64,000 bases of DNA from Myxococcota bacterium (GCA_036012755.1 DASCPX010000016.1:128001-192000); one strand, 5' to 3'; counted from the stretch's first letter, positions 1 to 64,000 are shown. The notes: generated from the letters alone by a model not told the origin. Numbers and translations are program-made.

Positions 1-1
1 C

Positions 2-127
2 GTGGTGCCGAGCCGACTCGCCGAGGACCCCGCGCTCCAAGGCTCCGGCGCCTGCGCCCGGCGCAGCGGTGACGCGCTCTACCTGAAGGCCGAGGCCGGC
101 GACGTGGAGCTTCGGATCGAGCTCTGA
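2..127 (+). CDS. 3' end of a CDS truncated by the window edge (hypothetical)
   Basis: Open frame VVPSRLAEDP...VELRIEL* with GC-rich third positions; TGA at 125-127. Confidence 0.5.
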   Translation: MVPSRLAEDPALQGSGACARRSGDALYLKAEAGDVELRIEL

Positions 128-155
128 GACGCGGGGTCCACCGCTGTCCCCCCTC

Positions 156-944
156 TCAGCGGCCGGTCCAGACCGGGTCCCGCTTCTGGAGGAAGGCCAT
201 CAGCCCCTCGCGGGCGTCCTCGGTCTGCAGGCACTTCATCAGCATCTGCTGCAGGTAGGGCAGGGCCTCCGCGAGCGACTTGTCACCCTGGGCGTGGAAT
301 GCCTCCAGCCCCAGGCGCATCACGGCGGGCGGCAGCCGGGACAGCTGCGCGGCGACCTCGGCGACCCTCGCGTCGAGCTGATCCGCAGGCACCGCCTCGT
401 TGATCAGACCGATCTCTGCGGCTGTCTGCGCGCTGATCTTCTCTCCGAGCAGGATCAGCTCCAGCCCCTTCCGGCGCGGCACGTTTCGGAAGATGCTGGC
501 CATGATCATCATCGGGAACAGCCCGCGCTTGATCTCGGGGGTGCCGAAGCGAGCCGTGTCCTCTGCGATGGCGAAGTGGCATCCGCAGACCAGCCCGAGT
601 CCGCCCGCCAGTGCATAGCGCTGGATGCGCGCGATCACCGGCTTGTCGATGGCCGCGAAGGCGAGGTTCAGCTCGACGAAGCCTCCGCGCCAGGGCAGGC
701 TGGATTCGCCTCCGCCGCCACCGGACATCTGGGACAGATCGCCGCCGGAGCAGAAGGCGCCGCCAGCACCGGTCAGCACGACCACGCGCACCTCGGGGTC
801 GCCGCCCGCGGTCTCCAGCCCGACGATGAGCTCGTTGACCAGTGACGCAGACAGCGCGTTGCGCTTCTTCGGACGGTTCAACGTGAGCGTGCAGACGTGG
901 TCCTCGACCACATACAGCAGGTCCGTGAAGGGGGGCACGCTCAT
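156..944 (-). CDS. Enoyl-CoA hydratase/isomerase (crotonase family)
   Basis: LTLNRPKKRNAL, FCSGGDL, ALAGGLGL, FGTPE, EGLMAFLQKR motifs; ATGA overlap with the MerR stop. Confidence 0.93.
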   Translation of the reverse strand: MSVPPFTDLLYVVEDHVCTLTLNRPKKRNALSASLVNELIVGLETAGGDPEVRVVVLTGAGGAFCSGGDLSQMSGGGGGESSLPWRGGFVELNLAFAAIDKPVIARIQRYALAGGLGLVCGCHFAIAEDTARFGTPEIKRGLFPMMIMASIFRNVPRRKGLELILLGEKISAQTAAEIGLINEAVPADQLDARVAEVAAQLSRLPPAVMRLGLEAFHAQGDKSLAEALPYLQQMLMKCLQTEDAREGLMAFLQKRDPVWTGR

Positions 945-1654
945 TTGGGCAGCGGCGCGGCTTCGATGAGCTCGCGGATGAGCTTGCGACGGATCGCCAT
1001 CATCAATGGGGTGACGCGCTCGATGCCGCGCTCGGCCAGGGCCAGGAGCTCCTCTGGATCCTGGCCGGTCGCCTGGGTCTGGAGGAAGACGCCGACCTCC
1101 TTGTGGAGCAGCTCTCTCATGGCCTCGAGGTAGATGACGATGTGCTCGGGCTGGAAGCCATGAGCCTCGTCGAAGCCTGCCTCCGTCAGCCGGGCGAGAG
1201 CATCCACGACGGCGACATCCGTGGGTCGGTATCGCCCGCCGTGGGCGCTGATGACGCCGATGTCCTCGAAGCTCCTCAGGGCCTTGGCGTCGAAGCCCGT
1301 GCGCTCCGAGAGCTGCCTCAGGGTGATCGCGTCCCGGCTCGCGTCCGGGTTCAGCGGCGAGGCCTCCGCTCGGGCCGCCTCCAGCTCCAGCTGATCTCGC
1401 AGACGCTGGATGCCCTCGTGGTCCTCTGCCCCCGCCAGGACCGCCTTCACGTCGGCGAGGGGCCGCCGCGTGTGGGCTTGGAGCCCCTTGATCAACAAGA
1501 CCCGGTCGACACAGCTCGGGTCGTAGAGCGCCATGTTCCGCGAGGTCTTCACGGGCTCTGGCAACAGGCCCTCGCGGACGTAGTGGTGGACCGTCGCTCG
1601 GGTCACCCCCGTGCGCTTGACCAGCTCGCCGATCTTGATGCCTTCCGAGTTCAT
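941..1654 (-). CDS. MerR-family transcriptional regulator with two HTH-like segments
   Basis: KIGELVKRTGVTRATVHHYVREGLLPEP...ALY N-terminal MerR HTH; second segment ITLRQLSERTG; start taken at ATG 1654. Confidence 0.88.
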   Translation of the reverse strand: MNSEGIKIGELVKRTGVTRATVHHYVREGLLPEPVKTSRNMALYDPSCVDRVLLIKGLQAHTRRPLADVKAVLAGAEDHEGIQRLRDQLELEAARAEASPLNPDASRDAITLRQLSERTGFDAKALRSFEDIGVISAHGGRYRPTDVAVVDALARLTEAGFDEAHGFQPEHIVIYLEAMRELLHKEVGVFLQTQATGQDPEELLALAERGIERVTPLMMAIRRKLIRELIEAAPLPK

Positions 1655-1688
1655 GCTCTGTTCCGGTTGTGCACGGCGCTCCCCGTGC

Positions 1689-1715
1689 AAGGTGTTGGGT
1701 GTCACCCTACACTTT
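1689..1715. promoter_or_regulatory. Palindromic operator copy 1 (merR/barrel divergent region)
   Basis: AAGGTGTTGGGTG-T-CACCCTACACTTT; right arm contains TACACT 17 nt after GTGCAA. Confidence 0.75.
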
Positions 1716-1784
1716 TCTGGTTCACGGGGCCGAGTACTCGGCCCTCGGGGCCCTGCAGGCATTGGTATCGCTACACTCGCCGTC

Positions 1785-2987
1785 GTGCTGTGCTTCCTGC
1801 TGTCGCTGCCCGCCTCCGCCTCCGAGCCCTGGGATCTCACAGGCAGCTCGCTGCGGGATCAGGCGATGGCTGGAGCCGGGGCCGCCGGGTCGGTACCGGG
1901 ATCGGCGATCCCCATCGATCCGGCAGGCGTGACCTCGGTCGATGGCGAGCTCCTCCAGGTGAGCTGGCACCGCACCGCACCGGATGTGCGACTCGATCGC
2001 GAGGGTCTGTTGACCGAGTCGATCGACGCGGTGGACCTGTCGATCGCGGCCGGGGCTCCCCTGCGCTCGCTGCGGATTGGCGGAGGCTTCGACCTCTACC
2101 TGCCCCTGCCGATGGCGGTGGACACGGTCGTCCATGTCGACCAGACCAGCGCCCAGGCGCCGATGCTGGAGGACGCCTGGGACTTCATGGCCTTCGACGC
2201 CGCTGGCGGGATCGGCTGGGGACCGGTGGACGTGGCTCTGGGGGCCGCGGTGGGCATGGACCTGCTCGCCGACACCACCGCGGTCGTCGAGGACATCTCC
2301 GGTGGCGAGGCCACCGACGAGGGGCTCGAGCTCCAGGAGGGCATCGACGTCACCCTGGATCGCCAGATCGTCTGGCAGATCGCGCCCATGGTCGGCGCAC
2401 ACCTGCGGCACGACGACCTCGACGCCTACCTGTCCTGGCGTGGGCCGCTGGGAATGCGCAGCTACGGGGACAATGACCTCGAGTTCAACGTCAACTTCTT
2501 CGGCATCACCCTCGACCCGGTCGACCTCGAGCTGGACTACCTCTCCGGCTGGTCGCCGGCCCGGCTCGCCGGCGGTGTGAGCTGGGACTTCGGGCGGGTC
2601 AGGCCGGAGCTGGGCGCTCGCTACATGTGGTCCTCGGCCTGGCGCGACTCGCAGAACCAGGAGCCCGAGACGCCCTTTGTTGACGTCCTGCAGCTGGCTG
2701 GGGGTGTCGAGGGCGATCTGTGGAAGGGCCTGGTGCTGCGAGCTGGCTACGCGCGGCATCCTTCGCCGGTCCCCGATCAGGTCGGAGACTCCCGCATCGC
2801 CGACGCCGACCGCAACCTCTTCGCCGGAGGGCTGGCCTGGAGCAGCGAGGGTCTCCCTCGGGAGGGTGACGCCAGCGAGCTCGCCCTGTCCGTCCAGTAC
2901 CACCGGCTCTCGGAGCGTCCGGTCGCGGACAGCCGCATCTCCGGACGGATCTGGGTCGTCTCCGCCGGCGTGGCCACGGAGTTCTGA
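1785..2987 (+). CDS. Outer-membrane beta-barrel, FadL/long-chain fatty-acid transporter-like
   Basis: Short signal MLCFLLSLPASA; N-terminal R..AMAGAGAA...DPAG hatch-like motif; alternating strands; LRAGY; C-terminal Phe. GTG 1785 follows TACACT by 7 nt. Confidence 0.62.
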   Translation: MLCFLLSLPASASEPWDLTGSSLRDQAMAGAGAAGSVPGSAIPIDPAGVTSVDGELLQVSWHRTAPDVRLDREGLLTESIDAVDLSIAAGAPLRSLRIGGGFDLYLPLPMAVDTVVHVDQTSAQAPMLEDAWDFMAFDAAGGIGWGPVDVALGAAVGMDLLADTTAVVEDISGGEATDEGLELQEGIDVTLDRQIVWQIAPMVGAHLRHDDLDAYLSWRGPLGMRSYGDNDLEFNVNFFGITLDPVDLELDYLSGWSPARLAGGVSWDFGRVRPELGARYMWSSAWRDSQNQEPETPFVDVLQLAGGVEGDLWKGLVLRAGYARHPSPVPDQVGDSRIADADRNLFAGGLAWSSEGLPREGDASELALSVQYHRLSERPVADSRISGRIWVVSAGVATEF

Positions 2988-4081
2988 TGCTCTGGATCTC
3001 GACCGCTGCGGCTGGAGTCCTCGCCACCTACGGCGGCGCCGCGGTGCCGGGGAACGCCGGGGTGGCAGCGCCCAGCACCCTCTCATCCTGGTCCAACCCC
3101 GCTGCGATGCGCTCCGAGAAGGCGGGAGGTTCCGCCGAGTACCTGCTGGGCCGGTCCAGCTTCACGCTGGACGGGCAGGAGCTGTCGCCCTCCTACGACA
3201 CCGACGGGCTGCTCATCGGGGTGGTGGTCAACGGCTACTGGCTGCGGCTGCCGAGGACCCACGCGGGCCTGTCCGTCTTCATGCCCCGCAAGGGGCCCTT
3301 CAGTTGGTACGAGGTGCCCCCCGAAGACGAGACCGCCCCGGCCACGCCCCACGTGCCGCGCTTCGAGTCGGAGCTCGACCGCCTGGACATCGCCGGCGCG
3401 GTGAGCGCGGACCTGGTGCGAGAGCGCCTCGCTGTCGGCCTCGGCTTCGACGTCTCGGCAGAGGTCGAGACCTACACCTTCGTCGAGGTCGAGGACGCCG
3501 ATGTGCCCGAGGAAGCCGGAAAGGGCCAGGCGGTGACGATCTCCCCGACCTTCCACCCCTACCTCGGGCTGTGGGGCTCGGTGGGGCCGCTGCAGCTGGG
3601 CCTGGTCGGGCGGACCGAGCGCAAGATGCACGACTTCGGCGCCACCTATGTCGACGTGCAGGGGCTGGAGGTGCTCTACAGGCACGACTTCATTCGGCAC
3701 TACGCGCCGCCGTCGGTCACCCTCGGCGGAGCGGTCTCCATCGGCGATGGGCTGTCGGTGCGGGCAGAGGGCTCCTGGGAGCGCTGGTCCGGAGCGGTCG
3801 ACCCATACGGTGAGCCGCTCGGCTGGGCTGACACGGTCACGGGCCGGGCCGGGCTCGAGTGGACGAGGCAGCGGCTCTGGGCCTCTGGCGGCTACGGCTT
3901 CGATCCGGGCAACGCTCCCAGTGGCCTGATGCTCGACGGGAGCTCCCATGCGGCCACGCTCGGTGCGGGCTGGCGGTTCGACCGGGTCTCGGTCCAAGCG
4001 GGACTGCGGGGGCGTGTGTTCCCTGACGACGGGGGCTTCTCCGGACGCTTCCTCGCAGGTTCGCTGGGCATCGGCTGGTGA
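2987..4081 (+). CDS. Second FadL-like outer-membrane beta-barrel
   Basis: WSNPAAM motif (FadL NPA-like); amphipathic strands; C-terminal Trp; TGATG overlap with the upstream gene. Confidence 0.6.
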   Translation: MLWISTAAAGVLATYGGAAVPGNAGVAAPSTLSSWSNPAAMRSEKAGGSAEYLLGRSSFTLDGQELSPSYDTDGLLIGVVVNGYWLRLPRTHAGLSVFMPRKGPFSWYEVPPEDETAPATPHVPRFESELDRLDIAGAVSADLVRERLAVGLGFDVSAEVETYTFVEVEDADVPEEAGKGQAVTISPTFHPYLGLWGSVGPLQLGLVGRTERKMHDFGATYVDVQGLEVLYRHDFIRHYAPPSVTLGGAVSIGDGLSVRAEGSWERWSGAVDPYGEPLGWADTVTGRAGLEWTRQRLWASGGYGFDPGNAPSGLMLDGSSHAATLGAGWRFDRVSVQAGLRGRVFPDDGGFSGRFLAGSLGIGW

Positions 4082-4103
4082 GGGGTTGAGGGCCGGGCAC
4101 CAA

Positions 4104-4128
4104 AAGTATAAGGTGCCACCTGATACTT
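4104..4128. promoter_or_regulatory. Palindromic operator copy 2
   Basis: AAGTATAAGGTG-C-CACCTGATACTT, 15 nt before the ACAD start. Confidence 0.85.
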
Positions 4129-4143
4129 CATACGGAGCGCAGC

Positions 4144-5340
4144 ATGGCCCTCGACTTCGAGCTGAGCGAAGAGCACCTCGCCGTCCAGGAGGCGATGCGG
4201 AACTGCCTCGAGCCTTTCTCCGGCCGGCGCGAGGAGCTCACCCGGATGGTCCTGAAGGAGAAGCGCTTCCCGGAGGAGCTGTGGCAGGCGATCTGCGCCA
4301 CGGGGCTCCTGGGGACGGTGATCCCAGAGGAGTACGGCGGCAACGGCATGGGCCTGCTCTCCATGGTGCTCGGCGTCGAGGAGCTGGCCAGGCACGGCTT
4401 CGGGAACGCCCTGTTGATACTCACGGCGATGGACGCCTGCTGCATCCTCCGGGGCGGCAGCGAGGAGATGAAGCGACGCTACCTGCCGAAGATGGCCACC
4501 GGCGAGCTGAAGTTCGGCTTCGCGATCACCGAGCCCAACGCTGGCTCGAACGCCTTCCGGCTCGAGACCCTGGCTCGCCAGGAGGGCGATGAGTACGTCA
4601 TCAACGGGGAGAAGGTCTTCATCACCGGGGCGGACGTAGCCGACCGCATCCTGCTGATCTGCCGCACGACCTCGCGCAAGCGCATCGACGAGCTCGGCAT
4701 GCCAAAGGCCTTCGGGCTGGCGCTCTTCGTCATCGATCCGAAGGCCCCTGGCATCACCCTGTCGCCGATCCCCACTCGCGGTATCGAGGGCATGACCCAG
4801 TTCACGGTCCACATGGAGGACGTGCGGGTGCCGGCGAGCGAGCTGGTCGGGGACAAGGACATGGGCGGCATGGTGATGTTCAACTCGCTGAACCCGGAGC
4901 GCATCCTCGCCGCGGCAGCGGCCTGCGGCATCACCAGCAAGTGCATCGACCAGGCGGTGAGCTACGCCAAGGAGCGCAAGGTCTTCAAGGACCGACCCAT
5001 CGGCGCCTACCAGGCGATGAGTCACCCCCTGGCGAAATCGCGCATCGACCTCGACGCTGTCCGCCTGCTCACCTACCGGGCGGCCTGGGCCTTCGACCAG
5101 GACATGCACCCCGGGCGGGTCGGGACATACGCCAACATGGCCAAGTACGCGGCCTCCGAGATGGCGATCGCCGCGGTCGACCGAGCCATACAGGTCCACG
5201 GCGGCTACGGCTTCTCCGAGGAGTACGGGCTCATCTACTACTACGAGACGGTGCGCCTGTTGAGGACGGCGCCGATCACCTCTGAGCTGATCCTCAACTT
5301 CATCGCCGAGCACGAGCTGGGCTTGCCGCGGAGCTATTGA
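4144..5340 (+). CDS. Acyl-CoA dehydrogenase
   Basis: FAITEPNAGSN, INGEKVFITG, LNPERI (LCAD/IVD-position Glu), AIQVHGGYGF. Confidence 0.95.
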   Translation: MALDFELSEEHLAVQEAMRNCLEPFSGRREELTRMVLKEKRFPEELWQAICATGLLGTVIPEEYGGNGMGLLSMVLGVEELARHGFGNALLILTAMDACCILRGGSEEMKRRYLPKMATGELKFGFAITEPNAGSNAFRLETLARQEGDEYVINGEKVFITGADVADRILLICRTTSRKRIDELGMPKAFGLALFVIDPKAPGITLSPIPTRGIEGMTQFTVHMEDVRVPASELVGDKDMGGMVMFNSLNPERILAAAAACGITSKCIDQAVSYAKERKVFKDRPIGAYQAMSHPLAKSRIDLDAVRLLTYRAAWAFDQDMHPGRVGTYANMAKYAASEMAIAAVDRAIQVHGGYGFSEEYGLIYYYETVRLLRTAPITSELILNFIAEHELGLPRSY

Positions 5341-6407
5341 TCCGCGGCCTGCGGCGCGCTCCCAGGCGGCAGCCAGCGCATCTGTCGGTACCAGTCGACG
5401 GTCGGGCCGAAGGCAGCGCCCAGGTCCGGGTAGCGGTAGCGGAAGCCCAGCGCCTTGAGGCGGCTGTTGTCGTAGCTGTGGTCCTGGATGATGTAGTCGA
5501 TCCAGTCGACGTCGAGCCTCGGTGAGAGCGCCGGGACCAGGTCGAGCTCCCGCACGATCTTCCCCCAGACGCCGACGAGCTTGGGGTTCAGGCGATCGAG
5601 GTACCAGCGCGCCATCGGCTTGATGAGCCCGAAGAGGCTCGCGACGAACCAGGGCAGGCCCCAGTCCAGCACCCTCACCCCCACCGCCCCGCAGATCAGG
5701 CGCATGAGCTCGCCGGTCTGGATCGGGTTGTCGTCGGCGACGTTGAAGGCCCCGGTCCCGGCGGGGTTCTCTACCAGGAACAGGGCCGCGCAGGCGACGT
5801 CCTCGACGTGGACGTGGTGACCGACAGGGCCTCCAGCCGCAAAGGGCAGGGCCTGTCGTCCCAGGTGGCTGCGCAGGGCGAACATCGCCAGGGCCGGCGC
5901 GAACCCGTAGCGCCCCCCCGGGCCGTAGATGAGGGTGGGTCGGATCGCGGCCCAGCTCAGGCCCGCTGTCTCGCAGATCTCGCGGGTGGCCTCCTCGCCC
6001 TCCCACTTCGAGCGGTCGTAGGCGTGGGCGGGTCTCTTGTCGCCTCCCTCGGGAACCTGCGCGGTGCCGCGGCCATAGACCGAGGTCGAGCTGACCATGA
6101 CAAAGCGCTCCACGCCCTCTTCGGCGGCGCATCTCGCCACGGTCGCGGCCCCCTCGACGTTCACCGCGCGCAGGGCCTGCTCGCTGCAGGAGAGGTCGAA
6201 GATGCCCGCGGCGTGCACCACGACCACGACCCCTTCCATCGCTGTACGCACGGTCTCCGGCCGCGTCACGTCGAGCTCGACGGCTTCGGCAGCGCCCTGG
6301 GTCGAAGGCGGGACGAGGTCGGCGGCCCGCACCCTGTGACCCGCCTCCACGAAGACACGAGTGAGCGTGGTACCCAGGAAGCCGCCCGCGCCGGTGATCA
6401 GGATCAT
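5334..6407 (-). CDS. NAD-dependent epimerase/dehydratase (extended SDR, 3-beta-HSD-like family)
   Basis: MILITGAGGFLG, VVHAAG, SSTSVYG, YDRSK, RPTLIYGPG, VHVEDVA; start at ATG 6407. Confidence 0.9.
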   Translation of the reverse strand: MILITGAGGFLGTTLTRVFVEAGHRVRAADLVPPSTQGAAEAVELDVTRPETVRTAMEGVVVVVHAAGIFDLSCSEQALRAVNVEGAATVARCAAEEGVERFVMVSSTSVYGRGTAQVPEGGDKRPAHAYDRSKWEGEEATREICETAGLSWAAIRPTLIYGPGGRYGFAPALAMFALRSHLGRQALPFAAGGPVGHHVHVEDVACAALFLVENPAGTGAFNVADDNPIQTGELMRLICGAVGVRVLDWGLPWFVASLFGLIKPMARWYLDRLNPKLVGVWGKIVRELDLVPALSPRLDVDWIDYIIQDHSYDNSRLKALGFRYRYPDLGAAFGPTVDWYRQMRWLPPGSAPQAADQ

Positions 6408-6418
6408 TGTGCGTCTAA

Positions 6419-6443
6419 AAGTATTAGGTGTCACGTAACACTT
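6419..6443. promoter_or_regulatory. Palindromic operator copy 3 (divergent SDR/ALDH)
   Basis: AAGTATTAGGTG-T-CACGTAACACTT in a 52-bp AT-rich intergenic gap. Confidence 0.85.
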
Positions 6444-6459
6444 CAAGTGCGGAGTCCCC

Positions 6460-7935
6460 ATGGAGATCGAGTGCATCGCACCAGCCACCGGCGAGGTCAT
6501 CGAGACCCTCGTCACCGACACGCCAGAGGACGTGCTGTCCGCGGTCGCCCGCGCCCGCTCTGCCCAGCCCGCCTGGGCTGCCCTCGGCGTCCGCGAGCGG
6601 GCCAGGGTCCTGCAGCGCTTTCGGCGGCTGCTGGTGGAGCGCGGCGAGGAGCTGGCGCAGGCGCTGTCTTTGGAGTGCGGCAAGCCCCGGCTCGAGGCCT
6701 ACATGGCCGAGGTCTTCACGCTGGTCGACCTCGTCGACTACTTCTGCAAGCGGGCAGAGGGCATCCTCGCGGACAAGGAGATCCCACTCCACCTGATGGT
6801 CCAGCGGACCAGCACGCTGCACTACCACCCGCGCGGGGTCGTCGGGATCATCTCCCCCTGGAACTTCCCGCTGGTCATCCCCTTCGGCGACGCCGTCATG
6901 GCGCTGTTGGCTGGAAACGCCGTGGTGCTGAAGCCCTCTGAGGTCACCCCGCTGATCGCCAGGACCGGACGGGAGCTCCTGGTCGAGGCGGGGGTGCCAG
7001 AGGACCTCGTCGGCCTGGTCATCGGCCGCGGGGACATCGGCGCCGCGCTCTGCCGCGCGGACATCGACAAGATGGTCTTCACAGGCAGCGTCGCCACCGG
7101 GAGGAAGGTCGCGGTCGCCTGCGCGCAGAAGCTGATCCCCTGCTCGCTGGAGCTCGGCGGCAAGGCCCCGGCGGTGGTGCTCCCGGACGCGAACATCGAG
7201 CGCACCGCGCGAGCGCTGGTCTACGGCGCCTTCGTCAACAGCGGCCAGGCCTGCGTCAGCGTCGAGAGGGTCTATGCCCACCGCGACATCCACGACCGTC
7301 TCGTGGCTCGCGTGGTCGAGCTGACCAGGAAGCTGCGCCAGGGCGACCCGCAGGACGGAAAGGTCGACGTCGGGGCCATCATCCACGCTCCCCAGGCGGA
7401 GATCGCAGAGGCCCAGGTCGCAGACGCCACCGCGGGGGGCGCCACGGTCGCTGTCGGAGGTCACCGCCTCGAGGGGCCCGGCCAGTTCTTCGAGCCCACG
7501 GTGCTGACCGGGGTGCGGCAACAGATGAAGGTGATGCGCGAGGAGACCTTCGGCCCGCTGTTGCCGATCTGCTCGGTGGACTCGGTGGAGCAGGCCATCG
7601 AGCTGGCCAACGACACGCACCTGGGGCTGATGGCCTATGTCTTCTCCGGGAGCTCGAGGAAGGGGGACGCGGTCGCCCGGAGGCTCGTCGCCGGCACCGT
7701 GATGGTGAACGACGTGCTGAACACCTACGCCATGCCGGAGACCCCGTGGGCAGGCCTCAAGCAGAGCGGGCTGGGCCGCGTCCACAGCGACGACGGCCTG
7801 CGCGACATGTGCCAGACGCGCCACCTGAACGTCCCCTGGCTGCCGGCGCTCTCTCGCGAGCCGTGGTGGTACCCCTACAGCGAGCGCACCTACCGCTGGA
7901 TGCGGCGCCTGATCGGGCTCCTCTACCGTTGGTGA
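6460..7935 (+). CDS. Aldehyde dehydrogenase
   Basis: PWNFP, LKPSE, FTGS, ELGGK, NSGQAC, EETFGP. Confidence 0.95.
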   Translation: MEIECIAPATGEVIETLVTDTPEDVLSAVARARSAQPAWAALGVRERARVLQRFRRLLVERGEELAQALSLECGKPRLEAYMAEVFTLVDLVDYFCKRAEGILADKEIPLHLMVQRTSTLHYHPRGVVGIISPWNFPLVIPFGDAVMALLAGNAVVLKPSEVTPLIARTGRELLVEAGVPEDLVGLVIGRGDIGAALCRADIDKMVFTGSVATGRKVAVACAQKLIPCSLELGGKAPAVVLPDANIERTARALVYGAFVNSGQACVSVERVYAHRDIHDRLVARVVELTRKLRQGDPQDGKVDVGAIIHAPQAEIAEAQVADATAGGATVAVGGHRLEGPGQFFEPTVLTGVRQQMKVMREETFGPLLPICSVDSVEQAIELANDTHLGLMAYVFSGSSRKGDAVARRLVAGTVMVNDVLNTYAMPETPWAGLKQSGLGRVHSDDGLRDMCQTRHLNVPWLPALSREPWWYPYSERTYRWMRRLIGLLYRW

Positions 7936-7945
7936 GATATTGCAG

Positions 7946-7968
7946 AGTGTAAGGTGTCACCTTACACT
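7946..7968. promoter_or_regulatory. Palindromic operator copy 4 (perfect) overlapping a sigma70-like promoter
   Basis: AGTGTAAGGTG-T-CACCTTACACT, perfect 11-bp arms; TTGCAG(7940)-N17-TACACT(7963). Confidence 0.9.
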
Positions 7969-7992
7969 TTTCATGCAACCAAGGAGTCCCCC

Positions 7993-8328
7993 GTGGAGAT
8001 CACCATTCGCGACATCTTCCAGGCCATGCCCGACCGCTTCAACGCAGAAGCAGCGGAGGGCTGGACCTCCGACATCCAGTTCCACTTCAGCGGCGACGGC
8101 GGCGACGAGGACTGGTGTCTGCGCGTCGCCGATCAGACCTGCACGGTCATCGAGGGCACGGTGGACACGCCGAGCGCGACCATTCGCACCAGCTCCGGCA
8201 CCTGGATCGGCATGATCACTGGCGACGTCGACCCGATGGTCGCCTTTGCCGGGGGTCTGCTGAAGATCGAGGGCAACATCGGCGACGTCATGCGCCTCCA
8301 GAGCCCCGTCCTCTTCCGCCGCGTCTAG
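7993..8328 (+). CDS. SCP2 sterol/lipid-binding domain protein
   Basis: FNAEAAEG..IQFHFSG...DPMVAFAGGLLKIEGNIG; AAGGAG RBS at 7981; GTG start. Confidence 0.88.
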   Translation: MEITIRDIFQAMPDRFNAEAAEGWTSDIQFHFSGDGGDEDWCLRVADQTCTVIEGTVDTPSATIRTSSGTWIGMITGDVDPMVAFAGGLLKIEGNIGDVMRLQSPVLFRRV

Positions 8329-8331
8329 CCT

Positions 8332-10347
8332 GTGGGCCTCCTCGACGGGCGGGTCGCCGTGATCACCGGTGCCGGCGGGGGCCTGGGGCGCGCCTACGCC
8401 CTGCTCTTCGCCGCAGAGGGTGCCCGGGTGGTCGTCAACGACCTCGGCGGGGACCGGCACGGCAGCGGCACCGACAGCTCCGCGGCAGACCGCGTCGTCG
8501 ATGAGATCCGCGCCGCTGGTGGCGAGGCCGTCGCCGATCACCACAGCGTGGTCGGCGAGGGCGCCGAGATCATCGCCACCGCCCTGCACGAGTACCGCAC
8601 CCTGGACATCCTGGTGAACAACGCCGGGATCCTGCGGGACAAGTCCCTCGTCAAGATGACAGAGGCCATGTGGGACGCAGTGATCGCGGTCCACCTCCGC
8701 GGCACCTTCGAGTGCACCCAGGCCGCAGCGAAGGTCATGCGCGAGCTCCGCTACGGCCGCGTCTTGAACACCAGCTCGCTCTCGGGGCTGATCGGCAACT
8801 TCGGGCAGTCCAACTACGGCGCGGCCAAGGCGGGCGTCGCGGGCTTCACCCGGGTCGTCGCCAAGGAGCTCGCCAGCCGGGGCATCACGGTCAACGCCAT
8901 CGCCCCGATGGCCAAGACGCGGATGACCGAGGAGCTCGACATGGTGCCCTCCTCGATCCGACCGGAGCACATCGCCCCGGTGGCGCTGTGGCTGTGCTCG
9001 GACCTGGCCAGCGAGGTGACCGGGCGGGTCTTCGGCGCGCACGGCGCCCAGGTCTTCGAGTACCGCATGGTGCCCACCCGCGGCGTGACCACGGAGGGCA
9101 CGTGGACCGCCCGAGAGCTGGCCTCGCGCCTCTCGGAGATCGAGGCCCTCGACGGCCTCGAGGTGCCCGAAGAGCCCATCGAGACCACGCGGCGTCCATC
9201 AGAGGCCGCGCGCGCGATCTTCGAGAAGATGCCGGCGGCCTTCGTGCCGGAGAGAGCGGAGGGCTTCTCGGCGGTCATCCACTTCGCCATCGGCTCGGAC
9301 GTCGTCCACACCTTGACCATCGGTGATGGGGTGTGCTCGGGCGCCGAGGGGGCGGTGGGCGAGCCGGACTGCACGCTCACCTACGACAGCGAGCAGGTCT
9401 TCCTCGACACCTCCAGCGGCAAGCTCGACCGGCAAAAGGCCTTCATCGAGGGCCTGGTCCGAGCGGACGACCTCCAGATCCTGATGCGCTTCGCCCAGGT
9501 CCTGGACCCCCGCCGCGCGCGGGGTGAGCGCATCAGGGCCGGCGTGAACCGGGACTGCATCGGCCGCCGCGTCGAGGCCGACCACCGCTTCACCCGCGAG
9601 GAGATGATCGCCTACGCCGAGGCCACCTCTGACCCGAACCCCGGGATCCGATCTGGGGAGCGCGCCCCGCCGCTGGTGTCGGTGCTCCCGTTGATCCGGC
9701 TCGCCGGGATGATCGTGCTCGACCCGGAGCTCGGCGCCGACGTGCTGCGGCTGGTGCACGGCGAGCAGGACCTGCGCTTCCACGCGCCGGTTCCCTCCGG
9801 AGTACCGCTGAAGGTCGACGGGGTGCTCGCGCAGGTGGAGACCAAGGACTCGGGAGAGCTGCTGCGCATCGAGCAGACCCTGGTGGGGCCCGAGGGGCTC
9901 CTGGTCTCTGCGGTGACCAGCTTCTTCATCCGGGCGGCGACCCGCTCCGGCGCGAAGCGGACGAGGCCCCCGGAGCGGGTCGATGCGCCGGCGTTCTCGC
10001 GGACCGTCGATGTCGCCGCCGACCAGTCCCTTCGATACGCCGCAGCGAGCGGAGACCAGAATCCGATCCACACGGACGACGCCACCGCGCGGGCCGCCGG
10101 TCACCCGGGGATGATCCTCCACGGGCTGTGCACCATGGCCTTCGCTGGCCAGGCGGTCGTCGAGGAGCACCTCGGCGGCGACGTCTCGCGCCTGCGCCGG
10201 CTGAAGGTCCGCTTCGACGCGCCTGTGCTGCCGGGACAGCGCCTCACCACCCGGGGCTGGTCGGGTGATGGTGGGGTCGAGTTCACCGTGACCAACGAGG
10301 GCGGCCAGTCGGTGATCACCAAGGGCATCGCGGAGGTCGAGCCATGA
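8332..10347 (+). CDS. Multifunctional SDR (3-hydroxyacyl-CoA dehydrogenase)-SCP2-MaoC (hydratase 2) fusion
   Basis: TGAGGGLG, VVVNDLGG, NNAGILRD, YGAAK; central SCP2-like segment; hydratase-2 motif YAAASGDQNPIH and ILHGLCT. Confidence 0.9.
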   Translation: MGLLDGRVAVITGAGGGLGRAYALLFAAEGARVVVNDLGGDRHGSGTDSSAADRVVDEIRAAGGEAVADHHSVVGEGAEIIATALHEYRTLDILVNNAGILRDKSLVKMTEAMWDAVIAVHLRGTFECTQAAAKVMRELRYGRVLNTSSLSGLIGNFGQSNYGAAKAGVAGFTRVVAKELASRGITVNAIAPMAKTRMTEELDMVPSSIRPEHIAPVALWLCSDLASEVTGRVFGAHGAQVFEYRMVPTRGVTTEGTWTARELASRLSEIEALDGLEVPEEPIETTRRPSEAARAIFEKMPAAFVPERAEGFSAVIHFAIGSDVVHTLTIGDGVCSGAEGAVGEPDCTLTYDSEQVFLDTSSGKLDRQKAFIEGLVRADDLQILMRFAQVLDPRRARGERIRAGVNRDCIGRRVEADHRFTREEMIAYAEATSDPNPGIRSGERAPPLVSVLPLIRLAGMIVLDPELGADVLRLVHGEQDLRFHAPVPSGVPLKVDGVLAQVETKDSGELLRIEQTLVGPEGLLVSAVTSFFIRAATRSGAKRTRPPERVDAPAFSRTVDVAADQSLRYAAASGDQNPIHTDDATARAAGHPGMILHGLCTMAFAGQAVVEEHLGGDVSRLRRLKVRFDAPVLPGQRLTTRGWSGDGGVEFTVTNEGGQSVITKGIAEVEP

Positions 10348-11885
10348 GCATGCGAGAGAAGGTCAGCGAACTCCACGCCCGGCGCGAGAAGATCCGGGAG
10401 ATGGGGGGGGAGAAGCGGGTCGCCCGCCAGCACGACAAGGGCAAGCTCACGGCGCGCGAGCGCATCGACAAGCTGCTCGATCCGGACACCTTCCTGGAGC
10501 TGGGCATCCTGGGCAGCGAGTACGAGCGGCCCCACCTGCCAGCGGACGGTGTGATCACCGGCATCGGTGACATCGACGGCCGCAAGGTCTGCGTCGCCGC
10601 CTACGACTTCACGGTGCGAGGCGGCTCGATCGGCCTGGTGAGCGAGCGCAAGGTCACGCGGCTGCGGGAGATCGCCTTGCGTGACCGCATCCCGATGGTC
10701 TGGCTGGTGGACTCCGCTGGAGCGCGCCTGGACCCCCGGCCAGAGAACATCGAGAAGATCCCGATGTTCGCCGACAGCGGCTACCTCTTCCGCGAGCAGG
10801 TCGTGATGAGCGGGGTCGTGCCGCAGGTCTCGGCGATGGTCGGCCCCGGCTACGCGGGCACGGCCTACATCCCCGGGCTGGCCGACTTCGTGCCCATGGT
10901 GAAGGGCCACAGCGCGATGGCCCTGGCCGGACCGGCGCTGGTCGAGGCCGCCGTCGGCGAGGCGATCTCCGAGGAGGAGCTCGGCGGCTCCGAGCTCCAC
11001 AACCGCCACTCCGGCGTGGCGGACCAGGAGGTGGACAGCGACGAGGACTGCCTGGAGATGGTGCGGGAGTACCTCTCCTTCTTCCCCTCGAGCTGCGAGG
11101 ACAAGCCGCCACGCCGCGAGGGCGCGCCCGGGCGTGGGCTCATCGACGACGCCATCCTGGACGTGCTGCCCGACGACACTCGCTTCACCTACGACATGCG
11201 CAAGCTCGTCCCGATGATCCTCGACGACGGCCTCCTCGAGATGAAGCCGCTCTTCGCTCGCTCGCTGGTGACCGGTCTTGGACGCATCGCCGGCTTCCCG
11301 ATCGGGGTCGTCGCGAACAACCCGAAGTACCTCGGCGGCGTCCTGGACTCCCAGTCCAGCTACAAGGCCGCGCGCTTCGTCAGCCTCTGCGACGCCTTCA
11401 ACATCCCCCTGTTGTTCCTGGTGGACGTGCCGGGCTTCGTGGTCGGCTCCCACGCAGAGAAGAGCGGCATCATCAACGCCGGCTCGCGCATGCTCTTCGA
11501 GGTCGCCCGGGCCACGGTGCCCAAGTTCACGGTGGTCATCCGGAAGGGCTACGGCGCCGGCTACTACGTGATGAACGGCCGCGCCTTCGAGCCAGACCTC
11601 ATCGTCGCCTGGCCGACGGCCGAGATCTCGGTCATGGGCGCGGAGGGCATGCTCGGTATCTCGGGCAACAAACTCCTCCAGCACGCCCCGGATCCAGAGG
11701 CCATGAAGGCCCAGATGATCGAAGCCATCAAGGGCTACATCACGCCCTACCAGGTCGCCCGCCGCGGCCTCGTCGACGACGTCATCGATCCCCGTGAGAC
11801 TCGGAACGTCTTGATCACGGGCCTGGAGATGACCCGCAACAAGCACGTCGAGCGCCCGGCCCGGAGGCACCTCGTCACGCCCTGA
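10344..11885 (+). CDS. Acyl-CoA carboxylase carboxyltransferase (beta) subunit
   Basis: GKLTARERI, DFTVRGGS, SAGARL, ELGG, DVPGF, RKGYG, DDVIDPRETR. Confidence 0.93.
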   Translation: MSMREKVSELHARREKIREMGGEKRVARQHDKGKLTARERIDKLLDPDTFLELGILGSEYERPHLPADGVITGIGDIDGRKVCVAAYDFTVRGGSIGLVSERKVTRLREIALRDRIPMVWLVDSAGARLDPRPENIEKIPMFADSGYLFREQVVMSGVVPQVSAMVGPGYAGTAYIPGLADFVPMVKGHSAMALAGPALVEAAVGEAISEEELGGSELHNRHSGVADQEVDSDEDCLEMVREYLSFFPSSCEDKPPRREGAPGRGLIDDAILDVLPDDTRFTYDMRKLVPMILDDGLLEMKPLFARSLVTGLGRIAGFPIGVVANNPKYLGGVLDSQSSYKAARFVSLCDAFNIPLLFLVDVPGFVVGSHAEKSGIINAGSRMLFEVARATVPKFTVVIRKGYGAGYYVMNGRAFEPDLIVAWPTAEISVMGAEGMLGISGNKLLQHAPDPEAMKAQMIEAIKGYITPYQVARRGLVDDVIDPRETRNVLITGLEMTRNKHVERPARRHLVTP

Positions 11886-11894
11886 GGCGCCCCC

Positions 11895-13094
11895 CTACTT
11901 CGCGGCCTTCGCGGCCCGCAGCGAGGGATAGCCGAAGAGCCTTCGGGCGAGCACGATGCGCTGGATCTCGCCGGTGCCTTCGAAGATGTCGAAGACCTTC
12001 ACGTCCCGGAAGCACTTCTCGATCAGCCGGTCCTGGACACCGGCGAGCCCGGTGACGTCCATGGCCGCCTCGCACGCGAACAGGCCAGCCGGTGGGGCAT
12101 GGACCTTCGCCATCGAGGCCTCCAGCGTGTTGGTCTCGCGGTGGTCCATCTTCCAGGCGGCGCGCCAGCAGAGCAGCCGCGCGGCGTCGAGGCGACGGCG
12201 TGCCTCTGCCAGCCTCTGCAGGGCCAGGACCTCTGCGGTCGCCGTCGGGCGTGAGCCGAAGGCTGCGGCGGCGATCTCCACCGCTCGCTCCCAGGCACAA
12301 CGTCCGATGCCCACCGCCATCGCCGCGACCATCGGCCGCGACAGGTCGAAGGTCGCCATCGCTGTCTTGAAGCCCGACTTCGAGTCGCCGCCGAGCATGT
12401 TGGCGGCCGGCACGCGGCAGTTGTCCAGGAAGAGCGAAGCGGTCTCAGAGGCCGTCAGCCCCATCTTCTTCTCGATGCGGCCCACCCCGAAGCCGGGGGT
12501 CGACTTCTCTACGACGAAGGCACGCTGGCCCGCCCTCCCGAGGGAGGGATCCACCGTGGCGAAGACGATCACCCAGGCGGCCCGGGCTCCGTTCGTGATG
12601 AACATCTTGTCGCCGTCGAGGACGTAGTGATCGCCCTCTCTCCGCGCCGTCGTCCCGATGCGCGCCACGTCGCTTCCCGCGCCCGACTCGGTCGTCGCGT
12701 AGGCTCCCCATGCGGGTCTCTCCGGGTCCGAGAAGGGCTCGTCCAGGAACCTCTTCTTCTGCTCCGGTGTGCCCAGGATGCGCAGCGGCGGTCCGCCCAG
12801 TCCGGGGCCCGGCAGGGACATCATCACGCCCTGGTCCCAGTAGGCGAGCTCCTCGGCCACGATGATCGCGGCTCGACCCACCCGCGAGGGACCGTCGCCC
12901 GAGCCCTTGCCGGTTCCACGAAGGCCGAATCGCAGGCCGGTACGGTTGAAGGCGACGAAGACCGGGTGGTCTTCTGGCAGGGGCTCGCCGAGGGCCTCCG
13001 CCTCCAGCCCGGCGGGCCGGAGGAGGGACTTGCCGACATGTCGCATCATCAGCAGGACGTTGGTGAATCCGGTGTCCAGGGTGGCGTCGATCAT
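11895..13094 (-). CDS. Acyl-CoA dehydrogenase (catalytic subunit)
   Basis: TESGAGSD, GDKMFITNG, KMGL, DIFEGT (MCAD-position Glu); ATGA overlap with the upstream ACAD. Confidence 0.9.
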   Translation of the reverse strand: MIDATLDTGFTNVLLMMRHVGKSLLRPAGLEAEALGEPLPEDHPVFVAFNRTGLRFGLRGTGKGSGDGPSRVGRAAIIVAEELAYWDQGVMMSLPGPGLGGPPLRILGTPEQKKRFLDEPFSDPERPAWGAYATTESGAGSDVARIGTTARREGDHYVLDGDKMFITNGARAAWVIVFATVDPSLGRAGQRAFVVEKSTPGFGVGRIEKKMGLTASETASLFLDNCRVPAANMLGGDSKSGFKTAMATFDLSRPMVAAMAVGIGRCAWERAVEIAAAAFGSRPTATAEVLALQRLAEARRRLDAARLLCWRAAWKMDHRETNTLEASMAKVHAPPAGLFACEAAMDVTGLAGVQDRLIEKCFRDVKVFDIFEGTGEIQRIVLARRLFGYPSLRAAKAAK

Positions 13095-14026
13095 GGGGCC
13101 AGCTCCAGGGCGCTCGGGAGGTTCAAGAGGCCATCGACAGCGTCGGTCTCCGCGGCCAAGGAGCCGCCGAAGAGGGCGCCGATCGCCCGGATGTCGCGCA
13201 TGCGCTTCTCGACCCGGTGGTCGGTCAGGTAGCCGTGGCCGCCCAACACCTGCACCGCGCAGTCGGCCGCGCTGGCGGCGGCGCTGTGGGCGTAGACGAC
13301 CGCGTTGGCCAGGAGCGCCTCGTTCGCATGGCCGCAGACCGATCCCACCAGGAGTTCCGCCGCGTCGAGCTCGGTTGCGCAGTCCGCCAGCTTGAAGGCC
13401 AGGCCCTGGTGGTGGGCGATGGGTCTGCCGAAGGCGACTCGCTCTTGGGCGTACTCCACGGCTGCCCCGTAGGCGTCTCGCGCGGCGCCGAGCATCAGGG
13501 CTGCCGCGAAGACCCGCAGGATCCGCTCGATGTCCGTCGCCTCGATGGCCTGGACCGGGTCGTCCAGCGACACCGAGATGCCCCCACAGGCCCGGAGCCC
13601 GCAGGGCCTCGTCACGGCCTCCCAGCGCGGGTCCTCCACGATCCAGACGCGCTGCCCGACGATCGCGAGCCAGTCCAGCCGCCGGCGAGGCAGCCATGCC
13701 AGCTCGCCGGTGACTCGGCCATCCGAGATCGAGAGGCCTTCTTCCACCACGATCGCGCCGAGGCCCGGGCGCTCGAGCCCCGGCCACCGACCGAGTCCCA
13801 GGGGCGCGGAGGGGTCGGCCTCGGCCAGCTTCGCCCAGATCGACATGCGCGTCCCCAGCGGGAGCTCCTCGAGGTCCGCGAAGCCCAGCTCCTCGTACTG
13901 CGCGCACAGCTCGGCCGGGTAGCCGCTGTCCTCGTGTTCCCGCTCCTGCTCGCGCAGCACGGCGCCGAAGCGCGAGGCGGCGTCGAGGAACATCTGCTCC
14001 TCTTCGGTGAGGGTGAAGTCGATCAC
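13091..14026 (-). CDS. Short degenerate acyl-CoA dehydrogenase (probable partner subunit)
   Basis: MIDFTLTEEE; ERVAFGRPIAHHQG; VQVLGGHGY; lacks TEP and EGT motifs; 311 aa. Confidence 0.82.
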   Translation of the reverse strand: MIDFTLTEEEQMFLDAASRFGAVLREQEREHEDSGYPAELCAQYEELGFADLEELPLGTRMSIWAKLAEADPSAPLGLGRWPGLERPGLGAIVVEEGLSISDGRVTGELAWLPRRRLDWLAIVGQRVWIVEDPRWEAVTRPCGLRACGGISVSLDDPVQAIEATDIERILRVFAAALMLGAARDAYGAAVEYAQERVAFGRPIAHHQGLAFKLADCATELDAAELLVGSVCGHANEALLANAVVYAHSAAASAADCAVQVLGGHGYLTDHRVEKRMRDIRAIGALFGGSLAAETDAVDGLLNLPSALELAP

Positions 14027-14042
14027 TCCTGGCTCCTGTGTT

Positions 14043-14067
14043 AAGTACGAGGTGTCACCTGATACTT
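14043..14067. promoter_or_regulatory. Palindromic operator copy 5 (divergent ACAD/thiolase)
   Basis: AAGTACGAGGTG-T-CACCTGATACTT. Confidence 0.85.
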
Positions 14068-14086
14068 TAGCAAGGCCGGAGTACTC

Positions 14087-15241
14087 GTGCACATCTCGAT
14101 CAGCGGTGTCGGAGCGGTCCCCGTGACCCGCGAGCTGTCCCGTCCGATCCCGGATCTCTGCGCCCAGGTGGCGCGCGAGGCGATGGCCGACGCGGGGCTG
14201 GGCCGAGACGACATCGACGGGCTGTTCGTCACCCCCGCCGCCATGTCCGGTGAGCCCTGGCTGATGTGGGCCGCCAACCTCTCCGAGTTCCTGGGCATCC
14301 CCACCCGCCACCTCGGGCTCTACGAAAACGGTGGCGCCAGCTCGATGCTCGCCCTGCGGAGCGCCATGGACGCCGTCGCCAGCGGGCGCATCGACCACGC
14401 CCTGGTCATCGCCTCGGACACCCGCCCGGACTTCGACTCCAGTCGCTACGAGGCCTTCCTGCGGGTGGTCACTCAGCAAGCCACTGCGCTCTATGGGCCC
14501 TTCCACGCGATCATGGGCCTGGGCACGCCGATCCCCATCTACGCCATGAGCGCCCAGCGCTACCAGCACGAGTACGGCGCCACGGACGAGGACCTCGCCC
14601 GGGTCTCGGTGCGCCTCCGCGGCCACGCCTCCGAGCATCCGCTGGCTCAGTTCCGCAAGCCCATCACCGTCGAAGAGGTCCTCTCCAGTCGCCTCCTGTC
14701 CCCGCCCATTCGCCTGCTGCAGGCCGCCGGGATCTCCAGCGGGGCCTGCGCGGTGGTCGTGAGCCGCGGCCAGGGCGTGCCCATCACCGGCTACGGCGAG
14801 TACCACGACCCCAGCCACTTCATCCCTCGAGACGCGCCCCTGACCCGCTTCGTGTCCGTCGTCGAGGCTGCGAGCGAGGCATTCTCCCAAGCCGGGCGCC
14901 GGCCCGAGCAGGTCGACGTCGCGGAGATCTACGGGGTCTTCGCCGCCACCGAGCTCATGCTCTACGAGGACCTCGGCTTCTGCGAAAAAGGAGAAGGCGC
15001 CGCGTTCGCCAACGGCGGTCACACGACCTGGGGCGGCGATCTGGTCGTCAATCCCACCGGAGGTCGCATCAGCTTCGGGCATCCGGCCGGCGCCACGCCG
15101 ATCTACGAGCTGATCGAGGTCGTCCGCCAGCTCCGAGGCGATGCCCCTGGCCGGCAGGTCCCGGGCGCCCGGGTCGGCCTCGTGCACGCCGAACACGGCA
15201 TGATGAACGGCTCCGTCGTCATGCTGTTGGAGGCTGCGTGA
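14087..15241 (+). CDS. SCP-x/Ltp-type thiolase-superfamily protein lacking the N-terminal catalytic Cys
   Basis: ENGGASS in place of ENACAS; AEIYGVF; YEDLGFC; NPTGG; GHPAGAT. Confidence 0.87.
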   Translation: MHISISGVGAVPVTRELSRPIPDLCAQVAREAMADAGLGRDDIDGLFVTPAAMSGEPWLMWAANLSEFLGIPTRHLGLYENGGASSMLALRSAMDAVASGRIDHALVIASDTRPDFDSSRYEAFLRVVTQQATALYGPFHAIMGLGTPIPIYAMSAQRYQHEYGATDEDLARVSVRLRGHASEHPLAQFRKPITVEEVLSSRLLSPPIRLLQAAGISSGACAVVVSRGQGVPITGYGEYHDPSHFIPRDAPLTRFVSVVEAASEAFSQAGRRPEQVDVAEIYGVFAATELMLYEDLGFCEKGEGAAFANGGHTTWGGDLVVNPTGGRISFGHPAGATPIYELIEVVRQLRGDAPGRQVPGARVGLVHAEHGMMNGSVVMLLEAA

Positions 15242-15648
15242 ACCTGCTCGACGAGTTCAGCGCCCGGTCGCTGTCGCACTTCGGCAACGAGGGCTTCGTG
15301 GAGTTCAGCCGACGCCTGCGCGAGGACGGCCAGGTCTGCTGCACCCGCTGCACGGCCTGCGACAGCCGCGTCTTCCCCCCGCGCAGCCACTGCCCGGACT
15401 GTCTCGGCGAGGAGCTCGGGTGGGAGCCCTTCCCCACCGGCGGCACCATCCACGCCTTCACCACCCAGGCCCGGGCCCTGCGCTTCGCCGCCCCGGCGGT
15501 GATCGGCGTCGTCGACGTGCCAGGCCTGGGCAAGGTCCTCGCCCCCATCGCCGGGAGGATGGAGGAGCTCTCCATCGGGCAGCGGGTCGAGCCAGAGGTC
15601 ATCGAGGCCGCAGAGGGCATCGCCTACTTCCGCTTCGTGGCCACCTGA
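15238..15648 (+). CDS. DUF35-type Zn-ribbon/OB-fold protein
   Basis: CTAC...FPPRSHCPDC, GTIHAFT; GTGA overlap with the thiolase stop. Confidence 0.88.
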   Translation: MNLLDEFSARSLSHFGNEGFVEFSRRLREDGQVCCTRCTACDSRVFPPRSHCPDCLGEELGWEPFPTGGTIHAFTTQARALRFAAPAVIGVVDVPGLGKVLAPIAGRMEELSIGQRVEPEVIEAAEGIAYFRFVAT

Positions 15649-17414
15649 TGCTCGCGGGCAGCTGCAGCACCGTCGTCGAGCTCTTCCGCAGGCGGGTGGA
15701 GGCCTCCGGGAAGCACCCGATGTACCGCGTCAAGCGAGGCGGATCCTGGGAGGTCACGACCTGGCGCCAGTTCGGCGACCGGGCCGAGGCCATCGCCGCC
15801 GCGCTGCACGAGTGGGGCCTGCGGCGTGGCGACTCGGTGGCGATCATGGGGGACACCAACCCGGGCTGGGTCGAGGCCGACATGGCCTCGTTGCTCCTGG
15901 GCGCGCGGGTGGTCGGCGTCTACCAGAACCTCCTCCTCGACCAGGTCCAGTACCTCCTCGAGGACGCCGGCTGCCGCCTCGTCTTCGTGCAGGGACGACA
16001 GGCCCTGGAGCTCGTCTCGCCGCTGCTTCAGACGGTCGAGACGCTGGAGGGGGTGATCGCCTGGGGCACCGAGCACGAGACCACCCTCGACGGACTCGCC
16101 TCCCGGGCCCTCGACCCGGCGCCGGTCCGAGAGGCCCAGGCGACCCTGCAGCCCGAAGACGACGTGCTGGTGGTCTACACCAGCGGCACCACCGGCCAGC
16201 CCAAGGGCGTGCCGCTCAACAGCCGGAACATCCTGGCCATGTTGTTCGCGGGCGAGAGCCTCGTCGACCACGTCGGGCCAGCGGACATCACCCTGTCCTT
16301 CCTGCCGATGGCGCACGTCGCCGAGCACGTCCCCGGCTTCTTCGGCCGCATGAACCTGGGGCTCCAGACCGCCTACGCCACCAACTACGACACCGTCCTC
16401 GACGAGCTGCAGGAGATCCGCCCCACCATCTTCGGCGGCGTGCCGCGCATCTTCGAGAAGATGTACGGGCGCATCCACGAGCGGGTGGCCCGGGCCTCGC
16501 CCAGGCGCCAGCGGCTGTTCGTCTGGGCCAAGGCGCTGGCGGTGCGAAAGGCCCGCGAAGAGATGTCGCTGCTGGACTGGCTGCTCTACCCGGTGGCGGA
16601 TGTGCTGGTCTATCGCCGCCTCAGGGCTGTCTTCGGCGGCCGCGTGAGGGGCTTCCTCACCGGATCGGCGCCCATCAACATCGAGATCCTGGAGTTCTTC
16701 TACGGCGTCGGAATGGTCATCATCGAGTGCTACGGCATGTCCGAGTGCAGCGCCATCAGCTTCTCCAACAGCGCCGAGGATCTCCGGCTGGGCACGGTCG
16801 GCAGGGCCCTGCCGGGGGTCGAGTGCCGCATCGCCTCCGACGGCGAGATCTGGCTCCGCGGCCCGGCTGTCTTCGCCGGCTACCTCAACCAGCCAGGGGC
16901 TGCCCGCTTCGACGAGGAGGGCTGGTTCCCCACCGGAGACATCGGAGACCTCGACGCCGACGGCTACCTGCGCATCACCGACCGCAAGAAGAACCTGATC
17001 AAGACCGCTGGCGGCAAGTACGTGGCCCCCGCTCGACTGGAGGCGCTCATCAAGGAGGAGCCCCTGGTCAGCCAGGTCTACGTGCACGGCGACCGGCGGC
17101 CCTATGTCGTCGCGCTGGTCACCCTGGACGAGCGAGAGACCGGCAGGGTGGCAGAGGAGCTCGGCCTGAGCGAGGCAGAGCTGCCCGAGTCCCCAGAGGT
17201 CCTTCGCCGCATCTCGGTCGCCGTCGAGCGCGCCAACGCACGCCTCGCCCGCTTCGAGCAGCTGAAGGCACACGCGGTGCTGCCCCGGGACTTCAGCCTC
17301 GAGGAGGGCACGGTCACGCCGACCTTGAAGATCAAGCGTCGGGTCGTGGCCGAGCGCTACGCAGACGAGATCGAGGCGCTCTACCTCAGGGGTCGAGGCA
17401 GCGCTCCCGGCTGA
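15648..17414 (+). CDS. Long-chain fatty acid-CoA ligase (AMP-dependent synthetase)
   Basis: YTSGTTGQPKG, SFLPMAH, YGMSE, TGDIG, DRKKNLIKTAGGKYVAP, TPTLKIKR. Confidence 0.94.
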   Translation: MLAGSCSTVVELFRRRVEASGKHPMYRVKRGGSWEVTTWRQFGDRAEAIAAALHEWGLRRGDSVAIMGDTNPGWVEADMASLLLGARVVGVYQNLLLDQVQYLLEDAGCRLVFVQGRQALELVSPLLQTVETLEGVIAWGTEHETTLDGLASRALDPAPVREAQATLQPEDDVLVVYTSGTTGQPKGVPLNSRNILAMLFAGESLVDHVGPADITLSFLPMAHVAEHVPGFFGRMNLGLQTAYATNYDTVLDELQEIRPTIFGGVPRIFEKMYGRIHERVARASPRRQRLFVWAKALAVRKAREEMSLLDWLLYPVADVLVYRRLRAVFGGRVRGFLTGSAPINIEILEFFYGVGMVIIECYGMSECSAISFSNSAEDLRLGTVGRALPGVECRIASDGEIWLRGPAVFAGYLNQPGAARFDEEGWFPTGDIGDLDADGYLRITDRKKNLIKTAGGKYVAPARLEALIKEEPLVSQVYVHGDRRPYVVALVTLDERETGRVAEELGLSEAELPESPEVLRRISVAVERANARLARFEQLKAHAVLPRDFSLEEGTVTPTLKIKRRVVAERYADEIEALYLRGRGSAPG

Positions 17415-18204
17415 CCACCGCGATCAGCTGGAAGCGGAAGGTGCGCGCGCGGTCGTAGGTGCCGGTCAACGACAGGCAGGCCTCGTCGAAGGAGATCGTG
17501 CGGATGTGGCGGAAGCCCGCCGCGTGAACCATCGGCACCGGGTCGCTGCAGCCGAAGCGGAAGGGCTCGCCCAGGCCCTCGACGAGATCGGAGAGCCCCT
17601 CCTGGACGTCGCCCTGGACCAGCCTCTGGTTGACGAGGTCGAAGTGGAGCACGCTCTCGGGATGGAGCCCCTCGGCGACCCTCGACAGGGTGGCCTCGAC
17701 GGCGGCGCGAGTCAGGTAGGGCACGACCCCCTCCCAGACGATCGCCGCGGGAGCGTGAAGATCGAGCCCCTCGTCGGCGAGGCGCTCCACGAAGTCGTCC
17801 TGCTCGAAGTCGCAGCCGACGTAGGTCGCGACCTCCAAGGGGTAGTCGAGCTCGCCCAGTCGCCTGAGCTTCAGGGCCTGGGTCTCCGGGTGATCGACCT
17901 CGAAGAAGCGCACACCCGGGCTCGCCAGGCGCTGGGCTCGGGTGTCCAGTCCGGCGCCGAGGATCACGACCTGCTGCATCCCGGAGCGGACCAGGCTCCG
18001 GACGTAGCCATCGAGCGTGGCTGTGCGCACGGCGATCCACAGCTCCCCGTGGGGGAAGACCGCGTCGTGCATGCGGGCGTACTCCAGCCCGGCTTCACCT
18101 GCGAGGTCCGCCGCCCAGGGGTCGCTGCAGACCTGGCCACGAGCGCTCGCCCGGCCACGGTATGCGGCCACCAGGAGCGCTGTACGGCTTCCGCCCTCGA
18201 TCAT
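17386..18204 (-). CDS. SAM-dependent methyltransferase (leucine carboxyl methyltransferase/Ppm1-like family)
   Basis: TALLVAAYR, DPWA, QVVILGAGLDTR, FEVDHP, WEGV. Confidence 0.9.
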   Translation of the reverse strand: MIEGGSRTALLVAAYRGRASARGQVCSDPWAADLAGEAGLEYARMHDAVFPHGELWIAVRTATLDGYVRSLVRSGMQQVVILGAGLDTRAQRLASPGVRFFEVDHPETQALKLRRLGELDYPLEVATYVGCDFEQDDFVERLADEGLDLHAPAAIVWEGVVPYLTRAAVEATLSRVAEGLHPESVLHFDLVNQRLVQGDVQEGLSDLVEGLGEPFRFGCSDPVPMVHAAGFRHIRTISFDEACLSLTGTYDRARTFRFQLIAVVSRERCLDP

Positions 18205-18419
18205 CCGTCATCCTTGGCCCGGCAGTGTACCCAGACCCCCTGCATCGCCACGTTGCAGGCCATGTCCCCCCGGTCACAGGCCTCGAGGACCCAGGCCTGC
18301 ATGCGAAAGGGGTCGCTGGGCACGCCCTCGCAGAAGCCAGGGGTGGAGCGGGCGGCATCCAGGCAGGTCGGGACCCAGATCTGGTGGTACAGCACCTCGT
18401 CCATGTTGAAGGCCATCAT
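18201..18419 (-). CDS. Small Cys-rich hypothetical protein (72 aa)
   Basis: GC-rich third positions in this frame; stop overlaps the methyltransferase ATG (ATGA). Confidence 0.5.
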   Translation of the reverse strand: MMAFNMDEVLYHQIWVPTCLDAARSTPGFCEGVPSDPFRMQAWVLEACDRGDMACNVAMQGVWVHCRAKDDG

Positions 18420-18438
18420 CGAGGGTGTTCGACATCCC

Positions 18439-19473
18439 CTAGAGGTCCGCCAGGAACTCGCGGACCTCGGCGAAGGCCGCCCCGCGTCCGAAGTGCAGCA
18501 TGTGGCCACCGGGGAACCAGTGGATTCGTGGCCGGCCCCAGTGCTGCCACAGGAGCTCCACGTGATCGGGGCGGGTCACGCGGTCACCGCTGCCGGCGAT
18601 GATCATCCGGCGGTCCCGGGGGACCAGCGGCTGGAGACGCAGCGGCGAGTGGACGGCGTACAGGTCGCGCAGGGTGTCCACCGTGACGCCGCGCTCCTCT
18701 GCGGCCCGGCGCTGGGGGTTCCTCTCTCCGAGCTCCCACATCAGGTCGGCAAGCGACACCATCGGGACCATCGGGATCACGAAGGACAGCCTCGGCTCGA
18801 CGCTGGCCAGCAGCGCCGCCACGTAGCCGCCCAGGCTCTGCCCCATGACGCCGACGGGCCCCTCGATCGTCTTGATGAGGCCTCGCAGATCCCAGATCGC
18901 CTGACCGAAGGTCTCGTTCGTCCTGCGGGGGCTGGTCCCGGGGAAGAGCTGGCCGCCGTAGAGGGAGCCCTTGGGGGTGCGCGGGCCGTGGAAGGGCAGG
19001 ATGAAGATGAAGACGTCCAGGCCGCTGCGGTAGAGCTCGCGGAGCTGGAAGGCCTCGCGGGTGAACAGGAAGCTGCCGGTGGCCCAGCTGTGGACCAGGA
19101 TCACCGTGCCCCGACAGCCCCGCGGGTGGCGGAAGTGCTCCGCGTGGCAGGTGGTGTTGGCCTCCCAGCTGTCGAAGCGCGCCTGGTAGTCCGGATCGCG
19201 GGTGCGGTAGTTCGAGGGCCAGCGCAAGCGCTCGATGCGCCTCTCCAGCGGGCGGGTCCTGCGCTCGATCCTGGGGGCCGGCGGCTCGACGAAGAAGGAC
19301 TCCCGCTGCCAGCGCGGCGAGGTGTAGAAGTCGAAGCTCAGGGCCTGTCGGGCCTGGCGCGACTCGTCGTTGGGGTTGCCGCCCAGCATCCACATCAGCT
19401 CCAGCGCTGGGACGAGGGATCGGTCGATGCTGGCGCTCCAGGCGCTCGACATCCGGCGGGCGATGACGGACAC
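18439..19473 (-). CDS. Alpha/beta-hydrolase (esterase/lipase-like)
   Basis: LPFHGPR, GQSLGG nucleophile elbow, GDRV, GGH. Confidence 0.88.
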   Translation of the reverse strand: MSVIARRMSSAWSASIDRSLVPALELMWMLGGNPNDESRQARQALSFDFYTSPRWQRESFFVEPPAPRIERRTRPLERRIERLRWPSNYRTRDPDYQARFDSWEANTTCHAEHFRHPRGCRGTVILVHSWATGSFLFTREAFQLRELYRSGLDVFIFILPFHGPRTPKGSLYGGQLFPGTSPRRTNETFGQAIWDLRGLIKTIEGPVGVMGQSLGGYVAALLASVEPRLSFVIPMVPMVSLADLMWELGERNPQRRAAEERGVTVDTLRDLYAVHSPLRLQPLVPRDRRMIIAGSGDRVTRPDHVELLWQHWGRPRIHWFPGGHMLHFGRGAAFAEVREFLADL

Positions 19474-19493
19474 GAACGAAGGATACTGCAGCG

Positions 19494-20822
19494 GTGAACC
19501 TGTTTCTCGCCCTGTCGTGCACCTACGAGCCTCCTGGCGGTGGGCGCCAGGCCGTGTGCAGTCCCTCGGCCGCGTTCGATGGCGACCTCGGGCGGAGGAT
19601 GGGCCTCAGCAGCCACCTCGAGTGGGGCGAGGCCAGCGAGGCGCGAGACTTCGAGCTGGCCGGGTGGGAGGACCTGGGGGTCGGCGTCGTGCGGCGGGAC
19701 CTGACCTGGTCGGTGCTGGAGCCGGCCCGAGGACAGTGGGACTTCGCCCCCGCCGATCGCGCGGTGGAGGCCATGGAGTCTGCCGGGGTAGAGCCGCTGG
19801 GGCTCCTGGACTACGGCAACAGCTGGGCCAGCGAAGACGGCGAGGGCATGGGGCCTCCCGATGATCTCGCCGACTTCGGCGCCTACGCCACGGCTGTGGC
19901 CCAGCGCTACGAGGGGCGCATCCACAGCTACGAGGTCTGGAACGAGCCCAACGCGGGCCTGGCCTTCTGGAAGCCGGAGGAGGACCCGGCGGCCTACGGG
20001 GCGCTGCTCGTGGTGGCCGCGGACGCCATCCACGCGGTCGACCCAGAGGCCGAGGTCATCTTCGCCGGCGTCTTCCACCCCGACCTGGGACTGAACACGC
20101 CGGGCGAGGAGTTCATCGCTGCGGTGCACGAGGCGGTACCGGACTTCGCCGAGCACATCGACGCCATGGCCTTCCACCCCTACCGCTACCCCTTCACCGC
20201 GCCAGAGGACGACGAGTTCCAGCGCACCCTCGAGCAGGAGCTGTGCGATCTCCGGGACTTGAACGCCGAGGTCGGTGCCGGAGAGATGCCGCTGCACATC
20301 ACCGAGCTCGGCTGGCACACCGCCATCGATGCCCTGACTCGAGGCGCGACCCAAGAGCAACAGGCCAGCTACCTGGTGCGCAGCTCCGTGATCGCCTTCG
20401 CCCACGGCGTCGAGTCATTCCACTGGTACACCTTCCGCGACTCCGGGGACGACGACGCCAACCAGGAGCACGCCTTCGGGCTCTACGGCTGGGACGAGGA
20501 CCCCACCACGGCGCCCGAGCCCGAAGCCAAGGCGGCAGCGGTCGCCTACACGGTGCTCGTGCGGATGCTCGGCGGCCACGACACGGTCGTCGACCTCGCC
20601 GAGCTCCTCGGGACAGAGGCCCACGTCTACGAGCTCTCCGGCGGCGCTGGTCGCACCCTGGTCTTCTGGGACCCCTCCGGCGAGACCGAGGTGCTCGTGC
20701 CGGGGCGAGGCACCGCCTCGCTGATCTCGATGCTCGGCGAGGAGTCCGAGCTCCGCGCTCGAGGCGGCGCCTTCACGGTCCAGGCTGGCAACTCTCCGAG
20801 CTACCTGGAGCTCCCGGAGTAG
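19494..20822 (+). CDS. Clan GH-A glycoside hydrolase (GH39/GH5-like) lipoprotein
   Basis: EVWNEPN acid/base, FHPY, ITELGW nucleophile; MNLFLALSC lipobox. Confidence 0.82.
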   Translation: MNLFLALSCTYEPPGGGRQAVCSPSAAFDGDLGRRMGLSSHLEWGEASEARDFELAGWEDLGVGVVRRDLTWSVLEPARGQWDFAPADRAVEAMESAGVEPLGLLDYGNSWASEDGEGMGPPDDLADFGAYATAVAQRYEGRIHSYEVWNEPNAGLAFWKPEEDPAAYGALLVVAADAIHAVDPEAEVIFAGVFHPDLGLNTPGEEFIAAVHEAVPDFAEHIDAMAFHPYRYPFTAPEDDEFQRTLEQELCDLRDLNAEVGAGEMPLHITELGWHTAIDALTRGATQEQQASYLVRSSVIAFAHGVESFHWYTFRDSGDDDANQEHAFGLYGWDEDPTTAPEPEAKAAAVAYTVLVRMLGGHDTVVDLAELLGTEAHVYELSGGAGRTLVFWDPSGETEVLVPGRGTASLISMLGEESELRARGGAFTVQAGNSPSYLELPE

Positions 20823-20829
20823 CGGCCGC

Positions 20830-21216
20830 CTACTCCAGGAAGAACTCCGACACCTCGGGCGTCTTCAGGTGACGCCAGCTCGCCCACCCGAGTCCACCGA
20901 AGAGCGCCGCGGCGAGGACCGCGCCCCCGAACTCCTGGGTGATGAGCGCCCCGAGCACGGTCGGCAGGCCGTAGAGGGCCCACCAGCCGAGGATGAGGCG
21001 ACGTGCCCAGGGGTGGCGCTGGCGGATCGTCATGATGATGGCGCCGTGGTAGGCGGCGATGAGCAGGCAGAAGACAAAGCCCACGATCCCGACAGCGACT
21101 TCGCCCTGGCCGATGGCCAAGAGCAGGACCAGGCCGAGCAACAGCGCGACTCCGCCCAGCGCCCAGGCGGTGAAGTAGGCGAAGAAGATCAGGGTCGGGG
21201 TCTCGGTGCGGGACAT
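20830..21216 (-). CDS. Small multi-pass membrane protein
   Basis: Four hydrophobic segments; GAGGA RBS. Confidence 0.7.
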   Translation of the reverse strand: MSRTETPTLIFFAYFTAWALGGVALLLGLVLLLAIGQGEVAVGIVGFVFCLLIAAYHGAIIMTIRQRHPWARRLILGWWALYGLPTVLGALITQEFGGAVLAAALFGGLGWASWRHLKTPEVSEFFLE

Positions 21217-21262
21217 CTGGCTTCCTCGAATAGCCCGCCTCTGGGCGCGAGTCTATGCGACG

Positions 21263-22439
21263 TCACTGCAGGCGACGCAGGGCCGAGGCCAGCTCGAGTG
21301 CTCGCCCGAGGGCGGCGGCGAGCTCGCCGAGTCCCTCAGCTCTCAGTGTGACGCCTTCGTCGTCCACAGAGGACGCCGGGTGGCGGTGGACGACCTCCAG
21401 CAGCGGGCCGACGAAGTCCTCGTCGTCGAAGAGGGCGACAGCTCCTGGCTCTCCGCCCACCGCGATCAGGCTGTCGAGGACGGGGTTGTGGAGGTCGATC
21501 GGCTCTTGGACGTTGCCCGAGCGGTCCGCGTGGACCACCTGAAGGTCGAAGGGTGGGTCGATGCGGACCTTCACACAGGTCTCCCGGCTGCCGAGGCGAC
21601 TCACCCGGACGGCGAAGCCATCGATCTCACCGGAGAGCTCGTCTTCGTGGACCTCGAGGCCCAGATCCTCGGCCGCGTCGACCCAGATGTGCGGCAGCGG
21701 TCGCTCCTCTCCGCTCTTGCTGCCGCGTATGGCGAGCTCGTCGTCATCGTCGTCGTCATCGGCCAGGTACTTGCCGAGAGCTCGGATGAGGACGAACCCC
21801 AGGGTCAACAGCGCCACTGCGACCGAGCCGATCTTCCACCAGGCGAGGCGCTCGACGGTCGGACCGGGGTCGCCGTGTCGCCAGTCGAAGTCGAGGCGCT
21901 CGGCGAGGTCCTCAGCCGTAATCGCCGTGGTGGGTCCGTCCATGTGGCGGACCCCCCCCCAGTTCGTTCCAGTAGAGCACCGGTTCACCGGGCTCGGTCG
22001 GTGCGGGGAGGTCGGTCACGAGCACCCCAGGCGTGCTCCTGTCGGTGACGCTTCCCTGGACCGGCGCCCCCGAGAGCCGGGGGCTCCAGATCTGTTTTCG
22101 TTCATAGGGCAACGAGTTGCGGATCGGAAAGCAGGTCGGATCCTGCGACGGGTATCGAAGCAGGGCGAGCTCTTCGTCCCTCCGGACCACCTGTGCCTCC
22201 ACCCGGTTGCCGTCGGTGAACCACAGCTCCACGCTGTCGTCGTCGACGAGCAGCTCCGCGGCGGCGAGGGCGAAGCCCGCGGGACTTATGACCAGGGCCT
22301 GACCGCCCCGCTCCAGTCCGGGCATGGCGGCGTGGACGTTGTCGAGCTCGTAGATGCTGGTGTGGATCTCGCCCGTGCAGTGTTGGACCGTGAGCAGGCC
22401 CTCCTCCGGATTCGCACAGGCCAGGGACAACAGCAGCAT
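21263..22439 (-). pseudogene. Frameshifted lipoprotein: degenerate trypsin-like domain + TM + C-terminal domain, split at a G9 tract
   Basis: MLLLSLAC start; VISPAGFAL..AQVVRRDEELALL..GEPVLYWNEL resembles trypsin_2; G9 at 21952-21960; G8 would fuse it to ORF 21263..21988. Confidence 0.6.
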
Positions 22440-22508
22440 CGAGCCCGTCATGCTACTCGGCCATCCCCACGTCGTAGGATCCGCAGGATCAGGCTCGAGG
22501 TGGATTAA

Positions 22509-22841
22509 ATGGCCTACGTCGTAGGCGAACCCTGCGTCAACTGCAAGTACGGCGACTGCGTGGACGCCTGCCCTGTCGACTGCTTCTACCAGGACGACAG
22601 GATGCTCTACATCAACCCGGCCGAGTGCATCGACTGCGACGCCTGCAAGCCGGAGTGCCCGGTCGAGGCCATCTTCCCGGCCTCCGAGGAGCCCCCCTAC
22701 GACCAGACGGGGTGTACGCACGTCGCGGCCTACTACGTCTGGCTCGGCGAGAGCTTCGACTACTCCGAGCACCGGCGCGTGACCTCCAAGGAAGAGGTCC
22801 ACAACGGCTCGGACTGGGACGAGAGCATCGCGATCAAGTAG
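22509..22841 (+). CDS. fdxA: 7Fe (FdxA-type) ferredoxin
   Basis: [19 protein letters not shown] and [17 protein letters not shown]. Confidence 0.9.
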
Positions 22842-22865
22842 TCTGGAGAGTCGAGGGAGCGACAA

Positions 22866-24233
22866 ATGCAGAAGCGGAGCGCCTGGATGAGTGTGGTGGT
22901 GGGCTTGCTCGTGTCCACGACGGCATGGGCCCAGCAGCGCCCTGGAAAGATCGTCGTCGACTCCGGCAGCGCCAAGGGCGAGATCGTGCTCGACGGCTTC
23001 CCGACGGGGATCATGGCGCCGACCACCCTGGAGTCCGTGCCCCCCGGCGAGCACGTGATCGAGGTCGAGTACGGCTGCATGTTCGCCACCGGCACCGCGC
23101 AGGTGCGGACGGAGGAGACCGTCACCGCCCACATGACGGTCGAGAACCGCGGCGGCACCGGGACGATCCGCGTCCGGGGCCTCCCGCGTGGCGCCGAGGT
23201 CTACATCGACAACGCCCCCAGCGACGCGCTGGGGCTGGAGGACGGCTCAGAGGTCAAGTGCGGCGCCCGGCGGGTCCGCGTCGAGAGCCCCGGCTTCGAG
23301 GCGTGGGAGGACCTCGTCGTCGTGACAAGCGGGAAGTGGTCCACGGTCGAGCCGGAGCTCGTCCAGGCCGAGATCGTCGAGGAGCCGCGGTACGTCGAGC
23401 GCGAGGTCCCACGCTACGAGGAGCCCGAGTACGACGACCTCTCCGATCTGGACGCCGAGTACGACATGGACGATCCCATCGACGCGGCGCGCCGCGCCGA
23501 GGAGGAGCGTCGCAGGCAGGCCGAAGAAGAAACCCGCCGCGCGCAGGAAGAGGCCCGTCGGCGCGCCGAAGAGGAGCGCATGGCGCGCTTTGGCGACATC
23601 GACAGTCTCGACGAGCCGGTGGTAGAGGAGAGCGGTCGCCGAGGTCGGGATCGCGACGATGAGGACGCCCGTGACGAGCTCGACGAGCTGGACGGGTTCG
23701 GGGACGAAGAGGAATACGAGGACGAGTACGAAGACGAGTACGAAGACGAGTACGACGACGAATACGACGAGGTCGACGACTACGACCGCTACGGCGACCT
23801 CGACGAGGAGCCCAGCGGACGAAGGGGCCGGTCGGAAAAACCCGACGACCGGCTGGATGCCAGCTCTCGGAACAGCAAGCAGAGCGAGGGGAAGCCCTTC
23901 CCCGTCCGCGGGGCTGGTGTGGTCGGAGGCGTCGCCGTCGCCGGCGCGGGGGTCGGGCTCGTCGCCGTGGGCACTTCTCGCCTCAACGCGTACCAGCCGT
24001 CCTACGACGTCCTCGTCGGGAACGACCCCCTCTCGCCGGAGGCCATCAACATCAACAACACCCAGCTCAAGCCAGCGAGGCAGATTCGCGGCCTGGGCTT
24101 CGGTCTAACTGGTGTCGGGGTCGCGGCGGGTGTCGTCAGCTACTTCCTGATCCCGCCCGCGTGGAACACGCAGCTCGTGGTGGCGCCCGAGAAGGATGGC
24201 GGTGGCATCGCGGTCCTGACAGTGGAGTTCTGA
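22866..24233 (+). CDS. Secreted PEGA-domain protein with acidic/coiled linker and C-terminal hydrophobic segments
   Basis: Signal peptide ..AWA; two PEGA-like repeats (IVLDG..PGEHVIEV; GAEVYIDN..PGFEAW); EDEY repeats. Confidence 0.78.
   Translation: MQKRSAWMSVVVGLLVSTTAWAQQRPGKIVVDSGSAKGEIVLDGFPTGIMAPTTLESVPPGEHVIEVEYGCMFATGTAQVRTEETVTAHMTVENRGGTGTIRVRGLPRGAEVYIDNAPSDALGLEDGSEVKCGARRVRVESPGFEAWEDLVVVTSGKWSTVEPELVQAEIVEEPRYVEREVPRYEEPEYDDLSDLDAEYDMDDPIDAARRAEEERRRQAEEETRRAQEEARRRAEEERMARFGDIDSLDEPVVEESGRRGRDRDDEDARDELDELDGFGDEEEYEDEYEDEYEDEYDDEYDEVDDYDRYGDLDEEPSGRRGRSEKPDDRLDASSRNSKQSEGKPFPVRGAGVVGGVAVAGAGVGLVAVGTSRLNAYQPSYDVLVGNDPLSPEAININNTQLKPARQIRGLGFGLTGVGVAAGVVSYFLIPPAWNTQLVVAPEKDGGGIAVLTVEF
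23713..23772 (+). repeat. 12-bp coding tandem repeat (EDEY)n
   Basis: GAATACGAGGAC GAGTACGAAGAC GAGTACGAAGAC GAGTACGACGAC GAATACGACGAG. Confidence 0.8.
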
Positions 24234-24261
24234 GCCCCTGGACCCACTGAGCGCGGCTGTC

Positions 24262-25221
24262 ATGGCGGTGGCCTTCGTGGCGGTGGCCGCGGGCTTCGTC
24301 ATCCGCAAGCGCCAGAGCGATGCCTTCGAGCGGGTGATCAAGTGGCTCAAGGGCAGCCGGCAGGTCGTCATGGCCCGCCGGGTCGGTCCCCAGACCGTCG
24401 AGTTCGAGCTCGAAGAGGGTGTCGGGGACATCACCCTGCGCACCTACGCTGGCGCCCGCGGAGACGGGCTGCGCCTGGCGATCACGGTGCCGCTGTCGCG
24501 GGAGCTCTCGGAGATGGTGCTCACGCCGAGGGGCCTCGTCGGCAACAGCGACGGCGTCCTCACCGGAGACTCCACCTTCGACGGCAAGTGGCTCCTGATG
24601 TCCGGGCGTCCGGACGCGGCGCGGCTGACCTTCGGGCCCTCGGCGCGCTCTGTGCTGAAGGGGGCCAAGCTGACCAGGATCGAGATCGGCGGCCGGAGGC
24701 TGGTGCTGAGCCAGGACGATGGAGTGCCCAGCGTGCCCCTGATGGTGTCCGCCTTCCGGCTGGCCCGCGCGCTCACCGGGGGCACCTGGCGGCGCATCGC
24801 AGAGGACCTCGGGCTCACCATGGAGGGCGAGTCCCTCGCCGGAGTGATCGAGGGCTACGAGACCCGGATCCGGCTCTGGGGCGGCAAGACACGTGTGGTC
24901 GTGGCGGTCGCCGGACACGGCCTGACGGCGATCCACAAGGCGCACGCCAACTTCCGGGGGGTGACGCTGGGGAACCCGGTCCTCGACGGCCTGTTGGCTC
25001 TGAACGGCGATCCGGCGCTCCTGAAGGAGCTGCTCGAAGACGAGGAGCTCATCGGCCCCCTGCTCGAGGTCGTCCACGGCCACCCCGGTTCGGTGGTCAG
25101 CCCCAGCGGTGTCACCCTCGAGGTCCCCGGAGTAGCGGGCGAGGAGCTCCGCGGACTAGTGGCACAGGCCCTCTGCCTCGCTCGAGCCCTGAGTCCGGAC
25201 CAGGGCCCCCCAGTGAGTTGA
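24262..25221 (+). CDS. Membrane-anchored hypothetical protein; C-terminal domain paralogous to that at 21263
   Basis: N-terminal TM; NPVLDGLLAL...GPLLEVVHGHP matches NPVLDSLIAV...GPLLEVVHRHP. Confidence 0.7.
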   Translation: MAVAFVAVAAGFVIRKRQSDAFERVIKWLKGSRQVVMARRVGPQTVEFELEEGVGDITLRTYAGARGDGLRLAITVPLSRELSEMVLTPRGLVGNSDGVLTGDSTFDGKWLLMSGRPDAARLTFGPSARSVLKGAKLTRIEIGGRRLVLSQDDGVPSVPLMVSAFRLARALTGGTWRRIAEDLGLTMEGESLAGVIEGYETRIRLWGGKTRVVVAVAGHGLTAIHKAHANFRGVTLGNPVLDGLLALNGDPALLKELLEDEELIGPLLEVVHGHPGSVVSPSGVTLEVPGVAGEELRGLVAQALCLARALSPDQGPPVS

Positions 25222-25252
25222 AGTCCTCGCCCGTTGGTCCGATGAGTGGGGC

Positions 25253-26017
25253 ATGGAAGGGATCTTCGATCTCGTGGGCTTCGCCTCGCGGAGGATCGGC
25301 CACGCGCTGCTGCTCTCCGGCGTGGGCTGGGATGTGCGCATCAAGTCCAAGCGACACCTGCATTTTCGCTGCGCCCGGGGGGCGGGAGGGATCAGCCTGC
25401 GCGTGCCCGGACAGGTGCTGGTCAAGCTCCCGCTGGGAGTCCCGGTGCCGGGAGCCAAGGCCTTCCGCGACGGCGACGGCTTCTTCGCCGTAGATCCCCA
25501 CGATGTCTTCTCGGGGCCCGCGATCACCCGCTGTCTGCACCAGGCAGGCGTGAGGCGGGTCGAGACCCGCGGCGACCACCTCGAGCTCTCCTTCGACGAC
25601 CACTCCGACTGGCGGGTCACGAGCGCTGCCCTGGCCGCGGTCCTGCGACTCTCGGACGCCATCGTCTACGCGCGCTTCGGCGCGCCAGTGTTCAGGCTGG
25701 GCCTGGCCCTCGGCCGCCACGAGGCCTTCGGCGTGATCGCTGGCCGGGCGGTGCGGCTGCGCTTCGCACACAGCGGGGCCGACCTCTTCGTCCACGCCCG
25801 TGGCAGGGAGTTCCACGCCCTGGCAGGCGATCCGGCGGAGTCCTCCTTCGTGCTCGGCGCCCTGAGGCGACTGGGCGCGCACATCGCCCCGGACGGGGTC
25901 CACTCACAGACTCCGCCCCTGTCTCCAGAGGCCCTCCTCGAGCGGGTCGAGGCCCTCGTCCTCGCCGCAGAGGTCCTCGACGACCGAGTCGCGGCGAGGC
26001 TGCGCCGAGCCAGCTGA
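25253..26017 (+). CDS. Hypothetical protein
   Basis: 254-aa ORF with coding-like codon use, co-oriented with its neighbours. Confidence 0.6.
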   Translation: MEGIFDLVGFASRRIGHALLLSGVGWDVRIKSKRHLHFRCARGAGGISLRVPGQVLVKLPLGVPVPGAKAFRDGDGFFAVDPHDVFSGPAITRCLHQAGVRRVETRGDHLELSFDDHSDWRVTSAALAAVLRLSDAIVYARFGAPVFRLGLALGRHEAFGVIAGRAVRLRFAHSGADLFVHARGREFHALAGDPAESSFVLGALRRLGAHIAPDGVHSQTPPLSPEALLERVEALVLAAEVLDDRVAARLRRAS

Positions 26018-26055
26018 GGGCGGGGGCGGGGGTTATTCCCGCTCCGAGGTGACCG

Positions 26056-28182
26056 ATGCTGATCGCGCTTTGCGCCCTGTTGTCCGACGACGTCCGTGCC
26101 GACGAGGGCATGTGGCTGCCCGAGCAGCTCCCCGACATGGGCGAGGAGCTCGCCGGCATGGGCCTGGAGCTCTCTGCCGAGCAGCTCGCCGACACCAGCC
26201 AGGCGCCGCTGGGGGCCATCGTGAGCTTCGGCGAGTACTGCTCGGCGAGCTTCATCTCTGCCGATGGGCTCATCGGCACCAACCACCACTGCGTCACGGG
26301 GCTGCTCCAGTTCAACTCGGACGCCGAGCACGACTACGGCACCGACGGCTACCTCGCCGAGACCCGCTCGGACGAGCTCTCCGGAGGCCCCACGGCTCGG
26401 GCCTACGTGGTCGACGACATCACGGACGTCACGGAGTCGGTGAAGGCCAAGGTCCGCCGCTGGACCAAGGACAAGAAGCGCTACGAGCTGGTCGAAGAGG
26501 CCAAGAAAACCCTCGTGGCCGAGTGCGAGGAGACCCCGAACCACCGCTGCCTCGTCGCCGAGTACTACGGCGGTCGACAGTACCGGCTCATCTCGCGGCT
26601 GGAGATCAAGGACGTGCGAGTCGTCTACGCTCCGCCCGACTCGGTCGGGAACTACGGGGACGAGATCGACAACTGGATGTGGCCGCGCCACGCGGGCGAC
26701 TTCTCCCTGGTGCGGGCATACGTCGCCCCGGATGGCTCCAGCGCCGAGTACAGCGAGGACAACATCCCCTACTCCCCGCCTCACCACCTCCAGATCGACG
26801 CCACCGGCGGGGCTGACGGGGAGTTCGTGATGGCCGCCGGATACCCCGGCCGCACCTACCGCTACCGGACCGCGCGCTCGATGGCGTTCTCGGCCGAGAC
26901 CGCCTACCCCCACGGTGTCCAGATGGCGGACGACATCCTCGCCATCCTCCACGCCGAGTCCGCCAAGGACCCGGAGGGTGCCGCGCGGCTCAAGGCCCCC
27001 ATCGGCTGGATCTCCAACGGCCGCAAGTACCGCCAGGGCAACCTGGACAACTTCCAGGGCTCCGGCGTCGTCGAGCGCAAGAACAAGCAGTGGGCCGAGC
27101 TCGTCGCGTGGGTCGAGGCGGATCCGGTCGACACGAAGATCTATGGCCCGGTGCTGGGGGAGATGGAGGCCATCCAGATCGAGGACGAGGCGCTCTACGA
27201 GCAGGAGGTCACCCTCGGCTACATGATGTGGCTCGCCAGCCAGCTCGACGCGGCCCACACGGCCTACCGGTGGTCCATCGAGCGGGACAAGTCCGATCTG
27301 GAGCGCGACAGCGGCTACCAGGATCGCGACCGCGAGCAGACGGAGCAGTGGTTCGCAGAGGCGCAGGAGACCACCTGGATCCCGGCGGATCGCGTCCTGC
27401 TCGGCCACTTCCTGGGCCGCATGCAGGCCCTCCCAGAGGACAAGCATCCCGAGGCGCTGGATGCCTGGCTCGAAGAGATGGGTGGCGTCGAGGCGGCCCT
27501 GGAGATCCTCTACGCAGAGGGCAACCTCCTCACCGCAGACCAGATGGCTGCGCGCCTCGATCTCGGCGCCGCCGAGCACCGGGCGGACGAAAACCCGTGG
27601 ATGCAGCTCGCCATCGCGTTGGAAGACGGCTTCCTCGCGCCGAAGCGGGAGCTCGACGAGACGCGCCAGGGTGCCTGGCTTCGCCTCATGCCGCTGTACA
27701 TGGAGGCTCTGCGCCAGAGCCGGGAGCAGGTCTACCCGGACGCCAACAACACCCTGCGCCTGACCGTCGGCCACGTGAAGGGCTACCGGCCGGCCGACGC
27801 GGTGATCTACGAGCCGAACACGACGCTCTCGGGCATGGTCGCCAAGCGTGGTGACTGGCCCTTCGACGCCCCCGAGCGCCTCGTCGAAGCGGCCGCTGAC
27901 GTCGAGGACAGCCGCTGGTACGACGCGGAGCTCGGGGACGTGCCTGTCTGCTTCCTGAGCACCCTGGACTCGACCGGCGGCAACTCGGGCTCGGCCACGC
28001 TCAACGCACAGGGGCAGCTCGTCGGCTTCCTCTTCGACGGCAACTACGAGTCCATGAGCGCCGACTGGCTCTTCGACGACGCCGTGACCCGCTCGATCCA
28101 CGTCGACATCCGCTACGTGCTCTGGATCCTCGAGACCGAAGGCGCCACGCACATCCTCGATGAGCTGGACATCTCCGAGTGA
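26056..28182 (+). CDS. S46 family dipeptidyl-peptidase
   Basis: ADEGMWLP, TNHHC, DNWMWPRHAGDF, GYPGRT, TGGNSGS, FDGNYES. Confidence 0.95.
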   Translation: MLIALCALLSDDVRADEGMWLPEQLPDMGEELAGMGLELSAEQLADTSQAPLGAIVSFGEYCSASFISADGLIGTNHHCVTGLLQFNSDAEHDYGTDGYLAETRSDELSGGPTARAYVVDDITDVTESVKAKVRRWTKDKKRYELVEEAKKTLVAECEETPNHRCLVAEYYGGRQYRLISRLEIKDVRVVYAPPDSVGNYGDEIDNWMWPRHAGDFSLVRAYVAPDGSSAEYSEDNIPYSPPHHLQIDATGGADGEFVMAAGYPGRTYRYRTARSMAFSAETAYPHGVQMADDILAILHAESAKDPEGAARLKAPIGWISNGRKYRQGNLDNFQGSGVVERKNKQWAELVAWVEADPVDTKIYGPVLGEMEAIQIEDEALYEQEVTLGYMMWLASQLDAAHTAYRWSIERDKSDLERDSGYQDRDREQTEQWFAEAQETTWIPADRVLLGHFLGRMQALPEDKHPEALDAWLEEMGGVEAALEILYAEGNLLTADQMAARLDLGAAEHRADENPWMQLAIALEDGFLAPKRELDETRQGAWLRLMPLYMEALRQSREQVYPDANNTLRLTVGHVKGYRPADAVIYEPNTTLSGMVAKRGDWPFDAPERLVEAAADVEDSRWYDAELGDVPVCFLSTLDSTGGNSGSATLNAQGQLVGFLFDGNYESMSADWLFDDAVTRSIHVDIRYVLWILETEGATHILDELDISE

Positions 28183-28256
28183 TCCCGGTCCTCGCGCTCG
28201 CCCTTGGAGAGCCGCTGGTCCTGAGCCAGGTCACCCTCGGACCGCCGAAACGCTAG

Positions 28257-29078
28257 GTGTACCGCCTCCTGGTCCTGGACCTCGACGGCACGATCCTCGA
28301 CAGGGAGGGTCGGCTCGCCGACAGGGACGTCGCCGCCGCTCACGCCCTTCGGGATCGTGGGATCGGCGTCACTCTCTGCACGGGCCGCCTCTTCACCGGC
28401 ACCCAGTGGGTCGCGCAGGAGCTCGGCGTGCGGGGCTCGGTGGGGGTGGCCAACGGCAGCGAGCTCATCGACGCCGACAGCGGCGAGACCCGCCACGGCG
28501 TCTACGTCGATCGGGACGCCCGGATGCTGGCCCGGGAGCTGTTGGAGGCATCGTCCCTGACGCCCTTGTTGTTCTCCTCGCGCACCATCCACCTGGGGCG
28601 GGCATCGCAGTGGCGGGCGCCCTACCTCAGCGTCTGGACCCCTCGAATCCAGCTCCACGACGAGCTGCTCGAGGCCTCGGCCTGGGATGACGAGGACATC
28701 GTCGCCGTCAGCGCCGTCGGAGAGGCTGCGGCCATCGAGGACCTTCGTCGCCGACTCCACCGGGAACTCCCCGGCGAGCACATCAGCTTCTGCTTCGGCA
28801 CCTCTGGAGGCGAGAGCTTCCTGGAGCTTCGGCGCGGTGGCGAGGACAAGGGCACCGCGCTGGTTCGCCTGGCCTCCGAGCGCGCCCTCGGCCCGGAAGA
28901 GACCGTGGCCGTCGGGGACTGGCTCAACGACCTCCCGATGTTCGAGCGCGCCGGCCGCTGTTTCGCCATGGGCCAGAGCACCCCAGAGGTGAAGGCCGCC
29001 GCCGGCGAGGAGCTCGAAGCCGAGCACAGCGGGGCCATCGCCGAGGTCGCCGAGCGCGTCTGGGGGATCCGCGCCTGA
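28257..29078 (+). CDS. Cof-type HAD-IIB hydrolase
   Basis: DLDGT, CTGR, NGS, DKG, GDWLNDLPM. Confidence 0.92.
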   Translation: MYRLLVLDLDGTILDREGRLADRDVAAAHALRDRGIGVTLCTGRLFTGTQWVAQELGVRGSVGVANGSELIDADSGETRHGVYVDRDARMLARELLEASSLTPLLFSSRTIHLGRASQWRAPYLSVWTPRIQLHDELLEASAWDDEDIVAVSAVGEAAAIEDLRRRLHRELPGEHISFCFGTSGGESFLELRRGGEDKGTALVRLASERALGPEETVAVGDWLNDLPMFERAGRCFAMGQSTPEVKAAAGEELEAEHSGAIAEVAERVWGIRA

Positions 29079-29126
29079 GGGTTCGGGGCGCTGCCCACCA
29101 GCCTCGATGGCTGATACTCGGGGTTC

Positions 29127-29627
29127 ATGCCCCCCAAGAAGAAGAAGCGAAGCCGAGCAGAGGCGCTGGTCGTGCTGTTGTTCTGCGCGCCGATCGCGTT
29201 GTTCGCCGGGCGCGAGACCGCCAGCTACGCCGACGCGCTGTTCTGGCGGGCGGGCATGCTGCCCTCTCACGACATCGTCGAGGCCGAGGTCGTCCACAAG
29301 GAGCGGATCACCCGGCGAGCGAGCCGTCCGGAGCAGCTCCTGCTGACCTGGGCCTGGGTCGATGAGGAGGGCGAGCACCAGGACCTCCAGCCCGTGGCGG
29401 CGAGCACCTATGACCGCACGGACATCGGCGACTCCATCACCGTCCTCGTCGACGAGGGGGGCCAGAGCATCATCTCGGGCTGGAAGGACAACGGCGAGCG
29501 GCTCTTCTACGACGCCGCCATCACCGGGGTGCTCGGGCTGCTCACGCTGGTCTTCGGGCTCGCCGGACTGGGGGGCATCAAGCGGCTCTTCAGCGGTAGA
29601 GCTCCACCCAGTCGCGGAGGTAGCTAG
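29127..29627 (+). CDS. Two-TM membrane protein (DUF3592-like layout)
   Basis: TM - beta-rich loop (IGDSITVLVD) - TM. Confidence 0.6.
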   Translation: MPPKKKKRSRAEALVVLLFCAPIALFAGRETASYADALFWRAGMLPSHDIVEAEVVHKERITRRASRPEQLLLTWAWVDEEGEHQDLQPVAASTYDRTDIGDSITVLVDEGGQSIISGWKDNGERLFYDAAITGVLGLLTLVFGLAGLGGIKRLFSGRAPPSRGGS

Positions 29628-30819
29628 GCCGCGCCTCGATCCAGTTGCGCATGCACTGGAGCTCGTTTTCGCGCTGGAGCTCGCTGTACCAGCTCCGCGT
29701 GTCCTGGGAGGAGAGCTCGTCGATGAGCACCAGGCGCTCCTCCATCGTGGCGACGAGGTCGGCCTCTTCCATGCGATCGGCGTGGTCCAGCAGGCCATCG
29801 AAGATGAGGTCCCTACACTCGACGTCGCTCCAGCAGCGGCTCGTGAGGTAGCCGTTGGAGTGATCGGCCGGGTTCGTGCCCAGCTCGCCGCAGTGGGGGG
29901 AGGCGGACCAGGGGTACCAGCCGAAGGCCAGGTCGGTGCTCCACGGGGTCCAGTGGAAGCGCCCGGTCGAGGGCACGTGGTGGACCCGGTAGTTGTTGAT
30001 GTTCCAGCCGTAGTTGTCGTAGTGCGCGATGGCCATCTCGGCTGTGATCTGGCGGATGAACTCGTCCCAGTCGACGAGCTCTGCCGTGGCCTCCTTGAAG
30101 TCCGTCGCCGTGGCGGCCTCGCAGAGCTCGAACAGCGCCAGGGTGTCGCCCTCGGTGTCGGTCTCCCAGCAGTCGCAGCCGGCGTCGGCGAGATCGCAGC
30201 CGTAGTTGAAGGAGCCGGCCTCCCAGGTGCCGCCGTCGCCGTCGTCGAACCAGCGGTCGTTGAAGACGCGGTTCTGCTTCTCGAGCAGAAGGTAGATGCC
30301 GTAGTCCTCGCCGTTGATGGAGAGGTGGGCATAGGCCGAGCGCGACGCCGGCACCTGCACCGTGCGGAAGTAGAGGTAGGCGAGGTGCTCGTGCAGGTTG
30401 CTCGGGTCGTAGGTCATGTTGTGGACGTAGACCGACGACAGCCCGTCCCAGTGCTGGGTCTCGACGTAGCGGTTGAAGTCCAGGATCAGCGAGGGCTTGT
30501 CGTCGATCGTGCGGTACTGGGTGTGGCCCTTCAGCCGCGCGCCGATGTCGATCTCCTCTCCGTCGTCCAGGAGCAGCTGCACCTCTGTGTAGGTCGTCGG
30601 GTTGTACTGCAGCGAGGTCCAGGCGTAGTCGCCGATCTCCAGGTGGATCGTGTGCACGTAGCTGTCGTCGAAGGTGACCTCGCCGTCGGTCCCCGGGTCG
30701 ACGCCGCCGACCTCCTCGAGTCCCGTGTCGGGCACGTACTCCTCGCCGGGCACCACGAAGACCCCGGTGGAGCCGAGGGGGACGGAGGCGGTGCAGGCGA
30801 AGAGCAGGAGCAAGGACAC
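29590..30819 (-). CDS. CotH kinase-family lipoprotein
   Basis: GARLKG, KPSLILDFN, EHLAY, YGIYLLLE, HYDNY, NNY, PWSTDLAFG; MSLLLLFAC start at GTG 30819. Confidence 0.85.
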   Translation of the reverse strand: MSLLLLFACTASVPLGSTGVFVVPGEEYVPDTGLEEVGGVDPGTDGEVTFDDSYVHTIHLEIGDYAWTSLQYNPTTYTEVQLLLDDGEEIDIGARLKGHTQYRTIDDKPSLILDFNRYVETQHWDGLSSVYVHNMTYDPSNLHEHLAYLYFRTVQVPASRSAYAHLSINGEDYGIYLLLEKQNRVFNDRWFDDGDGGTWEAGSFNYGCDLADAGCDCWETDTEGDTLALFELCEAATATDFKEATAELVDWDEFIRQITAEMAIAHYDNYGWNINNYRVHHVPSTGRFHWTPWSTDLAFGWYPWSASPHCGELGTNPADHSNGYLTSRCWSDVECRDLIFDGLLDHADRMEEADLVATMEERLVLIDELSSQDTRSWYSELQRENELQCMRNWIEARPSYLRDWVELYR

Positions 30820-30830
30820 AGGGTAGCCTC

Positions 30831-31730
30831 TCAGGGGCCGCTGACCGTGCCTTGTCCACCCGCGAAGCCGAACCAGCCCGGGAAGCTGTAGTAGTCGGCG
30901 GTGCCTCCGGGGGTGCCGCCGCTCCCGCCGGCTGCGGCGATGCGCAGGACCACCTCGCCGTCGACGGTCCACGAGGACAGGGTGCCCAGCTGTGTCTCTC
31001 CAGAGCTGATCAGCGAGACGTAGTCGGGGTTCTCGTTGTTCCAGCCCCACAGCGCCGTGGTGCTCGGCGAGCCCGAGGCGTTGTTCAGGCCCCTGATGAA
31101 GGGGATCGCCACCAGGTGGTTGAAGCTGCCGCCGCTGCAGCGGACATCCCAGGCCTCCATCGAGAACTCGCCGCTGGAGTAGGTCGTCTGGTTCCTCAGG
31201 GCGTTGGAGCCCCCGAGGAAGGCCGTGAAGTGCTCCGTGTCCGCCGAGATGGTCATCGCGTCCCGGTCGAAGACGTGGGTGTTCGCCGTGTGGTCGTCGT
31301 CCTCGTCGATGAACTCCACGACGTACCAGGCAGCGTCGGTGGTGTCGTAGTAGCCGAGCAGCACGTCCTCGTCTTCGTCCACGGTCCCGGTGACGGGGAG
31401 CGTGACGGTGACGGGCTCGGAGAAGGTCGTGTCGTCCGGGCCGAAGTCCCAGGCTGCGGTGACGACGTCGTCCGCTGGGAGCTCGACCTCGCCGTCCTCG
31501 AGCTGCCGGATCGTGATCTCGACGTCCGCATCGAGGGCTCCGGCGGGCACGGTCACCGAGGCGCCACCAGGGTGCTCGATGGTGCCGCCGTCAGGCCCGA
31601 TGACCTCTGTGACCTCGCCCTCCGGGTCACTGTCGTCGGTCTGGGAATCGTCGGTCTGGACCTCGGAGTCGTCGGTCGGCGCGACCGGATCGTCCGGATC
31701 CCCGTTGCAGGACAGGAGGAGCAGCAGCAT
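30831..31730 (-). CDS. Lipoprotein with ZU5-like domain
   Basis: MLLLLLSC; IGPDGG..VTVPAGAL..FGPDDTTFSEPVTVTLP..TEHFT. Confidence 0.72.
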   Translation of the reverse strand: MLLLLLSCNGDPDDPVAPTDDSEVQTDDSQTDDSDPEGEVTEVIGPDGGTIEHPGGASVTVPAGALDADVEITIRQLEDGEVELPADDVVTAAWDFGPDDTTFSEPVTVTLPVTGTVDEDEDVLLGYYDTTDAAWYVVEFIDEDDDHTANTHVFDRDAMTISADTEHFTAFLGGSNALRNQTTYSSGEFSMEAWDVRCSGGSFNHLVAIPFIRGLNNASGSPSTTALWGWNNENPDYVSLISSGETQLGTLSSWTVDGEVVLRIAAAGGSGGTPGGTADYYSFPGWFGFAGGQGTVSGP

Positions 31731-31767
31731 GGCCGGAGGCTACTCCTTCAGACTCCAGCTGGCGCGG

Positions 31768-32916
31768 TCAGAGCGGCGCTATCTCCTCGGAGATGCGCGA
31801 GAGGGCGACGGCTCGGATCTGCGCGCTCAGGCCGTGGCTGTCCTCGCCGGCGTGGACGATGACCAGCTCGTCGAGCTCCAGGTCCTCGATCGCGCGAGCC
31901 ATCGAGCGGGTTCGGCGGGGAGCGTCCGTGAGCTTGAACTCGAAGCCGACTCGACGCGGGGCACGCTGGACCAGCAGGTCGAGCTCGGCGCCGTCATGGG
32001 TGCGCCAGAACCAGGCCTCGCTCTCTCTCGCTCCGAGGTGGGCCAGCACCGTCCTCATCGCGAAGCCCTCGAACGAAGCGCCGCACTTGGGCGATCGGAG
32101 CAGGGCCTCTCGCGTCCCCAGGTCGAGCAGCGCGTGGAGGAGCCCGGAGTCCGTGATGTACAGCCGGGGCGACTTGACCTGCCGCTTCTTGAGGTTGGCG
32201 TGCCACGGCTGGAGCTGTCGGACGACGAAGGTGTTGGCGAGGTGGTCGAGGTAGGCCCGCACGGTCTTCGCGGACACGCCGAGCGAGCGTCCCAGCTCGG
32301 CGCCGTTCCAGAGCTGGCCATGCCAGTGGGCCAGCATCGTCCAGAACCGTCTCATCGTCGGAGCGGCCACTCCGATCCCCAGCTGGGGGAGATCCCGCTC
32401 GAGGAACGTCGTCACGAACTGCGCCCGGAGCTCCATGCTGTCTTCGTCGCTGTCGGCGAGGTAGGGCCTCGGCAGGCCGCCTCGGAGCCAACGCCGGTCG
32501 AGATCTCCGACCTCGCTCAGCTCGAAGCCGTCGACCCGGTGGAACTCGATCCTCCCCGCGAGGGTCTCGCTCGACTGCCGCAGCAGGTGAGGTGAGGCGC
32601 TGCCGAGGATCAAGAACCGGGCGGGGAGGGGCTCGCGATCGGCCAGGACGCGAAGGAGCGGAAAGAGGTCGGGACGCCGCTGGATCTCGTCCAGGATCAC
32701 CAGCCCGGTGAGCGGCCTCAACGCGAAGGACGGGTCCTCGAGCCGCGCCAGGTCTCGCGGGTCCTCGAGGTCGAAGCGCGTCACCGTGTCGTGCTCGCTG
32801 GCGACCTGCGCTGCCAGGGTCGTCTTGCCGACCTGCCTGGCTCCGAGGAGCGCAACGACAGGGCTTCGGGCGAGTCGCTTTCGGACCCGATCGAGGTGGG
32901 CGGTGCGGGGAATCAC
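31768..32916 (-). CDS. AAA_14 ATPase with DUF4143 C-terminal domain
   Basis: GARQVGKT, ILDEIQ, LGS, ETLAGR, GGLP, KSPRLYITDSG, FWRTHDGAELD..FEFK. Confidence 0.92.
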   Translation of the reverse strand: MIPRTAHLDRVRKRLARSPVVALLGARQVGKTTLAAQVASEHDTVTRFDLEDPRDLARLEDPSFALRPLTGLVILDEIQRRPDLFPLLRVLADREPLPARFLILGSASPHLLRQSSETLAGRIEFHRVDGFELSEVGDLDRRWLRGGLPRPYLADSDEDSMELRAQFVTTFLERDLPQLGIGVAAPTMRRFWTMLAHWHGQLWNGAELGRSLGVSAKTVRAYLDHLANTFVVRQLQPWHANLKKRQVKSPRLYITDSGLLHALLDLGTREALLRSPKCGASFEGFAMRTVLAHLGARESEAWFWRTHDGAELDLLVQRAPRRVGFEFKLTDAPRRTRSMARAIEDLELDELVIVHAGEDSHGLSAQIRAVALSRISEEIAPL

Positions 32917-32927
32917 CCCAGGAGCTT

Positions 32928-32966
32928 ACCCCGAGAATCGGAACCCGGGCTCCCGATTTTCGGGGT
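32928..32966. promoter_or_regulatory. Imperfect inverted repeat (terminator or operator) upstream of the ATPase
   Basis: ACCCCGAGAATCGGAA-N7-TCCCGATTTTCGGGGT, 14/16 match. Confidence 0.55.
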
Positions 32967-32969
32967 TCA

Positions 32970-33710
32970 TCACTTCGCCCGAGTCACGCAGATGCCGCTG
33001 CCCTCGAAGTGGACCGAGTTCGCGTTGCCCGAGTCGCAGGTGGAGCCCGAGTCGCTCGTGACGTGGTAGGCGGAGCAGCTCCCGGAGCGGTAGACCGGGC
33101 AGAAGTGGTGCATCTCGAGGGTGTTGTCGCCCTTCTCGAGCCAGAAGGTGCCGACGTAGATCAGCGAGGCGGGCGGTCCGCCGCCGTTGTCCGCGTCGCG
33201 CACGACCCAGTCGGAGCCGCAGTTGCCCCACCGAGGCGCCCCGCTGGGGTTCGCGCTGTTGGGGACGCGGTAGTAGGCGGACTCGTTGCGCTGGCTGGAG
33301 CCCGACTCGGCGATGTGCGAGCTGTAGATGTGGTACCAGGCAGAGGTGCCGGTGCTGACGGTGGCGTCCATCTGTGTCGGGTCCCAGGACAGGACGTAGA
33401 TCGAACTCGACGAGGTGGCCTTCGTGCCCCCGTCGCAGTCGTCGTGCCAGTCGCTCGGCGGGTCGCCGTTGGGTGGGTCTCCGAAGTCCCCGGGCGGATC
33501 GTCGTCGTCCGGAGGCTCGTCGTCGGGATCGTCCGTGTCGTCGTCCGGGACCTCCTCCTGCGGCAGGCTGTCGTGCAGGTGGTCCGTGTCACCGCCCTCT
33601 CCGCTGTCGTCGTACAAGCCGGGGGTGCGGACGGGGTGGTTGGGTTCACGGACGTCTTCCGGCGTGTGGACGCCGTAGTCCATGCAGGCGAGCAGGAGGA
33701 GACTGGACAT
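32970..33710 (-). CDS. Hypothetical lipoprotein, acidic linker plus Cys-containing beta domain
   Basis: MSSLLLLAC at ATG 33710. Confidence 0.72.
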   Translation of the reverse strand: MSSLLLLACMDYGVHTPEDVREPNHPVRTPGLYDDSGEGGDTDHLHDSLPQEEVPDDDTDDPDDEPPDDDDPPGDFGDPPNGDPPSDWHDDCDGGTKATSSSSIYVLSWDPTQMDATVSTGTSAWYHIYSSHIAESGSSQRNESAYYRVPNSANPSGAPRWGNCGSDWVVRDADNGGGPPASLIYVGTFWLEKGDNTLEMHHFCPVYRSGSCSAYHVTSDSGSTCDSGNANSVHFEGSGICVTRAK

Positions 33711-33724
33711 GTCCGATCTCCTTC

Positions 33725-33739
33725 GCAAGCCCCGTGCCA
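33725..33739 (-). promoter_or_regulatory. sigma54 (-24/-12) promoter
   Basis: TGGCACG-GGGC-TTGC, exact match to TGGCACG-N4-TTGC. Confidence 0.7.
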
Positions 33740-33771
33740 GCTTCCAACATGGCAAGAACGCAGGGTTTTTC

Positions 33772-33805
33772 TCGCAGATCGGGACATTTTTATCGCGATC
33801 TGCGA
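33772..33805. promoter_or_regulatory. Inverted repeat, candidate activator/enhancer site
   Basis: TCGCAGATCG-N14-CGATCTGCGA, perfect 10-bp arms. Confidence 0.55.
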
Positions 33806-33915
33806 CCTCTTCGTCGCTGTAGTCGGGAGACTACATCTGGATCAAACGGTGCGGCTTCTGGTATACGCTCACGCGCCCTGGTCCGCGCTGAGCCGGGAGC
33901 CCCTTTGGAGGTCCC

Positions 33916-35460
33916 ATGCTCATCGTCCTCGCGCTCGCCTGCTCGGATCAGCAGCTACACCAGATGGTCGCAGGCTCCGGCGGCGAGGGACCGCAGATCC
34001 TCGTCGAGCCCGACCTTCTCGACTTCGGCACCCTGGACGCCGACGCGGATCCCGTGATGCAGACCTTCACGATCTCCAGCGTGGGGACAGAGGGTCTCGC
34101 GCTGAAGGAAGTGCAGCTCCGCGACGGCGACTACGCCAGCTTCGAGCTCCTCACAGAGGTCGAAGCCCACGCCATGGAGCCAGGCGAGAGCATCGCGATC
34201 GACGTGCTCTTCTACCCCTGGGGCAACGACCAGGAGGCTCGCGCGGTCGTCGTGAGCAACGACGAGGACACGCCGAACTGGCCGGTGGACCTCTTCGGCG
34301 ACGCGGACGTGCCGGAGCTGGACGTGGACCCGGATCCGCTGGATCACGGCGACATCGGGGTCGGCTGCGTGCGCGAGAACATCGCCACCATCACCAGCGT
34401 CGGCGCGGCGCCGGTGACCATCTCTGCACTGGAGGTCTCCGGAGACGGCTTCACCATGCTCTCTGGTCCCACCCTCCCGCTGACGCTTCAGCCCGGGGAG
34501 ACCGCCGAGGTCGACATCGAGTTCGCCCCCAGCGTGGTCTACGACTACGAGGGTGCCCTGGTTGTGACCTCGGACGAGGCGATGGGTGTGCGCGAGGCCC
34601 TGCAGCTCGGCTCCGGCGGCGTCGACGGCAGCTACACGGACGACTGGTACATCCCCGAGGGGGACCCGCCCAGCGACATCCTCTTCTCCGTCGACGCCAG
34701 CGGCTCGATGGGCGACGATCTCTGGGACCTCGCCCAGAACTTCGAGACCTTCATCACCGAGCTCGACAACTACACGAGCGACTGGCAGGTCATCATCGGG
34801 AGCAGCGACGACGGCTGCAACTCCGGCGGCATCCTCAAGCCCACCACGGCCAACTACATCCAGACCTTCAAGGACAACATCCTCTGGGGCGGCTTCTTCG
34901 CTGACTGGACAGAGGCGCTGTTGACCATCAACGTCAACGCGATCGAGAACACCGACAGCGGCGAGTGCAACTCGGGCTTCATGCGCGACGGGGCGCTCTT
35001 GCACATCATCGACGTGACCGACGAGCCCGAGCAGTCCGTCGAGATGGGCGGCCTGCCCTGGGACGAGAACGTCCAGAAGCTCTGGGACAAGAAGGGCAGC
35101 GCCAGCCACGTGCGCATCTCGGCCATCGCGGGGCCGGTGCCTGGTGGCTGCGACTCGGCCGATCCCGCCACCGGCTACGCAGAGGCGGTCACCGCCACCG
35201 GCGGCGTGTTCCTGTCCATCTGCGACGACTGGGCCAGCGCCGCGAACCTCGCCCTGTTGGCCGCCGCCAGCGTGAACCAGTCCACCTTCGAGCTCTCCAA
35301 CCCCGCTGTCGAGAGCACGATCATCGTGAAGGTCAACGGCACCGAGCGCTACGACTGGACCTTCGACGCCGGGCGCAACGTGGTCATCTTCGACGACGAC
35401 TACCCCTCTGGTGGAGACAAGGTCGTCATCCACTACGACGGCGTCGAGAGCTGCGACTGA
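33916..35460 (+). CDS. Lipoprotein with Ig-like (ASH/choice-of-anchor D) domains and a vWA domain
   Basis: MLIVLALAC; LDFG..SND; DILFSVDASGSM MIDAS; VTDEPEQS; SICDDW; GGAGG RBS. Confidence 0.82.
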   Translation: MLIVLALACSDQQLHQMVAGSGGEGPQILVEPDLLDFGTLDADADPVMQTFTISSVGTEGLALKEVQLRDGDYASFELLTEVEAHAMEPGESIAIDVLFYPWGNDQEARAVVVSNDEDTPNWPVDLFGDADVPELDVDPDPLDHGDIGVGCVRENIATITSVGAAPVTISALEVSGDGFTMLSGPTLPLTLQPGETAEVDIEFAPSVVYDYEGALVVTSDEAMGVREALQLGSGGVDGSYTDDWYIPEGDPPSDILFSVDASGSMGDDLWDLAQNFETFITELDNYTSDWQVIIGSSDDGCNSGGILKPTTANYIQTFKDNILWGGFFADWTEALLTINVNAIENTDSGECNSGFMRDGALLHIIDVTDEPEQSVEMGGLPWDENVQKLWDKKGSASHVRISAIAGPVPGGCDSADPATGYAEAVTATGGVFLSICDDWASAANLALLAAASVNQSTFELSNPAVESTIIVKVNGTERYDWTFDAGRNVVIFDDDYPSGGDKVVIHYDGVESCD

Positions 35461-35471
35461 TCAGCCCGAGC

Positions 35472-36965
35472 TCAGCGCTTGGCCTTCCGAGGCTTCATGA
35501 AGGACCACTCCATCCCAGGAGCGTCAGGGTCGTCCGGAACGTCGAGCTCGTCGTCGAAGTCGCCGATGAGGTAGCGGTGGAGCGCCGCGGCGGCCTTCTT
35601 CGCCTGGCCCATCGCCAGGATGACGGTGGAGCCTCCGGTGATGGCGTCTCCGGCCGCGAACACACCCGGCTTGCTCGTGTGGCAGGTCGCCTTGTCCACC
35701 ATCACGATGCCCCAGCGGTTCGTGCGCACGTCCTTTGCGGTCTCGGCGATGAGCGGGTTCACGTTGCAGCCCAGGCTCATCACCGCCGTCTCCACGGGCA
35801 TCTCGAAGGTGCGCCCGGTGGGCACGGGCCGGCGGCGTCCGCTGTCGTCGGGCTCGGAGAGCTCCATCTCCATGCAGGTCATGGCCCGCACGAAGCCGTT
35901 GTCATCACCCAGGAACTCGACGGGGTTGCTGAGCCAGCGGAAGGCGATGCCTTCCTGCTCGGCGTGCTCGAGCTCCTCTGTCCGGGCGGGGGCCTCGGCC
36001 CTCGAGCGCCGGTAGACACAGGTCACGTTGGCACCGAGCCGTAGCCCCGTCCGCAGCACGTCCATGGCGGTGTTGCCCGCTCCGATGACCGCCATGTTCT
36101 TGCCTTGGAACAAGGGCGTCGGGGACTCGGGGAAGTTCTTGGCGTCCATCAGGAAGACACGGGTGAGGTACTCGTTGGCCGAGTAGACGCCGTTGAGGTT
36201 GGCCCCCGGGATCTTCAGCATCTTGGGGAGCCCGGCGCCTGTGGCGATGAGCACCGCGTCGTAGCCCTCCTCCTCGAGCAGGTCGTCGAGGCTGAAGGTG
36301 CGGCCGATGACCACGTTGTAGACGAACTCGACCCCCATCTCCTCGAGCATTGCCAGGTCTTCGTCCACGACCTCGAGCGGGAGCCGGAAGCGGGGGATGC
36401 CGTAGACCATCACGCCGCCGCCGCGGTGGAAGGCCTCGAAGACCGTGACCTGGTGGCCGCGACGCTGGAGCTCGTAGGCACCGGTCAGCCCCGCGGGTCC
36501 GGCCCCGACGACGGCCACCTTCTTGCCGGTCTTCTCCACCGGCTCGGGCAGCCGATCGAGGTCGTGCTCGCGCTCGTAGTCAGCCACGAAGCGCTCGACG
36601 TTTCCGATGCCGACGGGCGCGTACTTGTTGCCCACGACGCAGACCGCCTGGCACTGCTTGTCCTGGGGGCAGACGCGACCGCAGACGCCGGGCAGGAAGT
36701 TGGTCTCGCGGATGCGACGGGCGGCGCCGGCGATGTCTCCGACCTCGACCAGGCCCAGGAAGCCCGGGATGTCGATGCCCACGGGGCAGCCGATGATGCA
36801 CTTGGCCTTCTTGCACTGGATGCAGCGCAGGGACTCGTCCATGGCCGTCTCGAGCGTGTAGCCGAGGGGGACCTCGTCCCAGGTCTTGCCGCGGGCGACC
36901 GCGTCGGCCAGGGGCATCTCGTTGTGCGGCTTCTGCATCCGCTGCTTTCCGGTCAGCTCAGCCAC
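35472..36965 (-). CDS. nfnB: NfnB/SudA-like (GltD-homologous) Fe-S flavoprotein
   Basis: RCIQCKKAKCIIGCP, CGRVCPQ..C, GAGPAGL, YGIPRFRLP, GAGNTAMD, AGDAITG; adjacent to an NfnA-like gene. Confidence 0.85.
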   Translation of the reverse strand: MAELTGKQRMQKPHNEMPLADAVARGKTWDEVPLGYTLETAMDESLRCIQCKKAKCIIGCPVGIDIPGFLGLVEVGDIAGAARRIRETNFLPGVCGRVCPQDKQCQAVCVVGNKYAPVGIGNVERFVADYEREHDLDRLPEPVEKTGKKVAVVGAGPAGLTGAYELQRRGHQVTVFEAFHRGGGVMVYGIPRFRLPLEVVDEDLAMLEEMGVEFVYNVVIGRTFSLDDLLEEEGYDAVLIATGAGLPKMLKIPGANLNGVYSANEYLTRVFLMDAKNFPESPTPLFQGKNMAVIGAGNTAMDVLRTGLRLGANVTCVYRRSRAEAPARTEELEHAEQEGIAFRWLSNPVEFLGDDNGFVRAMTCMEMELSEPDDSGRRRPVPTGRTFEMPVETAVMSLGCNVNPLIAETAKDVRTNRWGIVMVDKATCHTSKPGVFAAGDAITGGSTVILAMGQAKKAAAALHRYLIGDFDDELDVPDDPDAPGMEWSFMKPRKAKR

Positions 36966-37797
36966 AGCGACACCTCCGTGCTTCTTCTTCCTGGGCCGCG
37001 AACATGCGCTGTCGTACCCGCAGTTCCTCGAAGTCGACCCCGGCTCCGTCGAAGTCCGGGCCGTGTACGCAGGCGAAGCGGGTCTCGCCCCCGACCGAGA
37101 CCCTGCAGGCCCCGCACATCCCCGTCCCGTCCAGCATGATCGCGTTGAGCGAGACCTGGCAGGGCACCTCTGCCTGCTCGCACATGCGCGTGACCGCCTC
37201 CATCATCGGGACCGGGCCCACCGCCAGCACGGAGGAGACGTTCTCCACCTCGATGAGCTGGGCCAGGGCGTGGGTGACGAAGCCCTCCGTCCCCGCGGAG
37301 CCGTCGTTGGTGGTCAAGAGGACCTCGTCGCAGGCCTCGGAGAGCTGCTCGACCATGATCAACAGGTCGGCTCGCCGCGCTCCGACGATGCCCACGACCC
37401 GGTTGCCGAGGGCTCGGAGATCCCGGGCGGTGGGGATCACGGCTCCGGTGCCGTAGCCCCCGCCGATGACCACGGAGGTGCCCTCCTCTCGGGCGACGTG
37501 AGAGCGCCGTCCGAGGGGGCCGACGACATCGGAGAAGGCGTCCCCGAGCTCCTTGTCCGTGGCCTCGAGCGAGGTCACGCCGACACCCATGATCACGAGA
37601 TCCAGGGTGCCGGCCTCTCGATCCCATCCAGCGATCGACAGGGGCATGCGCTCGGAGCCGGTGTTGGGGCGCACGATGACGAACTGCCCCGCTTCGATCT
37701 TGCGGGCGACCAGTGGCGCCGAGATCCGGAAGAAGACGGTGCCGGGACAGAGCTCGCGGCGTTGCAGGATGGTGTGGCGACGTTCGTAGGGGGTCAT
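36958..37797 (-). CDS. nfnA: NfnA/SudB-like FAD/NAD-binding [2Fe-2S] subunit
   Basis: AGQFVIVR, ERMPLSI, GPLG, GGGYG, MLDGTGMCGACRV..CVHGPDFD; ATG 37797. Confidence 0.87.
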   Translation of the reverse strand: MTPYERRHTILQRRELCPGTVFFRISAPLVARKIEAGQFVIVRPNTGSERMPLSIAGWDREAGTLDLVIMGVGVTSLEATDKELGDAFSDVVGPLGRRSHVAREEGTSVVIGGGYGTGAVIPTARDLRALGNRVVGIVGARRADLLIMVEQLSEACDEVLLTTNDGSAGTEGFVTHALAQLIEVENVSSVLAVGPVPMMEAVTRMCEQAEVPCQVSLNAIMLDGTGMCGACRVSVGGETRFACVHGPDFDGAGVDFEELRVRQRMFAAQEEEARRCRCG

Positions 37798-37859
37798 GGG
37801 CTCGCCTATATCCCCGATCCGTGAGCCCGTTGGCCACAGATCAGGCTTCTTCGGGTCTG

Positions 37860-39296
37860 TCAGCTCGCCAGGGCTGCGAGCAGGTCCACCAGGAAGAGGT
37901 AGGTCCTGCCCACGGAGGGCAGGTGCAAGCGCTCTTCTGGGCTGTGGGGGTACTGGATCGTCGGACCGAAGGAGATCATGTCCATGCCCGGGCAGTGCTG
38001 GCCGAGGACCCCGCACTCGAGCCCTGCATGGATCGCCTCGACCACTGGCTCTTCGCCGGAGCGCTCGAGATGGACCGCCTTGCAGCGAGCCAGGAGCGGG
38101 GAGTCCAGGTTCGGCTCCCAGCCGGGGTAGCCCTCGTCGGTCACGGCCACCGCTCCGAGCGCGGCGGAGATGCCCTCGATGCGCTCGCAGAGGGCGTCCA
38201 GGTCGGCCCGGACCGAGCTGCGCTGGCTGCTGACGATGGCGGCGTGCCCGGTCTCCGGGTCGGCGGTGACAGTGGCCATGTTGTTGGAGGTCTCGACCAG
38301 TCCAGCGATGGCCTTGGAGAAGGCGGCAACGCCGTGGGGGAGCTCCGACAGCAGAGCCACGAGGGACTGCTGGGAAGCCGGAGTCATCAGCACCCCGACC
38401 GGGCGCTCCACGATCTCCAGAGAGAGCCGCAGGCCAGGCTCGTCCTCTCCGTGCTCGGCGAGCAGCTCGGCCTGGAGCGTCGCGAGTCGTGCCCGCACCG
38501 CCGCCGGGTCGGCCACGCAGACCATCGCCTCGGCGTCCCGGGGGATGGCGTTGTGGGCCGTGCCGCCCTCCAGGCTGGCAGCGCGGACACCGTCGAGGTC
38601 CCGGAGCACCATCGCCAGGGTCTTGTTCGCGCTGACCCTGGGCTCGTGGATGTCCACCCCCGAGTGCCCCCCGCGCAGGCCGTGGACCCGCAGCCGGTGA
38701 AGCGAGCCGGTGGCCGCCTCCCAGGTCAGGGCCAGGGTGATGTCCGTCTGGCGCCCCCCGGCGCAGCCCACCGTCAGGACCCCCTCGGTCTCCGAGTCGA
38801 TGTTCAAGAGCGTGCGCCCTGTCAGCATCGAGGGATCGAGCTCGGTGGCGCCGGTGAGCCCGGTCTCCTCGTCGACCGTGAACAACAGCTCCAGCGGAGG
38901 ATGCACGGTCTCGGGATCGCTGAGGATCGCCAGCGCCATCGCGATCGCGATGCCGTTGTCCGCTCCGAGCGTCGTGCGGTCCGCGCACAGCCAGTCCCCC
39001 TCTCGTCGCAGGACCAGGGGCTCCGTCGCGGGGTCGACCTCGCTGTCGGGGGTGCGCTCGCAGACCATGTCCATGTGTCCCTGGAGCACCACCGCTGGCG
39101 CCTGCTCCTGGCCCGGGCTCCCGGGGGCGATGATCACCAGGTTGCCGATCGCGTCGCGACGGGTGGCCAGGTCACGCTCGGCTGCCCAGCTCTCCAGCCA
39201 GGCGGCGACTCGTTCTTCGCCTCCTGAGGGACGGGGAATTCGCGTGAGGGGCTCGAACCAGCGGAGCACCTGGGCAGTGGGATCAGATGTGGCCAA
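37860..39296 (-). CDS. pepD: Aminoacyl-histidine dipeptidase (M20C)
   Basis: IPRPSGGE, LQGHMDMV, TLGADNG, VDEETG, NIDSE, GGHSG, IHAGLECG, HSPEE. Confidence 0.93.
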   Translation of the reverse strand: MATSDPTAQVLRWFEPLTRIPRPSGGEERVAAWLESWAAERDLATRRDAIGNLVIIAPGSPGQEQAPAVVLQGHMDMVCERTPDSEVDPATEPLVLRREGDWLCADRTTLGADNGIAIAMALAILSDPETVHPPLELLFTVDEETGLTGATELDPSMLTGRTLLNIDSETEGVLTVGCAGGRQTDITLALTWEAATGSLHRLRVHGLRGGHSGVDIHEPRVSANKTLAMVLRDLDGVRAASLEGGTAHNAIPRDAEAMVCVADPAAVRARLATLQAELLAEHGEDEPGLRLSLEIVERPVGVLMTPASQQSLVALLSELPHGVAAFSKAIAGLVETSNNMATVTADPETGHAAIVSSQRSSVRADLDALCERIEGISAALGAVAVTDEGYPGWEPNLDSPLLARCKAVHLERSGEEPVVEAIHAGLECGVLGQHCPGMDMISFGPTIQYPHSPEERLHLPSVGRTYLFLVDLLAALAS

Positions 39297-39337
39297 GGGT
39301 CACCTCCGAGCCCCCATAGCGTGGTTACCTTCGAGTC

Positions 39338-40300
39338 GTGCTCTTGCTGTTGCTCGCATGTGTCGCCAGCGGAACCACCTGGGTCGAGGTCGCCTCGCCC
39401 GCGCTCGATGCGGATCAGCAGCTGGCGCTCGAGCGGCTGAACCGCGTGCGCTCGGACCCCCCGAGCTGCGTCGACGACTTCGAGGCCCTCTTCGAGGAGG
39501 AGGAGGCCCGCAGTCCTCGACAGTGTGACGACAGCCTGCGGTCCACCGTGGGGCCGCTGCGCAAGGCCGAGTCCCGTCCCCCTCTGGCGCCGGTGAGCGC
39601 GCTGGTCGAGGTCGCAGAGGCCCACGCCACGGCCATGGCCACCGGCGGCTGGTTCAACCACGTCGATCCCCAGGGGATCGGCCCCAACGAGCGCCTCCGC
39701 CGGGCGGGGGTCGCCCTGGATGTGCGCGTGCCCTCCGACGGACGCGTGTACCTGTACGGGGCCGGGCAGCGGGACAACCAGGTGGAGTCGCTCTACTCCC
39801 GGTCGGCCTTCACCACCGGCGAGGTGGGCGATCCCGAGCTTCACGAGTGGTCCTCTGGCATCGACTCGCTGATCGTCGATCGCTGCGTGAACGGCCGGGG
39901 TCATCGGGACCACGTCCTCGGTCGCACCGTCCTCTCCGAGCAGGACCGCGAGGTCGGCATCGGCACGGCGACGGCGCTCGCCCAGCACCCCACCGATCCA
40001 CGCTTTGGCGGCTGGACCCTCCGGCTGGTGGTGCTCACCCGGGCTCGACTCGAGGGTGACTTCTTCCTGGTGGGATCGGTCTTTTCGGACAAGGACGGCG
40101 ACGGCCGCTACTCCGCCGGAGAGGGCCTCGGGGACGTGCTCGTGGAACTCGCCGAGCTCTCCATCCGCACAAGGACCGCCCCAGGCGGCGGCTTCGTGAT
40201 CCCCGTGCCCGACGGGACCCGCGGGACCCTCAGCGCCCAGACCACCTCTGTGGAGGTCGAGGTCTCCGGCGCCAACCTGTCGGTGCCGCTTCCGCTCTGA
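39338..40300 (+). CDS. CAP (SCP/PR-1)-domain lipoprotein
   Basis: MLLLLLAC; LNRVR, AEAHATAM..FNH, GHRDHVL, EVGIG. Confidence 0.78.
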   Translation: MLLLLLACVASGTTWVEVASPALDADQQLALERLNRVRSDPPSCVDDFEALFEEEEARSPRQCDDSLRSTVGPLRKAESRPPLAPVSALVEVAEAHATAMATGGWFNHVDPQGIGPNERLRRAGVALDVRVPSDGRVYLYGAGQRDNQVESLYSRSAFTTGEVGDPELHEWSSGIDSLIVDRCVNGRGHRDHVLGRTVLSEQDREVGIGTATALAQHPTDPRFGGWTLRLVVLTRARLEGDFFLVGSVFSDKDGDGRYSAGEGLGDVLVELAELSIRTRTAPGGGFVIPVPDGTRGTLSAQTTSVEVEVSGANLSVPLPL

Positions 40301-40496
40301 GGCCCGCGACGATCCACGCCTGTCGGCATCCCGACGTCAGCGACGGCAGCGGTGAGATCGACCAGGGTGCGGCGCCCTAGAGGGCCCAGACGCCGCCCGC
40401 CTCGCTGGCGCTGCCGTCCTCTAGGGGAGCGCTGGCCACGAGCTCGTCGAGGCCGCCGGCTTCCCCGCTGCCGCGATCGAGCGAGACGCCGTCGAG

Positions 40497-40853
40497 GTGC
40501 CCGAGCACGCCTTCTCCCACTTCCTCTTCAGCGGAGACAAGCCGTGGATGAGCCTGGTGGCGACCCGGACCCACAAGTACGTGCGCTACTACCGGAGCTC
40601 CAGCTCCACGGTCTTCGACACGGAGCTCTACGACACGGACAACGATCCCTGGGAGAGCTCCTCGGTCGCGGACGACCCGAGCTACGCAACCCTCGCGTCC
40701 GAGCTCGACTCGGCCCTCGAGGAGCACCTCGCGGCCATGATGGAGCCCCTCTTCCCGGTGGATCGGAACCAGATCACCTGGGAGCCGGCCGAGGCGATCG
40801 ATCTCAGGCTGGATTCGGATACAAACCCCCGATGGCCCCAAACGCCGAGCTGA
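40497..40853 (+). pseudogene. Probable C-terminal remnant of a sulfatase
   Basis: HKYVRY...ELYDTDNDPWE..VADDPSYA..ASEL resembles the sulfatase C-terminus; no CxPxR motif or upstream body. Confidence 0.5.
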
Positions 40854-41566
40854 CCACGCCCTGGGTCGTCGTCTCCTTCCTCATCAGAGGTGTCGCCATC
40901 GCCTCGGTCTCCCTGGCGCTGGCTGGCCTCGCGATGAACTTCCCGTGGCGGGAGCACGCCGGTCTCGGAGCCGGGATGGCGGCCCTGAGCCTGGCGGCTG
41001 TCGGCTTGCTGGTCTTCGTGCTGCTGTACTTCGGCGAGTCCCGATGGGTCTCTGCTGGCTGGCTGGTGCTCTCCTTCGGTGTCGGCGTCGCCGGCGCCTT
41101 CGCGATGGACAGCGTGTCCGAGCAGCACATCCAGCTCGCCGAGCACACCGCAGAGGGCATGAGCCGGCGGCTCACCGGCCGGGTGATCGAGACCCGAGGT
41201 CTCGACTGGCTCCCCGCTGGTACCTCGTGCACGGTCGTGGTCGAGGGCAGCCCGGGACTCGTCAAGTGGACCGAAATAGGCTGGTCTCAGCCCTCCTCCG
41301 ATGACCCGGAGCACCTCGGCCCCTGCCGCGTCCAGGTCCTCTGCGCCGAGGCGACCCTCTACGGGGCGGGGACGGCCGGCTACCTGCGGACCTGCGTCCT
41401 CGGAGACGACGCCTCGCTCGAGGCCCGGGACACCGAGGGCGTGGCCACTGACAGCGACCCCGTCATGAGCCTGTCGACGACGGCGGGCCATCTCGAGGTG
41501 CAGGACGACAGCCAGGGCGGAGCGGCCCCCTACGCCGTGGTGATAGCGCTCGAGCAGTCCCCTTGA
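40832..41566 (+). CDS. Membrane protein (3 TM plus soluble domain)
   Basis: ATG 40832; hydrophobic segments; TTGA overlap with uvrC. Confidence 0.65.
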   Translation: MAPNAELTTPWVVVSFLIRGVAIASVSLALAGLAMNFPWREHAGLGAGMAALSLAAVGLLVFVLLYFGESRWVSAGWLVLSFGVGVAGAFAMDSVSEQHIQLAEHTAEGMSRRLTGRVIETRGLDWLPAGTSCTVVVEGSPGLVKWTEIGWSQPSSDDPEHLGPCRVQVLCAEATLYGAGTAGYLRTCVLGDDASLEARDTEGVATDSDPVMSLSTTAGHLEVQDDSQGGAAPYAVVIALEQSP

Positions 41567-43377
41567 GCCTGGAGCGCCAGGCCGCTGAGTTGCCCAGGCA
41601 CAGCGGCGTCTACCTCTTTCGGGACGCCGAGAGCGCCGTGCTCTACGTCGGCAAGGCCAAGGACCTGCGCGCGCGAGTCCGCCAGTACCTCTCGGGCCAG
41701 GACGAGCGCTTCATGGTGCGCTTCCTCGTCGAGCAGTCCCAGAGCGTCGATGTCGTGCTGACGGACACGGAGAAGGAGGCGCTGATCCTCGAGAACACCC
41801 TGATCAAGCAGCATCGGCCGCCGTACAACGTCAAGCTTCGAGACGACAAGAACTTCCTCCACATCCGCATCGACCCCCGAGTGCAGTGGCCGATGTTCAC
41901 GATGGTGCGCCGCATCCGGGCCGACGGAGCGAAGACCTTCGGCCCATACTCATCGGCCCAGAAGGCCAGGCGGACACTGGCTTTCTTGCAGCGCAGCTTC
42001 CCACTGCGGACCTGCAGCGACGCGGTGCTGAGGTCTCGTCGGAAGCCCTGTCTGCTCCACCAGATGAGCCGCTGCGTCGCTCCCTGCGTGGAGGGCCACA
42101 CCACCCCCGAGCGGTACCAGGGCCTCGTCGAAGAGGCGACGCTGGTGCTGTCGGGTCGACGCCAGGACGCCCTTCTGCTGGTCCGAAGCCGCATGCGGGC
42201 CGCCGCCGAGGCCGAGGTCTTCGAGGAGGCCGCGCGCCTGCGGGACCTCGCTCGGGAGATCGAGGCGACCCTGGAGCGGCAGAAGGTGGTCGACCGCAAG
42301 CTCTCCAACCGAGACGTGTGGGGGGTCTTCCGAGAGGGTGACCTCGGCGCCATCGCGGTCTTGCCCGTGCGCGGCGGCATGCTCCGGGAGCCCTGGTTCC
42401 TGAGCATCCGCGGCGAGCCGGGGCCGCTGCCAGAGTGCCTGTCGGGCTGGTTGATGGCCGCCTACTCCGACGGGGGAGCACCGCCAGAGGTCCTGCTGCC
42501 CGAGCTCCCCGAAGAACACGAGGTCCTCTTGGAGCTCCTTCGCGAGGCCCGCGGCGGACGCCTCGCCCTCGTCGTCCCTCTTCGCGGCGACAAGAGGAGG
42601 CTCCTGGAGCTCGCCGAGGCCAACGCGCGGGATCGCTTTCGCCGAGAGGTGGACGAGGGACAGCGCCGCCACAAGACCCTGTCCGAGCTCGCGGACCTCG
42701 TCGGCCTCGACGCTCCCCCGCACCGGATCGAGTGCGTCGACAACAGCAACATCCAGGGTCACGACCCTGTCGCCAGCTGTGTGGTCTTCCTCGACGGCAG
42801 ACCTGCCAAGAAGGAGTACCGCCACTACCGCATCAAGACGGTCATCGGGCCGGACGACTACGCCTCGATGAAGGAGGTGCTCACCCGCCGCTTCACCCGA
42901 GCTGCCAGAGAGGGCCTGTTCCCCGATCTGTTGGTCGTCGACGGCGGAAGAGGACAGCTCGGAGTCGCGCTCGACGTGCTGTCCGAGCTCGGACTCGAGG
43001 ACCAGGCGGTGGTGGGCCTCGCCAAGCCCCGGGCCGAGCGCCTTCGAGGCGAGACCGACGCGGTCGACAAGATCCTGGTCCCCGGCGTCGACGAGCTCGT
43101 CCGCCTGCCCGACAACAGCCCGGTGCTCAACCTGCTGCGCCACCTCCGCGACGAGTCCCACCGCTTCGCCATCGCGTTTCACCGTCGCTCACGGCGGGTC
43201 TCTACGCTGAGGAGCAAGCTCGACGGCATCCCGGGTGTGGGCCCACGCCGCCGAAAGGCCCTGCTGACCCACTTCGGGAGCATGAAGAAGGTGGCCGCCG
43301 CCAGCGCCGAGGAGATCGCCGGCTGCCCGGGCATCGGGCCCGCGCTTGCGGCGGAGATCAACAAGTCGCTGGCATGA
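41563..43377 (+). CDS. uvrC: Excinuclease ABC subunit C
   Basis: GVYLF..YVGKAKDLR, EALILE..IKQHRPPYN, RIECVDNS, DDYASM, VDGGRGQ, RDESHRFA, HhH. Confidence 0.97.
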   Translation: MSLERQAAELPRHSGVYLFRDAESAVLYVGKAKDLRARVRQYLSGQDERFMVRFLVEQSQSVDVVLTDTEKEALILENTLIKQHRPPYNVKLRDDKNFLHIRIDPRVQWPMFTMVRRIRADGAKTFGPYSSAQKARRTLAFLQRSFPLRTCSDAVLRSRRKPCLLHQMSRCVAPCVEGHTTPERYQGLVEEATLVLSGRRQDALLLVRSRMRAAAEAEVFEEAARLRDLAREIEATLERQKVVDRKLSNRDVWGVFREGDLGAIAVLPVRGGMLREPWFLSIRGEPGPLPECLSGWLMAAYSDGGAPPEVLLPELPEEHEVLLELLREARGGRLALVVPLRGDKRRLLELAEANARDRFRREVDEGQRRHKTLSELADLVGLDAPPHRIECVDNSNIQGHDPVASCVVFLDGRPAKKEYRHYRIKTVIGPDDYASMKEVLTRRFTRAAREGLFPDLLVVDGGRGQLGVALDVLSELGLEDQAVVGLAKPRAERLRGETDAVDKILVPGVDELVRLPDNSPVLNLLRHLRDESHRFAIAFHRRSRRVSTLRSKLDGIPGVGPRRRKALLTHFGSMKKVAAASAEEIAGCPGIGPALAAEINKSLA

Positions 43378-43437
43378 GTCCAGATTCGGTCACCGTCCGC
43401 GTTTGGTGGATCGGTGAGGCCCTTTCGGGCTCCCCGG

Positions 43438-46179
43438 CTAGCCGTCGCCGTCGAAGTGGTATGGGTCCTTCGCTGACAGGTCAGCGGCAGTGAGCTCCCG
43501 GCAGCTGTTCAGCTCCCCCTTGTGGATGCACAGCTCGTGGCTCCCTTCGTCGTCCGGTAGCGGCACTTCGGCGGGGGCCTTGCCGTAGTCGGAACCGTCG
43601 AAGGTGATGCGAGCGTTCGCCGGGTCCGTCGTGACCATGACCCACTCGCCCTCGCGCACCACGGCGGTGCTCGACCCGTTGTCGACCGTGGCCGGAGCGT
43701 CTTCGGCGGCCTCCGGGGTGTCGTCACCGGACAAGGCCACCCAGGCGCCGCCCAGCAGCACGAGCGCGAGCACCACCGCTACGCCGAGCTTGCCCTTGGA
43801 GGGCGGGTCCTGTTCGATCGGCATCCTGCGAGCTGGGGTGCTCGGCAGGACCTTGGAGATGTCCTGGGTCGAGCGCGGCTTGGTCTGCTCAGCGCCCCAC
43901 TTTCCGCTCCCGAGCTCCTGTTCCCGCTTGCTGCTGTCCCTGCTGACGCCGACCTCGCCGAGCATCCAGTCACCACCCCGGTCGCGGCCGCCGAGGATGC
44001 TGTTGACCTCGCCCGCTCCGAAGAGGATGTCGCTCGATGCCTCCTCCTGGAGCGGCTCCTCCGCGCGCTCCTTCGACGGCTGCTCGGGCTCGTCGACGAC
44101 CTGCCTGACGAAGGTCTTGCCGGGCTGTTGGACGATTGGCTTCTTGGGTGGAACGGCCGGCTCGATGGGGCCGTCGAAGTCCTCGGTCTCGTCGGTCGGC
44201 TCGAGCGGCCTGGTCTGCGCCGCTTTCTTCTGGGCCTTCTTGCGATCTGCCTCGACGCGGGCAGCTTCTTTCTTGCGGGCCTCGGCCTCGGCCTTCTTTC
44301 GGGCCTTCTCTCGAGCCTCTTCGGCCTTCTCTCGAGCGTCCTGGTCCGCTCTGCGGCGAGCTTCGGCCTTCGCGGCGCGGTGGGCATCCTCCTCGGCCCG
44401 CTTGCGCACGGCCTCCGCCTCCGCCTTCTTCCGGGCCTCTTCCTCCGCTCGACGCCGAGCCAGCGCTGCGGCGCGGGCGTGCGCGGCCTTCTTTCGAGCT
44501 TTCTCTTCGGCCTTCTTTCGAGCTTCGGCTTCCGTGGCGCGGCGGGCCTCCTCTGCCTTCCAGCGCTCCTCGGCCAGGCGAGCCGCTTCCTCCGCGGCAC
44601 GGCGAGCTTCTTCCGCCTTGTCCCGCTCCTCTTCGGCCTTGCGCTGGACCTCCTCGATACGGCAGGCCTCCTCTTCGGCGGCCTTGCGGGCGGCTTCGGC
44701 AGCCTGGCGCGCCTTCTTGCTGGCCTCCTTCTCCGCTGCGATGCGGGCCTCCTCCGCGCGCCCCCGGGCCTTCTCCGCCGCGCGACGTCCCTCGTCGGCC
44801 TTCCGCGCAGCTTCACCCTCGAGACGAGCGCGTTCCTCGGCCTCGCGGCGGGCCTCTTCGGCGGCGTGGCGCTCGGCCTCGCGCTGGCGCGCTTCCTCGG
44901 CGGCACGGGCCTCGTCCTCGGCCTTCCTGCGGGCGTCGACCGCGTCGCGACACATCTGCTCCAAACGCTCGCGTTCCTCGCTGAGCTCCTGCAGTTGCGC
45001 TTCGACGGCAACGTTGCGGGCTTCCTCGGTGGCCCGACGAGCATTGGCCTCCTCCTGCTCGCGACGCGCCTGCTCTTCGAGGCGCTGGCGAACCTCCTCC
45101 TCGACCCGACGGCGGGTCTCCTCCTCGACTTCCCTGCGAAGCTCGGCTTCGCGCTCGGCGGCGGCCACCTTGGCGGCGGCCTCGCGCTTCTCGGCCTCCA
45201 GACGAGCCTCGGCCTGCCGGATGGCCTCGGCGGCTTCGGCCTGAACCGCCACTTCTCGTTTGGCATCGTCTGCGCGACGGGCTTCGTCAGCGCGTCGAGC
45301 CTCCTCGAGGCGCCTTCGCTTCGACTCACGACGGGCGTCGTCCTCGTCCTGGCCCCGGGTGACCACCCGCGGGCTCCGGCCCAGCACGCTTGGCGCTGTG
45401 GTGGGGGCGGGGGGAGCGACCTCGACCACGCCGAGGCTGCGCAGCGCGCGCCCGACACCGACCTCCTCGAGCAGCTCGACGACCAAGGCGTCCGGATCCA
45501 GCTGCGAGGTGTGGAAGAGGGCGGACAGAGCCTGGACGAGCGCTCGAGCAGGGTGCAGCCGGAGGCGGGAACGCTCGCGCAGCATGCCGGTGAGCACGAG
45601 CATTGCGCGGCTGGCGTCGAGCCCCTCGAGCTCGACCGGCGCGACCATCTTGGGGGGCCACACCTCGCCCTGCAGGTAGCGCACGACGGCTCCGAGTACT
45701 CTGCAGTCGGTCGCAGGCCCGATGTCGTCGCCGCCCGGCTCGGTCATCGCGGGGAAGTGCAACGCTGGCCGAATCCGCAGCACGCCGCCCTCGTCGAAGC
45801 CGATCCCCTCGGGGTGCAGGTGCCCGTGCCAGCTGCTCGTGTCATGGACACCGCGCAGGGCCTCGGCCACCAGGAGTACGATCGCGAAGGCAGCGGGGTC
45901 CTCGAGCGGACGCCGGAGCGCCGTGAGGGGGACCTTGAGGGCGGAACGGCTGACCACCCAGGCCTCGCCATCCTCGACTCCCCAGGTCAACTCCGCGAAG
46001 GGGCCCCCGCGGGGCAAGGACGCGGCCTCTGCCGCCAGCACTTCGGGGCCCAGGAAGATCTCTGCGGTGCCGCTGTCGCCTTCGGCGGACCAGCGCTGCA
46101 CGTCGCGGCGAGAGGACTGCAGGCGGTTCGTCGGACGGAAGCCGGCGAAGGTCCGCGCCTGCGGGTTGGGAGCGGCCAT
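43438..46179 (-). CDS. Degenerate Ser/Thr kinase-like domain + long Ala/Glu/Arg coiled coil + TM + PEGA-like domain
   Basis: VAEALRGVH..WHGHLHPEGI, ATDCRVLG; ~370-aa AERK-rich tract; TM; VTTDPANARITFDG..GKAP. Confidence 0.72.
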   Translation of the reverse strand: MAAPNPQARTFAGFRPTNRLQSSRRDVQRWSAEGDSGTAEIFLGPEVLAAEAASLPRGGPFAELTWGVEDGEAWVVSRSALKVPLTALRRPLEDPAAFAIVLLVAEALRGVHDTSSWHGHLHPEGIGFDEGGVLRIRPALHFPAMTEPGGDDIGPATDCRVLGAVVRYLQGEVWPPKMVAPVELEGLDASRAMLVLTGMLRERSRLRLHPARALVQALSALFHTSQLDPDALVVELLEEVGVGRALRSLGVVEVAPPAPTTAPSVLGRSPRVVTRGQDEDDARRESKRRRLEEARRADEARRADDAKREVAVQAEAAEAIRQAEARLEAEKREAAAKVAAAEREAELRREVEEETRRRVEEEVRQRLEEQARREQEEANARRATEEARNVAVEAQLQELSEERERLEQMCRDAVDARRKAEDEARAAEEARQREAERHAAEEARREAEERARLEGEAARKADEGRRAAEKARGRAEEARIAAEKEASKKARQAAEAARKAAEEEACRIEEVQRKAEEERDKAEEARRAAEEAARLAEERWKAEEARRATEAEARKKAEEKARKKAAHARAAALARRRAEEEARKKAEAEAVRKRAEEDAHRAAKAEARRRADQDAREKAEEAREKARKKAEAEARKKEAARVEADRKKAQKKAAQTRPLEPTDETEDFDGPIEPAVPPKKPIVQQPGKTFVRQVVDEPEQPSKERAEEPLQEEASSDILFGAGEVNSILGGRDRGGDWMLGEVGVSRDSSKREQELGSGKWGAEQTKPRSTQDISKVLPSTPARRMPIEQDPPSKGKLGVAVVLALVLLGGAWVALSGDDTPEAAEDAPATVDNGSSTAVVREGEWVMVTTDPANARITFDGSDYGKAPAEVPLPDDEGSHELCIHKGELNSCRELTAADLSAKDPYHFDGDG

Positions 46180-46306
46180 CGGCGTCGAGCATAACCGGGC
46201 TCGAACCTCCGGTGAGCTTCCCGACGCCGAGCCTGTTGATCGGCGTCGATCCGGTGGTTAGCCCCGGAGGCCCCCGCCATGGCATTGGCGGGGCACGGAG
46301 AGAGCA

Positions 46307-49300
46307 ATGAACCGCGTCGAGGATGCCATCCAGAAGGGTCGCTGCGTCATCGCGTTTGGCGGCCGCACACTGGCTGAAGACAACGTGCTCGTGGAGCTTC
46401 GCCGGCGCAGCGGCATTCCAGCGGTCATGTTGGGCGGGGACGCCGTCCAGCCGGCTCAGGCCTTGAGCGCAGAGGCCATCGCGCCCGCGACCGCCAGCCA
46501 AGGCGGCATCCTTGTGCTGATCGAGCCGGACGCGGGCACCGACGGGCGAGCGCTCGAGAGCCTCGGCGGTCTGCTCAAGGCGGCCCCGAACAAGCCTCGC
46601 GTGCACATCGTGGCGCGCGCCTTCAACCCCTTCCTCCTTCCGATGTCGATGCGCCTGTTGAAGCTCGACCAGCACAAGGTCCGAGCGAAGGACTTCATGG
46701 CGCGACTGCCCATGGTCGCCCCCGGGGGACCGGCCCCGGACAAGAAGAAGGCGAAGAAGCAGAAGAGCGGTCCTCGGGCGCCACGGATCGAATTCATCGG
46801 GCGTGAGGAGGAGCTGGCGGAGCTCGCCCACGTCCTCTCCGAGCCTGGCCCGGTCGCGGTCGTCGGCCACCCGGGCGTCGGTCGTACCTGGCTCGTCGAG
46901 AAGGCACTGGAGGCCTCGGAGCTCCGACGCCTGCCCGACTTCCTGGTCGAGGACGGCTCCGGCTTCGACACCCTCGCGGCTCGCATCGCCGAGGCCAGCG
47001 GGGACGACGCGGTCAAGAAGCTGGTGCGGAGCGGCGAGCGCGCACCGATGGACGTGATCGAGGGGCTCACCGCCGCCATGGAGGGCGAGGCCTTCGAGAA
47101 CACGGCGATGGTCTTCCGCAACCTGCGCTACTTGCAGCACCCGGACGGCTCCATCGCGCGGCGGGACCGGCTCAGCCTGTTTGTCATGGCGCTGTTGAGC
47201 CGCCCCACGCAGTGCCGGGTGGTGTTCGTGACGGATCGCAAGCCCGCGCTCTACGGAGACGGGCAGACAGCCGCGATCCGAGTCGTCGCGCTCGGTGGTC
47301 TGCGTGGAAAGGACCTCCATGCCATCTGGGAGGCCTACGGGGCCAGCGAGGTCGATCGCGCCAAGATGGGCCAGGTGTTCTCAACTACCGGCGGTCACGC
47401 CCTCGCCAACCGCGCCTTCGCGATCGCCTGGGCGGGGAAGAAGGACGACGGGCTCATCGACGGGAAGAAGTTCCTGAAGCTGACCGAGCGCAACGTCGAG
47501 CCGCTCTCCCGCCACCTGATGCGGCGGGTCGAGAAGCTGCCCTCCAGTCTCTCTCGCGCCCTGGCTACGGCGGCGCACGCCAGCCTCCCCGTCAGCGGAC
47601 GAGAGCTCAGCGAGCTGGGTCTGAACCGGGAACGTCGCACCGAGCTGCTCGTCGCCGGCCTGCTGGACGCCCTGCCGGTCGGTGAGCCTCGCGAGTACCG
47701 GGTCCACCCCCTCGTCAGGCGCACGATGCATCCCCGCGCCCTGTCCGACTTCGACACGCTCGAGGTCCTTGGCCGCTTGCAGCGCCAGCGCGCGGAGGCG
47801 GCCGAGGGTGTCGACGCCCTCGCCTGGCACCAGCGGGCCAACCGCACCCTGACCGCGGCCCGCCGGCGTCGGGGACTTCGGGATGTCGGCTACCCCGACA
47901 ACGACGGGGCGCTGGATTCCGTTCGCGGCATCCTCCGCAACCAGAAGAACCCGCGCTTCGACGTCGCGCTGCAGATCATCCGGCCCGTCCGTCGGAGCGC
48001 CCCTCGGGACCCCGAGGCCGCCTGCCTCGAGGCCTGGGTGCTGCACTACAACGACAAGACCGACGAGGCCGAGGCGGTCTTCGCCGACGCCCGGACCAAC
48101 GCAGCCACTCCAGAGGTCTTCCACACAGAGGCCAGCTGGCGCCTCGAGCGCCGACAGAAGGGTGATGTGCAGAAGGCAGCGGAGGCCCTGCAAGCGGGCA
48201 CGGCGGTCTTCCCCGGCGACGGCACGCTCTGGCGTCGCCTCGGGGCGATCCAGCAGGTGGAGCTCAACCGCCAGAAGGACGCCGAGGCGTCGTTCCGCAA
48301 GTCCCTGGAGGTCGAGCCCGGAGCACCAGAGGCCTGGTCCCGCTTGGGCGAGGTCCTGCTGGCGCAGGGCCCGGACAGGCACGCCGACGCCGAGCAGGCG
48401 ATCCGCTACGCCCTCGGGCTGGAGCCCGAGCGCCCGACCCATGGCTACCGCCTCGCGCGCTTGCTGCGCCGTCGCGCGCTGGTGGCAGAGGACGCAGAGA
48501 CCCGCGCCGCGCTCAACGCCGAGGCAAAGGCCGGCCTGGAGAAGGCCGTCCAGGCCCATCCTCGCAACCCCGGCCCCTACCTGGAGCTGGCGGAGCTGCT
48601 GCTCGAGCTCGGGGAGTCCCTCGATCGCGCCGAGTGGTGTGCGCGCAAGGCCGCGAAGATCCGCAAGACGCCAGCAGGTCAGGTCCTGAAGGCGCGCATC
48701 CTCGCCCGGACCGGTCGCACCGCAGAGGCAGAGGCCGCCATCCAGCGCCTCGCCGGCCAGAAGGGCAGCCAGCACCAGGCGCACGCTGCGCTATCGGAGC
48801 TGTTCTTCGCCCAGCGCAAGGTCTTCGCCGCGGATCAGGAGCTGCACAAGGCCATACAGCTGTGTCCCGAGAGCAGCCCGGCGTTTTCCCGCTACAAGCT
48901 CGAGAAGGCACGCCTCGAGCTCTTGATCTCCAGCGGCCAGGCCACGGAGATCGAGCGCCAGGCGGACCAGGAGCAGACGGCCATCGCTGATGCCGCTGCG
49001 GCCGAGGTCAAGACGACCCACGACCGCGGCACCGTGGTGCGCCGAAAGGGAAAGAAGGACAAGGGCGACGTCGTCGTCGGAGATCTCGGCAGCCAGACCG
49101 TTCCCCTGAAGCAGGCCCAGGAGACCCCGGTGGAAGCCCAGGAGATCCCGGTCGAGGAGACCCCGGTGGAGGCCCAGGAGATCCCGGTCGAGGAGACCCC
49201 GGTGGAAGCCCAGGAGCCCCCGGTGGAGGAGACCCCGGTGGAGGAGACCCCGGTGGAAGCCCAGGAGACCCCCAAGACCGCGCCAGAGGCGCAGTCCGCG

Positions 49301-49336
49301 GAGCCCTCGGCGCCAGAGCCCGTCGAAGAGGCGTGA
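46307..49336 (+). CDS. STAND/NB-ARC-like P-loop protein with TPR repeats and a repetitive tail
   Basis: FIGREEEL, GHPGVGRT, TGGHALA, YRVHPLVR, several TPRs, (ETPVEAQEIPVE)n. Confidence 0.75.
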   Translation: MNRVEDAIQKGRCVIAFGGRTLAEDNVLVELRRRSGIPAVMLGGDAVQPAQALSAEAIAPATASQGGILVLIEPDAGTDGRALESLGGLLKAAPNKPRVHIVARAFNPFLLPMSMRLLKLDQHKVRAKDFMARLPMVAPGGPAPDKKKAKKQKSGPRAPRIEFIGREEELAELAHVLSEPGPVAVVGHPGVGRTWLVEKALEASELRRLPDFLVEDGSGFDTLAARIAEASGDDAVKKLVRSGERAPMDVIEGLTAAMEGEAFENTAMVFRNLRYLQHPDGSIARRDRLSLFVMALLSRPTQCRVVFVTDRKPALYGDGQTAAIRVVALGGLRGKDLHAIWEAYGASEVDRAKMGQVFSTTGGHALANRAFAIAWAGKKDDGLIDGKKFLKLTERNVEPLSRHLMRRVEKLPSSLSRALATAAHASLPVSGRELSELGLNRERRTELLVAGLLDALPVGEPREYRVHPLVRRTMHPRALSDFDTLEVLGRLQRQRAEAAEGVDALAWHQRANRTLTAARRRRGLRDVGYPDNDGALDSVRGILRNQKNPRFDVALQIIRPVRRSAPRDPEAACLEAWVLHYNDKTDEAEAVFADARTNAATPEVFHTEASWRLERRQKGDVQKAAEALQAGTAVFPGDGTLWRRLGAIQQVELNRQKDAEASFRKSLEVEPGAPEAWSRLGEVLLAQGPDRHADAEQAIRYALGLEPERPTHGYRLARLLRRRALVAEDAETRAALNAEAKAGLEKAVQAHPRNPGPYLELAELLLELGESLDRAEWCARKAAKIRKTPAGQVLKARILARTGRTAEAEAAIQRLAGQKGSQHQAHAALSELFFAQRKVFAADQELHKAIQLCPESSPAFSRYKLEKARLELLISSGQATEIERQADQEQTAIADAAAAEVKTTHDRGTVVRRKGKKDKGDVVVGDLGSQTVPLKQAQETPVEAQEIPVEETPVEAQEIPVEETPVEAQEPPVEETPVEETPVEAQETPKTAPEAQSAEPSAPEPVEEA
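49121..49273 (+). repeat. 36-bp coding tandem repeat with 15/21-bp sub-units
   Basis: GAGACCCCGGTGGAAGCCCAGGAGATCCCGGTCGAG x3 plus partial copies. Confidence 0.9.
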
Positions 49337-49462
49337 AGAGAGTGCGATCGGGCTGAAAGAAAGGAACCGCTCGTACGTCTACCGGTCGGAACCAGAGGTG
49401 CACATCTGCTGCACGAAGGTTCACCCGCGTTTCAACTCGATCCCGAGCCTGTCGCGGGTAGC

Positions 49463-50587
49463 TTGGAAGCACTGGGGACCTTGATGCATCTCGTCCACAC
49501 CTCGTCCACCTTCCTCCTCCTCGGACTCGCTTGGGTGATGGCCCTGTCCATCATCTTCCGGCCCTCCTGGCAGCTTCGTCCCTCGCTCACCCAGGCCCTC
49601 TTCGCCGGGGCATTGGCCGTCGAAGCAGCCCTCTGCATCGGTCTCTGGGAGATCGAGGCCTCTCCCGGACTGTCGACCTGGACCCCGATGCTGGTCCTCG
49701 CCGCGGGTGGCGCGATGGCCGTCGGCGCGCTCAGGCGTGGCCGAACCCCGGCCGAAGTCCGCTCGATCCGCCACTGGCGCGGGGGCATCGCCCTGTTCGC
49801 TGTCGGCGCCCTCGTGGCCAACTGGAAGCGGCTGGAGGCCCTCGAGTACCTCGGCCGCACCAGCCTCGAGCAGGACCTCATCGCCAACGCGACCGGGATC
49901 GCGGGCTTCGCCGCCCTCGCCCTGATCGTCGTGGCCGCTGCACCCGTGATCGCCGTCCACCGTCAGCGCTGGCTCCGGCGTGCCGCCGTGCCGCTGGCGG
50001 CCGCGCTCATCCTGGGACTTCCCTTCCTCTTTGCTCCCGCGGCGCTGGCCATCGACGCTACCTGTGAGAGCTCGGTGGGCATCGAGAAGGCCTGGTGTCG
50101 GCGAAGCAGCTCCGGTCACGTCGTCGAGAGCTACGCCCTTCGCAGTGAGCTCTGGTATCCGGACGGCGGCGTCCTCACGAGCCAGTCCGCTCGCCTGGCT
50201 GGTCGAGTCCCCATCGACGAGGACACCTGGTACGAGGGCTTCGCCAAGGGTGACGGGACAGGACTCCGCGTCGGGAGCGCCCTGGCGATCGACGGCTACG
50301 TGACGCCGGAGCGATTCACGACCAACCTCGTCAACGGCCTCGACGACATAGAGGACTGCTTCGTCCGGGCAGAGAAGCGCGGCGCCATCGAGCCGGGCAC
50401 CCACGAGCTCATGCTCCACGCCGAGTACTCCGAGCTCACCTCGGCCTATGTCGAGTCCGGCGACGCCGACCTCGACCTCTGCGTCGCCGACACTCGCTGG
50501 CTCTCCAACCTCGGCAAATCCGGGGCGACCGACGTGGCGGTGGAGCTCGTCTACCCGGGCCAGGGCACAGAGGTCGCCCAGCGCTGA
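49463..50587 (+). CDS. Multi-pass membrane protein with a C-terminal soluble Cys-containing domain
   Basis: About six TM segments, then an extracytoplasmic domain; start uncertain. Confidence 0.65.
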   Translation: MEALGTLMHLVHTSSTFLLLGLAWVMALSIIFRPSWQLRPSLTQALFAGALAVEAALCIGLWEIEASPGLSTWTPMLVLAAGGAMAVGALRRGRTPAEVRSIRHWRGGIALFAVGALVANWKRLEALEYLGRTSLEQDLIANATGIAGFAALALIVVAAAPVIAVHRQRWLRRAAVPLAAALILGLPFLFAPAALAIDATCESSVGIEKAWCRRSSSGHVVESYALRSELWYPDGGVLTSQSARLAGRVPIDEDTWYEGFAKGDGTGLRVGSALAIDGYVTPERFTTNLVNGLDDIEDCFVRAEKRGAIEPGTHELMLHAEYSELTSAYVESGDADLDLCVADTRWLSNLGKSGATDVAVELVYPGQGTEVAQR

Positions 50588-50697
50588 CCCAGAGTCAGGG
50601 TGCGCGCATGTCCGATCCAGCCGGGCTCCTGCAGCGCGTCCCCGAGTTCGCCCGGGGCTGCGGCAGCTGGCCCGACACCCTGACGTAGGATCGCTCC

Positions 50698-52599
50698 GTG
50701 CTGTTGATCCTGCTCAGTTGCCTGACGGCGCCGGCTTCCTACCGGGCCCTCGTCCGCGACGTCATCGACGCCGACGGGGATGGCTTCTACGACGAGGAAC
50801 AGTGGGCTGGAGACGAGCACCTCGACGACCTCGACCTGCTCCCAGGGGATTGCAACGACGACGACCCGTTGGTGAACCCGGACGCGGAGGAGATCTGCGA
50901 CGGCGTCGACAACGACTGCGATGGTGGGACCGACGAGGACCTCGAGGAGCTCGTCGGCTGGTACATCGACGATGACCGGGACGGCTTTGGCGACCCCGAC
51001 CAGCCCCTCGGGGCCTGCCCCTTCCCGGACAACGCGGTGGAGGACGACACGGACTGCGACGACGCCGACGCCGGTGTCTTCCCCGGCGCCGCAGAGGCCT
51101 GCAACGGCGTCGACGACGACTGCGACGGCGAGCCCGACGATGGCGCGATGATCACCTGGTACGAAGACCCGGACGCCGACGGCTACGGCTCCGGGACGGC
51201 GACGGAGACCTGCGACCCCGGCGAGGGCTACGCCCAGGAGCCCGGCGACTGCGACGAGTCGGACCCCGACATCAACCCTGGCGAGACCGAGGTCTGCAAC
51301 GACGGCATCGACAACGACTGCGACGAGACCACCGACTGCCGCTGGTCTGGGGTGGTGTCCGCCGAGACCCTCGACATTGTCTACGGGGAGGTCGACGGGG
51401 ACTCATTCGGCGCCCGTCTGGCATTGGGTGACATCGACGGCGCAGCCGCCAACGACCTGCTGGTGAGTGCAGCTGACGCGTGGGTAGAGGGCGAGGAGCC
51501 AGGTAAGGTCTATCTCTTCAAGGATGGCTTGGCGGCCACCGCCACGGACGCCCACAGCATCTTCATCGGCCCCGAAGACCAAAGCGGATTCGGAGTTGGC
51601 GTCGACCTCTTCGATCTTGACGGAGACTCTCGCGATGAGGTGATCGTGGGTGGAGACCGCGCTGGCGGAACTGTTCACGTGTTCACGCGGCCGTGGAACG
51701 AGCTGAGCGAGGCCTCGACTGCGACGACGGTGTTCACGCCGTCGGGCAGCTCGGGGCGGTTCGGACACGCCGTAGCTGGCTTCGTCGACATCGACGGAGC
51801 CGGGACACCTGGAATTGGTGTGGGCGCCATCTCCGCGTCCACCACGGGCGGGATCTATGCTGTCCCGTATCAGGGCAGCGGCGAGTTCGACCCCGTGAGC
51901 ACGGGCACGCTCGTCCTGGGAGAGGGCGACGGCGACGAGCTCGGTGAGGTGGTCACCCGGGGAGATCTCGACGGCGACGGAGTTCCCGAGTTGTTGGCTT
52001 CAGCTCCCGGCTCTGATCGGGTCTCGGACGAAGGGGGAGCGGCCTACGTGTTCGAGCTTCCGCTGTCCTCGACCGACATCGGCGATGCACGGTCCGTCAT
52101 CGGAGGCGCCATCGAGAACGGCCGCCTCGAGGGCATCAACATCTCCGACCTGGACGACGACGGCGTAGACGACCTCTTCCTCGGCGCGCCGGCTACAGGC
52201 TGGGATCCGGCAGGGACCTTGTATGTCTTCACCGATCTGGAGTCAGGGGCTGTTTCGACGGCGACCGCGGACTTGAGGGTCGACGGAGAGACCGCCTACG
52301 GCGGTTTCGGCTATCGGGGCCTCGTGCTCGACCTCGACAACACGGGCGGGCCGGATCTGGCTGTCGCTGCCTCTTTGGAGGGGGCTGTCTACCTGTTCTA
52401 TGACGCAGCCGCGTCGGGCGTGCTCACCGCAAGCGATGCAGACGGCCATGTCGAGCTCACCTCGACGCAGAAGCTCCCGCTCGTCGCGACGCAGGCCTGG
52501 TCCCCCGACGGACAGACGCTGGTGTTTGGATGCAAGACCTGCGTGCTCGATTCCGCCAAGACCGGGGCTTTCCTCTGGCTGGATGCGTCAGGCCCGTGA
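50698..52599 (+). CDS. Lipoprotein with MopE-related Cys/Asp repeats and FG-GAP propeller
   Basis: MLLILLSC; DCND..VNP.A.EICDGVDNDCDG x3; GDLDGDGVPELL..AP, DLDDDGVDDL..GAP. Confidence 0.85.
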   Translation: MLLILLSCLTAPASYRALVRDVIDADGDGFYDEEQWAGDEHLDDLDLLPGDCNDDDPLVNPDAEEICDGVDNDCDGGTDEDLEELVGWYIDDDRDGFGDPDQPLGACPFPDNAVEDDTDCDDADAGVFPGAAEACNGVDDDCDGEPDDGAMITWYEDPDADGYGSGTATETCDPGEGYAQEPGDCDESDPDINPGETEVCNDGIDNDCDETTDCRWSGVVSAETLDIVYGEVDGDSFGARLALGDIDGAAANDLLVSAADAWVEGEEPGKVYLFKDGLAATATDAHSIFIGPEDQSGFGVGVDLFDLDGDSRDEVIVGGDRAGGTVHVFTRPWNELSEASTATTVFTPSGSSGRFGHAVAGFVDIDGAGTPGIGVGAISASTTGGIYAVPYQGSGEFDPVSTGTLVLGEGDGDELGEVVTRGDLDGDGVPELLASAPGSDRVSDEGGAAYVFELPLSSTDIGDARSVIGGAIENGRLEGINISDLDDDGVDDLFLGAPATGWDPAGTLYVFTDLESGAVSTATADLRVDGETAYGGFGYRGLVLDLDNTGGPDLAVAASLEGAVYLFYDAAASGVLTASDADGHVELTSTQKLPLVATQAWSPDGQTLVFGCKTCVLDSAKTGAFLWLDASGP

Positions 52600-53177
52600 G
52601 GCTACTGGCGCTGGCCTGCCACCCGACGTCCGACGCTGAGCTCATCGCAGAGTCCATCGCAGAGCTCACGGCAGGCCGTCCGAAAGCCGCCGCGGCCATC
52701 TGCCTTCAGGTTTCGCAAACCCAGGCAGCGGCAGAGTGCGCGTGGAGCGTGGCCGCTGTCGTTGCCGAGAGCGATCCGGCAGCAGCCACAGCAATCTGCC
52801 GGACTCTCTCCGGGGCACACGCCGACGAGTGCGCATTCGTAGTGGCAGAGGCATCGCAAGACCCTGAGCTCTGCTCGGGCACCGGTGGACTCGAGGTGAA
52901 GTGCCAGCTCCACTTCTACAGGGACGGGCTGAGCGCATGGGTGCCTCCGGACGCCCGCGTCGGCCAGGTTGATGGGCTTGCGCAGGAACACATGACTGCG
53001 TTGGGGCTAGCGGTGGAGACCGAGGCCGCCTGGTTCAGGACCTACCGGTACGTCCTCGCCCACACGGCAGAAGACACCACCACCGAAGAATGTCAGACGC
53101 TTGGACCGATTCGCGCAAGGGCGTGTGAGCGAGCTCTGGAGATGGACCAGGCGCGCCCTGGCACGCACCGCCCCTAG
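52596..53177 (+). CDS. Cys-rich helical lipoprotein
   Basis: MRLLALAC; GTGA overlap with the upstream stop; repeated C-x9/10-C. Confidence 0.65.
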   Translation: MRLLALACHPTSDAELIAESIAELTAGRPKAAAAICLQVSQTQAAAECAWSVAAVVAESDPAAATAICRTLSGAHADECAFVVAEASQDPELCSGTGGLEVKCQLHFYRDGLSAWVPPDARVGQVDGLAQEHMTALGLAVETEAAWFRTYRYVLAHTAEDTTTEECQTLGPIRARACERALEMDQARPGTHRP

Positions 53178-53473
53178 CCGCAGCTCTCGTACCACTCCGG
53201 GTCTTCGGGCTCCGGGAAGGGCTCGTCGGGGTCGATGCAGTTCTCTGTGTAGTCCTTCACCCACTCCTTGACCTCGGCGCGCGGCACCGGGCTCGGGTTC
53301 TCGGCGCAGGCCGCGTAGGGGCCCTCTTCGTAGAGCGCCATCCAGTCGTCCTGGCAGTCGCGCCAGGGTTGCTCCTGCTCGCACTTGCAGTGCGCCTTCG
53401 TGAGATCCGACCAGTAGTCGTCGACCGTGTAGGCGCAGGCCAGGAGGAGGAAGAGCACGGCGCCCACTAACAC
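53174..53473 (-). CDS. Small Cys-rich lipoprotein
   Basis: LFLLLAC lipobox; 6 further Cys; start may be GTG 53458. Confidence 0.7.
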   Translation of the reverse strand: MLVGAVLFLLLACAYTVDDYWSDLTKAHCKCEQEQPWRDCQDDWMALYEEGPYAACAENPSPVPRAEVKEWVKDYTENCIDPDEPFPEPEDPEWYESCG

Positions 53474-53536
53474 CTCGGAGCGCCTCGTCTATCGGGCATC
53501 ACCGCGAGCGCGGAGACCCCTGCCCTGTTCGAGCCC

Positions 53537-54094
53537 TCAGGTCTGGGACAGCGCCTGCAGGGCGAAGGCCGTCTCGCTCGGTGCCAGCTCACCCCTGGCG
53601 CTCAGGGCCGCGATCTCGAGCCGCCTCAGGAAGGGATGGTCCGGCATCTGCTCCAGCGCTGGTCTCAGCACGGCGAGCGAGGCAGCGGGCCGGTCGTCGC
53701 GCAGCAACCTCACGGCGGCCTCGCGGGTGGTGTCCGCTTGGACCCGATCCCAGACGGAGGGGACCGCCGCCTCCCGCACGATCCTCAGCCACTCGGCCAG
53801 GCGCTGCGGGTCATAGAGGCAGTCCAAGGCCTCCTCGACGACCTTCTGGGCTTCTGTCGACCAGGAGGTCCTGGTACGGAGGGCCTCGAGCAGTCGACGC
53901 TGGAGCACATGGGGGCGCCACAGCGCGTGTGGATCCGCCGCCACTTCGGGCAGGAGCGCCAGCGGAGAGAACAGCAGCAAGGCCTCGCGGCGTCGATCCG
54001 GAGAGAAGAGCTCCAGCATGTTCACGTCATTCATGGCGCGGCAGGCAGTGGACCTCTCACGGGTCCGAACGAGAAGACGAGCGAATGCGGTCAT
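53537..54094 (-). CDS. Hypothetical protein with a C-terminal TPR-like segment, coupled to the transposase-like gene
   Basis: ATG 54094 overlaps the upstream TGA; alternative start 54034. Confidence 0.55.
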   Translation of the reverse strand: MTAFARLLVRTRERSTACRAMNDVNMLELFSPDRRREALLLFSPLALLPEVAADPHALWRPHVLQRRLLEALRTRTSWSTEAQKVVEEALDCLYDPQRLAEWLRIVREAAVPSVWDRVQADTTREAAVRLLRDDRPAASLAVLRPALEQMPDHPFLRRLEIAALSARGELAPSETAFALQALSQT

Positions 54095-54843
54095 GACCTG
54101 TCCTCCAGGGCGAGACGAAGTCGGGCGGCGATCAGATCGCGGGGATCGGGTCGATGTCGGCGAAGTCGAGAGAGCGCCGACCGAGAGCGCCGAAGACCAC
54201 GGCGGACTTCGGCAGAGCTGAGCCCAGCTTCGAGCGCCAACGCCAGCGCGACCGACACGGCCCGCAAGACCGGAGCGCTGCGACCGGGCAGCTCCGGCGC
54301 GACACAACAGGCGGCGGCAGAGGCCCGAGTCAGGCGCTCGATGCCATCGCTGGCGGCAGCCTCTCGAGGCTCCAGCGGACGGGGCTTCAGCCCGACCAGC
54401 GGGAAGACCTCGCGCATCCGCAGCCGAGGTAGCTCCTCGAAGATGGCGAGACGATCGAGCCCCGGCAGGCGGCGAGCTCCGACGAGATCCTGGAAGCTGG
54501 AGCCGCTCCACGTGGCGTCCGGCCCCAGCCCCTTCTCCCCAGACTGCTGGTAGACGTAGCGCACCAGGAAGCGGAGGTAGGAGCGGGAGTCGACGAGCTC
54601 GGGATGGGCTCGCTTGAGCCTGAGCTCAGGTCTCAGGCCCCCCAGCCCAAGGCCCACGGATCGGCCGAGACGACCAGGTTGTCGCGCCCTGACCACGAGG
54701 TGGAGGTGGTCGTCGACGACGTTGAAGAGGAGGAGGCTGTCCCCGGCAAGCCGAGCCAGCATTCGCACGACGGCGCGGCGCTCGGACTCGGTGCGGGCGA
54801 GGGCCTTTCGACCCCGGACGGCGATGGTGAGGTGGACGATCAT
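54091..54843 (-). mobile_element. RAYT/Y1-type HUH tyrosine transposase-like protein
   Basis: VHLTI..RGRK; LFNVVDDHLHLVV (HUH); YLRFLVRYV (catalytic Tyr position); WSGSSF; C-terminal HTH-like. Confidence 0.72.
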
Positions 54844-54856
54844 GGCCGCCCACAAC

Positions 54857-54871
54857 GCAAGTCCTGCGCCA
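54857..54871 (-). promoter_or_regulatory. sigma54 (-24/-12) promoter of the RAYT-like gene
   Basis: TGGCGCA-GGAC-TTGC ending 14 nt before ATG 54843. Confidence 0.65.
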
Positions 54872-54949
54872 CACGGGATCCCGCATACTTGTAGCGTCGG
54901 CGGTGGCGATTCCGGCGGAACGCGGTCACCCAGCCGGCGACACCTCGCC

Positions 54950-55110
54950 AGGCACTGTCACGCTTCTGCCTCGGTTCTCGAGAACCCCCGGCGATGTGCA
55001 ACATCTCGTCCGCTTCTGTGAGGCCCCGGCGGTCAGGGTCGGCGAACGCCTCGTGTGAGGCCCCGGCGGTCAGGGTCGGCGAGCGCCCTGCCTCGTGCCT
55101 GACAGTGCCT
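54950..55110. repeat. 161-bp REP/MITE-like element with 11-bp terminal inverted repeats and internal repeats
   Basis: AGGCACTGTCA...TGACAGTGCCT; palindrome GGTTCTCGAGAACC at 54973-54986; 34-bp direct repeat at 55017 and 55054. Confidence 0.6.
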
Positions 55111-55232
55111 CGTCCCGGCACGGAGAGGGCCCGGGCGAGGATCTCGTCGCCTCGCACGCAGGCCGCACCGCTCCTACCGGGCCGGCGATGTGCGTGACCT
55201 CGACCCAGGTCCACCAGAGACCCGGCCGCTGC

Positions 55233-57254
55233 TCAGAGTTCCCCCGAGAGCTCCAAGGCGTACTGTTCCAGGGCCCGAAGCTGGTCGCGCACGCTGGCGG
55301 CGGCTTCGTACTCCAGCTTCTGGGCGTGGGCCTTCATCTCCGCGCGGAGGGACCTGAGCTTCTTGGGGATGTCCTCCAGTTCGAGATCCTCGAAGCCCTC
55401 TGGGGCGGCTTCCGCCTGCTCCTTTCGGTCCTTCGGGATCTCCACCGTGTCCGAGAGCAGCTGGGCCAGTGGGCTCTCGATCGCGCGCTTGATGGTCGCT
55501 GGTGTGATGCCGTGCTCCGCGTTCCACTCCTCCTGGATGGCGCGCCGGCGGTCGGTCTCGTCGATGGCGAGCTTCATCGCGTCGGTGATCTTGTCCCCGT
55601 AGAGGATGCAGCGTCCTTCGACGTTTCGAGCTGCTCGGCCGATGGTCTGGATCAAGCTGCGCCCGCTGCGCAGGAAGCCCTCGCGGTCGGCGTCGAGGAT
55701 GGCGACCAGCGCCACCTCTGGCAGATCCAGGCCCTCCCGGAGCAGGTTGATGCCGACGAGCACGTCGAACTCACCAGCCCGCAGGTCTCGCAGGATGTCC
55801 ATGCGCTCGAGCGTGTCGACGTCGCTGTGGAGGTAGCGGATCCGGACTCCGAGCTCCCGGTAGTAGTCGGTCAGCTCCTGGGCCATGCGCTTGGTCAAGG
55901 TCGTCACGAGCACGCGATGACCCCCCGCGACGACCTCGCGGATCTCGTCGAGGAGGTCGTCGACCTCGCCCTTGGCAGGGCGCACCTCGACCTCCGGGTC
56001 GAGCAGGCCGGTGGGTCGGATGACCTGCTCGGTCACCAGGCCCCCGGTCTTGTCCAGCTCGTAGGGGCCCGGGGTGGCCGAGACATAGATGACCTGGTTG
56101 ACGCGTTGTTCGAGCTCGTCGAAGCGCAGCGGCCGGTTGTCCAGCGCCGATGGCAGGCGGAAGCCGTGGCGGACCAGGGTCTCCTTTCGGGCCCGGTCGC
56201 CTCGGTACATGCCCCCCACCTGGGGAACGGCCACGTGGGACTCGTCGACGACGAGCAGCCAGTCATCTGGGAAGTACTCGATCAGGTTCGGCGGTGGCTC
56301 GCCCGAAGGCAGCCCGGTCAGGTGCCGGCTGTAGTTCTCTATGCCCGAGCAGTAGCCGAGCTCCTCGATCATCTCGAGGTCGAAGAGGGTGCGCTGCTCC
56401 AACCGCTGGGCCTCGAGCAGCTTGTCCTCGACCCGCAGCGTGCCGAGCCGCTCCAGGAGCTCCTCGCGGATGGTCCCCACGGCCTGCTCCACTCGCGACC
56501 GCGGCGTGACGTAGTGACTCGCCGGGAAGATGGTCGTGTACTGCATGGTCTCGGTCCGCACGCCCCGCAGCGGATCCGTCGCCGAGATGGCCTCGACCTC
56601 GTCCCCCCAGAGCTCCACGCGGATCGCCGCGTCCTGCGCATCTGCTGGGAAGATCTCGATGACGTCCCCCCGCGCCCGGAAGGTGCCCCTGCGGAAGTCC
56701 ATCTCGTTCCGCGAGTACTGGATCTCCACCAGCTTGCGGAGGATGGCGTCCCGGTCGATCTGCTGGCCGACCTCGAGGCGCAGCATCATGCCGTCGTAGG
56801 CCTCTGGCGAGCCGAGGCCGTAGATGCAGCTCACCGACGCCACGATGACCACGTCCCGTCGGGTCAACAGGGCCTTCGTCGCCCGGTGACGGAGCTTGTC
56901 GATCTGGTCGTTGATCAGGCTGTCCTTCTCGATGTACGTGTCGCTCGAGGGGACGTAGGCCTCTGGCTGGTAGTAGTCGAAGTAGCTGACGAAGTACTCG
57001 ACGGCGTTGTCGGGAAAGAGCCTCTTGAACTCGCCGTAGAGCTGGGCCGCGAGGGTCTTGTTGTGGGCGAGGACCAGGGTCGGGCGCTTCACACGGTCGA
57101 TGACGTTCGCGATCGTCAGGGTCTTGCCCGAGCCGGTGATGCCCAAGAGCACCTGGTGCTGCCTCGGCTCGTTCAAGCCCTCGACGAGCTCCTCGATGGC
57201 TCGGGGCTGGTCCCCGGCGGGAGCGAAAGGCGACTGGAGGCGCAGCTCGGGCAT
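55233..57254 (-). CDS. uvrB: Excinuclease ABC subunit B
   Basis: [53 protein letters not shown]-terminal UVR domain. Confidence 0.98.
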
Positions 57255-57295
57255 GGTGTCGGTCTATCCCACCGAGCGACCAGGAACTGACCGGG

Positions 57296-57919
57296 TCAGT
57301 AGACGCTGTTGGGGGTGACCATCACGGTGTTGATGGACTTCGTCGCCGTGTAGATCGCGGGGTTGCCGTCTCCGTCGACGTCGATCATGCCGGTGACGAT
57401 GAAGTCACAGCAGCCGAGCGTGTCGACCTGGTAGGTGCCTCGAACCTCGCCGTCCGGCGCCCAACCGAGCTTGTCGAAGCCCTGGGAGCCGGTCCAGCGG
57501 ACGGCGTTCTTCCCCAGCACGTGAGACGGTCGCGGAGCCGGCCGCGCCGGGATGAACTCGTCGAAGGCAGCGTCGTAGGTCATCTCCGCATTCTTGATGC
57601 CGTCCACGTTGGCGGGGACCTCCGCGCGTTTGGCCCGGTACTGCATGGCGACGAAGTTCGGGATGGCGATCGCTGCCAGGATCCCGATCACCGGCAGGCC
57701 CATGCACAGCACGATGACGATGACGATCCCGATCCCGATCGTGGCGCCAGCGCCTCCACCGTCGGACTTCTTCGCCTCGGAAGCGGGCGGCGGTTTTGCT
57801 GTCGGCTTGGACAGCAAGGGCTGAGAAGCCGAGGTCGGCATCGGACCCCCGCAGCCCGGACAGGTGGGGGCTCGGTCGCTGACTTCGCGGCCACAGTCGT
57901 TACAGCGGGTCAATCCCAT
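57296..57919 (-). CDS. Zn-ribbon + TM + type IV pilin-like domain protein
   Basis: CNDC..CPGCG; IGILAAIAIPNFVAMQYRAKRAEV; DVDGDG; no G|FTLIE site; GGAGG RBS. Confidence 0.78.
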   Translation of the reverse strand: MGLTRCNDCGREVSDRAPTCPGCGGPMPTSASQPLLSKPTAKPPPASEAKKSDGGGAGATIGIGIVIVIVLCMGLPVIGILAAIAIPNFVAMQYRAKRAEVPANVDGIKNAEMTYDAAFDEFIPARPAPRPSHVLGKNAVRWTGSQGFDKLGWAPDGEVRGTYQVDTLGCCDFIVTGMIDVDGDGNPAIYTATKSINTVMVTPNSVY

Positions 57920-57954
57920 CGCTCCCTCCGGAAGGCACCAGGATAGTCCAAAGC

Positions 57955-58505
57955 TCAGTAGGCGCTGGTCGGTGTCAACATCCGCGCGCTGTCCTCGCGC
58001 GTGGCGACGTAGTGCGCTGGCTCGCCGTCGGCGTCGATGTCGATCATGCCGTGGACCTCGAAGTCGTCTCCGAGATCGACCACCCAGCAGGCACCCCGGA
58101 CCTGGCCATCCGGCGACCACCCGAGCTGCTCGAAGCCCCCCCATCCGGCCAGGGCACGGCCGCCCCGTCCAGCGCCGTCACGGGCCGCGGCGTCGGGTCC
58201 GGGATTCCCAGGTAGCTGTCGAAGGCGGCGGCGTAGGCCAACTCCGCGGCTCGGATGCCGTCGACGTTGGAAGGCACCTCTGCGCGCTTGGCGCGCCAGC
58301 CCATCTGGAGCATGCTCGGGATGGCGATGGCCGCCAGGAGGCCCACAACCACGATGAGCAGGACGCCCGCCCCGAGGACCCCGGCGACGATCCCCCCGAT
58401 CGAGGAGGGCCGCTCTGTCGACGACATCGAGCCACCACAGTGGGGACAGCTGGTCCTGCGCTCGCTGACGTCGCCGCCGCAGTCCCTGCAGATCACTACG
58501 CCTAT
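57955..58505 (-). pseudogene. Paralogous Zn-ribbon-pilin gene with ATA start and G7 frameshift
   Basis: CRDC..CPHCG, LLAAIAIP..RAKRAEVPSNVDGI in one frame; GFEQLGWSPDGQVRG..MIDIDADG in another; shift at 58136-58142. Confidence 0.75.
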
Positions 58506-58538
58506 CGCGGCCTCCAGCGTCCACGATAGACCTACGGT

Positions 58539-59105
58539 GTGCTGCTCCTCTTCCTTGCATGCCAGCCAAGCGCCGATCCTCACTGGGTCGCGATGCAGAC
58601 ATGCCTAGCCATGCCGGGTCTGTACATGGACGGAGCCTCTCAGGCGCTGGCCAGCCGGGCCGTGGCGCAGGAGGAGCTCGAGATCTGGCGCGGTGACGCC
58701 AGCTACGGCGTCGAGGGCTACGGGCCGGTCTACGAAGAGCTCGGGCTCGAGGGCGTCGCCGTCATCCGCAGCAACTCCCTCTGCTCGGTCGACGAGGTCA
58801 GCGACTCCACCGCTACGGTCACGCGAAAGGAGCCCGACATCGAGGCGATGGACCCCTGGAAGATCAAGGAGGTCTGGAAGCTCGAGCTCGTGGCGCGAAC
58901 CCACACCTTCGACATCGGGCCCTCTGATGAGGGCTACCGCGCCTTCCTCGGCCTGAGATCGAAGCGTGGCCTCGCCCTGTCCTCGGAGCTGCTGGTGGCC
59001 CAGGGCCGCTTCGACGAGGCCGTCGAGGAGTACCGCGCGCTCCACGCCGAGTTCCCCGACCCGCGCATCCTCTGGCGCATCCGCCAGATCGAAGCGAAGC
59101 GGTAG
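58539..59105 (+). CDS. Hypothetical lipoprotein with a C-terminal TPR-like motif
   Basis: MLLLFLAC; GRFDEAVEEY..FPD. Confidence 0.7.
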   Translation: MLLLFLACQPSADPHWVAMQTCLAMPGLYMDGASQALASRAVAQEELEIWRGDASYGVEGYGPVYEELGLEGVAVIRSNSLCSVDEVSDSTATVTRKEPDIEAMDPWKIKEVWKLELVARTHTFDIGPSDEGYRAFLGLRSKRGLALSSELLVAQGRFDEAVEEYRALHAEFPDPRILWRIRQIEAKR

Positions 59106-59822
59106 TCACTCCTCCAAGAGCGCGAACTCGTCGAAGTAGACCCCGCCGTTGCCATCGAAGCAGCCGGGGTCCTGGGCCTTGCACTGCCAGAAGATGAGCA
59201 CGGCCTGCAGGATCGCGCTGTCTGTCGGAGCCGTGCCCTTCGCGGTCAGCTCGTGCCAGGTGCCGGTCGCCGAGTCCTTCGTGATCGGGTCGCTCTCCGC
59301 TTCGCCGAGGAGCTCGCCGTAGCCCTCCGAGTAGAACTTCAGCTCGAGCTGGGCGTAGGTGTGCGTCGCGGTCAGGGGGTCGTCTTCGTGGTGCCAGCCA
59401 GTAGCCGACAGCGTGTAGACCGAGCCCGCGGTGGCAGTCGTCTCCTGGTAGATCGCCGTGTCGTTCTCCACGCCCTCGTCCAGCCACTCCCCGTAGAGCT
59501 TCAGCGACTGCGAGCCCTCCGGCGCCGCGAAGGTGTCGGTGCTGTTGAAGAGGGTGTCGCCGGTCGCGACGATCTCGTAGTTGTCCTGGTCCGCCGTGTA
59601 GATCAACCAGTCGGCGAAGCCATCCTCGAAGCCGGGGTTCGAGAGCAGGTTGAGATCCGTGTCGGCGTCGGCGTCGGCGTCCGTGTCGCTGTCCGTGTCG
59701 CTGTCCGTGTCGCTGTCGGCGTCGCTGTCCGAGTCCGAGTCCGTGTCCGCGTCTGTCTCCGAAACGAGCCCGGAATCGAGGGCGTTCAGGCCGGTGCAGG
59801 CCCACAACAGAGCGAGTGTCAT
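59106..59822 (-). CDS. Lipoprotein with D-x dipeptide linker and galactose-binding-like (CBM4/9-like) domain
   Basis: MTLALLWAC; (DS/DT/DA)n; NLLSNPGFEDG..W; VYFDEF. Confidence 0.75.
   Translation of the reverse strand: MTLALLWACTGLNALDSGLVSETDADTDSDSDSDADSDTDSDTDSDTDADADADTDLNLLSNPGFEDGFADWLIYTADQDNYEIVATGDTLFNSTDTFAAPEGSQSLKLYGEWLDEGVENDTAIYQETTATAGSVYTLSATGWHHEDDPLTATHTYAQLELKFYSEGYGELLGEAESDPITKDSATGTWHELTAKGTAPTDSAILQAVLIFWQCKAQDPGCFDGNGGVYFDEFALLEE
59657..59757 (-). repeat. 6/12-bp coding low-complexity repeat (DTDS/DADA)
   Basis: GTCCGTGTCGCT and GTCGGC units on the + strand. Confidence 0.8.
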
Positions 59823-59869
59823 TCGAGCCTCCTCTTCAGCCGGATATCCTCCGACCTCTCGGAGGCTAG

Positions 59870-61030
59870 ATGCTGCTTCTCCTGATGGCCTGCAACGGCG
59901 ACACGGATCCCATCTACGAGGAGCTGGACAGCGATCCCTACGTTCCCTGGCCCGACTCCGGCGACGACGGGACCGACGAGGACGGGGACGGGTGGTCTGT
60001 CGAAGAGGGCGACTGCGACGACGACGACATCTACATCCACCCTGGTTGGGAGGAGTCCGACCAGGAGGGCAACCACACCGACGGCAAGGACAACGACTGC
60101 GACGGCACCATCGACGAGACCTTCCGGGGACTCGTCGTGCTCCAGCAGGGGCGCTGGGATCTCGGTACCAGTTCCAGGATCGTGCTCGTCGACAGCTTCG
60201 GCGAGACAGAGGAGGAGGTCGAGTTCCTCGATCTGAACGTCCAGCCCATCCAGTTCCAGGACAACTCGGGCAAGTGGTACGACTTCACCTTCGAGCTGGC
60301 CCCAGGTGTCTTCGACGGCTGGGCCGTGCTCGGCGAGGATCGGACCACCCACGGACGCCTCATGGTCGAGGTCAGCGAGACCGGCGAGGTCTCCCAGCTC
60401 GTCGACTTCAGCGACGCCGAGGCCTACCCCGGCGGCGCCTGGGGGATCGACGTCCACCCCGACGGCTACTACCTCGTCGCTGGCCTGACCGTGCTCTACA
60501 AGGTCGACCCGAGCGGGCAGGTCGAGACCGTCGCGGAGTTCCTCGACACCGACGGCGAGACCCCCCTGATGCTCGCCTTCGAGGTCGGTGTGGACAACAT
60601 CACCGGTCAGATCGCGGTCTTCGGCTACTACGGCGGCGCGGCGCTGATCGATCCCGAGACCTTCGAGGTGACCTGGGTCATCCAGACGGACTTCGACAAC
60701 ATCACCCACAACATGTGGTCAGCCTCTCACTGGGACACCCGCGGCGGCTGGTACGCCGGCGGCCAGGACTCGGAGGGGTGGAAGGTCTTCCGGCTGAACG
60801 AGACCAACAGCGAGTGGGTCGAGAAGGCCGTCTTCGACGAGTCGTGGGAGCCTCACGCGATGACCGTCGACACGGTCTACGGCGAGTACTTCATGTCCGC
60901 CTACGGTGGCCAGTACCCCGTCGTCTGGGAGCTCGACGCCGAGACCGGCGAGCAGCCCAGCCAGTTCTTCGCGTCCCCTCACAGCGGCACCTACTTCCTG
61001 GACATGTGGGACCTCACGACCCGGTACTGA
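59870..61030 (+). CDS. Lipoprotein with a single MopE-related repeat and beta-propeller-like body
   Basis: MLLLLMAC; DEDGDGW..GDCDD..IHPG..DGKDNDCDG; GGAGG RBS. Confidence 0.78.
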   Translation: MLLLLMACNGDTDPIYEELDSDPYVPWPDSGDDGTDEDGDGWSVEEGDCDDDDIYIHPGWEESDQEGNHTDGKDNDCDGTIDETFRGLVVLQQGRWDLGTSSRIVLVDSFGETEEEVEFLDLNVQPIQFQDNSGKWYDFTFELAPGVFDGWAVLGEDRTTHGRLMVEVSETGEVSQLVDFSDAEAYPGGAWGIDVHPDGYYLVAGLTVLYKVDPSGQVETVAEFLDTDGETPLMLAFEVGVDNITGQIAVFGYYGGAALIDPETFEVTWVIQTDFDNITHNMWSASHWDTRGGWYAGGQDSEGWKVFRLNETNSEWVEKAVFDESWEPHAMTVDTVYGEYFMSAYGGQYPVVWELDAETGEQPSQFFASPHSGTYFLDMWDLTTRY

Positions 61031-61107
61031 GGCAGGGGACTTTGCCTTCCGAGATGGTCGTGGTTTCATGACCGCGGAGACAGGACGTCCTCTGGAGTCG
61101 ACAAAGA

Positions 61108-61983
61108 TTGCCAACGCTGCCCGCACTCGATGACCTCCGATGCTTCGAGGCCGCAGCGGTCAGGCTGAACTTCCGGGCAGCCAGCAGCGCCGTCGGTCTG
61201 TCGCCGGCCGCCTTCAGCGAGCGCATCAAGCGCTTGGAGGACCGCCTCGGTGTCCGGCTCTTCAACCGCACCACCCGCCGCGTCCAGCTCACTCTGGAGG
61301 GCGAGCGCCTGCTCCCCCAGGCGCGCAGGACCCTGGCCGAGGCGAGGGCTTGCCTCGATCTCGGTGGCGGGCCGAGCCCCTTCGAGCTGACCCTCGGCGT
61401 CGGCTTCGAGTTGGGCCTGTCCTGGCTCGTTCCGGGCCTGGAGACCCTCCGTGAGGAGCGCCCCGAGCGCAGGCTCCACCTCACCTTCGGTGATGGCCAG
61501 GACCTCGTCCAAGCACTCGATCAGGGCCACGCCGATGCGGTGATCGGGAGCATGCAGCCGCCCTCACCCACTCTCGAGGCCGCGCTCCTGCACGAGGGAC
61601 ACCACCTGCTGGTGAGCTCGCCCGAGCTGGACATCGAGTCGCCAGAGGACGCCGCGGCCCTGACGCTGGTCGACATCTCTCCGAAGCTGCCGCTCTTCCA
61701 GTCTTGGCGACAAGCCCAGCCTGCCGAGCAGGTGTGGCGCTTCGGGTCGCATGAGTACATGGGCACGATCGGCGCGATCAAGGCTCGCCTGTTGGCTGGT
61801 GCCGGAGTCGCGGTGCTGCCCGAGTACTTCGTCCGCGAGGCCCTGACGGCTGGTGACCTCGTCGAGCGCACGCCCGGTCATCGCCCTCGCAGCGACTGGC
61901 TCCGTCTCCTCTGGCGACCGGATCACCCGCGCGCTGGGGAGCTGCAGTGCCTCGCGACGTCCCTCCGGGCGCTGCCCCTCTGA
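61108..61983 (+). CDS. LysR-family transcriptional regulator
   Basis: LRCFEAAA..NFRAAS..LSPAAFSERIKRLEDRLGVRLFNRTTRRVQLT. Confidence 0.93.
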   Translation: MPTLPALDDLRCFEAAAVRLNFRAASSAVGLSPAAFSERIKRLEDRLGVRLFNRTTRRVQLTLEGERLLPQARRTLAEARACLDLGGGPSPFELTLGVGFELGLSWLVPGLETLREERPERRLHLTFGDGQDLVQALDQGHADAVIGSMQPPSPTLEAALLHEGHHLLVSSPELDIESPEDAAALTLVDISPKLPLFQSWRQAQPAEQVWRFGSHEYMGTIGAIKARLLAGAGVAVLPEYFVREALTAGDLVERTPGHRPRSDWLRLLWRPDHPRAGELQCLATSLRALPL

Positions 61984-61987
61984 TCGC

Positions 61988-63433
61988 TCACCGCTCCAAG
62001 CGCCCGAGCGCCGGCGCCTCCGCGAAGGCGCGCTTGTAGTCGGCGAAGCGTCCCCCTGCTGCGACGGCGTCGTAGAGAGCGCGGCCCTCCGGGGGGCCGC
62101 CCTGGGCGAGGACCGCCTCGACCCATGCCCACCTCGCCGACGTGGCGCGCACCTCGGCGGCGCCCTTCAGCCCTCGGCGCAGACGCCGCAAGCGCCGCTC
62201 GATCTGCTTCTGGCCCGCGAAGCCCGCGTCCACCAGCGGCGTCCCGAGCTTCGGCACGAAGGGGGCGATGCCCAGGGCGACGGGGTGGATGCTGGCGAGC
62301 TGTCGGGTGAAGGCGACGAGCTCGTCGATGTCCTCGTCCTGCTCCCCGGGGACGCCGACCATCATGTAGACCTTCAGGACCCGGAACCGGTGCTCCCGGG
62401 CCAGTTCGGCGCAGCGCAGCAGGTGCCGCTCGACGGTGCCCTTCTCCAGGTCCCGACGAAGCCGCTGGCTGGCGGCGTCGCTGGCGACGGTCAGGGTGGA
62501 GTAGCCCCCCGCCCGCAACAGCCGCGCGATGTCCGGCCTGAGGGCTACGCGATCCGCGCGCAGCGAGGAGATGCCCAGACCGACCCCGGCTTCGACCAGC
62601 CTATCGAGCAAGGGAACCAGCCCCGGGTGGTCGGAGATGGCGGCGCCGACGAGCCCGACCCGAGACGCGTAGGGAGGCACGAGCTCCAGGACGCGCTCCG
62701 GGCTCACCAGCCGCATGCCGCCGGAGGTCGAGCGACGCATCACGCAGAAGGTGCACTGGCGGTGGCAACCACGTTCGCCCTCGACGAGGAACATGTTGGA
62801 GAGCTCTGCATGAGGCGTGACGATCTGCGATCTCGCCGGAAGCAGCTCGTCAGGCGCCCTCGCGACCGGAACGAGGCCCTCGCGCCGAGAGGGCACGAGC
62901 CCCCCGGGCAGTCCCTCGATCACGCTGAGCCAGTCCTCGTCCCGCAGCGCCGCGTCCATCGCGGGCACGACCTGTTCGTCGGCCTCGCCGAGCAACAGGG
63001 CGTCGACGAAAGGGCTCAGCGGGAGGGGATTGCTGAAGGTCAGCGGGCCGCCGGCGAGGATGCGGGGATGCCGGTCCCCGCGGTCCTTTGACAGCGGCGG
63101 GATCCCGGCCAGCTCGAGGCACTTGATCAGCCCGGCCAGCTCGAGCTCGTAGGCGACGCTCACCCCAACCACCGGGAAGTGCGACAGGGGCGTCTCTGTC
63201 TCGATCGTGAGGAGCGGTCCGCGCCAGGCTCCGGGGTCGTCGGGCAACACGGCCCGCTCGACGGCGAAGCCCGCGTCGGACAGCAGGCGGTGGATCCACT
63301 GGAACCCCAGCGACGACATCGCGGCGCGGTAGGGCGAGGGGTACAGGAGCGCGACGCGCCGCGGTCCGGGCGAGAACGTCGAGCCTTGCTCTTCCGCGCG
63401 CCACGCGCGCAGCTGCCGGAGGGGATCCGCCAT
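61988..63433 (-). CDS. Radical SAM protein with B12-binding-like N-terminal domain
   Basis: YPSPY..MSSLG; AGGP..NP; GEAD; RGCHRQCTFC; SLRAD; YMMVGVPGE. Confidence 0.9.
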   Translation of the reverse strand: MADPLRQLRAWRAEEQGSTFSPGPRRVALLYPSPYRAAMSSLGFQWIHRLLSDAGFAVERAVLPDDPGAWRGPLLTIETETPLSHFPVVGVSVAYELELAGLIKCLELAGIPPLSKDRGDRHPRILAGGPLTFSNPLPLSPFVDALLLGEADEQVVPAMDAALRDEDWLSVIEGLPGGLVPSRREGLVPVARAPDELLPARSQIVTPHAELSNMFLVEGERGCHRQCTFCVMRRSTSGGMRLVSPERVLELVPPYASRVGLVGAAISDHPGLVPLLDRLVEAGVGLGISSLRADRVALRPDIARLLRAGGYSTLTVASDAASQRLRRDLEKGTVERHLLRCAELAREHRFRVLKVYMMVGVPGEQDEDIDELVAFTRQLASIHPVALGIAPFVPKLGTPLVDAGFAGQKQIERRLRRLRRGLKGAAEVRATSARWAWVEAVLAQGGPPEGRALYDAVAAGGRFADYKRAFAEAPALGRLER

Positions 63434-63505
63434 GGCCCCAGACTAACTGCGCCCGGTCCTGGCCCACCGCTTGCACTGACAGCCGGCAGGCACCCCGGGA
63501 ATCCG

Positions 63506-64000
63506 ATGGCGACTTCGTTGCCCCCCATGGCGATCAACCAGGGCCTGGCTACCGCGCGCAAGATGGCAGCCAAGGGGCAGCTGGAGCAGGCGCGCGGGGT
63601 CGCCAAGGCGCTCTTCGGCGCCGCCCAGGGTCACCCGGAGCTCGCGGCCGAGGCCCTCGGGCACCTCGGCTGCATCGACCTCGAGCGCGGGGATCTCGAC
63701 GAGGCGGACCAGCGCCTTCAGACCGCCCTGCAGGGAGGCCTGGACGAGGACACGCGGGCTCGCTTCGAGGGCGCGCTCGCGGAGCTCTGGGCTCGGCTGG
63801 GGGACCCCGGAGGTCAGGCGCTCCTCGCCCAGGCCTTCCGTCGGGTGAGGTGCCCGGAACAGAGAGCCGTGCTCCTCTGCCGCGCAGGGAGCATCGCGAT
63901 GCTCAACGGCGACCCGCTGGTCGGGATGGCGGCCCTGTGGGACGCCAGAGCAGCCAGGCGCGAGCTGGGCAGTGCACCCGAGCTCGACTGGGCGGTGGGG
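63506..64000 (+). CDS. TPR-like protein, truncated by the window end
   Basis: Open frame from ATG 63506: ..GQLEQAR..ALGHLGCIDLERGDLDEA.. Confidence 0.55.
   Translation, partial: MATSLPPMAINQGLATARKMAAKGQLEQARGVAKALFGAAQGHPELAAEALGHLGCIDLERGDLDEADQRLQTALQGGLDEDTRARFEGALAELWARLGDPGGQALLAQAFRRVRCPEQRAVLLCRAGSIAMLNGDPLVGMAALWDARAARRELGSAPELDWAVG

Follow-up and report, generated by a model that had tools for sequence, protein, structure and literature searches.

A reading made from the sequence alone had picked out 13 N-termini between positions 19494 and 61030 of the window, the whole 64,000-nt stretch of Myxococcota DNA that we analyzed, as lipoprotein signals of unusual brevity. All 13 are present there, with the signal cysteine at residue 8 or 9. 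The predicted products, together with three exported proteins bearing short SPase I-type signals, are as follows.

1785..2987 (+): outer-membrane channel (OMPP1/FadL/TodX-like) with a short SPase I-type signal; Pfam Toluene_X, E 2e-7
2987..4081 (+): protein with a very short SPase I-type signal; no Pfam match
19494..20822 (+): short-signal lipoprotein, GTG, Cys 9; first start, in-frame stop 9 codons upstream; weak glycoside-hydrolase matches (Pfam GH42, E 5e-5)
21912..22439 (-): short-signal lipoprotein, Cys 8 (12 from the ATG at 22451); no Pfam match; start uncertain by 4 codons
26056..28182 (+): peptidase S46 with a clipped SPase I-type signal lacking an n-region; Pfam S46, E 9e-202; stop one codon upstream
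29590..30819 (-): short-signal lipoprotein, GTG, Cys 9, CotH kinase family (Pfam CotH, E 9e-32); start 11 nt past the end of the 31730 gene's stop, with a GAGG 7 nt 5′ of it
30831..31730 (-): short-signal lipoprotein with a weak ZU5 match, Cys 8; TAnnnT 6 nt 5′ of the ATG, in-frame stop 3 codons upstream
32970..33710 (-): short-signal lipoprotein, Cys 9, ambiguous start; AGGAG 6 nt 5′ of the ATG; TTG alternatives would look canonical
33916..35460 (+): short-signal lipoprotein with Ig-like (choice-of-anchor D) domains, Cys 9; first start, preceded by GGAGG, stop 8 codons upstream
39338..40300 (+): short-signal lipoprotein, GTG, Cys 8, CAP-domain-like (Atlas best match PF00188, score 0.95, TM ~0.7; no Pfam match); TAnnnT 6 nt 5′ of the GTG, stop 6 codons upstream
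50698..52599 (+): short-signal lipoprotein with FG-GAP repeats and metal-binding motifs of MopE type (Pfam), GTG, Cys 8; TAnnnT 6 nt 5′ of the GTG, stop 3 codons upstream
52596..53177 (+): candidate short-signal lipoprotein, the least secure of the 13; GTG, Cys 8, a single Arg; overlaps the preceding stop
53174..53458 (-): small short-signal lipoprotein, GTG, Cys 8 (11 or 13 from upstream GTGs)
58539..59105 (+): short-signal lipoprotein, GTG, Cys 8, weak TPR match; stop 3 codons upstream
59106..59822 (-): short-signal lipoprotein with a tether rich in Asp/Thr/Ser, Cys 9; first in-frame start, preceded by GGAGG
59870..61030 (+): short-signal lipoprotein, Cys 8, weak MopE motif; GGAGG upstream

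Eight of the 13 starts (19494, 31730, 33916, 39338, 50698, 58539, 59822, and 59870) are the first in their frame, and a GGAGG ribosome-binding site precedes 33916, 59822, and 59870, both as the sequence-only reading had described. An in-frame stop lies within 0–9 codons upstream of 59870 (0 codons), 31730, 50698, 58539, 39338, 33916, and 19494; at 59870, a TAG sits immediately 5′ of the ATG, making an upstream start impossible. GTG is the start codon in 7 of the 13, and one of the 13 signals contains an arginine. A sigma-70 scan of positions 50400–53700 returned no −35/−10 pairs.

Four starts are less secure (33710, 22439, 53458, and 52596). At 33710, TTG codons at 33728 and 33755 would place the cysteine at residue 15 or 24 and add arginines. 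The alternatives at 22439 (ATG at 22451) and 53458 (GTG at 53467 and 53473) would leave the signals uncharged, and an in-frame stop 10 codons upstream of 53458 limits its cysteine to residue 13 at most. The 52596 gene was not called by the gene finder and has no Pfam match, but its start is supported by its overlap with the stop of the preceding gene (GTGA). The genes at 1785, 2987, and 26056 bear out the further claim that non-lipoprotein exports are clipped as well, although the start at 1785 is ambiguous, with upstream in-frame starts at 1692 and 1695.

Start placement across the genome

Genome-wide, an ATG or GTG places a lipobox-like cysteine at residues 7–11 in 773 of 5,860 called genes. 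This far exceeds what chance would produce: the DNA pattern ATG-(6 hydrophobic/small residues)-Cys matched 123 times, versus 0 times when frame-shifted and 0 when read backwards. Among the 773 short starts, SD 4-mers peak at spacers of 5–7 (142, 141, and 116 cases; 7–21 at spacers ≥12) and TAnnnT peaks at spacers of 6–7 (91 and 42 cases; 0–12 at other spacers). There are zero upstream in-frame starts for 408 of them, and an in-frame stop lies 0–3 codons upstream in 127.

We also picked 1,719 starts by upstream DNA alone (SD, −10, or coupling), a set that is blind to the lipobox. The first cysteine fell at residues 7–11 in 367 of these, with 5–19 per position at 13–44 and no peak at 15–25. Cysteines at 7–11 occurred in 150 of 754 SD-only starts (38 at positions 17–21), 105 of 356 −10-only starts (9 at 17–21), and 55 of 363 coupled-only starts (17 at 17–21). 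The histogram of cysteine position that had been proposed as a check peaked at 7–11, with its maximum at 8.

These counts bear on the possibility of an annotation artifact, in which the true starts would lie upstream (at other or non-canonical codons, or with a frameshifted n-region) and yield signals of normal length. Individual genes may fit this description, as canonical-looking alternatives exist at 33710 and 1785; more broadly, 246 of the 773 short starts have an alternative start that would put the cysteine at 13–40, and 192 lack any SD, −10, or coupling signal. As a general account, however, it is extremely improbable given the stops close upstream, the spacing of SD and −10 elements to the short start, the missing 15–25 peak among lipobox-blind starts, and homologue pairs that keep the short start although their upstream sequence differs. 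In one homologue of the 33916 gene (L011), a stop lies 3 codons before the ATG. We consider it very probable that the short starts are real.

Composition and distribution of the short signals

The signals consist of Met, 4–8 mostly Leu residues, Ala/Gly/Ser, and then Cys. Their h-region is hydrophobic, as in SPase II signals, but only 4–8 residues long (55% Leu, 9% Ile, 8% Ala, 6% Phe), and the basic n-region is missing: in a set not filtered for charge, 296 of 301 short signals were uncharged. The twin arginine of Tat signals and the basic leader of prepilins are likewise lacking. We also rejected charge compensation in the mature region, as the acidity of its early part did not exceed that of lipoproteins with long signals (P = 0.39 and 0.29). 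Typical SPase II signals place the cysteine at ~19–23, and the minimum that we computed from the published G+LPPv3 motif is 13 (PMC13068155), longer than any of the short signals at 7–11.

Ala/Gly/Ser preceded the cysteine in 83% of lipobox-blind starts with Cys 7–11, which had not been selected for that trait. Across 313 short signals, residue −1 was Gly/Ala/Ser in 290, −3 was Leu in 193, and −2 was Leu in 198. Because of this Leu at −2, strict lipoboxes were few (58 of 313, versus 24 of 38 long signals in the same genome). A tether rich in Pro/Asp/Glu/Gly follows the cysteine. Among confident starts, there were only 62 longer lipoboxes versus ~300 short ones.

It is conceivable that the cysteine is not lipidated by Lgt, and instead belongs to an SPase I leader, forms a disulfide, or is acylated by another enzyme. 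A parallel class of Cys-less short starts exists, and the signal cysteine is the sole cysteine in only 32 of 313 proteins. Still, there is little chance that this account is correct: the cysteine count was odd in 226 of 313 short-signal proteins (72%), versus 60 of 120 and 598 of 1,071 in controls (50%–56%), the −1 residue is Ala/Gly/Ser, the tether is disordered, and in homologues the same cysteine terminates a long, basic, canonical SPase II signal.

The trait is confined to part of one Myxococcota order and is graded, with signals that are long and basic outside the order and shortest in a few genera. For the 33916 gene, the nearest homologues have uncharged signals with Cys 9–11, and the most distant have Cys 12–21 with Lys/Arg. 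Judged by these comparisons, signals shortened gradually within this order, and the short ones mark where that process ended. The proposal of a lineage-specific minimal signal for predicted export and lipidation is supported by the start evidence, the missing n-region, the clipped SPase I-type signals, and the restriction to part of one order. A literature search, mostly outside subscription papers, found no description of the trait.

Selection for hydrophobic residues 2–7 yielded 165 Cys-less short starts, in which Ala-x-Ala mostly ends at residues 9–11 and the tripartite organization with a basic n-region is absent. Obligately exported families with clipped signals include LolA (stop 3 codons upstream), BamD, several OmpA-family proteins, and the S46 peptidase; the LolA and OmpA-family examples were found without the hydrophobic-residue selection. 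No classical lipoprotein orthologue was usable as a test, as BamD is mostly SPase I-type in the class (judged with 11 wrong-strand rows of the 30 left out), LptE was not detected in the order, and CsgG-like matches proved to be SPase I-type. A search for control lipoproteins with SBP_bac_3 gave 0 matches.

Export machinery and the SecY pore

The genome encodes five Lgt, two LspA, Lnt, SecA, SecY, Ffh/FtsY, three LepB, two LolA, SecDF-YajC, and two deformylases, and therefore contains the Lgt, LspA, and Lnt of the SPase II route. The LspA motifs could be aligned and look intact, and the two LspA genes adjoin two lgt genes. The short-signal proteins are likely exported and lipidated by the standard enzymes.

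The suggestion that the machinery might be adapted to such signals gained partial support: SecY has a changed pore ring that may play such a role, but no such change was seen in SecA, SRP, or Lgt copy number. The signal-binding groove of SecA showed no informative change and was rejected as an adaptation. The acidic SecA residues that we take to be n-region contacts lie, in E. coli, in an insertion absent from the order and the class. SRP loss was likewise rejected, as 50 of 51 order genomes yielded an Ffh M domain and Ffh aligns to its E. coli counterpart over the full length; an Rfam scan of four Sec/SRP loci found no RNA. Expansion of Lgt and LspA was rejected because long-signal outgroups in the class have 2–7 Lgt and 1–3 LspA.

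These outgroup numbers also weigh against a dedicated pathway, be it through a specialized paralogue of Lgt or LspA or through an additional translocon component. The presence of five Lgt and two LspA genes, one of the latter (in G000) on a long branch, could be read in its favor, as could a membrane protein (G000:C43:68496-69935) with a SecDF P1 head (E 1e-14). However, in a survey of 131 genomes with a 3-sequence model and at most 12 candidates scored per genome, this sole candidate for an extra component turned up complete with its membrane part in only 4 (G000, G002, G289, and G305) and was not found in three genomes rich in short signals (G005, G012, and G007). Its likeness to SecY is weak (hhalign probability 6%). 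A dedicated pathway is very unlikely.

All 27 aligned SecY rows from the order have Ala/Ser at residue 187 (E. coli numbering), and all 22 outgroup rows have Ile/Met. A pattern search gave Ala/Ser in 82 of 82 matched order genomes, and Ile in each of the 23 genomes from elsewhere in the class that it matched, although the 82 are not independent evidence because they share a single inherited change. Neighboring changes are Phe192 to Thr/Ser/Ala and plug residue Phe64 to Tyr; the other ring residues are unchanged. Ile187 belongs to the isoleucine ring of SecY (PMC2171872), and prl mutations, in the available part of PMC3164448, are mostly in the ring, gate, and plug. Ile187 to Ala/Ser and Phe64 to Tyr thus fall where prl mutations do, in the pore ring and plug. 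When E. coli SecY handles a normal signal, the F64Y (−0.37 log2) and F192S (+0.28) variants both behave nearly as wild type, and the searched part of data S1 from the same source has no I187A/S row (PMC13537251, in part). Our SecY model (pLDDT 89.5, TM ~0.8 to solved SecY) is uninformative on gating.

The change at 187 may be a natural, prl-like permissive change. We read it as permissive rather than causal because it is order-wide, including members with longer signals. It is not sufficient, since G036 has Ala187 yet signals with Cys 15–18, mostly with Lys/Arg, nor is it unique, as ~28 of 141 scored distant SecY representatives have Ala/Ser/Thr at this position. We propose only tentatively that it matters for the short signals.

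Overall, we favor, at a probability of roughly 0.7, the reading that these are genuine minimal Sec/SPase II signals, gradually shortened and read via the standard pathway with a permissive SecY. The Leu run would target the chain to the single standard SecYEG, via SRP or SecA, and SecY would accept the short signal through relaxed proof-reading, given the small residue at 187 beside the changed Phe192 and plug Phe64, much as prl mutants accept defective signals. A helix of 6–10 residues is too short to span the bilayer, so the uncharged N-terminus, perhaps still formylated, would be drawn into the membrane rather than pinned at its cytoplasmic face, letting the signal cysteine reach the outer-leaflet sites of Lgt and LspA. 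The usual order would then follow, in which Lgt adds diacylglycerol, LspA cleaves, Lnt acylates, and Lol sorts.

A bolder version is that a proof-reading-relaxed SecY let signals shrink until only a neutral Met, possibly still formylated, and a few Leu were left, a tag that takes a head-first route. It would be threaded or dragged to the outer leaflet without the textbook hairpin before Lgt and LspA act. We consider this unlikely. Quite improbable, in turn, is that the peptide is lipidated by Lgt and left uncleaved by LspA as a shallow co-anchor, or passes head-first through SecY with no hairpin. Its shortness relative to the bilayer and the frequent Leu at −2, unlike the long signals of the same genome, are in keeping with such a fate, and SRP can protect the N-formyl group, as proposed especially for N-out proteins (PMC5454389, in part). 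Against it, the small −1 residue and Leu −3 are kept, the two LspA genes beside lgt look intact, and Lnt and LolA are present. Moreover, the excess of short over longer lipoboxes implies that most outer-membrane lipoproteins belong to the short class.

Significance and comparison with known systems

Textbook export signals of bacteria include a basic n-region and an h-region that spans the membrane, both of which a published prediction motif requires (PMC13068155); 6–10 residues is about half the textbook length. Here, ~13% of called genes in a 6.7-Mb genome of free-living type appear to manage with 6–10 uncharged residues, offering hundreds of naturally occurring examples on which to test how small a substrate of Sec, Lgt, and LspA can be, and graded relatives display the shortening stepwise. 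The SecY substitution makes the old question of what enforces signal-sequence proof-reading testable by one point mutant. If true, the head-first route would mean a different Sec initiation topology for more than a tenth of the proteome. There are also practical consequences: gene callers may wrongly extend short starts, and most envelope proteins of these bacteria should escape rule-based prediction of lipoproteins.

Like canonical SPase II signals (E. coli Lpp type; G+LPP, PROSITE PS51257), the short signals have a Leu-rich h-region, Leu at −3, Ala/Gly/Ser at −1, and Cys, followed by small +2 residues and a polar tether, in a genome encoding Lgt, LspA, Lnt, and LolA. They differ in their brevity (Cys 7–11 versus a mean of 21.4 in a published lipoproteome; PMC13068155), in lacking the basic n-region, and in having Leu at −2 in most cases. 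The Cys-less class similarly shares with canonical SPase I signals (n-h-c, as laid out in the available part of PMC9360617) a hydrophobic run followed by Ala-x-Ala, alongside three LepB-family genes, but is short, with Ala-x-Ala mostly at 9–11, and lacks the n-region.

The SecY change resembles those of E. coli prlA and yeast sec61 prl mutants, in which a large pore-ring residue becomes small or polar and a plug neighbor is altered; prl alleles export precursors with defective signals (parts of PMC3164448 and PMC2585858). Unlike these suppressors, the order's change is natural, is fixed across the order, and leaves the other ring residues as they were. Position 187 is absent among the prl alleles in the available parts of the same two papers, and about a fifth of distant SecY representatives have a small residue there. 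Finally, the hydrophobic stretch straight after the initiator Met recalls the SRP-protected, formyl-retaining N-out proteins described in the available part of PMC5454389, and SRP and two deformylases are also encoded here; those cases are inner-membrane transmembrane segments, as opposed to the 5–8-residue runs of these signals.

Short signals across the genome and their start positions

The window occupies G000:C16:128001-192000. In the source genome (G000; 6.73 Mb, 96% complete), a self-trained dicodon model, not a standard gene finder, called 5,860 genes, of which 976 had a hydrophobic run and [AGS]-Cys near the 5' end. The very short lipoprotein signals that the sequence-only reading had picked out in the window extend genome-wide: in a histogram of Cys position, start codons peaked at Cys 7-10 and formed no more than a low shoulder at 12-22, and 773 genes had an ATG or GTG placing the Cys at residue 7-11. 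Because the filter behind these 773 genes bars charged residues near the Cys, we repeated the test blind to the lipobox, on 1,719 starts chosen by upstream DNA alone (each the first in its frame and marked by an SD, a -10-like hexamer or an overlapping upstream stop). In 367 of these starts, the first Cys fell at 7-11, vs. 5-19 per position at 13-44. Ala, Gly or Ser preceded this early Cys in 83%; K, R, D and E were all absent from 296 of 301 such signals. Longer lipoboxes numbered only 62 among the blind starts, 39 of them with K/R. The Cys 7-11 peak recurred in each start class (SD-only, 150/754; -10-only, 105/356; coupled-only, 55/363).

The short starts are real. Across the 773 genes, SD 4-mers peaked 5-7 nt before the short start, and TAnnnT peaked 6-7 nt before it (144 genes), at a spacing expected of leaderless mRNA. 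An upstream in-frame start was absent in 408 genes, and an in-frame stop lay 0-3 codons upstream in 127. Some individual start calls will be wrong, since 192 of the 773 lacked any start signal and 246 had an alternative start giving Cys 13-40. Among all 1,719 confident starts, 366 had a TAnnnT hexamer 5-7 nt upstream, suggesting that leaderless mRNAs are frequent in this genome. Leaderless-type starts were ~twofold enriched among the short (Cys 7-11) lipoprotein genes of this set (98/313 vs. 233/1,241; P = 3e-6), pointing to a shift of the start onto the transcription start site as one possible route of signal shortening.

All 13 N-termini described in the window were present, with the Cys at residue 8 or 9, and seven begin with GTG. 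Checking the window ORFs confirmed the eight starts said to be first in frame, as well as the three GGAGG sites. A longer signal is impossible for 59870 (genes are named by start coordinate), whose ATG comes immediately after a TAG. The same applies to 31730, 50698, and 58539, each with an in-frame stop three codons upstream. Four of the 13 starts are less secure (22439, 33710, 52596, and 53458). Pfam and Atlas found envelope-typical domains in the window proteins (CotH, Ig-like, MopE-type, FG-GAP repeats, CAP); the CAP-like fold of the 39338-40300 lipoprotein was found by Atlas and missed by Pfam at E 0.001. The lipoprotein genes 59822 (-) and 59870 (+) are divergent, each with its own GGAGG, and because their starts are 47 nt apart, their promoters probably lie within each other's coding regions.

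The cysteine as a putative lipidation site

Judging from protein sequence, the short-signal Cys behaves like a lipidation site and would be lipidated. The tether after it is rich in Pro/Asp/Glu/Gly, and the total Cys count was odd in 226 of 313 short-signal proteins vs. 60/120 and 598/1,071 in controls. For the 33916 protein, 120 homologues were listed, with Cys positions that rest on public start calls. Of the eight nearest ones in other genomes, seven had uncharged signals with Cys 9-11 and the remaining one had Cys 19 with Arg, and most distant ones had Cys 12-21 with K/R; several homologues are named "Myxococcota bacterium" and others Proteobacteria. Best-hit pairs between relatives and G000 matched a short-signal protein in 54 of 85 cases, and Cys 26 (G159), 15-16 (G036), and 15-18 (G024) corresponded to Cys 7-9 in the G000 counterparts. 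Residue -2 was Leu in 198 of 313, a deviation from the lipobox, so only 58/313 short signals met the strict lipobox vs. 24/38 long signals in the same genome. The mature N-terminus was no more acidic than in long-signal lipoproteins.

Non-lipoprotein exports had also been described as clipped, and this held: 165 Cys-less hydrophobic starts, a class that takes in a few cytoplasmic proteins starting with a beta-strand, had Ala-x-Ala ends mostly at 9-11. Clipped SPase I-type starts were seen in LolA, BamD, and OmpA-family proteins. BamD looked SPase I-type, not like a lipoprotein, in most readable class rows (loci L019-L048; G000:C149:39893-40549), and that of order member G035 had a lipobox. YajC (G000:C27:86883-87275, -) seems to have a short SPase I-type leader before the membrane helix.

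Export machinery and the SecY pore ring

G000 encodes a single SecA, a single SecY, Ffh, FtsY, and SecDF-YajC, together with three LepB, five Lgt, two LspA, Lnt, two LolA, and two deformylases. Of the machinery changes proposed earlier, adaptation of Lgt/LspA found no support in copy number, which was similar in long-signal outgroups, and the SecA comparison gave nothing informative. The SRP M domain was present in 50 of 51 genomes of the Myxococcota order bearing the trait. An lspA-lspA-lgt-lgt tandem cluster lies at G000:C59:100000-102591 (L006, L007, L001, L003). The third LspA residue after the first catalytic-motif Asp was Arg/Lys/His in 12/12 order rows and Asp/Gln in 24/24 other class rows, a difference that amounts to one inherited change.

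Proteins with partial translocon likeness were also present:
G000:C43:68496-69935 (L290:5496-6935), membrane protein of 479 aa with a clearly matched SecDF P1 head at its end, SecY likeness weak
G034 L286:1834-3264 (+), second, very divergent SecY-like membrane protein, Pfam SecY E 2.5e-4
G040 L287:2387-3667 (-), likewise, Pfam SecY E 1.7e-7
A search of 131 class genomes turned up the first, including its membrane part, in 4, and not in G005, G012, or G007; the trait does not need it. No counterpart of the latter two was found in G000. LptE (PF04390) matched in 0/22 order genomes and only weakly in 9/24 other class genomes, and PF00497, a common amino-acid ABC solute-binding family, had zero matches in the 96% complete G000.

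A lineage-specific change did appear in SecY. Ile187 (E. coli numbering) was Ala/Ser in 27/27 aligned order sequences and Ile/Met in 22/22 outgroups, and a motif listing of eight further SecY loci agreed. By pattern, counted by eye with five second matches within a genome set aside, it was Ala/Ser in 82/82 order genomes matched (105 searched) and Ile in 23/23 other class genomes (26 searched). All 27 order rows also had Phe192 replaced by Thr/Ser/Ala/Val and plug Phe64 by Tyr, with Ile82, 86, 191, 278, and 408 unchanged. Published descriptions place Ile187 in the isoleucine ring (PMC2171872) and most prl mutations, which allow export of precursors with defective signals, in ring, gate, and plug (PMC3164448, PMC2585858). 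In a cell-free screen, many ring substitutions were super-active; with a normal signal, the rows searched give log2 values vs. wild type of +0.47 for I187M, -0.37 for F64Y, and +0.28 for F192S, and none for I187A/S (PMC13537251). The available text of PMC8082313, PMC8612361, and PMC11470409 does not name I187. We consider the 187 substitution a plausible permissive change, albeit a doubtful one, because ~28 distant SecY representatives among 141 scored (150 listed; 30 before removal of two mis-hits) also have a small residue there, as do order members with Cys 15-18 signals, and because the substitution is one inherited event.

Distribution, mechanism, and comparison with SPase II signals

A pattern detecting only signals with an ATG start and Cys 8 gave 123 matches in G000, 127 in G005, 95 in G012, and 75 in G007. 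Counts were 9-18 across six further members of the family, 2-53 across 26 further genomes of the order, 4-12 across 12 further genomes of the class, and 0-25 across 203 further genomes of the phylum. Median Cys positions, measured from the nearest ATG in small samples (40-100 kb with 2-16 scored genes apiece, from 21 single genomes or genome pairs), form a gradient across relatives. By genus, they were 8-10 in g1, g4, and g6, 10.5-11.5 in g3, g5, and g7, and 16 in g2; by family, 10-11.5 in f7, 10.5 and 14 in f3, 13-14 in f2 and f4, and 18 and 26 in f5; four class and phylum outgroups had 16.5-21.5.

Most likely, the Leu run by itself targets and gates a standard translocon. Since this run is too short to span the bilayer, the uncharged N-terminus would sink into the membrane, where the Cys could meet Lgt and LspA, whose catalytic aspartates sit within the membrane region (PMC9360617). 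The second residue of short signals is mostly bulky, a feature that preserves the initiator Met, so the Met is probably kept. A formyl group, if retained, would leave the entire leader neutral; deformylation can be blocked by SRP (PMC5454389).

The trait was undescribed in the open-licence literature searched, and a study of secreted proteomes with a UBA796 genome in its set uses neither "short signal" nor "lipoprotein" in its main text (PMC11495043). The departure from the textbook signal peptide is real, large in scale, and surprising, and it offers a concrete, testable translocon lead for proteins that are presumably exported and lipidated. Like SPase II signals, the short signals would work the same way; unlike them, they fall short in two features that define the class, n-region and length, judged by the G+LPPv3 motif and a published mean Cys position of 21.4 (PMC13068155). 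They are best regarded as a variant of SPase II signals, set apart from the canonical members.
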